Source of the DNA: Malacoraja senta
Taxonomy: Eukaryota
Length of the DNA: 64,000 nucleotides
NCBI GenBank assembly: GCA_038087875.1
Contig: CM075987.1
Location: 27,468,001 to 27,532,000 of the forward strand
Direction: 5' to 3'
A program made the translations under genes and the position numbers. Positions 1 through 64,000 of the stretch are shown here, one piece after another. The notes below the pieces were generated by a model. The model made no database searches, had not been told where the DNA came from, and saw only the letters and a program-made list of their open reading frames with translations. Each line of letters starts with the position of its first letter. Position 1 is the first letter of the stretch.

Positions 1-420
1 CTGAAGGTGTGCGTTTTCACACTTCTGCACCTTTTGCCTGATGGGAGAGGGGAGAAGAGGGAGTGGCCAGGGTGCGACTCGTCCTTGATTATGCTGCTGG
101 CCTTGCCGAGGCAGCGTGAGGTGTAGATGGAGTCAATGGCAGGGAGGTTGGTTTGTGTGATGGTCTGGGCTGCGTCCACAATTCGCTGCAATTTCTTGTG
201 GTCTTGGATGGAGCTGTTCCCAAACCATGCTTTGATGCATCCTGATAAAATGCTTTCTGCAGCGCATCTGTAGAAGTTGGTGAGAGTTGTTGGGGACATG
301 CCGAACTTCCTAAACCTTGTAAGAAAGTAGAGGCGTTGGTGTGCATTCTTGGCCGTTGCTTGGATATGGGTGGTCCAGGAGAAGTTGCTGGAGATATTTA
401 CTCCTAGGAACTTGAAGCTC
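1..420 (-). mobile_element. Rex1/Babar-type non-LTR retrotransposon, RT C-terminal fragment (runs off the window start)
   Basis: Minus strand reads SFKFLGVNISSNFSW...TLTNFYRC..ESILSGCI.AWFGNSS...KLQRIVDAAQTIT...IYTSRCLGKASSIIKDESHPGH, typical of the Rex1 ORF C-terminus. Confidence 0.85.
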
Positions 421-883
421 CTTAAACCTAAACTTGAACTTAGAGTTCTCCAGAGATGCTGCCTGACCTGCTAAATTACTCCTAAGTGGCCCACAGGCAG
501 AGAGGAGCGTGGTGAAACATCACCAATTGTCTGGTAGAATCCCAATGTCAGATATCCCTGAGGTTAAGGCCACAGCTATTGGATTCTGAGAGAGAGGGAA
601 GCTCACCGTCTGAAACCACGGATCAGCTGTCTGAAGGGGCTTTTAATTCCTTAAAACATCTTTTGCTCCCAAATGGCTGGCGTGTGAGAGATTTAGTGTC
701 GAGCTGGTTTTAATGATGTTCTGTCTGGGACACGCTATGCAAACAAAGTGAATGCTGAGTTATGAATCCTGAATGAAAAGTAGAAAGGTTCCAACAGACA
801 TTAATTTTAAAGGGCTTTGGGGAAATATAAATTACAGATAAATTACAGCAGGAAATGTCTATGGACAGACTATATAGTGACCT

Positions 884-1044
884 AAGATAGACACAAAATG
901 CTGGAGTAACTCAGCGGGACAGACAGCATCACTGGAGACATGGAATGGGTGACGTTCTTCAGAAGAAGGGTCTCGACCTGAAACGTTCTCCCGTTCCTTC
1001 TCTCCAGAGACGTTGCCTGTCCCGCTGAGTTACTCCAGCATTTT
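884..1044. mobile_element. Penelope-derived hammerhead unit, head-to-head inverted pair
   Basis: aaaatgctggagtaactcagcgggacag arm and its reverse complement flank a degenerate gaagaagggtctcgacctgaaacgtt core. Confidence 0.75.
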
Positions 1045-1053
1045 GGAGGGACC

Positions 1054-1290
1054 CAATACACTAGCACTATCCTAGACACTAGGGACAATTTACAATATTT
1101 ACCAAAGCCAATTAACATACAAACCTGTACGTCTTTGGAATGTGGGAGGAAATTGGAACACCCGGAGAAATCCCACGCAGGTCACGGGGAGAACGTGCAA
1201 ATTCCGATCAGACAGCACCCGTGGTCAGGATCGAACTGGGGTCTCTGGCGCTGTAAGGCAGCAACTCTACCGCTGCGCCATCGTGCCGCC
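1054..1290 (-). mobile_element. HE1-type tRNA-derived V-SINE
   Basis: Minus strand ggcggcacgatggcgcagcggtagagttgctgcc (box A) ... gttcgatcc (box B), followed by the conserved body seen in about 20 copies in this window. Confidence 0.9.
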
Positions 1291-1330
1291 CTCGAGGTCG
1301 AAGGGGCCATCTTAGGCAAGACACTAATAC

Positions 1331-1362
1331 GTCTGAAGAAGGGGCTCAACCCGAAACGTCAC
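1331..1362 (+). ncRNA. Minimal type-I hammerhead ribozyme motif
   Basis: gt-CTGAAGA-a-GGG(gctcaa)CCC-GAAA-C-GTC-ac: core, stem II, palindromic ACGT stem III, GUC triplet and 2-bp stem I. Confidence 0.7.
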
Positions 1363-1458
1363 CCGTTCCTTCTCTCCAGAGATGCTGCCTGTCCCGCTGA
1401 GTCACTCCAGCATTTTGTGTCTACTTTCGATTTAAACCAGCATCTGCAGTTCCTTCCT
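1333..1458 (+). mobile_element. Short Penelope-derived insertion starting at the hammerhead core, 12-bp TSD
   Basis: Direct repeat acactaatacgt at 1321-1332 and 1459-1470; the unit begins CTGAAGAAGGGG...CCCGAAACGTCACC. Confidence 0.85.
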
Positions 1459-1737
1459 ACACTAATACGTTAAGAATTTAATTGAATTCTTGGATGAGAT
1501 GAAGCTAGCCGTGGGGTTTGCTGCCCACCACAGGTCACGGACATATACAGTAACGCAGCTAATCCAACTGAACAGGTGGGGCCCCTCAAACGTAAAAAAA
1601 GAGCACCCAATTCTAGTTATCTTGCTGAGACCCAATAAATGTTGCAAGACAAAATAGCAACCAATGTCACCAAGGCTGATGGATGTAAACCCTGTATGCA
1701 CCATTTCCTGCCACCCAGTGCTATTCAAGTTAACTCA

Positions 1738-2100
1738 TCAGGTCATAAGTGATAGGAGCAGAATCAAGCCATTCAGCCTATCTAGTCTACTCCGCCATTC
1801 AATCATGACTGATCTATCTCACCCTCCTAACCCCATTCTCCTGCCTTCTCCCCATAACATCTGACACCTGTACTCTATCTCTGCCTTAAAAATATCCACT
1901 GACTTGGCCTCCATAGCTTTTTGTGGCAAAGAATTCCACAGGTTCACCACCCTCTGACTAAAGAAATTTCCCCTCATCTCCTAAAAGAACATCCTTTAAT
2001 TCTGAGGCTATGACTTCCAGTCTCTACCACTAGTGGAAACATGCTCTCCACATCCACTCTATCCAAGCCTTTCACTATTCCGTACGTTTCAATGAGGCCA
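1738..2100 (-). mobile_element. CR1-clade LINE 3' fragment (cctaattctgctcctatcacttatga-tail subfamily)
   Basis: Same sequence as 15870-16155 and 46327-46860; encodes the FF.QRVVNLWNSL C-terminus. Confidence 0.8.
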
Positions 2101-2435
2101 ATGAACTGAAGCCAAGTCAACTGGAGTTTACTGCCATTGGCACCAGTACGGAGGTACAGGGAACATGAAAATCATGCTTGCGTCAGCCTCCCAGAGACAT
2201 AGACTCGGACAGCACTCGCACATATAAATCATACATCAATTATTCATTAGTTATACACAAATTTCAAGTAAAAAAACTTTTTTAAAAACTTTCTTTTTTT
2301 GTGGTCAAATAGGATGGGCGAATGGGCCTAATGTAGACGGGGCATCTTGGTCGACATGGATGAGTTGGGTCTGTTTCTGTGTTGTGTGAAACATTTGGAC
2401 AGTTACAAGGTTATGATAACTCAAGTCAACTCAAT

Positions 2436-2783
2436 GTTTCTGATAGTCCCAACCTCAACTACCTCCTCTGGCAGCTCGTTCCATACACCCACCACCCTTG
2501 GGTGAAAAAAAGTTACCTCTCAGGTTCCTATTGAATCTTTCCCCCCTCACCTTAAACCTACTGTATGTCCTCTGGTTCTGCATTCCCCTACTCTGGGCCA
2601 GAGACTCTGTGCCTCTACCCGATCTATTCCTCTCATGATTTTATACACCTCTATAAGATCACCACCCCTCACCCTCCTGTCCTCCAGGGAATAGAGACCC
2701 AGCCTACTCAACCTCTCCCTATAGCTCTGGCCCACGAGTCCTGGCAACATCCTCGTAAATCTTCTCTGCACCTTTTCCAGCTG
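2436..2783 (-). mobile_element. CR1/HER1-type LINE 3' fragment
   Basis: ORF 2547-2771: QRRFTRMLPGL..SYRERLSRLGLYSLE.RR.RGDLIEVYKIMRGIDRV...RTRGH. Confidence 0.85.
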
Positions 2784-3125
2784 ACAAAGTACTGCCCGGT
2801 GACTAGGTCCTGCCTGGTTTAACTTTCCACTGACGTTACAGAGTAGGGTGTTGCTGACTTCTAAAGAAGTTAAAAATGAGGATTTACAGCAGACATAAAG
2901 GTTACATGTTAATTTATCTTAAAACAGGAACTGGGGACCTCATGTTGGAAAAGTTTGGAATTCTTTTGTGGTTCTGCAATTTTCCACTGACAAAAGTTGT
3001 GTTTTTGAATAACAGAAAAGTGCAGACGCTGGTAATGTGAAGAGGAGAATGCTGGAAATGTTCCAGACTTGTCCCCCTGGATATTTCCATCATTCCCAGT
3101 TTTACTTCTGACAGCTACGTGACAG

Positions 3126-3422
3126 GAGAGAGAGGCGAGGCGGGCAGCATCGGCAGAGCAGATGGAATCGATTTCCCCGCCCTTCACACAGGACCTGCGC
3201 AAGTCTCAGCCGACTGAAGTCAATGGAGCTACGTACCAGGAGCAGCTCCAACAGATGACAACATCACACGGCCGGCTTTACATCCTTCCCACGTTCAACT
3301 TCGCTCCTGACAATTATACGGTGATGCAAGGGGTTTCTCAGGGAACGCATTCACGCCAGCACTTTCCAAAATACCCAAAGCAGAAAAACAATTCCCTGCA
3401 CGGCGTCCTTCCAGAGAAATAA
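3126..3422 (+). CDS. Probable terminal coding exon of an unidentified host gene (EREARRAASAEQMESISPPF...GRLYILPTFNF...GVLPEK*)
   Basis: Non-repetitive, CpG-retaining 98-codon frame ending in TAA; preceded by a pyrimidine-rich tract and ...gtgacag acceptor (3101-3125) with an in-frame TGA just upstream; protein-like composition. Confidence 0.6.
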   Translation, partial: EREARRAASAEQMESISPPFTQDLRKSQPTEVNGATYQEQLQQMTTSHGRLYILPTFNFAPDNYTVMQGVSQGTHSRQHFPKYPKQKNNSLHGVLPEK

Positions 3423-3707
3423 CAGATCCTGCAACTCTCTGGTGGGGGAACATGGGCTGACGTGCAACTTGACACAGCAATACAGATGACCCATGTTGTA
3501 ATGGACCATGAGTGTCTACTATTGCCGATTGCCGATGACCCAGTATCACCAATCCTCAATGCCCAAGATCTGCTCTTCAGTAAAGTAGGTCTTGATTCAT
3601 CCTAACAGGGAATATTTGGATGGTCTCGTTGGAATGGACTCCTCCACATATTTCCCTATGAAGTCTATAGCACTGTGGCGTACTCGTTCAGGTCCATTGC
3701 CAAGTCT

Positions 3708-4010
3708 TAGTTTAGTTTAGTTCAGTTTAGAGATACAGCACAGAAACGGGCCCATTGGCCCACCGAGTCCACACCAACTAGCGATCCCCACACACTAACA
3801 CTACCCTACACACACGAGGGACATTTATACCAAGCTAATTAACCTACAAACCTGTACATCTTTGGAGTGTGGGAGGAAACTGAAGTTTTCGGAGAAAACC
3901 CACGCAGGTCACAGGGAGAACGTACAAACTCCGTACAGACAGCACCCGTAGTCAGGATCTAAGCCGGGTGTCTGGTGCTATGAGGCAGCAACTCTACCGC
4001 TGCGCCACCA
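3708..4010 (-). mobile_element. HE1-type SINE
   Basis: Full body with tRNA-like head and (ctaaa)n tail. Confidence 0.9.
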
Positions 4011-4229
4011 AGCCACCCACATCCTTCAACATTGCCCATTCTACCAACTCCAAGCAGTTTGAACTGCACTCCTCCTCTGCCCTTGACCAGCTCTATGCAA
4101 CCCTCACCACTGAAGATGTGCTCTTCACTCGCTGTTATTCCACCCCCCTCTTCCCTACTTACCCTTCCCCCCTCTCTTCCACCCATAACTCTCCCATCAC
4201 ATTTACATTCCACTCCTCCTCTTCTTGCT

Positions 4230-4463
4230 TTTTGACACCGTTTCATCTCTGGTGTTTGTCACTTACTCAACCCATCAGCTTCCAGGCTTTGCTCCACCAC
4301 CCCTCACTTTTCCAGCTCCCCCCCACAACAACTCCCTTCATCTGAAGAAGGGTCCCAACTGAAAATGTCGTCCGTCCAAATCCCTCCGCTGACTGACCGG
4401 CTGAGTTCCTCTAGAACTTTGTTTTTCGTTCAAGATTCCAGCATCTGCATTTTCTTGTGTCTC
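4230..4463 (+). mobile_element. Old Penelope-like pLTR fragment with degenerate hammerhead
   Basis: Pyrimidine-rich lead-in, tctgaagaagggtcccaactgaaaatgtc, then ...ccagcatctgcattttcttgtgtctc tail. Confidence 0.6.
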
Positions 4464-4979
4464 CAAAGCCTTTATCCTGTGAGGTTGGCGACCTAGACTT
4501 CAAACACATTATCCATTGGGTTGTGAAAGTTCCAGTGGAATCAGATGCAATCACAACTGCAGGCAATTCATTCCAAACTTTACCAACCCGCAGTCAGAAA
4601 ACATTCACCTCATTCCTCCTCGACTTCTTTTGCCAAACATTTCTGATCTCCGGCTTCTGGCTAGTGCCCACATACCGATAGAAATAATTCCTCTTTTCCC
4701 ACTTCATCAAAACCACATGTTGTTTAGATGCTGGCGTTGGTATCCTCACTGCCCTCTCTACGAAGACCAAGCTCAGACGCTCCAATTCCTCCACAGAACT
4801 AGTTCCTCAGTCTGGATACAATCCTGGTCACGATCCTTTGTATATTCCTTGTATTCATGTAAAAGATACACCCGTTCTAAAGTGTGGTGGCCAGAGTTGG
4901 ATAAGCATCTTGCAGCTTTCTGGCCAATGAACATTGGTGATGATGCGTGCCCATCATTTGCCATTATTATCACTTTATT

Positions 4980-5312
4980 TATTCTACACACTAGGGACAA
5001 TTCACAATTTTTACCAAAGCTGAATTAACCTACAAACCTGTATGTCCTTGGAGATAGATACAAAATGCTGGAGTAACTCAGCGGGACAGGCAGCATCTCT
5101 GGAGAGAATGAATGGGCGACGTTTCGAGTCGAGACAATTCATCAGACTTTGGAGCTTCTTTGGAGTGTGGGAGGAAACTGGAGCACCTGGAGGAAACCCA
5201 CGCGGTCACAGGGAGAACGTACAAACTCCATACAGACAGCACCCGTAGTCAGGATCGAACCCGGGTCTCTGCCACTGTGAGGCAGCAACTCTACCGCTGC
5301 GCCACCGTGCCA
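4980..5312 (-). mobile_element. HE1-type SINE interrupted by a Penelope/hammerhead unit (about 5054-5147)
   Basis: SINE body split at a c(c/t)ttggag duplication. Confidence 0.8.
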
Positions 5313-5399
5313 CTCTTATGTCTGGTGATTTTATGGACAGTAAACTTGTTAAATTAACCTGCAAGTAGTTGATGAACCCCAGTGACTAGCAGAGGTGGA

Positions 5400-5567
5400 G
5401 GTGACCGTGTCAATGTCTGCCAGGCCCTGAGCTCCATTTGGTGGGTGGTAGAGCGGGCACCCAGAGATGACATGGTTGGCTGTGTGTTGTTCTGGCTCCG
5501 CATTCACAGGCTGGGCTCTGGCGGAGCCCCCATCTCCACACGCTGGCATTGAAACGCCCAACTCCAG
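5400..5567 (-). mobile_element. Vingi/Ingi-like LINE C-terminal zinc-knuckle fragment
   Basis: With one frameshift reads TGVGRFNASVWRWGLRQSPACECGA/EQHTANHVISGCPLYHPPNGAQGLADID (C-x-C-x8-H-x4-C). Confidence 0.65.
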
Positions 5568-6057
5568 AGGGTGTGATTTGCTGCCTGGATGTCCAAGAAA
5601 TGAATGCTGGCTTGAAAGAAGCAGAACAATGTGTCTGATGTCACGATCGGCCCATGTAGCATGTTTTTGGCAGATACAGGATACACTGGCATGCAGGCTG
5701 CCCTTCCTGCCAACGGAACTCGCAGGGATAAACCTCAAACACCTGAGCATTTGTCGGGTTAAGATAGTGCTGAAGCCAGGCGACTCTTTGCAGTAAGTAC
5801 TACCTTTGGCAACTCTTTGCGTGCTGGTCCCAGAAGTAGATCTGCTATTCTTCATTACCCATCGCTCCACTGTTTAAAATCTTTCTTTCAACAGCAGCGT
5901 TCCGCCAACTATGCTCCTGTTAACCTCCTCTATAGAAGTTTGAAAACGCACACCTCAGATTCAGGGACAGTTTATTCCCAGCTGTTATCAGGCAACTGAA
6001 CCATCCTCTCACCAGCTAGAGAGCGGTCCTGAATTACCCTCTACCTCACCGGAGACC

Positions 6058-6508
6058 GTCCACAGTGTACAGATACGGGATAAAGGGAATAACATTCACT
6101 GCAAAATAAAGTCCAGGAAAGTCCTATTAAAGATGGTTCAAAGGTTTCCAATGAGGTAGATGGCATGTCAAAACTGCTCTCTAGTTGGTGGTAGGATGGT
6201 TCAGTTGCCTGACAACAGCTGGGAAGAAACTGTCCCTGAATCTGGAGGTGTGCGTTTTCACACTTCTGTGCCTTTTGCCTGATGGGAGAGGGGAGACGAG
6301 GGAGTGGCCGGGGTGCGACTGGTCCTTGATTATGCTGCTGGCCTTGCCGAGGCAGCGTGAAGTGTAGATGGAGCCAATGGAAGGGAGATTGGATTGCCTG
6401 ATGGTCTGGGCTGTGTCTACAACACTCTGCAACCTGTTGCGGTCTTGGATGGAGCTGTTCCCAAACCAATGGAGCTGTTCCCAAACCAATGGAGATGTTC
6501 CCAAACCA
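6058..6508 (-). mobile_element. Rex1/Babar LINE 3' fragment, with an inverted partial copy at 5930-6057
   Basis: ORF 6181-6516: WFGNSSIQDRNRLQ...SRFRDSFFPAVVRQLNHP; 20-bp unit tggagctgttcccaaaccaa occurs three times at the 5' junction. Confidence 0.85.
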
Positions 6509-7279
6509 ACAGCCAAGCTCCACGTTTCATGGTCTATTTTCTCTGCTAATTGTTTTTAAATGAAACCAAATGCAAAGCTTCCTGCAATATTTAATATGAA
6601 CACATTGTACTGCACCTAGATTAAAAGGAAATCTATGAGTGTACATGACAATTGACAAGGGACTCCCTAAAGTACACGCACAGTTAGTGAGTGTATTAGC
6701 ACTGAAAGGCTGAATGTAATTATTCCAATAAAACTGGTACACACAGTACTTGTACAACTAATACCTCCGGCCTTGAGTCAATCATTAAAGCCGCTGACAA
6801 ATAAGAACATAGACAGTACAGCACAGGAACGGGCCCTTCAGCCCACAATGTTAGAGTGATACAGCGTGGAAACAGGCCCTTCGGCCCAACTCGCCCACAC
6901 TGGTCAACAATGTCCCATCTACACTAGTCCCACCTGGCCGCGTTTGGTCCAGAACCCTCCAAACCCATCCCACCCATGTACCTGTCCAACTGTTTCTTAA
7001 ATGTTGGGATAGTCCCCTGCCTCAACTACCTCCTCTGGCAGCTTATTCCATACACCCACCACCCTCTGTGTGAAAAAGTTACCCCTTGGATTCCTGTGTC
7101 CTCTGGTCCTCGATTCCCCTACTCTGGGCAAGGTACACCAGTGTTTTCTCAGGTTGGGGTGTTGGGCAGGTGATGGGAAAGTATGTTCTGCTGCTGCAGG
7201 TCAGTCTGGAGCATGGCTGACCTGGCTGCAGTGTCTCAAGGAAGGCTTCAGTGGCAAAGTGACTGCAATGCTGCAAGCG

Positions 7280-7517
7280 AGATTAGAGAGGGATTAGAGG
7301 GCAGTCACGGTGACACAGCGGTAGAGTTGCTGCCTTACAGCAAAAATGCAGCGCCAGAGACCCGGGTTCGATCCAGACTACCGGTGCTGTCTGTACGGAG
7401 TTTGTACGTTCTCCCCGTGATCTGCGTGGGTTTTCTCCGAGATCTTCGGTTTCCTCCCACACTCCAAAGACGTACAGGTTTGTAGGTGAATTGGCTTGGT
7501 AAAAATGTAAAATTGTC
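7280..7517 (+). mobile_element. HE1-type SINE (variant with an insertion in the tRNA-like head)
   Basis: Box A, box B and V-domain body. Confidence 0.85.
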
Positions 7518-8400
7518 CAAGTTGGCGATATGCAGAGTACTGCCCTGCCGACTACAAAATTCAGAAGGTTCAGCAGGTTTACAGCAGGTACACAGAAACA
7601 TGGCAAAGTGGCCTGACACGCGAAACTGCAGTTGCTCGAGTCCTGAGCAGCTGGAGGACCTCAGTGGGTCAGGCAGCATCTCTGGAGGGAATGGACAGCC
7701 TACCTTTTGGGTCGAGACCCTTGTTCATGGGGTTGAGAGGGAAAGATAGATCAGCCATGATTGAATGGCAGAGTAGACTTGATGGGACAAATGGCCTAAT
7801 TCTGCTCCTAGAACTGATGAACTCAGAAGGATCTGAGTCTGAAGAAGGGTCCTGACCCGGAATGTTGCTTGTCCATTCCCTCCCCAGATGCTGTCACTGA
7901 TGGAGTACCACGGTGGCGCAGCGGTGGAGTTGTTGCCTCACAGCGCTAGAGACCCGGGTTCGATCCTGACTACAGGTGCTGTCTGTACGGAGTTTGAACG
8001 TTCTCCCCGTCACCACATGAGTTTTCTCCGTGTGCTCCGGATTCCCCCCCACATTCCAAAGACACGCAGGCTTGTAGATTAATTAGTCGCTAGTGGGTAG
8101 GATGAACCCGGTGGACCGAAGCACCTTTACTTTACTCTAAAACGTTGTGTTTAGTTACAAATAATGTTGTCCACAGTCCACCTGCCCTTTGCCGTGATAA
8201 AGCACAACACACTGGAGGAAACCCGCCTCCTGCAAGTTACTGTCAACTCTAAAACATAGTGGACTCCTTCAGCTGCACCAGTATACAGCGGCACAGGCAC
8301 ACGGGCAGAGTAAGGCCATTCGGCCCCAGCTACTCTGCCATTCAATACTGGCTGATCTATCATTCCCTCTCAACCCCAATCTCCTACCTTCTCCCCAATA

Positions 8401-9005
8401 AGTTCAGTTTAGTTGAGTTTATTGTCACGTGTACGGAGGTACAGTGAAAAGCTTTTGTTGCATGCTATCTAGTCAACACAAAGACAATACATGATTACAA
8501 TCGATCCATTTATAGTGAATAGATACATGTTAAGGGAATAACGTTTAGTGCAAGGTAAAGCCAGCAAAGTCCAATCAAGGATAGTCCAAGGGTCACCAAT
8601 GAAGTAGATAGTAGTTCAGGACTGCTCTCTGGTTGTGGTAGGATGGTTCAGTTGCCTGATAACTGCTGGGAAGAAACTGTCACTGAATCGGGAGGTGTGC
8701 GTTTTCACCCTTCTGTACCTTTTGCCCGATGGGAGAGGGGAGAAGATGGAGTGGCCGGGGTGCGACTCATCCTTGATGATGCTGCTGGCCTTGCCGAGGC
8801 AGCGTGAGGTGTAGATGGAGTCAATGGAAGGAAGGTTGGTTGTGTGATGGTCTGGGCTGCGTCCACAATTCGCTGCAATTTCTTGCGGTCCTGGATGGAG
8901 CTGTTCCCAAACCATGCTATGATGCATCCTGATAAAATGCTTTCAATGGTGCACCTGTACAAGTTGGTGAGAGTTGTAGGGGGACATGCCAAACTTCCTA
9001 AACCT
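8401..9005 (-). mobile_element. Rex1/Babar LINE 3' end with UTR and tail
   Basis: TLTNLYRCTIESILSGCIIAWFGNSS...SRFSDSFFPAVIRQLNHP, then UTR ending tcactgtacctccgtacacgtgacaataaa and an (aact/g)-repeat tail. Confidence 0.9.
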
Positions 9006-9030
9006 TTGAAACCTTCAAATTATATTTATA

Positions 9031-9329
9031 GTTTAGTTTAGAAATACAGTATGGTAACAGACCCACCGGGTCCGCGCTGACCAGCGATCCCCGCACACTA
9101 ACACTATCCTACACACACAAGGGACAATTTTTACATTTATACCAAGCCAATTAATCCACAAACCTACACGTCTTTGGAGAGTGGGAGGAAACCGAAGATC
9201 TCGGAGAAAACCCACGCGGTCACGGGGAGAACTTACAATCTCTGTACAGACAGCACGCGTAGTCGGGATTGAACCTGGGTGTCCGGCGTTGTGAGGCAGC
9301 AACTCTACCGCTACGCCACCGTGCCGCCC
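9031..9329 (-). mobile_element. HE1-type SINE
   Basis: Full-length match to other copies. Confidence 0.9.
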
Positions 9330-9927
9330 TATATGTGCAATTTAAAATTGGAAATGATTTAAAAATGACAGAAAAAGTCTCTCTGGCACTAACACCGAGT
9401 TGAGCTGGAGCCATCTTGCTGATTGGTATTGAAACTCTTTTTGAAATGGAAGGGAATGTTTCACTGTATATAAAAGTTAGCTCGCCGAACTGATGCCTCC
9501 TCACCTCAGTTATCCTCACAGGATTACACTTATGTAAAATACAGAACAGGAAATGCTGGACTCAGTCAGCAGGTTGAGCATGCCACACTTGTGGAAAGGG
9601 AAACAGAGTTAGCGTTTCAAGCCAATGACCTTTCATCAAAGCTTTTCCATTCCTACATTTCTCCGGTACAACTAACTGTGGAATGTCCCATGGCACTTCA
9701 AAGGAATGTTTTATTAAGTTAAATTTGACACCCCCGCCCACACACATAAAAAGATACCAGAGCATGTGTCTAAAAGCTTTGATAAAATGTTGAAAGGGCT
9801 GGTGGTGCAGAGAGGTTCAGGGAGAGAACTTGAGGACATGCTCACCTTTATGTATGACATGTCCCACAAGCTGGAAAGAGTGCAGCGATGACTGACAAGG
9901 ATGTGTCGGATGGAACTGTAGATACCC

Positions 9928-10129
9928 AAGATAGACACAAAGTGCTGTATTAACTCAGTGGGACAGGCAGCATCTGTGAAGCGAAGGAATGGGTGACTTC
10001 TTCAGACTCATTTTGTGTCTACATTCCGTAAATCTGAAGAAGGGTCTCGAGCTGAAAACGTCACCCATTCCTTCTCTCCAGAGATGCTGCCTGTCCCACT
10101 GAGTTAATACAGCACTTTGTGTCTATCTT
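9928..10129. mobile_element. Penelope-derived inverted pair with perfect 48-bp arms
   Basis: 9928-9975 is the exact reverse complement of 10082-10129; degenerate hammerhead at 10034-10063. Confidence 0.85.
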
Positions 10130-10131
10130 TC

Positions 10132-10587
10132 ATTAACGAGGATGTTGCCAGGACTTGAGGGCCTGAGCTACAGGGAGAGGTTGGGCAGGTTAGGACTCTA
10201 TTTCTTGGAGCAAAAAAGGATGAGAGGTGATCCTACAGAGGTGTATAAGATCAGAGTAGAAGAACATAGTCTTTTACCCAGAGTAGGGGAATCAAGAACC
10301 AGAGGACATAGGATTAAGGTGAGAGGGGAAAGATTTAATAGGAATCTGTGGGGCAACTTTTTCACATAGAGGGTGGTGGGTGTATGGAATGAGCTGCCAG
10401 AGGAGGTAGTTAAGGCTGGTACTATCCCAATGTTTAAGAAACAGTTAAACAGATACGTGGATTGGACAGGTTTGGAGGGATATGGACCAAACCTGGGTAG
10501 GTAGGAATAGTGTAGATGGGGCAGCTGAGTTGGCAAGGGTAAGTTGGGCCGAAGGGCCTGTTTCCGTGGTATATGTTCCTGTGACTG
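10132..10587 (+). mobile_element. CR1/HER1-type LINE 3' end
   Basis: MLPGLEGLSYRERLGRLGLY...RTRGH...FFT; 3' tail gggccgaagggcctgtttcc shared with HE1 SINEs. Confidence 0.85.
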
Positions 10588-10884
10588 TAAATCAAGTAAA
10601 AGAGCATAAGGTATTTAAAGTAAGGAGTTAGCGATTCAGAGGTGTTTTTAATCTAGAGGCTTGGTTATGCTGGTGGCCTTGCCGAGGCAGCATGGCTGAT
10701 TTCCAATTTCATTAATCCCATATCTCTGGATCCTTTTAATATCCGAAAAGGTTGTGATCTCTGTCTTGTATCCACACAGTGACTGAGCCACCAGAGCTCT
10801 CTGGGGTAGGGAATTGCAACGATTCATGTGGGTGAAGAATTCCGTTTGTATTCCCGTCTGAAAAAGCCAACTCTTTATTTGGAG

Positions 10885-10966
10885 ATAGACACAAAAATCT
10901 GGAGTAACTCAGCGGGACTGGAGAAAAGGAATGGGTGACCTTTCAGGTCGAGACCCTTCTTCAGAC
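10885..10966 (-). mobile_element. Short Penelope/hammerhead insertion, 10-bp TSD
   Basis: ttatttggag at 10875-10884 and 10967-10976. Confidence 0.8.
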
Positions 10967-11789
10967 TTATTTGGAGGCTGTGACTCTTGGTCCCAGACAC
11001 CCTAACCAATGGCATGCATCTACATTGTAAAACCTTTCAAGAAATGTGTACTTTTAAATGATACCACTTCTTATTATAAACTCAAGAATATAAGGAGTAC
11101 ATTATCATATCTATCAGGAATACAGGCCTTTCACAGCCTCACAACATTCCAAGGTGTTTTAGAGGCAACACTGTGATGCATTGCTACAACAGTAATGTTT
11201 ACTATTAGACTCATAGAGTGATACAGCGAGGTAACAGGCCCTTCGGCCCAACTTGCCCACACCGACCAACATGTCCCATCTACACTAGTCCCACCTGCCT
11301 GCGTTTGGCCCATATCCCTCCAAACCTGTCCTATCCATGTACCTGTCTAACTGTTCCTTAAACATTGCAACAGTCCCTGCCTCAACTACCTCCTCTGGCA
11401 GCTGATTCCATTCACCTCCCCACCCTCTGTGTGAAAAAGTTGCCCCTCAGATTCGTGTTAAATATCATTTCAACCTCAGGGTAACGCAGAGTGAAAATAC
11501 CTGAAAGAAATCAGCAGGAACATAGTTACAATCAGTTAGAATATAGTTAATCTAGAAAGCAGCATGAAGGGTGTTGTTGCCATGTTTTAAAAGGCATTGC
11601 ATTGCCTAATTGTGCAATTTAGCTTCATGTTCCCACTGCGGATTGGCAGAAGCCAGGCAATAAAACATTTTCACAGTTCTCATTGACTGATTCTAATGTG
11701 TGTACAAGGAGTTTGAAACATGTTTTCCTTCAGAATCTCTGGCCCGAGTCTCCAGACATGAAGCAGAAGCTGGGAGGATTACTTTGGTG

Positions 11790-11907
11790 TAGGAAGGAAC
11801 TACAGGTGCTGGTTTAAACCAAAGATAGACACAAAAAGCTGGAGTAGCTCAGCAGCATCTGTGGAGAGAAGGAATGGGTGACATTTCGGGTCGAGACCCT
11901 TCTTCAG
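11790..11907 (-). mobile_element. Short Penelope/hammerhead insertion, 9-bp TSD
   Basis: actttggtg at 11781-11789 and 11908-11916; minus strand CTGAAGAAGGGTCTCGACCCGAAATGTC. Confidence 0.8.
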
Positions 11908-12830
11908 ACTTTGGTGGCTGTTTGCAGCTGGACATTTTTCATTTGCTATCACACAGATATAAAAGGGTCAGACTTCTGAAGCTGAACGCTTGCCAAGGCT
12001 GTAGACCACAGCACAGACACTTGCTGCAGCTTGGATCACTGCTCAATTCCCTGGTCACAGGGAGAATGTACAAACTTCATACACACAGCACCCGTAGTTA
12101 GGATCGAACCCTGGTCTCTGGCGCAGTTAGGCAGCAACTCTACCGCTGCACCACTGCCCCATCCTAAATAGGTGGAACAGGTTGAGTCTAGTATCCAGTC
12201 TGAAGAAAAGTCTCAACCTGTAACTTCACCTATTCCGTTTCTCCAGAGATGCTGCCTGAGTTACTCAAGCATTTTGTGTCTATCTTCGGTGTAAACCAGC
12301 ATCTGCAGTTCCCTATTACACGCTAGTATGCAGACAGATACCCAGAGCTTTCTACTAAAGGGTGAAACAACATTAATATGCTTCTGAATAATAGTAGCAA
12401 TGTGCCAAAGGTAGAGTGAAATATGAGCAGCTGCCTCAAGCTTCAAGGTTAAAAATATCCCAGTTAATAACATTTATGATAATGAAATTAGTGATGAGGC
12501 CGCTGTTGTACATGGGCCCTGACCTACTCATGTTAGTGCTCCTGACAGAACTATGCGCTGTTGAAGGGATTACTATGAATTCATAAGAAGAGACTGCAAT
12601 TGCTGGAGTCTGCAGCAAAAAAGCAAACTGCTGGAGGAACTCAGCAGGTCAAGCAGCATCTGTAGCGGGCGGGAAAGGGAGGAATTGTTGACGTTTTGCA
12701 AGGTTCCACTTAGACGCTTAATATCACTTGTGGGAAGCCAGGTCTCCAGTAGATATGGCAGAGAGTGACGGCAATGACTCCACTGCATGCAGCAGTCTTA
12801 TTCATGTTCACATGTCATAGGAGCAGAATT

Positions 12831-13350
12831 AGAGTCATAGAGTGATACAGCGTATAAACAGGCCCTTTGGACCCAACTTGCCCACACTGGCCAACATGTC
12901 CCAGCTACACTAGTCCAATCTACCCGCATTTGGTCCATAGCCCTCTAAACCTGTCCTATCCATGTACCTGTCTAATTGTTTCTTAAATGTTGGGATAGTT
13001 CCAGCCTCAACTACCTCCTCTGGCAGCTCGTTCCATACACCCACCACCCTTTGTGTGAACTAGTTACCCCTCAGATTCCTATTAAATCTTTTCCCCTTCA
13101 CTTTAACCTATATCCTCTGGTCCTCGATTCACCCACTCCTGGGCAAGAGACTCTGTGCATCTACCTGATCTATTCCTCTCATGATTTTATACACCTTTAT
13201 AAGATCACCCCTCATTCTCCTGTGCTCCAAGGAATAGAGACCCAGCCTACTCAACCTCTCCCTGTACATAGCTCAGACCCTCGAGCCCTGGCAACATCTA
13301 TTCCTTCTCTGTACCCTTTCCAGCTTAACTACATCCTTTCTGTAACATGG
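12831..13350 (-). mobile_element. CR1/HER1-type LINE 3' end (actctatgactct tail)
   Basis: Homologous to 10132-10587, 11207-11465, 18581-18865, 23328-23620 and 58460-59108. Confidence 0.85.
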
Positions 13351-13949
13351 TCATTTTAGGCCATTTAGTCCATTGAGGCTACTCCACCATTCCAATCATG
13401 GCTGATCTATCTCTCCTCTCAACACATTCTCCTGTCTTCAACCCATAACCTTTGACATCCTTAATAATCAAGTACTTGTTAATCACCACTTTAAAAATAC
13501 CCAATGACTGGACCCCCACAACTAACTGTGACAATGAATTCCACTCGCTGATGAAAGAAATTCTTTCTCATCTCCGTTCTAAAGGTACATCTTTTTATTC
13601 TGACGCTGTACCTTCTGTAAAATTGCCCCATGTGTACACAACGTGGATGGGAAAGTTAAATAACATGGAAACAAAGAACAGCAGATGCTGGGTTGATATA
13701 CAAAAGAGACAAAGTGTTGGAGTATCTCAGTGGGTCACAGGATCGCTGAAGAACATGGATAGGTGACGTTTCGGGTCAGTACTCTTTTCATTCAGTCTGC
13801 AGAAGGGTTCAGACCCGTAACATTGCTTATCCATGTTCTCCAGAGATGCTGCCTGACCCACTGAGCATCACAGGCATATAAACTCAGATAATACATGAAG
13901 ACATAATTATACATATATTATGCATACCGGGATCACTGGTCAGCATGGA

Positions 13950-14245
13950 CTCAGATTCCAGATTCAGCAACAGTTTCATCCCAGCTGTTATCAGGCAACT
14001 GAACCATCCTACCACAACCAGAGAGCAGTCTTGAACTACCATCCACCTCATTGGTGACCCTCGGACTATCCTTGATCGGACTTTGCTGGCTTTACCTTGC
14101 ACTAAACGTTATTCCCTTATCATGTATCTGTACACTGTGAATGGCTCGACTATAATCATGTATAGTCTTTCTGCCGACTGGTTAGCACGCAATAAAAGCT
14201 TTTCACTGTACCTCGGTACCAATGACAATAAACTAAACTGAACTC
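13950..14245 (+). mobile_element. Rex1/Babar 3' UTR fragment
   Basis: SRFSNSF.PAVIRQLNHP end plus UTR with gtacctcggtacc hairpin. Confidence 0.8.
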
Positions 14246-16182
14246 AGCAGGCCGCAAGACCTACTTCTGCACTGTACCTTTAAACTAAACGACACACAAA
14301 TTAAAGGACAAATTAAAGAATTCAATGATGTTCTTTTAGGAAGGAAATGAAGAGAAATTTCTTTAGTTAGAGGGTGGCGAATTTGTACAATTTATTGCCA
14401 CAGAAGGCAGTGGACGGCAAGTTAATGGATATTTTTAAGGCATGGATAGATAGATTATTGATTAGTACGGGTGTCAGGGGTTATGGGGAGAAGGCAGGAG
14501 AATGGGGTTATGAGGGAGAGATAGATCAGCCATGATTGAATGGCTGAGTAGACTTGATGAGCCGAATGAAGCAGTGAAAAGAACTATGCAAAAAAAAACA
14601 AGGCATTAATGCAAAAAGGCAATTAGAAAACAAGTCCATGGCAGTGCAAGAGATGGTCGGTAGTGTTTCATTACCAAGGAAGGATTAGCTTGTAGAGGTC
14701 TCAGCCATGCTTGCACATTAGCACGTATTACACAGCTCTTGGCAGTGCACTGAAAGCATTGCTACACACAGGTCTTCAGAGGATTTCACATCTCCGACAT
14801 TGAATCAGAACAGAATAATTCTTCCTGACGTTCTGCCAACATTCATCCTTCAATCAACACCTCTGAACCAGGTAATCAGGTCATTACATGTTATTTATAA
14901 CACAAATCAGTCACCGCATTACTTCACCGACTCAACTTGAAAACCTTTCCATTGGCTGCGAAAGGTTTAAATCTTCCCAATTATTGCTTGGGGAGAGAGA
15001 CGAGAGACTGAGGGTCACAGGGAGGGAGAAAGAAGATGGGGGGGGGGGTAGACTGGACGGGGGGAGCCGGGAGGGGAGCCGGGGGGGGGAGTGGGTGGGG
15101 AAGGAGAGAGGCTTTTATTAAAATCCTGATAAACAAGAGTACAAGGCTCAACATGGAAAAAGTGTAAGACTGAGCAGAGAGATAAGCATCAGCATTTAAA
15201 TAGGGAACTCATAGGGTAACAAGTGATAATGACATACAGGTTTAGTTTGGTTTAGTGTAGAGATACAGCACGGAAACAGGCCCTTGGTCAGCCTGAAAAA
15301 GGGTCTCGACCTGAAACGTCACCCATTCCTTCTCTGCAGTGATGCTGCCTGTCCTGCTGAGTTACTCCAGCGTTTTGTGTCTGTCTCTAGTGAGGACAAC
15401 CTGAACTAAAGAGCAGAAGGTGAAAGTACATCCCCGGTGACATGTTGAAGTGAACTCAATGAGTCCGTCACCCTGCTCATTCATTACCAGCAACTGAGGG
15501 ATTCGACATCATATTTTCTGCAGTGTAATGTATTCTAGCAAATTTAAAAGGTGCTGGAGTGATTGATGACTGAAATGCTAACAAGAAAGACATTGTTTCT
15601 GCCTCTCTATAGCCTGTGGATAATGAGCAAAATGTCTCTGACTACTTTTGATCATGAGCTAAAGTAGTGGAAATGTCGCAGCATTCAGTCTGGTCTGGTG
15701 AAAGGTGGTAAAGGAAGTTGCAAAGCTGGAAGCTGTTGGAGATTATTTTGCCTAAAGTCAACCAAGGATAACAACTGGTCAGGTGAAGTGCAGTTTGAAG
15801 AAAAATGCCCTGGAGATTAATACAGAGAATATTCAACAAATTAGACAACATTTATGGAGACAGAAATAAGTTCATGTGATAGGAGCAGAATAAGGCCATT
15901 CGGTCCATCAAGTCTACTCCGCTTTTCAATCATGGCTGATCTATCCTAACCCCATTCTCCTGCCTTCTCCACACAACCCCTGACACCCGTACTAATCAAG
16001 AATCTATCGATCTGTGCCTTAAAAATCCCCATTGACTTGGCCTCCACAGTTCTGTGACAAAGAATTCCACAGATTAACCACCCTCTGACTAAAGAAATTC
16101 CTCCTCATCTCCTTCCTAAAGGAATGTTGTTTAATTCTGGGGCTATGACCTAGAGTGGTATTTCATCAGTAGCAGCGAGAGC

Positions 16183-16500
16183 TTTAGTTTAGTTTAGAGA
16201 TACAGCGCAGAAACAGGTACTTCGGTCAACAGTCCAGTGATTCCCACACACTAACACTACCTTACACACACTAGAGACAATTTACAATTTTACCAACCCA
16301 ATAAGCCTATAAACCTGTACGTCTTTGGAGTGTGGGATGAAACCAAAGATCTCAGAGAGAACCAAAGATCTCGGAGAAAACCCACGCAGGTCACGGGAAG
16401 AGCATACAAACTCCATGCAGACAGCACCCGTAGTCAGGATCAAACCCGGGCCTTTGGCGCTGTAAGGTAGCAACTCTACCGCTGCGCCACTGTGCCGCCC
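16183..16500 (-). mobile_element. HE1-type SINE
   Basis: Full-length; small internal tandem duplication (gaaaccaaagatctc). Confidence 0.9.
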
Positions 16501-16709
16501 AGTTTGAGCCAGGTTTCAAGATACAAAAAAGCAGAGAAGGAAGGAAACAAATGAGAATGTCTGTGTTACAGGAAACACAGGAGAAGGCAGGAACACGGAG
16601 AAGGCAGGAACGGGGTACTGATTGGGGATGATCAGCCATGATCACATTGAATGGCGGTGCTGGCTCGAAGGGCCGAATGGCCTACTCCTGCACCTATTGT
16701 CTATTGTCT

Positions 16710-17803
16710 AAAATTGGTTGGCAGACAGGAAGCAAAGAGTAGGAGTGAACGGGTCCTTTTCAGAATGGCAGGCAGTGGCGAGTGGAGTGCCGCAAGGCTT
16801 GGTGTTGGGGCCGCAACTGTTTACCATATATATTAATGATTTGGAAGGGGGAATTAAGAGCAACTCTAGCAAGTTTGCGGATGACACAATGCTGGGTGGC
16901 AGTGTGAACTGTGAAGAGGATGTTAGGAGGTTGCAGGGTGACCTGGACAGGTTGAGTGAGTGGGCAGATGCATGGCAGATGCAGTATAATATAGATAAAT
17001 GTGAGGTTATCCACTTTGGCGGCAAAAACAAGGGGGCAGATTATTATCTCAATGGGGTTAAGTTAGGTAAGGGGGAGGTGCAGCGAGACCTGGGCATCCT
17101 TGTACACCAGTCACTGAAAGTTGGCGTGCAGGTACAGCAGGCAGTGAAGAAAGCTAATGGAATGTTGGCCTTCATAACAAGAGGATTTCAGTATAGGAGT
17201 AAAGAGGTTCTTCGGCAGTTGTATAGGGCTCTGGTAAGACCACATCTGGAGTATTGTGTACAGTTTTGGTCTCTAATTTGAGGAAGGACATCCTTGTGAT
17301 TGAGGCAGTGCAGCATAGGTTCACGAGATTGATCCCTGGGATGGCAGGACTGTCATATGAGGAAAGATTGAAAAGACTAGGCTTGTATTCACTGGAGTTT
17401 AGAAGGATGAGGGGGATCTTATAGAAACATATAAAATTATAAAAGGACTGGACAAGCTAGATGCAGAAAAAATGTTCCCAATGTTGGGCGAGTCCAGAAC
17501 CAGGGGCCACAGTCTTAGAATAAAGGGGAGGTCATTTAAGACTGAGGTGAGAAAAAACGTTTTCACCCAGAGAGTTGTGAATTTGTGGAATATCCTGCCA
17601 CAGAGGGCAGTGGAGGCCAAATCACTGGATGGATTTAAGAGAGAGTTAGATAGAGTTCTAGGGGCTAGTGGAATCAAGGGATATGGGGAGAAGGCAGGCA
17701 CGGGTTATTGATTGGGGACGATCAGTCATGATCACAATGAATGGCGGTGCTGGCTCGAAGGGCCGAATGGCCTCCTCCTGCACCTATTTTCTATGTTTCT
17801 ATG
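16710..17803 (+). mobile_element. CR1-clade (HER1-like) LINE, 5'-truncated, RT domain to 3' tail
   Basis: ORF 16718-17281: QRVGVNGSFSEW..V.SGVPQG.VLGPQLF..YINDL...SKFADDT...LVRPHLEYCVQFWS; frameshifted continuation to ...GIKGYGEKAGTGY*; ctatgtttctatgt tail. Confidence 0.95.
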
Positions 17804-19084
17804 TTACGCTAGAATATATCCCTTGATTCTGTTAGCCCTAGGAGCTATAACTCTCTCTCAAATACATCCAGTGAATTGGCCTCCACTGCCTTCTGTGGCA
17901 GAGAATTCCACAGATTCACAACTCTCTGGGTGAAAAAGTATTTCCTCATCTCAGTCCTAAATGGCCTACCCCTTATTCTTAAACTGTGACCCCTGGCTAA
18001 GGGGAGGAGAATGGGGTTGAGAGGGAAAGATAGATCAACCCTGATTGAATGGCGGAGTAGACTTGATGGGCCGAATGGCCTAATTCTGCTCCTATCACTT
18101 ATGAAATAGTTACAGATCAACTTTCTTATTAAATCACCTTATTAAACAGATGAGGTACTCCGATGTTGTTATGTAAGAGTGAGGCAGGAGGCAGTGAAGT
18201 CTGGTGTGCATGTGTGCAGAGGCCCAGATTAAGCCAGGGCTGGCTGGTGCTGTGTGATCCCCACTCCTGCCCAGTCAGCTTGTGGTTGGCGCGTTACCTA
18301 ACACTTTCTAAGTGGCGCTGTACTCCAAGTGTTTATGATCACACTCCACTGCCCGCTGCACAATGCTGTCAGCACCGCAGAGCCAGCCCTTGAGAAGTTC
18401 TAAGACCAAGGCTCTGAAGCATTCGTGAAAATAAATGACCAGCCTGACATTTTGCCTCAAGATGAAATAACCTTGTTTGCAAATGGATTTACTCATGAAT
18501 TCCACAATGCCGCATGTCACATAACCAGAATAAGGAGGTAAGCAACATACAGCTCTCAACACGCTATTCTTAAATGAGTAGAGTCACAGAGTGATACAGT
18601 GTGGAAACAGGCCCTTCGGCCCAACATACCCACACCGGCCAACATGTCCCAGCTACACTAGTCCCACCTGCCCGCATTTGGTCCATATCCCTCCAAACCT
18701 GTCCTATCCATGCACCTAACAGAGGTACAACTGTTGCTTAAATGTTGGGATAGTCCCAGCCGCAACTACCCCCTCTGGCAGCTCGTTCCATACACCCACC
18801 ACCCTTTGCATGAAAAAGTGACCCCTCAGATTCCTATTAATTTGTTTCCCCTTCACCTTAAACTTACAAATCCACAGGACTAGGGTGAGTCAACAGGCCT
18901 GTCTCTTTATCAGTAGGTCTGTACAATTTTCAAATGACTGTACACTGAATAAAGAGTTGCCTGGACAAAGCCAGCCCATCGAAGCAGCAGCCATAGGAAA
19001 GGCACAGGATTTCTGTCTGATTTATGTGTCCGTTTTAGATATCCTTTGTTTTTCATGAAGGTTATTTAAAGCAATAAAGTTAAC

Positions 19085-19262
19085 ATGGCCGCATTGTTGC
19101 CTCAGGAGTCAAAAGTCTGTGGGTTGAAGATTTCTCCAGAGACACCAACACTTAATTTAGGCTAAAAGTCCAGCGTGGTATAAAGGAAGTATTGAACTGT
19201 TGGAGGTGACAATTTTCTGGTTGAAATATTAAACCCAGGCACAGTCAACTCTTTCAGCTGGG
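19085..19262 (+). mobile_element. Diverged DeuSINE/SacSINE1-like relic
   Basis: gcctcaggagtcaaaagtctgtgggttg...ccagagac...taggct...ccagcgtggta...ctgttggaggtg...ttaaacccagg resembles the shark DeuSINE head as recalled; related pieces elsewhere in the window. Confidence 0.45.
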
Positions 19263-19405
19263 TACCACTGATTACACGGAGCCTCTCATGTTTCAGCTGA
19301 ACTATAGGTGTACAATGGTGTTGGGTTGAATCTTAAAGTTTCATAACATGTGAAGGAGAAGATGGAAGGAGAAGTTCTCAGTGAAATGATGCTGTCAGGA
19401 CTTGG

Positions 19406-19766
19406 AAACATAGACACATAGACACATAGAAAAATAGGTACAGGAGTAGGCCATTCGGCCCTTCGAGCCAGCACCACCATTCAATATAATCATGGCTGAT
19501 CATCTAAAATCAGTACCCCGTTCCTGCTTTCTCCCCATACCCCAAGAGCTAAATCTAACATCCAGTGAATTGGCTTCACTGCCTTCTGTGGCAGAGAATT
19601 CCACAGATTCACAACTCTCTGGGTGAAGAAGTTTTTCCTCATCTCAGTCCTAAATGGCCTACCTCTTATTCTTAAACTGTGTGACCCCAGGTTCTGGACT
19701 CCCCCAACATCGGGAACATTTTTCCTGCATCTAGCCTGTCCAATCCTTTGAGAATTTTATATGTTT
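19406..19766 (-). mobile_element. CR1-clade LINE 3' end
   Basis: ETYKILKGLDRLDAGKMFPMLGESRT.GH. Confidence 0.85.
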
Positions 19767-21749
19767 CTTCTGGAGAGAATCTCTGGGAACCGAAGCACTC
19801 AGGTTTGTGCCCCTCAGGTAAAGAGAAGAGGGTAGTTCTGGAATCAGAGATCTCTGTGGGTGTGTGAGCACAGACCAAACACCTTGGGATGCTGACCAAG
19901 GAATTTTGGAAAATTTTAAAGAATGGCAATTGGAACTGGATGGTAGAATAAAACAGGGTCGGCAGGATGACGCAACGGTAGAGTTGCTGCCTCACAGCGC
20001 CAGAGACCTGGGTTTGATCCTGACTAAGGGTGCTGTCTGTACGGAGTTTGTACATTCTCCCCAATGACAGTGTGGGTTTTCTCCGCGTGCTCCAGAATCC
20101 TACCACACTCCAAAGATGTGCGGGTCGGCGTGGACTCAGTGGGCTGAATGACCTGTTTCCGTGCTGCATCTCTGAATAAAGTCCAACCAAATATTGGAAA
20201 CCAGAGCACCCGGAGAAAACCCACGTGGTCACAGGAAGAACGTACAAACTCTGTACAGACAGCACCTGTAGTCAGGTTCGAACTCGGGTCTCTGGCGCTG
20301 TAAGGCAGCAACTCTACCGCTGAGCCACCTAGGTGGGTAGGTTCTGCAGTAGTTTATCCATCCCTAACATTTCCACGCTTTTCTCTCTCCATAGATACCG
20401 CCTGATCTGTTGGGAATTTTCAGATTTACTCATTTGATTTCAGTTTCAGAAAGATCTCTGACCCACGCCTCACAGCTTTATCATGCCCGCCCGTTTGTAA
20501 TCACTATCTCCAACTTGCCTCATTAATCTGCTAGCTAGATGGCTGCATAAACATAGGGATCACTTTGGTATTCCTGGAATCACTGCAGCAGCCACTCTCT
20601 GTGCAACTTCAAACTAACTTCCAATTCAGAGGAGCTTCAACTTGAAACATTCACTCTGCTTCTCTTTACATTGCTGTGCCTGACCTACTGATTCCGGAAT
20701 TTTTGATGTCTCGTTTTCACTCCTTACCCTTCCATATCTCTGTGTCTCGATCTCCCCTGACTCGAGGGTCTCGACCCAAAACATCACCCATCCTTCTCTC
20801 CAGAGATGCTGCCTGTCCCGCTGAGTTACTCCAGCACTTTGTGTCTATCTTCAGTATTTTCTACTTTTATTTTAATCTCCAACAATCCTGTGTTGGAATG
20901 CCTTCGGATTCAACACTTTACTAACTTCTTTGAACCTTCCAGGCTGCAGACTGACATGGTTTACAGTTCATCACTCCTTCACCGACCCCATTCACCACAT
21001 TCACCGTTGACAACTCATTTGGGTTTTATCTTCAGTTCAGTTCAGTTCAGTTTAGTTTATTGTCACGTGTACCGGGGTACAGTGAAAAGCTGTTGTTGCG
21101 TGCTAACCAGTCAGCAGAAAGACAATACATGATTACAATCGAGCCATTCACAGTGTACAGATGATACATGATAAGGGAATAACGTTTAGTGCAAGGTTTA
21201 GCGAGCAAGGTCTCCAATCTTCTTCCAATGAAGAAGTTAATCTTCATAAACTAAACAATCAGGAATCACACGATGCTAATGCTTAATTTTCTATCTCAAA
21301 AACACTACTTACATTAATACCACTTAGTCACTGATCCATGATATCCTAGAAGGAACAGAAAACATGTTATATCTTTTGACAGCACAGTGCCTGGTGTTTG
21401 AAAATGAACATATTGTAACCCAGGTTCAAGTCTTAAAGTGTATTACAAAACAAGGCGAAAGGATGTTGTTTCCTAGATTTTAGATGTGTGAAAGATCTCT
21501 TAAAAATCATCACAGGTTCAGATGATTCATAGATGGATGGAAACAGGCTCCTTGGCCCAATTTGTCTGTGCCGACCAAGATGCCTACCGATGCTAATACC
21601 ATTTGCCTACTTTTGACCCATATCCCATATCCATGTTCCTGTTGAATGTCTTTTAAATGCTGTAATTGCTCCTGCCTCAACTACTTTCTCTGGCAACTCG
21701 TTTCCATATACCCATCACCCTCTGTGTGAAAAAATGACCTCTCAGGTCA

Positions 21750-22040
21750 TTTAGTTTAGGTTGGTTTAGTTTAGTTTAGAGATACAGCGTGGAAAAAGGC
21801 CCTTCGGCCCAGCGAGTCCGTGCCGACCAGCGATCACCCAAACACTAGTTCTATACTATGCACTAGGGACAATTTACAGAAGCCAATTAACCTACAAACC
21901 TGCACATCTTTGGAGTGTGGGAGGAAACCGGAGTAACTGGAGGAGAATGTACAAACTCTGTACAGATAGCACCCATAGTCAGGATTGAACCTGGGTCTCT
22001 GGAGCTGTAAGGCAGCAACTCTACCGCTGGGCCACTGTGC
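21750..22040 (-). mobile_element. HE1-type SINE
   Basis: Head, body and tail match other copies. Confidence 0.85.
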
Positions 22041-22044
22041 TGAA

Positions 22045-22500
22045 CAGGATGCTGTTAAACTGATCTCATCTGCCTTTACATGAACCATATCCCTCTATTC
22101 CCTGCACTTCCATGTGCCTATCCAAAAGCCTCTTAAATGCCACCATCGTATCTGCCTCCACCACCACTCCAGGCAATGTGTTCCAAGCCCACACCACTCT
22201 TTGCCCCACACATCTCCATTAAACTTCCTCCTCTAACCTTATAGCTATGCCCTCTAGTGTTGCACACTTCCACCCTGGGAGAAAGGTTCTGACTGACTAC
22301 CCTATAGAAGCCACTCATAATTTTAAATACTTTTCTCAAGTCTTTACTCAACCTCTGGCATTCCATAGAAAACAATCCCAGTCTGTCCATCCTCGTCCTG
22401 TAGCTGAAACCCTCTAATTCAGGCAACATTCTGGTAAATCTCCTCTGCACCTTCTCCAAAGCCTCTACATCTTTCCTGCAATGGAGCGACCAGGACTGCC
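22045..22500 (-). mobile_element. Older CR1-clade LINE 3' fragment
   Basis: ORF 22133-22459: EKVQRRFTRMLPELEGFSY..R.DRLGLFS. Confidence 0.8.
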
Positions 22501-23107
22501 CGCTTCCGAATTCCCAGCTGTTACACGACTACTTTGGGTACCAGTCTCCTTCAGGAATAGAATAACTTGATTCTACTCCTGAATAACTCGAATAAATCCT
22601 CCCACCAAGATTTTCCTCCCAATGCGGATGCCACCCAGGTCACTTCTGCCCCAGATGTGATCTCAATGGTTCAGGAAACTGAATCAGATGCTAAAGACTG
22701 AAATGTTTTTAACATTAATCCATTTTTTGTAAATAGTGTTTCCAAAATATGTGCTCACATTCACATGGATTGCTTACTGTTAATAAACTGGAATAAATAT
22801 CAGCCTTGCCATAACGAAAATCATTAATAATTCAGTCTCTGGATTTTTTCAAAGTCTTTTGGGAGAAACAAATGATTTTTTAAGATTCTCTCAGGATAAG
22901 CTAACACTGAAATAAACCCAATAAAACATGGAGAATGGAGAGAAACAAGCAATCCAACTTTAATAGCCCACTAACACCTCCACTATTTATTGCACTTAAC
23001 ACAAAAGTATTTTTTAATTAAACTTTTGAGATGGACTGGTCTGCTTCACTCTCTACTTTATCTCAAAGAAGCGAGATCGTGCATTCATATAACTCCTGCG
23101 ACATATC

Positions 23108-23291
23108 TGTGCAGGAAGGAACTGCAGATGCTGGTTTACACCGAAGATAGACACAAAGTGCTGGAGTAACTCAGCAGGACAGGCAGTATCTCTGGAGAGA
23201 AGGAATGGGTGACGTTTCGGGTCGAGACCCTTCTTCTGTCTGAAATCTGAAGAAGGGTCTCGACCCATGACGTCACCCATTCCTTCTCTCT
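23108..23291. mobile_element. Penelope/hammerhead head-to-head inverted pair
   Basis: Two opposed gaagaagggtctcgaccc cores about 10 nt apart. Confidence 0.8.
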
Positions 23292-24037
23292 ATCCTAATA
23301 TATATCTGAAGTATTTCACAGTAAGGTTTAGGTCATAGGCTCAAGGTGAAGGGGAACAGATTTAATAGGAATCCGAGGAGGTAACTTTTTCACACAGAGG
23401 GTGGTGGGTGTGTGGAACGAGCTGCCAGAGGAGGTAGTTGAGGCTGGGACCATCCCAACGTTTAAGAAACAGTTAAACAGGTACATGGATAGGACAGGTT
23501 TGGAGGGATATGGACCAAACGCGGGTAGGTGGGACTAGAGTAGCTGGGACATGTTGGCTGGTGTGGGCAAGTTGGGCTGAAGGACCTGTTTCCACGCTGT
23601 ATCATTCTATGACTCTATGAGTAATAGATAGGCATTGAGAAAGGTCAGTGAGGTAAATAGAGGGGGCAACAGGGAGAAGTTCCTACTTTGTCCTTCTGTA
23701 CGTAGGACTATTCATGACAGAACGCCCTTTTATAAGATAAATTCAAGAATAATGAAACGTCGTCCAAACATCCTGACTTTGAGTATATAAATGTTATTAA
23801 TACAAAATCGTGCTGTAGTCTCTCAGCCCAAACAGAGGTGTAAATCTTCCTTCTTCACGACTACAATTAATGCAAACACATTCACCAGGAATGTTCACTC
23901 TCAGTATACAAAAGAAAATGACATGCTCTTATGTTATCCATTCCCTCCCATTCTGGTTTGATTTCATTTGACGTACATAGACCACCTAATAGGCCAAGGA
24001 CCTTCTCTCTCAAACTTCCACCTGGTTTTATTCCGCC

Positions 24038-24300
24038 TAAGGTTCCCAACCTGGGGTATATTTACCCAAAGGGGGTAAATGTTGCCTACCTAGGGGGTAC
24101 ATTTACCCACAGGGGGTACCTAGGGGGTAAATTTGATGATTCTGTATTTGTACATATTTCTTCTCGTTGACTGACTGTGTTTGGTTCCGGTATACCGGTA
24201 TACGTTCATCATTAGTTGTTCATAAATAAGTGAAATAACATTGTAATGTGCTATTAAAGTTGCCAGGAGTAAACGGGACAAAAAAGGTTGGAAACCCCTG
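24038..24300. mobile_element. hAT/Charlie-like MITE
   Basis: Terminal inverted repeats ggttcccaacct (24041-24052) and aggttggaaacccctg (24285-24300); repeated subterminal GGGGTA(a/c)ATTTACCC motifs; no coding capacity. Confidence 0.7.
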
Positions 24301-24809
24301 TCCTATGCAGTCTGACTGACACGTTAAACGTTTTATTTCCAAAACACAGCCAGCGATTCTTTGAAGCTACTTGGGAAATTAGCGTCCCACATGATTTTTC
24401 CTGCTGCATGGGAAAGCCTTCATTAATTTCCTACGTACTGGCCAGCTGAGGTCAAGAAGCCAGCAGCTGGTGAGCAAGGAAGGGAAGGGAGGTGGAGGGA
24501 GGGCTGACACTGCGAGTAGTTCTCAAACATCATTGATATTACAGCGGGCCAGAAATACCAGATCATCCACACACAGCGCAGTGTAGCAAAGGCTCCAATG
24601 AGCAGTGGCTTGCTCTTGTGTTACTATTAGTAACAAAAGGACAGTGAAATAAAGCTTACTTGGTCAAGTTGGGAGTGCTGAAACGTGGCCTGCAATCTTA
24701 CTTTGGTCCGTAACTCACTTAGTTGCGGCATAGCAGAGTTTGTGCCTCACCGCTCCAGTGATCTGGCTTCAGTCTTTACTTTGGGTGCTGTCCGTGTGAA
24801 GTTCACATG

Positions 24810-25095
24810 TTTAAGAATAAGAGGTAGGTCATTTAGGAATGAGATGAGGAAAAGCATTTTCATCCAGAGAGTTGTGAATCTGTGGAATTCTCTGCCACAG
24901 AAGGCAGTGGAAGCCATTTCGCTGGATGTTTTCAAGAGAGAGTTAGATTTAGCTCTTGGGGCTAATGGAATCAGGGGATATGGGGAAATAGCAAGAACGG
25001 GGTACTGATTGTGGATGATCAGCCATGATCATATTGAATGGCGGTGCTGGCTCGAAGGGTTGAATGGCCTACTCCTGCACCTATTTTCTATGTTT
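24810..25095 (+). mobile_element. CR1-clade LINE 3' end
   Basis: LRIRGRSFRNEMRK..F.QRVVNLWNSLPQKAVEA...GIRGYGE. Confidence 0.85.
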
Positions 25096-25984
25096 ACCCA
25101 GTGACTGCATCGACTTCCCATGGATGCTCCAGTTTCCTCCCTCGTGCCAAAGGCGTGCAGGTTGGAAGGTTAGTTGGTCAATGTAACTTGACTCTAGTTT
25201 AGTTCAGTTTAGGTTAGTTTGGAGCTACTGGGTGGGAACAGCCCTTCGGCCCACCAAGTCTGCACTGACCAACAATCATCCATACACTAGTTCTAGTCCT
25301 ACACACTGGGGACAATTTACTGAAACCAATTAATCTACAAACCTACAGGTTAATGTGCGAGGAAACCGGAGCACCTGGAGAAAATCCGTACGGTCACAGG
25401 GAGAACGTACAAACTCCGTACAGACAGTACCCGTAGTCAGGATCGAACCCGGGTCAGCATGGGCCAAAGGGCCTGTTTCCGTGCTGTATGACTATATTGA
25501 TCAACTGGGAAAATGGGCAAAGGAATGGCGGTGGAATTTAACAAGTGAAGAGTGAAGCATTATTGGGAAGTTACATCAGGCCAGGACATACACAGTAAAT
25601 GGCAGGGAGTTGAACAGGGAGATATTGAGGGGGTCTGAAGGAGGGTGTTGACCTGAAACGTCACCCATTCCTTCTCTCCAGAGATGTTACCTGACCCGCT
25701 GTGTTACTCCAGCTTTTTGTGTCTATCTTGGGGTACAATTACATGGTTCCCTGAAAGTGGTGACACAGCAAGACAGGGTGTTGATGAAGTTGTATGGTGT
25801 GCTTGCCTGGTCGCCGCGGGCCGAAGGGCCTGTTTCCGCGCTGTATCTCTAAACTGAACTAAAAGTAAAAACTAATGTCCAAAGCATGTTTCTTCAACAT
25901 TCCCCGCAATCAGTTTGCTTCGGAAAAGGAATAATCTTTTAGGGGTTTCGAGGTCATTTCAAGCAGACATTGGAATGTGTTTTC

Positions 25985-26270
25985 TGAAGGGGGGGGGGAG
26001 GGAACGAGAGGGGGGGTGGGAGCTTCGAACGTCCTGATGCGGGGGCTTCGACCGCGGGAGAATAAAAGAGGAAGAAGTTCGGACTTTATTGCCTTCCATC
26101 ACAGTGAGGAACGTGGGGAATCTGCTGTGGTGGATGTTTATGGTAACTTTTATGTAGTTGCGTGTCTTGTTGCTTTTGTTTTAGTATGGCCTGATGGTAA
26201 TTTGAATTTCACTGTACCTTAATTGGTACATGTGACCATAAACTGACCATGAAACATTGAAACCTTGAAC
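25985..26270 (+). mobile_element. SINE-like element with central hairpin and Rex1-type tail
   Basis: tgccttccatcacagtg...ctgctgtggtggatg core; tail tttcactgtaccttaattggtacatgtgaccataaa. Confidence 0.6.
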
Positions 26271-28924
26271 TAAAACAGGGATGACCATAATTTTTGGACT
26301 TAAGGGAATTTTTCCAAATGTTTGGAACTAAGATAATTTTCATGCATGCATTTTCAGGTCGCATGCAAGGCGACCTTCCCGACTGACATTCTGTCTGAGA
26401 TGCAGAGGGATACTGGTAGGAGATGATTTCACCGCTCAATAACTTGTCCTTCTGAGTCTATCCACAGCACGGAAGCACTTGGTCAGATTTTATCAAAATG
26501 AGGGTGGCACTGGTGAGGTTCCAAAGAGAGTGTTCTTTAAACATTGGCAGCTGTTTGCAACAACTGCGGAATTAATAATGGGCTTAAAAGTCAACCACAT
26601 CAGTGTGTGAAGGAGTCTTGCCCCCAAATGATCTCAGTAAACCTGTTGTAATCTCCGAGCTGTGTCACAGCTTCAATTTCATTATTATTCACAGCAACCT
26701 ATTTCCAGATTTGATGAAACGATATTCACATTTAGAAACTTGGACCATGTTTTCTAAAGTATTTAGACCAGATCTGTGGTCCAAGTGATATTGTTATGAT
26801 GCTACCATTTCCAATATTTCAGAAATGTGAGACATGACTTCACTTGCACATAACATCTCAGTTACGCATGCTTTGATCAGCTGAAGAAGTGCCAAGGATG
26901 ATATCCTGAAAAAGGACACACTACACTGACAGTAGTCCAAGCAATGCTGGCCATGAGGCCACAGGTCACTGTATGAACATGTACACTGACCAAATGTGGA
27001 GGAAGGAACTGCAGATGCTGGTTTACACCGAAGATAGACACCAAATGCTGGAGTAACTCAGCGGGACAGGCAGCATCTCTGGAGAGAAGGAATGGGTGAC
27101 GTTTCAGGTCGAGACTCTTCTTCAGACAGCAGAGGGGACTCGACCTGAAACGTCACCCATTCCTTCTCTCCAGGGACAGGCAGCATCTCTGGAAAGGAAT
27201 GGGAAGCTGACCATCCGGTCCACTAATATAGTAATGTCCACATTGGGAACAATATACAACAAGATTCACCAAATGCTGGAATTGTGATGGACAAGAGAAA
27301 GATAGGGCAGAAGATTCAGGTGATTAAGGAATGTTGGGGCACACATTTATCTGTTTCCCTCTGAAAATACAGATTTCAGCAAAGCCACAAGGGAAGGATT
27401 GTACATTTTTGGTGAGTCCACATGAGCAAATTGAATTTTGAGATCAGTTGGGGTGAGACTAAGACAACGTGGGACTTTTGCCATCTCAATCCTTTGTCAG
27501 TAAATTATGACTTACACCATGACATCATCCTCAGTCTCTAAAACCCAATGAGAACATAACTCTCTCTAACTTTAAGAATGCAGCATGTCTCTCTTGGACC
27601 ATGTCACTGGCAGAGTTATACCTTCAATCAAAAATGGAAAGAAAATACTTTCCATTTAGATCCTGCCCCCTCACAAATCCTGACTCATCCCACTTGAATG
27701 TATCTTATTGTTGGGAATGGAATCCATCCTCTTGAATGGGACTTATCACAAGAATGTGACTTGTCCAAGCTCAGCTAACCAGATTGGAAAAGATGACTTA
27801 ATCAAAGGCTAGCTGATGCCAGAGTGCACTACAAAAGGGTTAGTCATATTTTGAGAGTGACTATATTGGACATATGATAAGCCAGACACTGGTAGTGGAT
27901 ATGCAATTAGATCATTTGCATTCTGCTTTTGGTTCCTTTACGACTACTGTTTGTAAGACTAATTATTATAAATGACGTTAGAAGATTATTTTTCACGTGC
28001 ACCCTTTCCATTATCTCAACGTGATTCACTGCGGTTGTTTCCTTTGCCCAGGATGGGCCTCACTAATCATAGTGTGTTGGAAGGAACTGCAGATGCTGGT
28101 TTACACCAAAGACAGACACAAAATGCTGGAGCAACTCAACAGGTCAGGCAGCATCTCTGAAGAACATGGATAGGTGGCATATCGGGTCAAGACCTTTCCT
28201 CAGGTTTGCAGTATGAAGAAGCCTTGCAGCCTTGATCCGAAACATCACCAATCCATGTTCTCCAGAGATGTTGCCTAGCCCGCCGAGTTACAACACCACT
28301 TTGTGTCCTTTTGTGTATTTGCCAGGATCTGCAGTTCCTTGTTTCTACATGATTATTGGTGGGCTTTGACACTAACTATTAGGCACTGATCCGCACAATC
28401 GTTTTAGTTTAGTTGAGTTTAATTTATTGTCAAGTGTACTGAGGTACAGTGAAACGCTTTTTGTTGTGTTTTATCCAGTCAGAAGACAATAGATGATTAC
28501 AATCGAGCCGTCCACAGTGTAAAGATAAAGGATAAAGGGATTAAGGTTTAGTGCAAGATAAAGTTCAGTAAACCTATCTTCAGTTTAAGAATAAGGGGTG
28601 TTATTTAGAATGGAGAAGAGGAAACACAGAGAGTTATGAGTCTATGGAATTCTCTGCCTCAGCGGGCGGTGGAGGCTGGTTCTCTGGATACTTTCAAGAG
28701 GGCTCTTGAAGATAGCGGTCAGGGGATATGGGGAGAAGGCAGGAACGGGGTATTGATTGTGGATGATCAGCCATGGTCACATTGAATGGCAGTGCTGGCT
28801 TGAAGGGCCGAATGGCCTACTCCTGCACCTATTGTCTGTTGTAAACACAGATTGAAGATAGTCCGAGGGTCTCCAATCTTCATTACACTCTTGTTATGAC
28901 TTCCTCTGCTTTGTCATTGCAGAA

Positions 28925-29235
28925 TTACAATACGATAAAACATTATTCATCCTCAGAGTGAAATGTGTCTGCTGACAGTCACAACACACGAGGGACACAA
29001 ACACTTGAAATTAAAAGTGAAAACAAAAAGAAAAAGACAAGCGACTATTGGCCGGCTGCCGTGTGCACAGCGCCTTCACCGGAACGAACGAACGAACAAA
29101 CAAACGAACGAACGCAGGCTTATCCCCTGGACAGAGGATTCTAAACTATAGTGCTCCCCCCCTCCCCCACACCGGGCCCCCCTTTGTTCTCATGTCCCTC
29201 ACAGCGGTCCCTCCACGCCAGGTCCCCATTGTTCT
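28925..29235 (-). mobile_element. Unclassified non-LTR/SINE 3' portion
   Basis: Minus strand ends ...atttcactctgaggatgaataatgttttatcgtattgtaatt; internal (AACG)n; GC-rich 5' part. Confidence 0.4.
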
Positions 29236-30629
29236 TCACATTGCCATTGGCGTAAGTAGAAAGCAAACTACCAAATGGGTGCATTTGAGAACGTGAACCC
29301 CACTCAGTGGCAACATGTTGCCTCGACATTTCTAGCTGCAACTTGAGCATGCTGCACCTGCAAATGGATGGATTGGATGTAGTTTAAAACAGTGGGCGGA
29401 GATCCGTGGCCAATGCAAGTGGCTCAGAATGGAACAATAGCTACAAGCTCTGGGGGAGGTGCACATGTGCTATCAAAAGCAGAGGTCTACTAATGGATTA
29501 GGGACGCTGAATCTGTGACTGCCCTCCTCCACCTTCCATTAAATAACTTTAAGTATCTTCAATTTGTTTTTAAGTTATACATTTTAATTATTTATGAGCA
29601 TTTACTTCAAATGTCATAATTTTCACAGACCTTTCTTTCATTCATTCGCAGGATCTGGATGTTGCCTGTTCGGTAGCCAGAAACGTGGCGACACTTGTGT
29701 ACTGCTGAGGTGAGGTCTGCTGTATGATTTTACTGGGTTGTTGTGCAAAACAAAGAATTTCATTGTACCTAGGTACCATTCCCTGCAAGAACCAGATAGG
29801 CACAAAGTGCTGGAGTAACTCAGCGGGTCAGGCAGCATCTCTGGAGAAAAGGAATAAGTAATGCTTTGGGTCGAGATCCTTCTTCATTCATCCTGGTGGT
29901 TGCAATGGTGATAAGAACATCTTTAATCCAGATTTATTATTAATTGTTGGAATTTAATTCTGTGCCATGAGATTGGATTACTAGTTTGAATTACTGGTGC
30001 GGACTCAGTGGATCGAAGAGCCTGTTTCCACGCTGTATCTCTAAACTCCCTAAACTAAACTAAATTCAGAGTTCCGGAGGCGTGAAGATTTCAACAGTTC
30101 AGAAGTACTTAGTCGAAGTTTAGAGAACAAACTAGCAACAGTACCTAGAGGTTATCATGGGATCTAATTATATTTTTCCGATCTAGACTTGTATTGGCAA
30201 GGAAAGCAGCTTTAAAATTGTCCAGTGCATCTAAAAGATAATCGAAACAGGCAAGGGAATTCAAACTAGTAATCCAATCGCATGGCACAGAAGCCGATAG
30301 CAAATCTCCGTCACATGCAAATCCTACAATTACTGCTCTATAATTCTCATAAGGTTTTTGGTTACCAGATTATATATGACAGAAAACTCTCCATTGTAAC
30401 TGAATCTGCTCAGGTTTGTCAGTATGCAAAGGGTGAGTGGGATTGGCGTTTAACAACATATTTTGTGTCTTGGGCCAGATAGCTTTCATCTAATTGAGAA
30501 GTAGAATTTGATAACTGTTATAAATACAATTTGATACAGTTGATACGATACCATGATTATATGTTTGGAATCGGCATATATCTGACATTATCCCAGCCTG
30601 CCTGTCATGACTGATATGGTAGAGCAAAC

Positions 30630-30730
30630 ATATTTCGCGTGGGCAGCTTACAACCCAGTGGTATGAATATTGATTTCTCTAACTTCAAGTAACCCCTGCA
30701 TTCCTTCTCTCTCCATCCCTCCCCCACCCA
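30630..30730 (+). mobile_element. Penelope-like (Neptune-type) ORF C-terminus and start of pLTR
   Basis: 30630-30692 encodes IFRVGSLQPSGMNIDFSNFK*, the I..L.(T/S)..P.G.N end motif of PLE GIY-YIG endonucleases; abuts an inverted pLTR piece (30730-30813). Confidence 0.75.
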
Positions 30731-31136
30731 AGATAGACACAAAATGCTGGAGTTACTCAGCGGGTCAGGCAGCATCTCTGGAGAGAAGGAATGGGTGATG
30801 TTTCAGGTCAAGACTGTACTTTCCAAGTTCTTAAACTGATTCTAAATCCTTAATCTGCTCTGATGGAATGTGAATTGCGATAGTCTGGATTAGTGGCTCC
30901 TGTATTACTAATCCACTGGCAACTCACTTCAGCAGTTGCTCTATGGGACCCTCACCCATCAGTACAGACAATCATCTCTGTCTGCAGTTCCCTGTCAAGC
31001 TGTTCTTTAACTTTAGACATTCTTTACTCTTTAACTTTGGATGAATTTGAACGTAACTCACTCTGCCAATCATCTGAAGAAATGCATTCCCAAGTTTGCA
31101 TTCCGATGTGCCACCATGCCACCAATGGGTACACAT

Positions 31137-31456
31137 GGGCGGCATGGTGGCACAGTGGTAGAGTTGCTGCCTTAGAGCGTACAGCAGCAGAGACCCGGGT
31201 TCCATCCTGACTACGGGTGCTGTCTGTATGGAGGTTGTACCTTCTCCCCGTGACCTGCGTGGGTTTTCTCCAAGATCTTCGGTTTCCACCCAACCTCCAA
31301 AGATGTACAGGTTTGTGCGTCATGATCTAAATGTAAAAAAATTAAAATTGTCCTTAATGTGTGTAGGGGATTGGGTGATTTAATATGCGGGGATAGCTGG
31401 TCGGTGCGGACTCGGTGGGCTGAAGGGCCTGTTTCTGCACTGTACCTCTAAACTAA
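31137..31456 (+). mobile_element. HE1-type SINE
   Basis: Full-length. Confidence 0.9.
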
Positions 31457-32611
31457 TCATGCTTTCTGCAAGTTGTCAATGTTTGCCCTGAACTCTTCCT
31501 TGGTTTAGAATACAAGAATCACACTCTGACTATGTGACTGATGCAGACTCCATCACTTTGAAGCAACCTCCCTCTTCTCGACTGTGCCACCACCACCATC
31601 CGGCAGCAAGAAGTACACAGGACTTTGCTTTTTTAGCTCAAGATCCCAGCGTCTGCAGTGTCTTGTGTCTCCCACGTACTACAATCAAGAATCTATCTAT
31701 CTCTGCCTTAAACATATCCACTGACCTGGCCTCCACAGCCTTCTGTGGCAAAGCATTGCACAGATTCACCACCCTCTGACTGTCGGAGATGTGTTGAGGA
31801 GGCTGCTTGAGTGTGCCGGGTGGTTGGATGTGGGAAACTCTACTTTGCAACCTCCATGAAAGTATCCAGCCAGAATTAGCAAGCGGCTCTGTCCAGAGCC
31901 TGCTTCTGATCTAAAATGAACGTTAATCAAAGCTGTACGGTATAACTGACATATTTTAATACAATCCTTGAATTCAGTCTGCAATATTGGCTCACTGTCT
32001 TGCTGCTGTAACAGTTCAGGATAAACCTTATATACAGATCCCTGGGGGATAGAATACTGAAAGGACCAAGCTTCTCCAGGCCAAATTTTTTTAATACTTT
32101 AAATCCTTTGGGATACATTTACAAAAGAATAGAGTACATCTTGAGGTCAAATTATAAGCTGTACAAGAGGGTAATACTGTTCTATCTGGAACAGTGCATG
32201 CTTGTGAAAGTCTACTTCTCCTTGTCCGTCTGTAACCAGTAATTGAATATAAATAGCTCTGAATTCCCAGGGGATAAATTGGAGCTGCCGATATTAGCAT
32301 ATACACAAGCAAGTTAACACTGTGCTAATACATACAGTGAGAGCGTGCACAACAAGGTCAAGCGGTGGAGTTACACATTATTGCATTGCCACCTTAATGA
32401 CGATTTATTCCTGGGATGGAGCAGTCACTGGGAACGGGCGGTATTTATTGCTTGATGTTTGATGCCCTGACAACAACCAAATGGCTGGTGCAGGCGCCGG
32501 GCTGCTCTTGATGAAGAGGGGTGTGAGTTTCCGGAGAGGAGGGGTCTTGTTTCTGCTCCTGCAATTGCGATGTTCTCTCCTCCACCTCCCCCATGCTACA
32601 TCTCTGCACAT

Positions 32612-32932
32612 GGGGCGGCATGGTGGCACAGCGGTAGAGTAGCTGCCTTAGCGCCAGAGACCCAGGTTCGATCCTGATAACCAATGCTGTCTGTACGGAG
32701 TTTGTACGTTCTCCCCGTGACCTGCGTGGGTTTTCTCCGGGAGCTCCAGTTTCCTCCCACACTCCAAAGACGTACAAGTTTATAGATTAATTGGCTTTGG
32801 TAAAATTGTAAATTGTCCCTAGTGTGTGTAGGATAGTGTTAGTGTGCGGGGATCGCTGGTCGGCGCGGACTCAGTGGGCCGAAGGGCCTGTTTCCGTGCT
32901 GTATCTCTAAACTGAACTAAACCAAACTAAAC
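32612..32932 (+). mobile_element. HE1-type SINE, near-consensus full-length copy
   Basis: Box A ggtggcacagcgg, box B ggttcgatcc, V-domain, HER1-like tail gggccgaagggcctgtttccgtgctgtatctctaaactgaactaaac. Confidence 0.92.
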
Positions 32933-33575
32933 AGGGGGGACAGCCATCTTCTGAAATGCAACATCTCTCTATGCATGAGGGTGGTGAAGAAGGTTTTTGC
33001 TACGGTAACTTTCATCAGTCAGGGTGTTGAGTATAGATTCAGTTTCAGTTTTCGTTTATTGTCACGTGTACCGAGGTACAGTGAAAAGCTGTTGTTGCGT
33101 GCTAACCAGTCAGCGGAAAGACAATACATGATTACAATCGAGCCATTCACAGTGTACAGATACATGATAAGGGAATAACACTCAGTGCAAGGTAAAGCCA
33201 GTGAAGTCCAATCAAAGATAGTCCGAGGGTCACCAATAAAGTAGATAGTAATTCAGGACCGCTCTCTAGTTGTTAGTAGGGTGGTTCAGTTGCCTGATGT
33301 GCAGACCAAAGATGTGCAGGTTTGTAGTTTAATTGGCTGTTGTAAATTGCCCCTGGTGTTTAGGATAGTACCAGTTTTCTGGGTGATCGCTGGTCGGCAC
33401 AAATCTGTGAGCTGAAGGGCCTGTTTCCACACTGTATCTCTAAACTAAACCAGAGTCAAAATGTACAAGATGTTGATGAGGCTGGCCGCATTTGGAATCT
33501 GGTGTTCAGTTTTGGTCAGCCTACTGTAGCAAGGAAGGCACTAAGCTGGAACAAGTGCAGAAATGATTTACAAGG

Positions 33576-33670
33576 TACACAAAAATGCTGGAGAAACTCA
33601 GCGGGTGCAGCAGCATCTATGGAGCGAAGGAAATAGGCAACGTTTCGGGCCGAAACCCTTCTTCAGACTG
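33576..33670 (-). mobile_element. Short Penelope/hammerhead insertion (subfamily B), 13-bp TSD
   Basis: atgatttacaagg at 33563-33575 and 33671-33683; inserted in an old CR1 fragment. Confidence 0.85.
33636..33670 (-). ncRNA. Minimal type-I hammerhead ribozyme motif, intact subfamily-B copy
   Basis: cagt-CTGAAGA-a-GGGT(TTCG)GCCC-GAAA-C-GTT-gcc; UUCG-capped stem II, AACGTT palindrome. Confidence 0.72.
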
Positions 33671-35799
33671 ATGATTTACAAGGATCTTGCCAGGGCTTGT
33701 GGACCTGAGCTATAGGACGGTATTATTAATAACAATCCACAGCTGTGTCAAATTAAGGAGCATTATTTTGACAAAACGATAATGTGCATGTTGTTGTCGG
33801 ATAGAACATTAGGACGTCGCCATAATAACTGTAGATGCGTTTGTACATGATCTTGTCCTGCCCAAAGTAGGATCATGTGTGTCTCCTCAATTGACACGCA
33901 CTGCTCCAAAATGTGGTCAGTGATTAATGATGATTGGAAACATTACACTTGGGAATTGTTGTGAAATGTATCTCCCCTCAGGCACCAGTTGGATATGATT
34001 TTGCTTCTGCTGTTGAGGTACCAAAGATTCTCGGTTAGCTTTTCACCAAATGGTGACACGTTATCAGAGGTAGAGCTGCTGCCTCACAGCGCCAGAGACC
34101 CAGGTTCGATCCTGATGACGGGTGCTGTCTGTACGGAGGTTGTACTTTCTCCCCGTGACTCACGTGGGTTTTCTGCAGGTGCTCCGGTTTCATCCCACAC
34201 ACCAAAGACGTGCAGGTTTGTAGACTAATTTTGCCTAGTGTGTAGGATATTGTTTGTGTGCGTGGATCACTGGTTGGTGTGGACTTGGTGGGCTGAAGGG
34301 CCTGTTTCCGTGCTGTATCTCTAAACTAAAGCTGAGAAGGTGCTACAATTTAATTGAACTGATATCCCAATTGGCAACTATTCAGCTCCATTGTACGGTG
34401 ATCCTAGCCTAATTTTGTTTGGCATTGTAATCAACGTAAGTCTAGGATTCATTCTGTAATTAAATTCACTCATAACCTGTAAGCATTGGAGGCAAGGCCA
34501 GCCCATGCACGAGGTACAAGTGTGAAAACTCACGCCTCCAGATTCAGGAACAGTTTCTTCCCAGCTATTAACAGGCAACTGAACCATCCTCCCATCAACT
34601 AGCGAGCGGTCCCATCCTCATTGGAGACTTTTGAACTATCTTTAATCAGAATCTATTGGACTTTACCTTGCACTAAATGTTGTACCTTTGTACTTCACCT
34701 GTGCCCTGTGCATGGCTTGATTGTAAACATGAATAGTCTTTACTTGACTGGATAGCACACAAACAAAAGCTTTTCACTGTTCCTCGGTACAAGTGACAAT
34801 AATAAACTAAACTAACCTTTAATTGCCCTCAAGAAAGTGATGGTGGCGGTGAACTGCTTTGACAGGAGGTGAGGATGGAATGTTATAGAATGGACGGACA
34901 GCCTGTACACCCGTTCCATACAACCCCGATCCTTCAGAAGGTAGACAAAAATGCTGGAGAAACTCAGCGGGTGAGGCAGCATCTATGGAGCGAAGGAAAT
35001 AGGCAACATTTTGGGCCGAAACCCTTCTTCAGACACCTTCCAATTCAGACCCAGATCCAATCCTTCAGACCCAGTAACATACATATAACTCCTTTTCTGA
35101 TTGCAGGCAATGTTACATAGAGCATAGAACAGTACAGTACAGGAACAGGCCCTTCGGCCCACCATGTCTGTGCTGAACATAATGCCAGAGTCTAGTGTGT
35201 TTTGTTGCCATAAGTACCAAAATGGAACAGTAAAATTCTTACTTCTTACAATTAAATAAATGAATAAAAACAATATTTTGCAAAAACCAAACAAGGCCCA
35301 AGGTCTCCAGTGCAACCAAGGGTAGTTCGTAGTTCAGAGTTTAGTTGGAGTTCGTAGTTCAACAGCCTGATGGGTTTTTTTCCTTTTTTTTGATGATCTC
35401 GGCTAATTCAGGGCTGGCGTTCAGGGTTCTATAATCATCTTGCTCTTCCATCAGTTAGTCATTGAAAGTTTATATCTTCCTGGAGTTTGTCTTGTGGGAC
35501 TCCAGGGTCAGATCCCAACCAGGGTGACGTGTCTTTCCATGAGCTTGAAGATGGCCATTACTCTTCATGTGTTACGATGAAGACATGCCTGACACGGGCA
35601 ATGTTTGCTCCTGGAAGGTCCATGTGGTTTTAATGTTTTCACAGATGTACATAAAAACTACATGTTAACATTTTAACAGGGATAGTTACAGGAAAAGCTC
35701 TCCTAATAACATGACTCCCTTGGTTCAGCTGGACTCTCATCTGTGAGTCTGTACACTGGGGGTAAAATCCCTCTTCAGAGACTTATCTTGGCTCATACT

Positions 35800-36070
35800 T
35801 CAGTTTAGTTTAGAGATACAGCACAGAAACAGGCCCTTCGGCCCACCGAGTCCGTGCCGTCCAGCGATCCCCGTACACTTGCAATATCCTACACACACTA
35901 GGGACAATTTACAATTATAGCAAGCCAATTTACCTACAAACCTGCACGTCTTTGATGTGGGAGGAAACTGGAGCTCCCCGGAGAAAACCCACGCAGGTCA
36001 CAGGGAGAACGTACAAACTCCATGCAGACAGCACCCGTGATCAGAATCGAACCAGGTCTCTGGCGCTGTC
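35800..36070 (-). mobile_element. HE1-type SINE (5' end clipped)
   Basis: Body and tail match. Confidence 0.85.
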
Positions 36071-36074
36071 ACTG

Positions 36075-36442
36075 ATTGTAAGCGACCTTCACTAATCTTT
36101 TCCCTTTTACAAATCTAAAGAAGCTTTTAGAGTCAGTTTTTATATTCCCCGCAAGCTTTCCTTCATGCTCTTTTTTCCCCTTTTGTCCTCCTCTGTTGAG
36201 TTCTAAATTTCTCCCACTCCTCCGGGTTGCTGCTTCCTCTGACCACACTTATATGCCTTTCCCTTGGATTTAATACTATCCTTGATTTCCCGCATTAGTC
36301 ACGGTTGAGCCGCCTTCCCCGTTTTGTCTTTTCGCCAGACAGGGATGAACAATTTTTGGAGTTCATCCATGCTGTCTTTAAATCTTTGCCATTGCATCTC
36401 CACCGTCAACCCATTAAGTATAATTTGCCAGTCTATCCTAGA
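36075..36442 (-). mobile_element. CR1 ORF2 internal (EN-RT linker) fragment
   Basis: IDWQIILNGLTVEMQWQRFKDSMDELQKLFIPV...AQP, then ...NIKTDSKSFFRFVKGKR. Confidence 0.75.
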
Positions 36443-36685
36443 CTGACTACGGTGCTGTCTGTATGGAGTTTGTATGTTCTCCCTGTGTCTGTGTAGTTTT
36501 CTCTGGGTGCTCCAGTTTCTTCCCACACTTCAAAGATGTACAGGCTTGTAGGTTCATTGGCTTTGGTCAAATTGTAAATTGTCCCTTGTGTGTAGGATAG
36601 TGTTAATGTGCGGAGTGATCGCTGCTTGGCGTGGACTCGGTGGGCCAAAGGGCATATTTCCATGCTGTATCTCTAAAGTCTAAAG
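36443..36685 (+). mobile_element. HE1-type SINE (5' end clipped)
   Basis: Body and tail match. Confidence 0.85.
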
Positions 36686-36791
36686 ACCCAAAACGTCACC
36701 TATCCATGTTCTCCAGAGATGCTGCCTGACCTGCTGAGTTACGCCAGCACTTTGCGTCCTTTTGTGTATTAATCAACATCTGTAGTTCTTT

Positions 36792-36972
36792 GTAGGAAGG
36801 AACCGAAGATAGACACAAAAAGCTGGAGTAACTCAGCAGGTCAGACAGCATCTCTGGAGAAAAGGAATGGGTGACCCATCTTCAGGGTCTCGACCCGAAA
36901 CCTCACCTATTCCTTCCCTCCACAGATGCTGTCTGACCTGCTGAGTTACTCCAGCATTTGGTGTCTATCTTC
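36792..36972. mobile_element. Penelope/hammerhead inverted pair nested in an older Penelope tail
   Basis: Arms share the ggtcagacagcatct variant; agttctt repeated at the flanks. Confidence 0.75.
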
Positions 36973-38591
36973 AGTTCTTTGTTTCTACCTTCAACTCACT
37001 GGGCTGTGGGGTGAAATAAGTAGTCACCACCATCTCATTGCAAACACTATCTGAAATGCACAAAATGCTTCATTACCATCCAGGAAGAACATCCTGTTTA
37101 ATATATTGACTTTTGATGTGCTGCCAGTGTATTGATCAGTGTTTTAAACAGTAATAAATAGTAAAACAGAGTCTGAAGAATGGTCTCGACCTGAAACGTT
37201 ATCCATTCCTTCTCTCCAGAGATGTTGCCTGGCCCGCTGAGTTACTCCAGCACTTTGTGTCTATCTTCGGTGTAAACCAGCATCTGCAGTTCCTTCCTAC
37301 ACAGTAATTAATATGCTTTATATACAGGAATCTAAGAGCGTGCGGGAGTGTAGAAACACTGTAAGTGCAGCTGACAGTGTGAAGAAAGCCAGATGTCACA
37401 GAGCTCACTGAAACCAATTGTCATGCTGCCACTGCCTCCTTTAAAAGGTCAGCTGGCTCATTGCTGCCTTGGCTGCTACTTTAATGGGACTGTTTACACT
37501 CACAATTCTCATGAATCCAGGAAAAGTATCACCAGCTGAATTGCCACATTCTACCTATGGAAAATACACTAAATAATCCAGAATCAGGGACAGTTTCTTT
37601 CCAGCTGTTATCAGGCAACTGAACCATGCTCTCATCAGCTGGAGTGCCGTCTGAACTCACATCTGCCTCATTGGAGACTATTGAACTGTCTTTAATTGGA
37701 CTTTATCGATCTTTATCATGCACTAAACGCTGTACCCTTTATCCTTTATATGTATACTGTGGATGGCTTGATTGTAATCATGTATAATCTTTTCTTTGAC
37801 TGGATGGCACGCAACAAAAAGCTTTTGACTGTTCCTCGGTACATGTGACAATAATAAACTAAACTAAACTAAACTAAAGGATAAACCCGTCCAGCAATGG
37901 GAGTCCGTTTTGGTGGCTAATGTTGACTCTTCCACTGAAGGGACAGGAGATTGCCCAGAGTGTGGGTAGTTGGTGAGGTGGTGTGATCCTTCTTCTACTT
38001 ACGCTCCTGACGTAATGTCTTGAGGTTTTATAAAAACCATCCTGAATGTCTCATCTCCACTGTGAGAGGTCATAGGCTAGTGATTCCCAGAACTCAATGT
38101 GGATGTGGCATTTCTTCAAGGAGGTGTTCGGTACATGCTTGAATAAGACCATAAGACCACAGGACACATGAGCAGAATTAGGCCATTTTGCCTAACGAGT
38201 GGGAGAAGGCAGGAACGAGGTACTGATTGGGGATGATCAGCCATGATCACATTGAATGGCGGTGCTGGCTTGAAGGGCCAAATGGCCTACTCCTGCACCT
38301 ATTGTCTATTGAGTCTTTTCTGCCATGGCCGATCTATTTTTCCCTCTCAACCCCATTTCCTCGTAACTTTTAACACCCTTCCTGATCAAGATCCTTTCAT
38401 TCTTGGTCTCCACAGCCATCTGCGGCAATGAATCTTTTCCTCTTGTTTGCCTGATAAACGCAGAATTTAGTGTATTTTCTAGAATTTAGTGTCAGGCAGG
38501 CAAATAACAACACCTGTGCAACGTATCTGACATGGTAACTCGGTCTTCACTTATCCAAAGAACATGAGCAGTACTAATATGTAAGGTATTA

Positions 38592-38886
38592 GAGTTTAGA
38601 GTTTAGACATACAGCGTGGCAACAGGCCCATTGGCCCACCAGCGATCTCTGTACACTAGCACTATCCTACACACTAGGGACATTTTACAATCTTTACTGA
38701 AGCCAATTAACCTACAAACCTGTACATTTTGGGATGTGACAGGAATCTGGAGCACCACCCATAGAAAATCTGCGCGGTTATGGGGAGAACGAACAAATTC
38801 CATACAGACAGCACCCGAGGTCAGGATTGAACCTGGATCTCTGGTGCTGTAAGGCAGCAACTCTACTGCTGTGCCACCGTGCCGTC
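38592..38886 (-). mobile_element. HE1-type SINE
   Basis: Full-length. Confidence 0.88.
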
Positions 38887-39551
38887 CATAAATAATCATC
38901 ATTTTAGATGATCCCCAAATCTGCAAACTGAGCTATATAGAGTCAGAGTCATAGAGTGCTACAGTGTGGAAACAGGTCCTTTGGTCCAACTTGCATGCAC
39001 TGACCAACATGTCCCATCTACACTAGACCCAACTGCCTGTGTTTGGCCCATATCCCTCTAAACCTGTCCTATCCATGTACCTGTCTAAATGTTTCTTAAA
39101 CTTTGGGATAGTCCCACCCTCAACTACCTCCTCTAGCAGCTCATTCCACGCACCCAGCACCCTTTGTGTGAAAAAGTTACCTGGCTGTTTTCAAAAGAGA
39201 GATTTAGCTCTTCGGGCTAACGGAATCAAATGATATGGGGAGAAAGCAGGAACGGGGTACTGATTTTGGATGATCAGCCATGAACATATTGATGGCGGTG
39301 CTGGCTCGAAGGGCCAAATGGCCTACTCCTGCACCTATTTTCTATGTTTCTATAGCAGCACATGAAAGAATTCAATCAGGCACTTCAATGTAGGTCATCG
39401 CACACATCTAACGTTTCCCCAGCTTCAGCGGTACATCTGGCACCATCACCAGGCACACACCATCAGTACCTGCTCTACTGGCATCAATTAGACCTCTGCA
39501 GTTCCACCCACAATCTTCACTTGAGCGCTCACAGTGCAAATGGGAACACTC

Positions 39552-39935
39552 AAGGCCTGTGGACTTCGGGAGCCGCGGTCTCCGGTAGGAAGTGGCCGAT
39601 TTGGAAGTCCAAGTCGCTGAGGATGTTCTCCCGTTCTGACGTTGGAGTTCCATACTCCGGCGAGCGGGCCTGAACATCGGGCCGCCCGTAGCGGTGACAG
39701 CGAGGGGTTCGGGAGCCCCCTGACCACGGGTGAACAACAGAGGACAACAGAGGAGGATGACTGAACTTTGGTGCCTTCCCTCACAGTGGGAAACTTTGAT
39801 TCTGCTGTGTGGGGATGCCTATGTTAAAGACTATCGTGTTCTGTGCTCTTTTTTATTCATATAGCTATTATAACGTGACCACACATTTCACTGTACCAAT
39901 TGGTACGTGACAAATAAATGTCTCTTGTCTTGTTG
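39552..39935 (+). mobile_element. GC-rich SINE-like element with central hairpin and Rex1-type tail
   Basis: CpG-rich 5' part; tgccttccctcacagtgg...ctgctgtgtggggatg; tail atttcactgtaccaattggtacgtgacaaataaa followed by (tcttg)n. Confidence 0.65.
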
Positions 39936-40929
39936 TCAGCACGACAGCAAACCCTCGTAACAACGGACTATAGGGAGGGGACTGGTGTCCACTATTGTCG
40001 AGTGTCCGCTGTAACCAAGTAAGGGATTACCATTGTATAGGTAGGGTCAGGCAGCATCTCTGGACAGAAGGAATGGGTGACATTTCGGACCAAGATGTGG
40101 GTCGAGTCTCAAGAAGGGTCACCCATTCCTTCTCTCCAGAGATGCTGCCTGTCCCGCTGAGTTACTCCAGCATTTTGTGTGTAAACCAAATAATTTCATC
40201 CGCATCTCATCCTAGTTGTTTTCAATACATACAAATTTGCTGCAATGCATCCTGCATTACCATTTTTTAAGCTTGTAAAGTGCATCATAGGTTGTAAAGA
40301 GCTTTGAGTCATCTTGGAACCATTAAATGAACTACGTAAGTACAAATCTTCTCTAGCAAGTCCAAGCTCCCTCCTCTACAGTAAAAAGACATCTGGATCT
40401 GTCAAACTCAGCGACTGTGTTAGACACAAGTGTCCTCACCTCTCCGCAGCCCACTCCATCCAGTTCTAAAGACTTCACTGTAATTAAGCTGCTAACTGCT
40501 GTGAAAATAATGAGGAAATCTCCCTCGCATGAGTCATTCTTTATAATTGCCATGGCATCGCTTCAAGTTCTTCGCATTCATTAAAGTCACTGATACCAAG
40601 GAACAAAATACTCACATTTCAAATTATCTGAGGAGTTTTGGAACACTGTTTAAAAAGTTTGTCACAAAATGACTTCAATAGGTGCTGAGCAAGCAATAAA
40701 ATTAACCTCTAATTCACTTTTTCCAAGGGGTTTCATGGAAAAATGAAATTGTAAAGCACATTGAAACTGGTGCTGTAACTGCACCATGCAAAGGATCTGC
40801 TGCTGTTCCTCCAAAAGTTTCTTCCAAGCAATTCCATTTGAAATTTGAACAATCCTTTGTTCGACCGTTTCAGCTTCTTTCTCCGGTCCAAATGTGCGGT
40901 TTTATTAACTATGTTTCCATCCTTCCACA

Positions 40930-41887
40930 GAAACAAAGAAAACAGGTGCAGAAGTGGGCCATTCGGCCCTTTGAGCCAGCACCGCCAATCAATATGATCA
41001 TAGCTCATCATCCAAAATCAGTACCCCGTTCCTGCTTTCTCCCCATATCCCTTGATTCCGTTACCCCTAAGAGCTAAATCTAACTCCCTCTTCAAAACAT
41101 CTAACTTCTACAGGTGCACAGTAGAGAGCATGCTGACCGGTTGCATCGTGGCTTGGTTCGGCAACTTGAGCGCCCTGGAGAGGAAAAGACTACAAAGAGT
41201 AGTAAACACTGCCCAGTCCATCATCGGCTCTGACCTCCCTTCCATCGAGGGGATCTATCACAGTCGCTGCCTCAAAAAGGCTGGCAGTATCATCAAGGAC
41301 CCACACCATCCTGGCCACACACTCATCTCCCTACTACCTTCAAGTAGAAGGTACAGGAGCCTGAAGACTGCAACGACCAGGTTCAGGAACAGCTACTTTC
41401 CCACAGCCATCAGGCTATTAAACTTGGCTCAGACAAAACTACGAACATTAATAGCCCATTATTATCTGTTATTTGCACTTTATCAGTTTATTTATTCATG
41501 TGTGTATATATTTATATAATGGTATATGGACACACTGATCTGTTTTGTAGTCAATGCCTACTAAGTTCTGTTGTGCTGAAGCAAAGCAAGAATTTCATTG
41601 TCCTATCAGGGACACATGACAATAAACTCAACTTGAACTTGAACTTGAAAACATCCAGTGAATTGGCCTCCACTGCCTTCTGTGGGAGAGAATTCCACAG
41701 ATTCACAACCCTCTGGGTGGAAATGTTTTTCCTCATCTCAGTGGAGATGGCCTACTTCTTATTCTTAAACTGTGACGCCTGGTTCTGGACTCCCCCAACA
41801 CGGGGAACATTTTTCCTGCATCTAGCGTGTCCAATCCTTTAAGAATTTTGTATGTTTCTATAAGATCCCTTCTCATCCTTCTAAATT
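40930..41887 (-). mobile_element. CR1-clade LINE 3' end, split by a Rex1 insertion
   Basis: 40930-41101 and 41644-41887 join into the continuous CR1 3' consensus. Confidence 0.85.
41102..41643 (+). mobile_element. Rex1/Babar LINE 3' end (second subfamily), about 12-bp TSD
   Basis: NFYRCTVESMLTGCIVAWFGN...RFRNSYFPTAIRLLN; (aacttg)n tail; ctt(c/g)aaaacatc at 41090-41101 and 41644-41655. Confidence 0.9.
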
Positions 41888-42064
41888 GCAGCTGTGCCTT
41901 CCATGTTGCAGCGGTGAAGTCAGATACGTGATGTTCACTGACTGACTTCACTGCAATGCATGCAATGGCTTTCACGGATCGGTGCCTCATGAGTCATAGA
42001 GTTCGGGTTCAAATCCCACTCCAGAGACTTGGAAGTACAATGGTATTGGTTTATTATTTTAGTT

Positions 42065-42372
42065 TTACTAGTTTTAGCGATACAGCGCGGAAACAGGCCC
42101 TTCGGCCCACCGAGTCCGCACTGACCAGCGTTCCCCGCATATTAACACTATCCCACACTAAGGACAATATTTTTTACATTTATACCAAGTCAATTAACCT
42201 ACAGACCTGTATGTCTTTGGAGTGTGGGAGGATACCGAAGATCTCGGAGAAAACGCACGCGATCATGGAGAGAACGTACAAACTCCATACAGACAGCACC
42301 CATAGTCAGGATCAATCCCGGGTCTCTGGCACTGCAAGGCAGGATCTCTACCGCTGCGTCACCGTGCTGCCC
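42065..42372 (-). mobile_element. HE1-type SINE
   Basis: Full-length. Confidence 0.88.
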
Positions 42373-42451
42373 TTAATTGTTGCGTTGTAGCGTGCACCAA
42401 GACACAGTGCACTTTGTTTTGCGTTATCATCCAGGCAAATTATACTGTATG

Positions 42452-42775
42452 AGGCAAAAGGTATAGAAGTGTGAAAACACACACCTCCAGATTCAGGGAC
42501 AGCTTCTTCCCAACTGTTATCAGGCAACTGAACCATCCAACCACAACCAGAGAGCAGTCCTGAGCTACTATCTACTTCAAGGGAGATCCTCTGACTATTT
42601 AATCAGACTTTATTGGCTTTATCTTGCACTAAATGTCCCTCATGTTATCCCCTTTATCATGTATCTGTACTGTGGATGGCTCGATTGTAATCATGTGTAG
42701 TCTTCCCTCTGATTGGTTAGCACGCAACAAAAGCTTTTCACTGTACCTCGGTACACATGACAATAAACAAAACTC
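42452..42775 (+). mobile_element. Rex1/Babar 3' end
   Basis: GKRYRSVKTHTSRFRDSFFP.VIRQLNHP plus UTR. Confidence 0.85.
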
Positions 42776-43269
42776 AAAATTACAGGTAGTGCAAAGGAAA
42801 AAGAAAACAAGAGTATAGAATATAGAAACAAGGAACTGCAGATACTGGTTTACCAAGGAAAGACACAAAGTGATGAGTTAATGTCACTCAGAAATAATGT
42901 CACCTAGACAGTGTTTTAAGTTATTATATTGTAACTACCATCACTTTATATCCCAGATCTCTTGAGATTGTAGACAACATTTCATTGGCAAATCAGTTAT
43001 CACTTGTGGGACATATTGTCAAGCTTTGGGTGATTTTTAAAACATTGAGACCCCAAAATCTCTGTTCTCCATACTTTATAGCGTTACTCCAGCACTTTGT
43101 GTCTATCTATGGTTTAAACCAGCATCTGCAGTTCCTTCCAGCACACAGCAATCTCTGGCATGAGGCAGAGATCAGCAGCGGCGACTGGCATGGTTCAGAG
43201 GCCAGGAAGCCGAGAGTGACCCTGACGCTGGTATCTCAGAACAAGCATTCCCGACAGATGGCAAAAGTG

Positions 43270-43438
43270 AAGGTACACAAAAATGCTGGAGAAACTCAGC
43301 GGGTGCAGCAGCATCTATGGAGCGAAGGAAATAGGCAACGTTTCTGGCCGAAACCCTTCTTCAGACTGATGCTTTAGCTTCAGACTTCAGGCATTTTTGT
43401 GTACCTTTGATTTTCCAGCATCTGCAGTTCCTTCTTAA
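43270..43438. mobile_element. Bipartite inverted Penelope/hammerhead insertion, perfect 16-bp TSD
   Basis: acagatggcaaaagtg at 43254-43269 and 43439-43454; minus-strand hammerhead arm followed by a plus-strand tail. Confidence 0.88.
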
Positions 43439-43654
43439 ACAGATGGCAAAAGTGTGCTGGTGGTCACAAGAGGCCTCAAATCTTGGTCAGGACAAGGAAT
43501 GTAGTTTGAGACTTGGCCCAGGAGAAATTGTAAACCAGCATCTGCAGTTCCTTGTTCCAGCATCTCCAAGTATCAGAACAGTAAGGTTGAAGACCTCACT
43601 GCAGATGAATTTTGCATGTTTCGTTTTGGGAGAATTTTTTGCTGGAGAAAAAGT

Positions 43655-43900
43655 GCTAACAATGGCCTGTTTCCTTTATCATCGTTACTTTTTCACACAT
43701 CTTTCATTCATCTGTATCTGTCTACGTCACCGTCTATATCTCTCGTTTCCCTTTCCCCTGTGTCTCAGTCTGAAGAAGGGTCTCGACCCGAAAAGTCACC
43801 CATTCCTTCTCTCCAGAGATGCTGCCTGTCCCGCTGAGTTACTCCAGCATTTTGTGTCTATCTTCACTTTAAACTAGCATCTGCAGTTCCTTCATGCACA
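43655..43900 (+). mobile_element. Penelope-like pLTR with hammerhead (43766-43800)
   Basis: Pyrimidine-rich leader, cagtctgaagaagggtctcgacccgaaaagtcacc, conserved tail. Confidence 0.8.
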
Positions 43901-44637
43901 AGAGGACAAGCATACTGGCAATAAATGAGCAGACGGATTCCTTGCTTCCATGCAAAGTTGCTCTACTCCTAATTAAACTGATTATCAATAGCACAGCTTC
44001 AGACACTGTGTAAATGTCACAGTTAACAAAGAGAGCAGAGAAGAGATTCTTTAGAATGGTACAAAATATAAAGCGGTTGGCTGGGACGAGAAACTGGAGC
44101 CCTCCATGAGATCAGAATTGTAAAAATGTGGTAAAGGTGCTCAATAGCATGAAGAAATGGAATATATTCCGAATGATCATTGAGAAAATGGAGTATCAAT
44201 TGAACGTCATCACTAAAGAATGAAGAATTATTTTTTACACAATGGACTGCCGGGACTCAACATTCCTTGCCAGAAATAGTTGTTGGTGTAGAATCCATAA
44301 TGGCTGTTGAAAAGTAAGTAGGTAAATATTTAAAAAATGAAAGAATGTGGTCAACTTCCTTTAATGACCAGTCAGTCTGTCACTTGTATGTGGCTAATGT
44401 ATGCTGGCATTCTTTAATAATCCAGTCATTTGTTGCAATGTGCCACGTGTGACACTACTGTGTGTCTATTCTCACACCCACTCCTCCCCTGCCTATCTTA
44501 AGAATTCAACTGACAAGAAAAGTAGTTGAATAACATTTTGATTATTTGGACAGTGGGGTTAAAAATTAAAAACCCAGCACCTAAAGTTCTGAGATTGATA
44601 ACCCGGTCATAGCTGACTTGCAATGCTGATCCCAGTC

Positions 44638-44945
44638 TTTAGTTTAGAGTTTGAGAGATACAGCATGGAAGCAGGCCCTTCATGCCACTGAGTCCACGAC
44701 GTTCATCCATCAACTACTTCTGTTATCCCACTTTCGCATCCTACACACCAGGGGGCAATTTGCAGAAGCCAATTAACCTACAAACCTGCACGTCTTTGGA
44801 ATGTGGGAGGAAACCGGAGCACCCGGAGAATATCCACGTGGTCACAAGGAGAACGTGCAAACTCCGTACAGACAGCCCGTGTAGTGAGGATTGATCCGCG
44901 GTGTCTGGCACCGTGAGGCAGCAACTCTACCGCTGCGCCACGCTG
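44638..44945 (-). mobile_element. HE1-type SINE
   Basis: Full-length. Confidence 0.88.
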
Positions 44946-46326
44946 CGTGCCACTCTAGTACAAGGCAAATATCGGCTGTAACATCACCACTGTGACCCCT
45001 GCCTGGATGACATGGGTTTCTTTCTCCACTACAGCAAACAACAGCAGAGGTCTCATTGCCTGTGCTAACATTCAGGTCCATTTCCATGTCGAGGGCAATC
45101 CTGTGGTTTTCAACCAGAGGATTTAAAAACCTCAAGTGGTGTTTAAATCAACAGAGTAACAAGTGCTCCAACATCAACACAAGGCTTTTCCTGAACAACT
45201 CTTTTCCTTTCTTTTTGTTCCTCTTGCTGACTAATTTTCCTGTATATTTCCTGTATATAAGCTTGCAGCAAGTGCTTTAAGAAGTATGGAAACAATGAAG
45301 CAGTTTCCAAGCTGATTTGTTGTCTGTTCCCACTTGTTTATCTAACAGAGTTATTTAATCCAAGGTTATGTGATAATGTTTTCAAGTTTGTGAAGGAAGG
45401 AACTGCAGATGCTGGTTTAAACCAAGGACCGACACAAAAACTGCAGTAACTGAGCGGGACAGGCAGCATCTCTGGAGAGAAGAAATGGGTGACGTTTCAG
45501 GTCGAGACCCTTCTTCAGACTTGATGTTTGCAAGTTATTGTTTCTTTCTCTTGCATTTTTTAGTCCATTTCCTCTCTCTCCTTGACAAATTGTCAGCTCA
45601 TCAGATTTTCAGAAGGAAACAGATTGATTCAAGGAAATTTGAGTCTTCAACATTGATTGCAAGCCAGCCTTCCACTAATACTTTGAGCATGTTACTGTAA
45701 AATAAGTGAATCATCAAATCAGTCTGAAGAATGGTCTCGACCCGAAACGTCACCCATTACTTCTCTTCAGAAATGCTGCCTGTCCCACTGAGTTACTCCA
45801 GCTTTGTGTGTCTATCTTCGGTGTAAACCAGTAACTGCACTTCCTTCCAACACAAAGAAACAAAGATGTTGCTCCTCTCAAGACCCAATTTAATGCAGTG
45901 AACAAATACCCCATTCCTGCTTTCTCCCCATATCCCTTGATTCCGTTAGCCCTAAGAACTACATCTAACTCTCTCTTGAAAACATCCAGTGGATTGGCCT
46001 CCACTGCACTTCCGTGGCAGAGAATTCCACATATTCACAACTCTCTGGGTGAAAAGGTTTTTCCTCAACTCAGTCCTAAATAGCCGACCCCTTATTGTTA
46101 ACCTGGGACCCCTGGTTCTGAACTCCCCAAACATCGGGAACATTTTTCCTGCATTAGGCTGAGGAGCCTCTTTCCACGCTATATGACTCTAGTGCAACAA
46201 TTTACATCCAATTTAGATTTATTTTCCTGGCTGAGGACGATATTGATGTGGTGCTGATCTACTTGTATACCTTAACTCACTTGTCGCGTGCGGATTCTGT
46301 TTTGATGCCATTGTTTGAGTGTTGGT

Positions 46327-46862
46327 CATAAGGTCCCAAGTGATAGTAGAATTAGGCCATTCGGCCCATCAAGTCTATGCCATTCAATCATGGCTGATCT
46401 ATCTCTCCCTCCTAACCCCATTCTCCTGCCTTCTCCCCATAACCTCTGACACGCGTACTAATCAAGAATCTATCTATTTCTGCCTTTAAAATATCCATTG
46501 ACTTGGCCTCCACAGCCTTCCGTGGCAAAGAATTCCACAGATTCATCTCCTCTGACTAAAGAAATTTCTCCTCATCTCCTTCCGAAAAGAACGTCCTTTA
46601 ATTCTGAGGCTATGACCTCTTGTCCTAGACTCTCCCACTAGTGGAAACATCCTCTCCACATCCACTCTATCCAAGCCTTTCACTATTCTGTACGTTTCAA
46701 TGAAGTTCCCCTCATTCTTCTAAACTCCAGCGAGTACAGGCCCAGTACCGACAAACGCTCATCATAGGTTAACCTACTCATTCCTGGGATCATTCATGTA
46801 AACCTCATCTGGACCCTCTTCAGAGCCAGCACATCCTTCCCTCAGATATGGTGCCCAGAATT
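46327..46862 (-). mobile_element. CR1-clade LINE 3' portion
   Basis: Homologous to 1738-2100 and extends upstream into coding sequence (W.P.LR.DVLAL.RVQ.RF). Confidence 0.85.
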
Positions 46863-47286
46863 GAGGTATGGCCATCGCCCTGAATGGGCCCATAACTCTG
46901 TATAATTTTCTAAAATGCATGTGTCACTGGCAGTCCCTAGTTGAGAAGGGAGTGAGAGAGGGGTGTAGACGTTCGGCTTGAACAGCTGTATGGAGGGGCT
47001 TGAAGCCAATGAAGTGCCCATGCACCTGTTATGTTTCCACCTCACTGGTGGAAATCATAAGTTTATAATTAAATGCAATTATACAGGATATCATGTTCAA
47101 TAATATCTTATTGGTCCATCATTCTAAAACATTAAACAGATCCTATTATTATGTTTTTAATGGCAGGAAGCCAGAAATGCCCGTGATGGGGAATCAGAAA
47201 GGTAGCAGGCGTTCACTGTATATAGAGACCTTATTACTTACTCAGTGATAGTTGTCTGAAACACTTTGTGAGGACCTAGTTAATAG

Positions 47287-47585
47287 GGCAGTGCAGTGGC
47301 GCAGCAGTAGAGTTGCTGCCCTACAGCGCTAGGAGACCCAGTTCGATCCTGACTACGGATGCTGTCTGTACGGTTTTAGGTTCTCCCCATGACCCGCGTG
47401 GTTTTCTCCGGGATCTCTGGTTTCCTCCCACACTCCAAAGACGTACAGGTTTGTAGGTTAATTGGCTTCTGTAAATTGTTAATTGACGCTAGTGTGTAGG
47501 ATAGTGCTAGTATTTGGGGTGATCGCTGGTCAGCGCGGACTCAGTGGGCTGAAGGGCCTGATTCCAGTATCTATAAAGTCTAAAT
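47287..47585 (+). mobile_element. HE1-type SINE
   Basis: Full-length. Confidence 0.88.
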
Positions 47586-47899
47586 AGTGGTGCCCCTTAG
47601 GACCATATATATTGACTTTATCTTATCTCACGAGATGGCTAGTTTCCAGGTTCTTTATCCATTAGCCTCTGGCGACACTGATGGTCTCAACTAAGAATGT
47701 CACCTTTTCCTTTATTCCAGAGATACTGCCTGACCCACTGATTTACTCCATCATTTTGTGTCTGTCTGATGGTATCAGAACCTGGAACATAATCTAGGAT
47801 GTGTAGGAAGGAACTGCAGATGCTGGTTTAAACTGAAGATAGACACAAAAAGCTGGAGTAACTCAGGGGGTACAGGCAGCATCTCCGGAGAGATAGAAT

Positions 47900-47933
47900 G
47901 GGTGACGTTTCGGGTCGAGACCCTTCTTCAGAT
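47900..47933 (-). ncRNA. Minimal type-I hammerhead core, intact subfamily-A copy (within a Penelope unit at about 47800-47933)
   Basis: CTGAAGA-a-GGGTC(tc)GACCC-GAAA-C-GTC-accc. Confidence 0.65.
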
Positions 47934-49497
47934 GGCTGTCGAATGCTGAACTGAGGGAGTGCTGCCATCTGTGGGGGAACACTAAACTGAAGCACCTCAG
48001 CCTCTACGGAGAAAGTAAACGATCCCACAGCTATTAATCCATCCCACCTACAACTCATTTTCCAGCTCTGTTTATACACGTAGCTGTCTATTTCTTTATT
48101 TTCTGAACAATACAATCCAGCTCCTATGAACAGGTTTCCACAATATTAAGTGTAGAAAGGAACTGCAGATGCTGGTTTATACCAGTTAGACACAAAGTGC
48201 TGGAGCGGGCAGCGGCAGGCAGCATCTCTGGAGAGAAGGAATGGGTGACGTTTTGGGTCGAGACCCTTCTTCTTCTGAATTACTACCGCTGAGTTAGGCT
48301 GATCATCTACAATTAATACCCTGTTCCAGCTTTTTCCCCATATCCCTTGATTCCTAAATCTAACTCTCTCCTGAAAACATCCAGTGAATTGATCTCAACT
48401 GCCTTCTGGGGCAGAGATTTCCATAGATTCATAACTCTCTGGGTGAAAACGTTTTTCCTCATCTCAGTCCTAAATGACCTACCCTTATTCTTAAACTGTA
48501 ACCCTTGGTTCTGGACTACCCCAACATCGGATTTTTTTTTCCTGCATCTAGCCTGTCCAATCCTATAAAAGAATTTTACATGTTTCTATAAGATCCCCTG
48601 CTAAATTCCACTGCTCTTTTAGTGTTTTTAATATTTGCAATGGGAATTTCTGCTCAACATTCAAGATGGGCCGAATGGCCTAATTCTGCTCCGAGAACGT
48701 ATGAACGTATGTATGAGTGTGAACTGAACGAGACTGAAGGTGAAGGATCTAATCTTGTTCTTTTCCTTTAATGATTTATAACAACGATGCAACAGCAAGT
48801 GCCAAGGGTACAACTTATGTTTACGTGAAGGGGAAAAGATTTTAATAGAAATCTGAGGGGTAACTTTTTCACACAAAGGGTGGTGGGTGTATGGAACGAG
48901 CTGCCAGAGAAGGTAGTTGAGGCAGGGACTTCCCCAACATTTAAGAAGCAGTTAGACAGGTATATGGATAGGACAGGCATGGAGGGATATGGACCAAATG
49001 ATGGCAGGTGGGATTGGTGTAGTTGGGACATTTTGGCCAGTGTGAACAAGTTGGCCGAAGGGCCTGTTTCCACTCTGTATCACTCTAACAATTCAGGACA
49101 CTGGGGGCCAATTCAGTATAAAACACTTGATTCCTGTGAATTTAATTTCTTTGTGAATAAGAATAAATGCTAACACCCTCATTCTATTTGCAGACTGAGT
49201 GCAGTGGTACAATGACGTCTTCCCGCCATGAATTTTAGTGCTAGCACATAAATAGAAAACGGGTAAGCTGATGACTCGTGGTCCACGAACCTGGAACTAA
49301 TCAGGTCTCCCCAAGTTCCTCAGGCCAATTGGAGTTCTGTACTGAAAAGGGGCAAGAATGAACCACGATGGTGGGTGCCATTCCATTCAATCACTTTAAC
49401 CGTGCAGGCATGGTACTGCTATACAGACTGCTTTGGGACAGATATAGTCAAATAGGGAGACCACATGTCTTTTCTCGCACAAACACTGATGTACGAA

Positions 49498-49510
49498 TGC
49501 CATCTAGTGG
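49498..49510 (-). promoter_or_regulatory. CTCF core motif match
   Basis: CCACTAGATGGCA fits the CCASYAGRKGGCR consensus, in non-repeat sequence. Confidence 0.4.
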
Positions 49511-50983
49511 TGCTCGGATTTATATATGTGAGGAACTGTCCAGGAAAAATGGTCTTCAGTTCAGTTTATTTTTTGTCACATGTCTGGGGTAGTGAAAAGC
49601 TTTTGATGCGTGCTAACCAGTCAGCAGAAAGACAATACATGAATACAATCAAGCCATTCACAGTGTAGATACATGATAAGGGAATAAAGTTTAGTGCAAG
49701 GTAAAGCCAGCAAAGTCCGATCAAGGATAGTCCGAGGGTCCCCAATAAGGTAGATAGTCCGAGGGTCCCCAATAAGGTAGATAGTAGTTCAGCACTGCTC
49801 TCCGGTTGTGGTCCCCCCCCCCCCCCCCACATCAGTCTGAAGAAGGGTCTCGACCCAAAACGTCGCCCATTCCTTCGCTCCATAGATGCTGCCTCACCCT
49901 CTGAGTTTCTCCAGCATTTTTGTCTACCTTCGATTTTTCCAGCATCTGCAGTTCTTTTTTAAAGGTTTGTAGGTTAATTGGCTTCTGCAAATTGCCCCCA
50001 AATGTGTAGGATAGAATTAGTGTACAGGCGATCGCTGGTCAGTGAGGGCTCGGTGGGCCGAAGGTCCGCTTTGCACGCTGTATCTCTAAACTATACTAAT
50101 CCAAACTCTCCAGAGTACTTTGTACTCCCTTCTATGGCAGGAATGTGAGAAACAAAGGTCTTTTGTTGAATATGGCACACTCAATCCTTGGGATTTGTGC
50201 GCTACTAAATCTCCCAGTAGCAAGTCAAGAACAAAACATTTGTGGGACCTGCCACAAAATTAGTCATAGTCACTAAAATTGTTGCTTTCCAATAAAGAGC
50301 TCCAAAGTTCCATTCAACATATTATTAATCTTCACTGTTTTATCCTCAGTTTCTTTTTTAACAGATTTTGAAAAATAATTACTATGATATTTTTGAAAGA
50401 ATATTATAATCTTTTAATGTCATATACGCAAGACAAAAATAACTATTAAGGTTTTTTTTAATTTTAATTTTTATTTTTTAGAAGTACAATAATGTGGTAC
50501 CAAAGTACCTAATACTTATTGACATATTACATTTCATATACAACTTCTTATTTTTAATTTAATAATGAAGGAAAAATAAGAAATGAAAGATTACAAAAGG
50601 AAAGATTGAGATGAAGTGTTGCGTGAGATAGCAAAATAGCCCTAGAAAAAAAAGAGAAAAAAAGAGAAGAAAAAAGAAACAAAAGAGAAGAGGAAAGGAG
50701 ATTGAAAGCGATATATCTATTTGATAATCCTACCCCCCCCCCCCCCCCCCCCGTCACCTGTTTCTGAACCATTATATTTCTATGATTGTGTTGCACCATA
50801 TGCTTGTAGAAAGTCGATAAAGGGAGACCATATCAATAAGAAGAGGTCTACCTTACCTACTAGGAGTTGTATTTCTTCAACATATGCCGTTTCTGACATT
50901 TGAAATCCACATTTTCACCGTTGGTGTTGCCGAATTTTTCAAAAATTTAAGTATGAGTTTTTTTGCCATTATTAAAACCATAT

Positions 50984-50986
<3 letters not shown>

Positions 50987-51034
<48 letters not shown>
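50987..51034. repeat. (TA)n microsatellite at the L1 3' tail
   Basis: About 24 TA units. Confidence 0.95.
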
Positions 51035-51037
<3 letters not shown>

Positions 51038-53474
51038 TAATTTAAATTTTTTATTAGAGGTATCTGCATATCATAGTCCAACCCATTACGAACTTTGTAT
51101 AACGATTACATATTAAGTATCCAGTGTTCCGGGTACCCAGTTACCAAAGCAGCTGGGGTCCTCCTTTATCAGTTACATATTAACGTTGCCTCTAATGATT
51201 TATTTATATTTATAAATAATAAAAATAAAGAAAATAAAGAAATAAAAAGAAGAAATTTAAAAAAGTAAGATAAACTATCAATAATACAACTTAGGAGAAA
51301 AGTCCCTAGGTCAGAAAACGTAACTATTCATCCAGTCCTGGGTTCAGGTTTCAGTCAGGCCTCCTCGCCGGCCCAGTCTACCCCCTTCAAATAATCTATA
51401 AATGGAGACCATATTTTAGTAAATAATTCTGGTTTGTCAATTAAGACATATCTAATTTTTTCCAAATATAAGGTCTCCGACATCTCCATAATCCACATCT
51501 TAATTGTGGGGGTTGCAGGATTTTTCCAAAATTTTAATATTAATTTTTTCCCAATTATTATGCTGTAGTCAAGGAAATTTCTTTGGTTTGTTGTAAGTTT
51601 TAGGGTATTGTTCTGACATGCCCATATTATTAATTTAGGATCGGGATCCAGTTGATATTAACAACTACAGAGATTATTTTAAAAAATATCCATCAAATAA
51701 TTTTTAATTTTATCCAATTTACAAAAGTATGGGTTCAATTAGCCGATGAGTATTGGCATTTATCACAAATAGGGAGATATTAGGAAAGATTCTATTTAAT
51801 TTTGTTTTTGAATAATGCAAATCTATGTAGTACTTTAAAATTGTATTAAAGAGTGTCTGGTATTTAATGAACATTGATGTATATGTTGTAAACTTTCATC
51901 CCAAATATCTTTTGTTATAGGTTGGGCTAATTCCTTTTCCCATGCTAATCTATATAATTCCGTCGACGGAGTCTCACTGTCTAAAAGAATATTATAAATA
52001 TAAGATATTCATTTATCTGTATTAGGGTGTTTATTCAAACATTCATCTAGAATCTCTGGTTCTCTAGTTCTGTATTCTTGTGTGTGTGATTTTAACATAA
52101 TCTTTAAGTTGTAAGTATCTAAAAAAATTATTTGAATGTAATCCATAATTCAGTTGTAGTTCCTGAAACGAAAGAAAAATACCGTTTCTATAAAGATGTC
52201 CCATCTTTTTAATTCCATGATTTTTCCATTGTACAAACACTTTATCCAACACTGAGGGTTTAAATGAAGGATTATTTGCAATGGGGAGAGAAAATGATAA
52301 ATTATCCAATTTTAATGTCTTTTTTAATTGTTTCCAAATTCGAATTCCACTATATATTATAGGGTTTTCATTATAGATTTTTTTTAATTCAGTTTTGTAG
52401 GAGCTAACAGGATCGGACCAATTTCAAAAGGTAAACAATCTTCCTTTTCCATCTTTAACCAGTCTGGTTTGTTGATCCATATCTTCCAACCCAAAATTCA
52501 TGTTTTTGACATTGACTGCCCAAAAATAGAATAAAAAGTTTGGTAAAACTAATCCTCCTTTGGTCTTGGGTTTACATAGGTGTTTTTTGCTTATCTGTGA
52601 TTCTTATAATCCCAAATAAAACTTGTCACAATAGAATCGACTTTTTAAAAATAATTTTTTTGGGAGATATATCGGGATTGATTGAAAGAGGTATAGCAAT
52701 TGCAGAAGGAAAATCATTTTTATAGCATTAATTCTACCGAGCATTGAAATGAGAAGTGTTTTCCAGTATTGAATATTCTTATGCAATTTATTAAGTAAAG
52801 GCATGAAATTTCATTTAAATAGAGTTATATTTCTTTGTCACATAAATTCCAAGATATTTAAATTTTTCATTAACTATTCTAAAATGTGAATGTTGCAATA
52901 TATATGAATTAGATTCCGTTATTGGCATAATCTCACTTTTGTTCCAATTAATTCTATATCCTGAAAATAAACCAAATTGAGTTATAAGATTTAACAAGTT
53001 TGGAATGCTGATTTCTGGGTTTGTAATATATAATAATACATCGTCTGCGTATAGAGAGATTTATTAACTGTATTTTTAGTATTATACCCATATATTTCTG
53101 GGTGTGCTCTAACTCTTTCTGCCAGTGGTTCGATGGGCATGGGCAAATAATAACGGTGATAACGGGCATCCTTGTCTGCAACCTTTAGATAAATCAAATT
53201 TTGTTGATAGCATTTGATTTGTCATTATTCTAGCTGTTGGGTTAGTGTATAAAAGCTTAACCCATGTGCAAAATTTCTCACCCAAATGAAATTTTTCCAT
53301 CACCGAAAATAAATAGGGCCATTCCACTTGATCGAAGCTTTCTCAGCATCTAACGAGATGACTGCTAAATCTACATTAGCTATTCTGTTTGAGTATATAT
53401 TAAATAATCGTCTCAAATTATAATATGAGTAGCGTTTTGGAATAAAGCCAGTTTGGTCAGGGTGCATTAATTTA
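50987..53474 (-). mobile_element. Second L1-clade LINE (inner, degraded) with RT domain and (TA)n tail
   Basis: HPDQTGFIP...SLDAEKA.DQVEWPYLF...GCRQGCPLSPLLFA...SGYRINWNKSEI...FKYLGI...GRINAIKMI; own C-terminal Cys region and 3' UTR. Confidence 0.9.
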
Positions 53475-54475
53475 TATTAAACCGTAAATTAAGTAAAGAT
53501 TTTTGATACGTATTTAGCATATTCCCATCTTCCATTGATCCAAAGATAATCAATTCTGTATTCGGTTCCAGTCTTCTATTAAATAATTTTGTAAAAATTT
53601 CAAAAATTTCATTCCAGAATTTATGAAGTTTTATACAGAAGACAAAAGAGTGTGTTATAGTGGCATTCTCAGCTAAGCATTTATCACATATTGGTGAGAT
53701 ATTTGGATAAAATTTATTCAATCTAGTTTTCGAGTAATATAGTCTATGTAAAATTTTAAAATTGGATTAAATTATGTTTTACATTAATCGAACATTTATG
53801 TATATATATCAGGTATTTTTCCCATGCTTCTTTCGCAATTTTTATCTGTAATTCTTGTTCCCAATCTACTCTAATTGCCTCTGTTGATGGAGGTTCTATA
53901 TTTAAAATAATATTATATAAGTATGATATTAAATTGCTTGAATCTGCTTTAATATTCATCACTTCATCTAGTGAATCTAAAGTTATATTTTGATATCCTT
54001 GTATGTGTTGTTTCAAATAATCTCTGATTTGAAGGTATTTAAAGTATTGATTATTTTTCAAGTTGTATTTTAATTGTAGTTGTTGAAATGATAAAAAAGA
54101 TTCCCATTTCATACAAATCTCCAAAGCTTTTAATTCCTACTATTAAGGTTTTAAATACTGGCTATTTGAAATAGATGTCAAAACAATTGACAAACAGGCT
54201 GTAATCAAAAGCCTGTGTATCAACTGATAATGACCTTGAGTAGGAAAGAACTGCAGATGCTGGTTTAAATCAAAGGTAGGCACAAAATGCTGGAGTAACT
54301 TAGCAGGACAGAAATGGAGAGAAATAATGGGTGACGTTTTGGGTCGAGACCCTTCTTCAGACTTGATCTTGATCCTGATTCTGTTTGAAATGTGTGATCA
54401 TTTAATGTTAAGTGTTACAGCTGATACTGCAAAGCAATGCACATCTCATGACTCAAGACTCGCTGACGTATTAAT

Positions 54476-55008
54476 TTTGCTCTCCTAATTTGAGGAAGGA
54501 CATTCTTGCTATTGAGGGAGTGCAGCGTAGGTTCACCAGGTTAATTCCCAGGATGACGGGACTGACATATGATGAAAGAATGGGTCGACTGGCCTTGTAT
54601 TCACTCAAATTTAGAAGAATGAGAGGGGATCTTATAAAAACATATAAAATTGTTAAGGGGTTGGACAGGCTAGATGCAGGAAAAATGTTCCCGATGTTTG
54701 GGGAGTCCAGAATCAGGGGTCACAGTTTAAGAGTAAGAGGTAGGCCATTTAGGACTGAGATGAGGAAAAACTTTTTCACCCAGAGAGTTGTGAATCTGTG
54801 GAATTCTCTGTCACTGAAGGCAGTGGAAGCAAATTCACTGAATGTTTTCAAGAGAGAGTTAGATTTAGCTCTTGGGGCTAAAGGAATCAAGGGATATGGG
54901 GAGAAAGCAGGAACGGGGTACTGATTTTGGATGATCAGCCATGACCTTATTGAATGGCGGTGCTGGCTCAAAGGGTCGAATGGCTTACTCCTGCACCTAT
55001 TTTCTATG
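54476..55008 (+). mobile_element. CR1-clade (HER1-like) LINE 3' end
   Basis: ORF 54490-54924: RKDILAIEGVQRRFTRLIP...GIKGYGEKAGTGY*. Confidence 0.92.
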
Positions 55009-55769
55009 TTAATGTTCCCTGGCCTTTGCCTTCTTTTGTCCCTTAAAGGTAACATACTTTTCAACCCTTTTATAATTTGCATCGTAGAGATCTAAAATAG
55101 TCACCTGTCATTTTCATCATTAGAGCTGACCGAGTTAATCCAAAGAGCAAAAAAATTGAACATGCTGGAAATTTGAAATAACACAAAAAGCATGAGAGAT
55201 ACTCAATAAATCGTGCAGTATATGTGGAAAGACAAATGGAGTTTTCATTGGCGGTGGTGACCTTAAATAGGTTGGGGACATTGTGGTAAGTGGGGGTCAT
55301 TGGGGAGTCACGACATCAAGGATTGGGAAATCACGGGAAACAACATCAGTGATTGGGATTTGTGGAAGGGACAATGAAATTTGGAGATGGGACAAGATAT
55401 TGGGGATTGAATTGGACTAATTATTTTGGCAATGAAGAAAATGGTGTGAAGGGTGAATAGCAAGTAAAGTCCTTAAAGAACGTTGACACCCCAGACTCAC
55501 TGGTCATGAAGCAGGTATAGCTACAGTAGCTGAAAAATACATTTGCATAGAGTGCTACCTTATAACAAAAGAGGAGCAAGCCACAGAACGACCTCCTCCC
55601 CCTGCCCAAGCCAGACAATACAGTTAAAGGAGAGTGAACAGGTTTTATTTACATAGAGTGGTGGGTGCCTGGAAAGTGCTGCCAGGGGTGGTGGTAGAGG
55701 CAGACACAATAGTGGTGTTTCAGAGGCTTTTAGATATTACATGGATATGCAGGGAATGAAAGGATATGG

Positions 55770-58115
55770 TTCTTGGTCCTCCAAAATATTCCAAATGGAA
55801 TATAAACTGGAGGTGGTGGAGGGAGGACTTAAGGCCAGAAAGGGTTTCTGGGAAGAAAGAGCTACCTTAATTTAGTTGCATCTGGTTGGGTAACTATAGT
55901 AGGGTGAAGACTATTCCATGCTTTAATTGTGTGGGGGAAGAATGAATTGCTGTACACATCTGTCTTGGTAGCTGGTATCTCAAATTGGATCGAATGCCCT
56001 CGTCTGCTCCTAATTGGTTTAGGCTTGGTGTACGTTTTGTAATCTATGTTGAGCTGACCATTTAACATTTTGTAAAAACAGGTCAAATGGTCTGTCTTGG
56101 AGAGGGTTCCACCCCAGTGAATTCAGAAGTTTGGTAACACTCGCTTCTCTCTCATAGGTATTAGTAACAAATCGAGCTGCCTGTCTTTGGACACATTCGA
56201 TGGAAGAAATGTTTTTATTTGTGTATGGTGCATGCTGCAACTGCGTAGTCCAAATGAGGTCTAACGAGGGTGAAGTATAGCTTCTCCTTGACAGAAGTTG
56301 AACAATGTTAAAAGTTGCGTCTCAGAAAATTTAGGACACCTGTTGCTTTCACCGTTGCATGATGGGTCTGACCATTCCAACGTAGATCGTTCTGCAATTT
56401 GATGCCAAGATACTTGGTTTGTTTGGATTCTTCAAGGGTGGCACCAAGTATATTGTAAGATGTTTTGCATGGATTCCTCTTTCTGGTGACACGCATGGTT
56501 CACATTTGGAAGGGTAGAACTGCATGCCCCATTGTTGTGAACCACTCAACCATAAGTATCGAGATCCTTTTGGAGAGCATCTTCATCATCAGCTGACTTA
56601 ATTGGACGGTACAGCAAACAATCATCAGCGAATAGTCTGGTCGTACTTGTGACTTTTTCATGGATGTTATTTATGTAAAGCAAAAACAGATGTGGGCCAA
56701 GTACTGTGCCCTGAGGTATACCACTCAACACTGGACACCAATCAGAGCTCTTTCCGTTCACACACACGGCACTGAAGACATTTTGTCAGGAAACTGGAAA
56801 TCCATCGTTTCGTGTTGGAACGAATACCATAGAAGTCAAGCTTCCGAGCAGTCTCTGGTGTGGGATGACATCAAATGCTTTAGAAAAGTCCAGCACTACT
56901 AAATCCGTGATGACGTTACTATCAAGGTGCTTGGCCAGGTCATTTGTCGTCAGGATAAGCTGAGACTCACATGATCTATGCCTCCTAAATGCATGTTGGT
57001 TGTCAGCAAGAATGTTATGTTTGCTCACATGTCTAATCAGATTACTATCAATTAAATGCTCCAGCAGTTTGCAGCAAATACTTGTTAATGAAACAGGGCG
57101 ATAATTCGCCGGGTTGGTGGTTGAACTCTTCTTAAAGAGAGGAGTAATGTTAGCCTTCCTCCAATCCAGCGGAACATCACCCGAGTCAAGCGACTGTTGG
57201 AAAATGAACTGCAAAACTGGAGCCAGTTCTTCGGCCGCGATCTTGAGGGGTTGATTTGATCTGATCTGGTCCATTTGCTTTTGTTGTATTGATGTTAAGC
57301 AATAACTTCTTTGACACCTTCAACCTCAATTTTAATAGCAGGCATATCAGCATACAGGCTGGGCAGTAGATCTGGAAATGATGAAGGCTCCATATCTTCC
57401 CGGGTGAAAAACGTGTTGAAATTGGTTTCCAAGAGCTTCTGCTATCGCCTGGTCCTCAGTGATCAGACAGTTGTTCACTTAAAACATCTGGACACCAGTG
57501 TTGTCTGTCCGTCTGGATTTCACATATCTCCAAAAAGCCTTGGCTTGCTCTCCCCCAAGAATAGAAGAAACATGTTGTCCCTGAGCATTCCTAATAGCAC
57601 GATCGACTTGCTTTCACACTCTAGTAAAATTGTCCCAGTCGGGTTTTGTACCCCTTTTTGTGGCACGGATATAAAACTTCTCTTTCTTACTGCAGAGACG
57701 TTTCCGTTTTGCCGAAAACCAAGGAGGACGCATACGGCCCTTAATGAGTTTTTGAGGAACATGATTTGTACCAATATTATTTAAAGAGTCTCTCAGCCAC
57801 ACCCAGTTGTCTTTTACGGATCTTTTACGGATGAGAAGTGGAGAGCGTGACTAGGCGTTAATTTTGGAGATGTTTGATCCAAGATCTAAAGAGGCTCCGT
57901 TTTCATGTCAGGTGGTCGGTAAAAGTTTCCGATCTTTAACGACTGACCCTGGAGTGTAGCTTGACACCAGATTTGCTCAGAGTCGCTGTCTAAATCAGTT
58001 CTGTCAAAACAAGGAATGGTATTGTTAACTCCGATGAAGACACCGCCTCCATGTGAGTTTCTGTCCTTTCTAAAAATTTGGAGGTGAGGAGGGAAAATCC
58101 CAGCAGATTGATTGA
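55770..58115 (-). mobile_element. Degraded CR1-group LINE of a distinct, invertebrate-like lineage (APE endonuclease plus RT)
   Basis: FRKDRNSHGGGVFIGV...IGNFYRPPD; NPANYRPVSLTSICCKLLEH...DFSKAFD; SGIPQGTVLGPHLFLLYIN...RLFADDCLLYR; SFFPHTIKAWNSL; 3' palindrome atattcca-tt-tggaatat. Confidence 0.88.
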
Positions 58116-58459
58116 TGGGTTCACATATATACAACAGAAATTAACTTGGCATCAAGTTCACCGTGATTGAAGGGCCTGTTCCCATGCTGCCACTGTTCTC
58201 TGTTATCTTCTAAGCTTTTCTCAGCAGTAGCGGAGTTTATCTTGGCCCACTCACATAATCCTGGCACGTTGCAGGATCTCACTGATCCTCTAGGCCACCA
58301 AGTTCAACCTTCAGGTTCCAACCCCGATACGTTTGGTACAATGGGAAATATAAGTGGGTATGCTGGGCAGTGGACCCAACTCAGAACATTCTGCGACCAT
58401 ATCATCTTTGCTACTGTTTTGATTTAGTTTTGTTTGTATTATTTGCCAAATATGTCATT

Positions 58460-59108
58460 GACTCATACAGCATTGAAACAGGCTCTTTGGCCCAATTTGC
58501 CCACACTGACCAACATGTTCCATCTACACTAGTCCCACCTGCCGCCGTTTGGCCCATATCCCTCTAAACCTGTCCTATCCATGTACCTATCTGTATGCTT
58601 CCTAAACGTTGCAATAATACCTCGACTACCTCCTTCCAGCAGCTTGTTCCATACACCGTGGAAAAGTTACCCCTCAGGTTCTTATTAATTCTTCACCACT
58701 TCACCTTAAACCTAGGTCATCTGGTTCTCAATTCCCCTACTCTGGGCAAGAGACTGTGCGTCTACCCGATCTATTACTCTCATGATTTTGTACACGTCTA
58801 TTAGATCACCCTTCATGCTCCTGCGCTCCCAGCAGTCCTAGCCTGCTCAACTCTCCCTAAAGCTTAGCCCCTCGAGTCCTGACAACATCCTCATAAATCT
58901 TCTCTGCACTCTTTCCAGCTTGGCAGCATCTTTCCTATAACATGATGCCCAGAACTGAACGCAATACTCTAAATGCACACTTACCAACGTCTTACACAAC
59001 TGCAACATGACCTCCCAACTTCTATACTCAATACTGTGACTGATGAGGCCAATGTGCGGAAGCCTATTTGGCCACCTTATCTACCTGCGACTCCACCTTC
59101 AAGGAACC
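58460..59108 (-). mobile_element. CR1/HER1-type LINE 3' portion
   Basis: Homologous to 12831-13350 and extends further 5'. Confidence 0.85.
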
Positions 59109-59117
59109 TCGATCCCT

Positions 59118-60456
59118 ATACATAGATACATAGAAAATAGGTGCAGGAGTAGGCCATTCGGCCCTTCGAGCCGGCACCGCCATTCAATATGATCATGGCT
59201 GATCATCCAACTCAGTATCCCGTACCTGCCTTCTCTCCATACCCCCTGATCCCTTTAGCCACAAGGGCCACATCTAACTCCCTCTTAAATATAGCCAATG
59301 AACTGCCTCAACTACCCTCTGTGGCAGAGAGTTCCAGAGATTCACCACTCTCTGTGTGAAAAAGTTTTTCCTCATCTCGGTCTTAATAATAATAATAATA
59401 ATGGATTTATTTACGGGCGCCTTATACCGAGGTCTCAAGGACACCATACAGAGATTTATAGAAAACATATAATCAGAATTTAAAAAAAATAGGTTATAAA
59501 GACCAATACATAAATCAGGGACGAAATTCCTTCCAAAAAACACAAAAAAAAGAAAATCAGAAGCACAATTTGAGGAGAGAGCAGCGGCAATTTAACGCCA
59601 GCGTCCACTCTCCCTCCGACCGCCATCTTGAACACAGACTAACAAATACAATTACAAACAATTACATACAAAAATCATCCCCCCACAATGATTTCCATTG
59701 TGGGGGAAGGCACAATGTCCAGTCCCCAGCCCCAGTTCACCCAAAAAAAGTCAGGCCAAATGAAGCCCCCGCTATTGCCTCTACGGAGGCCCGATGATCC
59801 TGGCCGTTCTCGCCGGGTGATGTAGCCCCGGCGTCGGGAGAGTCCTCCAGCAGCTGGGCCACCTGGAACGGCCGCATCCCTCACCGGAGGCCGCAACTAC
59901 GGCTGGAACGGCCGATTTCCCGCAGGTGTCCGCAGCACCTGAAGCCGACAAGGCCGCGCCGATTTGGAGCTCAAGGCTCCCGGTGTTGGAGTCGGCGCCG
60001 CCGCCCGCGAATGGTCGCTCCAGTCCCGGAGGTGTTGAGCTCGGCGGTCCAGCTCACCGGAGCTCCAGCGCGTCGGTCCAGCGCGGCGACCCAGGCAAGG
60101 CATCGCCCGCTCCGCTGCACAGTAGCGCTCCAGCGCCGTGCCGCCACCGAAGCTGAGGGTGCTGTGCGGTTCCCGCCAGGAAACGCCGCTCCACGCCCGC
60201 TGGTAGGCCGCGAGGACGGGTCGAATGGGCAGCCGGAGAGAAGGCTGCCTCACCGACCAGGTAGGGACCAGGAAGTGGTTTCCCCTTGATCCCCCCACAT
60301 TAAAGGATTTCCCCCTTATCCTTAAGCTGTGACCCCTTGTCCTGGACTTCCCCAACATCGGGAAACAATCTTCCTGCATCTAGCCTGTCCAACCCCATAA
60401 GAATTTTGTAACGTTTCTATAAGATCCCCTCTCAATCTCCTAAATTCTAGCGAGTA
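59118..60456 (-). mobile_element. CR1-clade LINE 3' end, split by a GC-rich insertion
   Basis: 59118-59386 and 60300-60456 rejoin as ...ctcggtcttaaaggatttcccc... Confidence 0.8.
59387..60299 (-). mobile_element. GC/CpG-rich non-coding retroposon (about 0.9 kb) with L2-like tail and (TTA)n end
   Basis: Minus-strand 3' end gtgtccttgagacctcggtataaggcgcccgtaaataaatcc(att)n; 11-bp hairpin at 59680-59706; TTAA at both junctions. Confidence 0.7.
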
Positions 60457-61884
60457 TTTATGCTCTACAACACTCCCCAGAGCCCTACCATTTCACTGTG
60501 TAGGTCATGCCCATGCTGGGCTTCCCAAAATGCAGCACCTCACATTTCACTGTATAATATTCCACCAACCATTCCTCAGTCCACCTATCCAAACAATCAA
60601 GATCCTGCTGCAAGTTTTGACAACCAAAGTTGTCTGCCAATTCAAATCCTGAAACATGGATTGGTTAATCCCTTAATTTACTGAGATATTCTGCTAAATG
60701 AGGGAATGAACACATTGACATAAGCACACTGCTATAGAGCAACTTCCACACGTTTAATGTCAGTATCTATATCAGATCTGATATTTCATTGGGCACATCT
60801 TCAGCAAATCTCAAGCAAATATTTTATGCATTGATAGATAGCTACGTTAAATCATTGCCATTTATCATCAGATGCCAAGTGTAGTCATTTATATATGACG
60901 GAGGAAAAATATGTTAAAGTTTCCATCGTTAATTCAGTGAGCTATATCCACTAATGTACACGCAGGGCCCTTTATCATTTATCAGTTTGACCCATGCACA
61001 TCTCACACTGTTCCTGGAGACGGCTGGTTGAGCCATGCTGACTTGTGGTCTTGGTGGAATGAAGAAAGCAATGAGCTTACATTTATTCTTTGAGTCAGCT
61101 CAGCTTGAATAGCAATGCTCTCTTCACTTTTTAATCCACACAAGACACTGCATTTTCTGCTTCTTCAGTTCTCAACTCATACCTGAAATTGACCACATTC
61201 TTGTCAAGTGAGGATGGACATCTTGTGTTGAAACTGGAACTAAACCCTTTCAAAAAGTGCAATTAAGAGATTCACTTTGCGCCTAATGGAGATTAAAAGG
61301 TTATAATAGAAGATACTGACTTGCATTGGCATGCTAAGCACATTCCATGAAGTAAAGAATGCAAAATTCATGCTGAGTTCTTCAATATAATTGCACAAGA
61401 ATTTCAAATGTACCCAGTGTGATCCTCTTTTCCCTTGCACAGCTCAAGTGTCAGCTGTGGCTCAACTGGGAGCACTTGGAAGGTTGATCTACTTCTGAAA
61501 CTCAACAACTTGAGCTCCTGGAACCTGTTGAACTGGTTCGGCTGTAGTATTGAGGCTGGTACCGAAAATATATAATCTTGATGGGCCGAATGGCCTAATT
61601 CTGCACCTATCACTTATGAAGTTCATCAAATTATCCATGTCCTTAGGCATACTTTAATTAAATAAAGCCTCAGCAAATTTTCATAATACAAAGTCAGACT
61701 TTATGAGATCATGCTTTTATATCTGTGCAAATGATTCGTCTGTACGCTAAGCCACAACAGATTCCTTGTATGAAAGCATCCATCATCTTGAGTGAGAGAA
61801 GTATGATGAGCAGAAAGTGGTGAATAGATATCACTGACTCTGTGGAATGTTAACCAATACCTAACAGGCAAAAATAATTAACAA

Positions 61885-62206
61885 AAGATAGAAACAAAAT
61901 GCTGGAGTAACTCGCTGATGGCAGCATCTCTGGAGAGAAGGGATGTATCGGGTCGAGACCTTCTTCAGAGTCGGGGGAGAGGAGTCTAGAGAAATGGAAG
62001 GGTAAGGTGTGAAAAGGACATATCAAAGCAGATGGTAATCAAGGAAATGTAGAATAGTTCATTGTTGGCTGAGGGGAAGGTGACAATGAGGCATACAAAC
62101 AGTAAAATTAATCAGGACAGTGAAACTAGTCGGAGAACTAGGGTGGGGGAGGGAAGGAGAGGGAAAGCAAGGGTTACTTGAAGTTAGAGAAATCAACATT
62201 CATACA
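61885..62206 (-). mobile_element. Penelope-like element 3' end: ORF stop, UTR/pLTR, degenerate hammerhead, tail
   Basis: Minus strand MNVDFSNFK*, about 200 nt pyrimidine-rich UTR, ctctgaagaaggtctcgacccga, then ccttctctccagagatgctgcc tail. Confidence 0.8.
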
Positions 62207-62332
62207 TGTTCATAAGTAACAACAGAAGTAATTTATTTACTGACCTGACTGACCAATGGATTTGTTTTACTTTCCTTATTAAAAGTTACAAAGTTATTCT
62301 TTTTTAAATTATGAAGACCTAATTTTAAGTTA

Positions 62333-62430
62333 GATAGACACAAAATCTGAGTAACTCAGCGGGACAGGCAGCATCTTTGGAGAGAAGGAATGGGTAACGT
62401 TTCGGGTCGAGGCCCTTCTACAGACTGATT
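62333..62430 (-). mobile_element. Short Penelope/hammerhead insertion
   Basis: Unit consensus; aatt(t)taagtta repeated on both sides. Confidence 0.75.
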
Positions 62431-64000
62431 TCAATCAATTAACTAATTTAAGTTACTCTGACTGAGATGTGTAAAATGTGGCTAATAAAGTCACGTTTAA
62501 TGTGCAAGTCTTATCAGTGTGCAAAAACAGCATTATCTGGTGTGGATAAAATACATTTTGCTGGGCAATATTCAGTACCTGTTCTCACTAAAAACAGGAA
62601 CTTGCCTTCAGCTTCCCAGAGATTTGACAATTAACCTAGTATCTCCCAGTTAAAACAAATTAAATTTAGTATAGAAGGTCTGGGCTGGAATTCATCGATG
62701 TGAAAATTCTGTTAATATTCCTGCAATATCATCCAACTTTTCCAATGTAGAAAGTGAACAACTGAAACTGTGAAAGACTCAGTCCTGCAGGTAATAAATT
62801 GTTCCAGAGGATTGAGAAATCAAATACTTAAAGTTATAGAGTGATACAGCATGGAAACAGGCCCTTCGGCCCAACTTGCCCACACCGGCCAACATGTCCC
62901 AGCTACACTAGTCCCACCAGGCGGCATTCGGCCATATCCCTCCAACCCTGCCCTATCCATGTACCTGTCTAAACTGTTTCTAAATGTTGGGATGGTCCCT
63001 ACTTCAACTACTTCCTCTGGCAGCTTTGGGTTAAAGTACGAGAGGAAAGGTTTTCAGCTTTTTCACACAGAGGATGGTGCAGGAAAGAACTGCCAAAGGA
63101 AGTGGTTGATGTAGGTGCCATAACAATATGTAAAAGACACTTTGATAGATATATGGTTAGGAAAAGATTGAAAGGTGTATAAAAAATGGAACCAACATAG
63201 ATGGACATTTATGCTCAGCATGGACCAGTTGGGCCGAAGAACCTTTTCCTATGAGACCAGCTAATACAAAGATAATTTATATCTGTGCCCGCTGCATACA
63301 CACATCAGGTGTTGTAATTGTTTCACATCTTCCAATATCTCCGGTTCAATTCTGCTCCAGAATTACTCAGCAAGTTCAGCCACTATCTAAGGGAAAAGTT
63401 ACAAAGTTAATGTTTCTGGTGAATGTTCTAACGACTGAAGATCCTGACATCAGGCTTAAGAAAGGTTTTGGACTGTTCTCTTTTGTTGGACACCTCCCAC
63501 CCGAGGAAATTATTATTCTGCTGCTGACAAAAATATATGTGTACCATAGAAGAACTAAGAGGGCAAAAAATGTCAATTAAGATTAGTGAAGTCTAGATCA
63601 TTTAATAATACCCTACCAACACATGGGCACCAGATTTTCAATGCAAAAGTCAAAACTAATGCCAATGCCCTCCTTCCTATCATAGACCTGTCAGCTCTAA
63701 GTCACGGCACTCAAAAGAGAAAGAATCCAAAAAAGTTCCCAGATTGGCTTTTGATACTATAGTTAGCACAAAAAGTTTGTCGTATAATTGAATCTTGACA
63801 GCAATGTTTATTACCTGGAGCATGGACAGTTGACAATGAGCATGGAAAAGAAAAATTGAGATATTAGATCATATTTTGTTCAGATGCCACTAAAAATACT
63901 ATCTGGCAGCAGGAGTACTGCCAGAAACTCTTGCCTAAAAAAATCATTGTTGAACAGCTTGATCGTCAAATCATCATGTTGCACTCTGCCGCTGGAATCC

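What the first reader, a model, noticed from the sequence alone, without database searches (positions are those of the whole stretch)
1321..62430. Abundant hammerhead-ribozyme-bearing mini-retroelements derived from a Penelope-like pLTR
Seen: dozens of copies of an 80-170 nt unit whose conserved end is gt-CTGAAGA-A-[stem II]-GAAA-C-GT(C/T)-(a/g)c (for example 1331-1362 +, 33636-33670 -, 43766-43800 +, 47900-47933 -). Two subfamilies covary. Stem II is GGGTC-tc-GACCC or GGGT-TTCG-GCCC; the cleavage triplet is GUC or GUU; stem I is U-A/G-C or U.G/G-C. Established: Penelope-like elements carry minimal type-I hammerheads with a palindromic stem III (here ACGT/AACGTT) that are thought to cleave as dimers, and an extra A after A9 is tolerated in natural hammerheads. 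Inference: this genome holds a very high-copy, SINE-sized, ribozyme-carrying non-autonomous family mobilised by a Neptune-type PLE.
Basis: partly seen in the sequence, partly recalled or inferred. Interest (0 to 1): 0.8.

Follow-up and report, generated by a model that had tools for sequence, protein, structure and literature searches.

The report
Truncated Penelope retroelement ends with hammerheads
The scattered 95–135-base repeats are the end pieces of a very abundant, young Penelope-like jumping gene that carries a known small hammerhead ribozyme motif, and they are likely short by-products of that gene's copying rather than a separate mini-element, with one unexplained feature: many begin within a few bases of the motif's front edge.

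Summary
The repeat is real: 51 segments in the window (0 in shuffles), 40,065 exact core matches in the genome, and roughly 0.8–1 million segments by extrapolation. It is not a separate mini-element. The unit is the pLTR end of autonomous Neptune-type Penelope-like elements (PLEs). Full-length copies have a 1238-aa RT–GIY-YIG ORF between two units, and every hammerhead subfamily also occurs behind a GIY-YIG C-terminus. Short copies have 9–16 nt target-site duplications, the two PLE 3' ends (core and tail), frequent head-to-head inversions, and the same variants and tail use as long copies. The motif fits the published minimal hammerhead. Subfamily changes are one-sided wobbles, not covariation; only 2 of 23 window copies are intact; cleavage is untested. 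One feature is unexplained: 5' ends pile up at the hammerhead's front edge, not at its cut site. Young-family counts fall 25,690 → 18,811 → 8,628 → 8,498 across it. The likeliest cause is that reverse transcription, started internally, runs off the RNA's 5' end there; a stall is nearly as likely. The scan reported the same arrangement, including the step, in other genomes.

The parts
447..62429 (.). 51 dispersed segments of the PLE pLTR end unit (hammerhead plus about 65 nt, plus an optional tail of about 36 nt), 7.4% of the window
33572..33672 (-). Short family-B copy with intact hammerhead: stem I 5' strand 33668-33667, C3 at 33666, predicted cut between 33639 and 33638. Ends at the core 3' site, 13-nt target-site duplication (TSD).
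45389..45521 (-). Short family-A copy with intact hammerhead and tail, 13-nt TSD
1331..1462 (+). Short family-A copy with tail, 12-nt TSD, stem II broken by two changes
47800..47932 (-). Short family-A copy with tail; starts 1 nt before C3, stem I not formable
43655..43900 (+). Longer family-A copy running about 115 nt into the pyrimidine-rich 3' UTR of the PLE; palindrome broken
61885..62184 (-). Longer family-A copy with about 220 nt of upstream PLE sequence
20713..20853 (+). Family-A copy with about 55 nt of upstream PLE 3' UTR
49816..49963 (+). Family-C copy with about 21 nt of upstream C-rich UTR and tail
10880..10967 (-). Short copy, 10-nt TSD
11787..11910 (-). Short copy with tail, 9-nt TSD
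12192..12321 (+). Short copy with tail, 11-nt TSD
37170..37303 (+). Short copy with tail, 13-nt TSD set 12 nt before C3
43260..43446 (.). Head-to-head inverted pair (family B) inside one 16-nt TSD
36801..36976 (.). Head-to-head inverted pair inside one 10-nt TSD
884..1045 (.). Head-to-head inverted pair
9928..10129 (.). Head-to-head inverted pair (sub-threshold Rfam MIR2118 hit)
13670..13865 (.). Head-to-head inverted pair of an older subfamily
23108..23293 (.). Head-to-head inverted pair (sub-threshold Rfam mir-641 hit)
26995..27203 (.). Head-to-head inverted pair with a further reiterated piece
28080..28343 (.). Head-to-head inverted pair of an older subfamily, both arms with tail
40043..40183 (.). 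Head-to-head inverted pair

Best explanation
The units are the terminal pLTR segment of autonomous Neptune-type Penelope-like retrotransposons, and the short copies are likely 5'-truncated by-products of those elements' own target-primed reverse transcription, not an independent mini-element. Shown: the full element is unit – 33 nt – 1238-aa ORF (RT, CX4CX2C linker, GIY-YIG) – 114-nt pyrimidine-rich UTR – unit, period 3,996 nt, often in partial tandems. Short copies are whole insertions with TSDs, end at +90–96 or +126–131 (C3 = 0), and often begin at −7 to +1. Taken from the Anolis PLE (PMC11167929): the endonuclease nicks both strands, the RT starts internally at two sites that define core end and tail, and uncut RNA is the template. 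That explains the two 3' ends, the head-to-head pairs and the lack of copies starting at the cut site (+28). Inferred, about 45% within this explanation: the 5' step marks the RNA's 5' end. Transcription would start at the initiator-like TCAGT at −5 to −1 of the upstream pLTR, so an RT that starts in that upstream copy runs off after 95–135 nt, while one that starts in the downstream copy makes the long insertions. About 35%: a stall at the same place. The hammerhead is predicted to work, if at all, only in master transcripts, as a dimer or with protein help; inserted copies decay neutrally.
For: Parent: 22,982 first-look candidates, 150 of 150 scored at 99–100% identity with no stop inside. 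Structure of 16 loci chosen for long or tandem ORFs. RVT_1 and GIY-YIG hits, both just under Pfam's cut-off. 1,004 homologs at E ≤ 1e-30. A, B, C and D hammerheads each follow a GIY-YIG C-terminus by about 90–340 nt. TSDs in 16 of 49 non-inverted copies starting at −8 to +2, versus 3 of 239 shuffled pairings; in 16 of 40 head-to-head pairings versus 3 of 311 (two of the 16 look like element sequence). 76 of 187 segments are in inverted pairs. No allele shared by 15% or more of short copies is absent from long copies in B (27 short, 24 long) or A (104, 26); 8 of 27 short B copies are identical to a long one. Tail use is 7 of 20 long and 6 of 21 short B copies, p = 0.74. 5' step: 82 of 191 segments start at −7 to +1, 7–12 per nt against 0.3–0.4 at −40 to −10 and 1.4–2.3 at +2 to +27. 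Family-B 30-mers starting at +10, 0, −10, −20 number 25,690, 18,811, 8,628, 8,498. 15,023 of 40,065 exact cores lose homology at −2, −3 or −4. Contigs of public runs show loose ends at −3/−2, +93 and +128. Starts at +27 to +29 are not enriched (4 of 191). Ribozyme CpGs decay like a body CpG: 71 and 71 versus 79 of 130 intact.
Against: Short masters identical to the autonomous pLTR would leave the same traces and cannot be excluded. Family C shows two short-only alleles (3 and 4 of 13). Family A is 80% short (104 of 130) against 53% for B (27 of 51). Against the run-off sub-model: no excess of G (copied cap) before AGT (31 G, 40 A, 29 T of 100 listed, counted by eye). The step is spread over about 20 nt, with 27% already lost between +10 and 0. 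In Drosophila Penelope the start lies about 120 nt upstream, before an intron that ends at helix I. TSDs were found in only a third of copies, most of them old.
Confidence: 0.8

Rival explanations
1. Same origin, but the 5' step is a reverse-transcriptase stall on a continuous RNA. The cause would be a hairpin between the pyrimidine tract and the purine-rich front of the hammerhead, the ORF protein bound there, or splicing factors on the acceptor-like (Y)nCAG; the stalled cDNA is then joined to the target by 1–4 nt of microhomology.
For: The predicted minimum-energy fold of a B copy with 40 nt of upstream sequence pairs −27..−19 with +2..+10, where the first 27% of copies are lost. The upstream sequence is a long pyrimidine tract ending in CAG in all families. 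TSDs overlap the first bases of the element. Several copies reiterate the first ~10 nt of the hammerhead, as after a pause and re-annealing (L093, L107, L120; L004). No cap-G excess before AGT.
Against: The largest loss (54%) lies between 0 and −10, beyond the 3' arm of the predicted hairpin. Almost nothing is lost from −10 to −20, inside the pyrimidine tract. The fold is a prediction only.
Confidence: 0.35
2. One reading: short, inserted copies are themselves transcribed and re-mobilised in trans, as a SINE-like non-autonomous family.
For: Both ends are fixed and TSDs are present. A short copy keeps an initiator-like TCAGT and both RT start sites. pLTR sequence alone can mobilise foreign DNA in trans in rotifers (PMC3846280). 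The short share is larger in the older family A.
Against: No short-specific alleles in A or B, the same tail ratio as long copies, no shared foreign 5' flank among 86 copies, no head other than PLE sequence, and neutral CpG decay of the ribozyme. Every subfamily has an ORF-linked form. In the Anolis element the RNA must include the first 172 nt of the ORF; the equivalent need here is unknown.
Confidence: 0.15
3. The units are non-LTR retrozymes: tandem hammerhead repeats that self-cleave, circularise and re-insert as monomers.
For: Retrozymes are reported to derive from PLE pLTRs, also in one chondrichthyan (10.64898/2026.07.22.740005). Contigs of one run from another organism join +127..+137 back to −6/−5.
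Against: No tandem array of the unit in the window. Only 5 same-strand neighbour pairs within 400 nt among 219 copies; the three inspected are separate insertions or partial tandems with UTR between. Copy ends do not lie at the cut site.
Confidence: 0.04

Closest known systems
Endonuclease-positive Penelope-like elements, Neptune clade, and their 5'-truncated insertions (architecture as in PMC8557442, PMC3846280)
   Same: Single ORF with RT, CX2-5CXXC linker and C-terminal GIY-YIG; partial tandems forming pLTRs; inverted 5'-truncated copies; optional 30–40 nt tail; short TSDs; palindromes at inverted junctions.
   Different: Extreme abundance (about 5% of the sampled DNA), a 1238-aa ORF with a long proline-rich N-terminal part (homologs mostly 700–950 aa), and a sharp 5' step at the hammerhead that I did not find described.
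Minimal hammerheads (min-HHR) of metazoan PLEs (Cervera and De la Peña 2014, PMC4209133)
   Same: Type I, all core bases, extra base between 9 and 10.1, G10.1–C11.1, palindromic 15.2–16.2, mostly found as single motifs that the authors ascribe to truncated PLEs.
   Different: Stem II is 4 bp (7–8 in Schistosoma) and stem I is 2 bp (as in Drosophila virilis). Family B has a GUU triplet. Copy number is far above the about 4,000 and 9,000 reported for coelacanth and Xenopus, though counted differently.
Poseidon element of Anolis carolinensis (Frangieh et al. 2024, PMC11167929)
   Same: Hammerhead at the pLTR–ORF junction; two 3' ends downstream of it that match internal RT start sites; copies keep the uncut hammerhead.
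   Different: Other clade; there the ORF starts inside the hammerhead, here the ATG is at +163. A 5' step is not mentioned in the parts read, and supplementary figure 2, which may bear on it, is a picture I could not read.
Non-LTR retrozymes (10.64898/2026.07.22.740005)
   Same: pLTR-derived, with a type I hammerhead, no coding capacity.
   Different: Retrozymes are tandem arrays; these copies are single or head-to-head, and bounded by RT start sites and TSDs.

Membership tests
EN+ Penelope-like element | Single ORF with RT and C-terminal GIY-YIG | tested here: met
   L069:3721-7434, 1238 aa, YIDD motif; RVT_1 E 6.6e-6 and GIY-YIG E 0.0015, both under the curated cut-off; 1,004 homologs
EN+ Penelope-like element | Partial tandems forming pLTRs | tested here: met
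   L066, L068, L071, L072, L074, L076, L080; period 3,996 nt
EN+ Penelope-like element | Inverted 5'-truncated copy, optional 30–40 nt tail, TSD | tested here: met
   76 of 187 segments inverted; 3' ends at +90–96 and +126–131; TSDs 9–16 nt
Neptune clade | CX2-5CXXC linker before the endonuclease (shared with Nematis, PMC8557442) | tested here: met
   C-x4-C-x2-C upstream of the GIY-YIG motif
Neptune clade | RT phylogeny placing it with Neptune rather than Nematis | not tested
   No named reference sequences at hand
Minimal PLE hammerhead | Core bases, extra base after A9, G10.1–C11.1, palindromic 15.2–16.2 | tested here: met
   Column counts over 219 copies; intact in 38 of 51 B, 10 of 22 C, 27 of 130 A, 0 of 16 D copies
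Minimal PLE hammerhead | Compensatory changes in the stems | tested here: not met
   Only one-sided U-A to U·G changes between families
Minimal PLE hammerhead | Excess conservation of the core between subfamilies | tested here: inconclusive
   0 of 11 versus 18 of 62 columns differ, p = 0.055
Minimal PLE hammerhead | Self-cleavage as dimer or with protein | not testable with these tools
   Folding only: the hammerhead fold costs 6–11 kcal/mol over the best fold; the palindrome duplex is −3.1 to −3.5 kcal/mol
SINE-like non-autonomous family | Own master lineages with variants absent from the autonomous partner | tested here: not met
   None in A or B; two weak ones in C; sample of 219 copies only
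SINE-like non-autonomous family | Head unrelated to the partner's end (tRNA, 5S, 7SL or other) | tested here: not met
   The whole unit aligns to the pLTR of ORF-linked copies; no such Rfam hit
SINE-like non-autonomous family | Own transcript used as template | not testable with these tools
   No raw-read RNA run available
Non-LTR retrozyme | Tandem of two or more complete hammerhead units | tested here: not met
   window and about 0.9 Mb of loci only, not genome-wide

The most novel reading that the evidence does not exclude
The short copies are integrated run-off ('strong-stop'-like) cDNAs. The PLE transcript begins at an initiator directly in front of the hammerhead, and the RT, starting internally in the upstream pLTR, reaches the RNA's 5' end after 95–135 nt. 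Hundreds of thousands of insertions would then record the transcription start and both RT start sites of a vertebrate Neptune element, and internal initiation plus terminal redundancy would be a built-in source of SINE-sized repeats with no non-autonomous master.
Probability: 0.35. Interest if true: 0.6.

Novelty: new member of a known kind. Interest (0 to 1): 0.33.

Why it matters
For annotation: about 5% of the sampled DNA consists of these end pieces, which are easily mislabelled as a SINE, a MITE or a miRNA hairpin. For mechanism: the PLE transposition cycle and the role of its hammerhead are open questions. This genome holds a young family with many intact 1238-aa ORFs and a natural record of both ends of its products. 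That record agrees with the in vitro result that uncut RNA is copied from internal start sites. The sharp 5' step gives a precise test: a capped RNA end or an RT stall at −7 to −1.

Tried and rejected
Rfam scan: no hammerhead model matched; I read this as a poor fit of the curated models to minimal variants, not as evidence against the motif. Spliced retrocopies: because the upstream sequence looks like a 3' splice site and Drosophila Penelope has an intron ending there, I searched for one predicted exon junction (donor at the ORF's stop codon) and got 0 matches. This tests one donor only, but 86 copies with non-PLE flanks share no upstream sequence either. Cap-derived G: not enriched before AGT; 45 G, 35 T, 20 C of 100 before GT (by eye), which reiterated hammerhead ends or microhomology could also give, so it is not used. 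Expression: no RNA holder listed. The runs laid were contigs, three only guessed to be RNA, so starts, ends and levels cannot be read; no GT..AG joint into the CAG was among the 15 joints shown, 76 were not shown. The between-family column count (53 of 82) was inflated by register shifts and is replaced (18 of 62). The flank-sharing list (101 pairs; output cut) consisted, in the rows shown, of inverted arms or PLE UTR and was redone with these removed. Tail use does not separate the run-off and stall models. Literature searches for this family or for the 5' step found no description. The paper on dimer cleavage by PLE hammerheads (Lünse et al. 2017, recalled) is not held. Dfam and Repbase could not be searched, so the family may already be catalogued there.
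Full report
Observation. The motif is present at the four cited places. Three window copies used as seeds find 51 segments covering 4,759 nt, with 0 hits in 5 shuffles. The exact 30-nt core occurs 40,065 times in the 1.94-Gb genome. In 33 stretches not chosen for the repeat (the window, its two neighbours and 30 round-number positions; 384 kb) there are 191 segments covering 19,877 nt, 139 of them in the 320 kb outside the window. This extrapolates to about 0.8–1 million segments and 5% of the DNA. Positions below are counted from C3 of the hammerhead (0). That the host is a cartilaginous fish is my recollection of the repeat and was not tested.

What the unit is. Fetching DNA around exact matches showed a PLE ORF ending 115 nt before a unit, with an inverted truncated copy in front (L004). 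A search with its RT gave 22,982 candidates; the 150 scored were 99–100% identical with no stop inside, and several lay in open frames of 1,200–1,300 aa. Sixteen loci with long or tandem ORFs were fetched. The full element is unit – ORF – 114-nt pyrimidine-rich UTR – unit, with a period of 3,996 nt. The ATG lies at +163 and the protein has 1238 aa with YIDD, a C-x4-C-x2-C linker and GIY-YIG. The linker marks Neptune and Nematis elements (PMC8557442, passages); the two were not separated by a tree. Among 16 other ORF ends, A-, B-, C- and D-type hammerheads each follow a GIY-YIG C-terminus (11 with a clean motif match). The unit is therefore both the 3' end of the element and, in partial tandems, its 5' UTR. 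The window itself holds no ORF-bearing copy, but several copies run 20–220 nt into the UTR.

Short copies are whole insertions. TSDs of 9–16 nt flank 16 of 49 non-inverted copies that start at −8 to +2 (control 3 of 239) and 7 of 62 others (control 4 of 306). 76 of 187 segments lie in head-to-head pairs, and 16 of 40 such pairings sit inside one TSD (control 3 of 311). The 3' ends fall at +90–96 or +126–131, about 36 nt apart. This is the optional PLE tail, which in the Anolis element is the distance between two internal RT start sites (PMC11167929, parts 1–2 of 4). That protein nicks and extends both strands and uses uncut RNA, which fits the inverted pairs and the lack of starts at the cut site (4 of 191 at +27 to +29).

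The ribozyme motif. It matches the published minimal hammerhead: core, extra base after A9, G10.1–C11.1 and palindromic 15.2–16.2 (PMC4209133, parts 1–2 of 4). Over 219 copies anchored on the body downstream of the motif, family majorities differ in the motif only at the loop, one stem II wobble, H17 and one stem I wobble. The core differs at 0 of 11 columns and the body at 18 of 62 (p = 0.055). There is no two-sided change between families. Inserted copies decay: intact motifs in 38 of 51 B, 10 of 22 C, 27 of 130 A and 0 of 16 D copies, and in 2 of 23 window copies. The two ribozyme CpGs are lost as often as a body CpG. Core divergence among A copies is 0.042 against 0.081 in the non-CpG body, but the body figure includes subfamily variation and the alignment favours matches at C3. 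The hammerhead fold is not the predicted best fold of a monomer (6–11 kcal/mol worse), and the palindrome can pair between molecules. Cleavage is untested. Published PLE hammerheads cleave weakly as dimers or need the ORF protein.

Independent family or by-product. In B (27 short, 24 long) and A (104, 26) no allele carried by 15% or more of short copies is missing from long ones, and 8 of 27 short B copies equal a long copy. C (13, 9) shows two short-only alleles, one a CpG change. Tail use is the same, 7 of 20 long and 6 of 21 short. No two of 86 copies with non-PLE flanks share the flank next to the junction. There is no tandem array of the unit in the window. The 2014 paper already ascribes single motifs to truncated PLEs, and the 2026 preprint notes that most PLE insertions keep a single terminal repeat (Discussion). 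A SINE-like lineage identical to its parent cannot be excluded with 219 copies, but nothing here requires one.

The unexplained part. 82 of 191 segments start at −7 to +1. Genome-wide, family-B 30-mers starting at +10, 0, −10 and −20 number 25,690, 18,811, 8,628 and 8,498: two thirds end within 20 nt, then the curve is flat. The windows differ in CpG content, which favours the upstream ones. Of 40,065 exact cores, 3,709, 6,584 and 4,730 lose homology at −2, −3 and −4. Contigs from public runs coded as four organisms show loose ends at −3/−2, +93 and +128. Two readings remain. In the first, the RNA begins there: TCAGTCT fits the initiator consensus (recalled), and an RT starting in the upstream pLTR would run off. 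In the second, the RT stalls, at a predicted hairpin of −27..−19 with +2..+10 or at protein on the acceptor-like pyrimidine tract. In Drosophila Penelope an intron ends at this position and the start lies 121 nt upstream. I found no spliced retrocopies and no clear cap signature. I put run-off at about 45% and stall at about 35%. Searches for a published description found none. Supplementary figure 2 of PMC11167929 may bear on it but is a picture.

Earlier notes of this scan, looked up after my reading was fixed, report the same arrangement in other genomes, one of them including the 5' step; a look-up by sequence gave nothing. They are not counted as evidence.

Verdict. A real, very abundant repeat and a correctly recognised hammerhead motif, but of a kind described in 2014, in the insertion architecture typical of PLEs. 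The proposed non-autonomous family is not supported. The sharp 5' step and the young intact parent make a PLE mechanism question testable. Interest 0.33.

Noticed in passing
L001:2904-3122, L004:1852-2147, L013:817-1004: A 66-nt minisatellite made of +20 to +86 of the unit (second half of the hammerhead plus body), 98–99% alike between loci. It lacks the CUGA box, so it is not a retrozyme, but it appears to spread as its own small family.
   Followed up: no
L058:7161-7347, L060:4020-4202: Head-to-head pairs whose arms both start at +10 and overlap by 15 nt, that is, joined through the near-palindrome of stem II, inside 15–16 nt TSDs.
   Followed up: partly
L109:1800-2200 (+), L122:7800-8250 (-): Head-to-tail partial tandems of two different subfamilies with 70–100 nt of UTR between them, suggesting a template switch between different RNAs or insertion into a pLTR.
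   Followed up: partly
run X1 laid on L072:3240-4300 (table 5c): High-depth contig joints from +127..+137 back to −6/−5 with 14–27 other letters between: possible tandem arrays of the short unit in another organism.
   Followed up: no
L069:3721-7434: The PLE protein has about 520 N-terminal residues that include a long proline-rich stretch with 26-residue repeats varying in number between copies (open frames 1,224, 1,250, 1,302 aa); homologs are mostly 700–950 aa.
   Followed up: no
window 16712-17281, 22133-22528, 54475-54924, 56786-57319, 53756-54136, 41004-41519, 6181-6555 and others: Many decayed fragments of other LINE-type retrotransposons (CR1/L2-like and L1-like by recalled resemblance of the translations).
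   Followed up: no
L019:2372-3130 (-): Open frame with collagen-like repeats followed by a C1q-like domain (recalled resemblance), probably a host exon.
   Followed up: no
window 49566-49815: A different repeat (several copies in window and loci, with a 27-nt tandem duplication at 49726-49785) lies directly upstream of the family-C copy; similar sequence follows units in L004 and L092.
   Followed up: no
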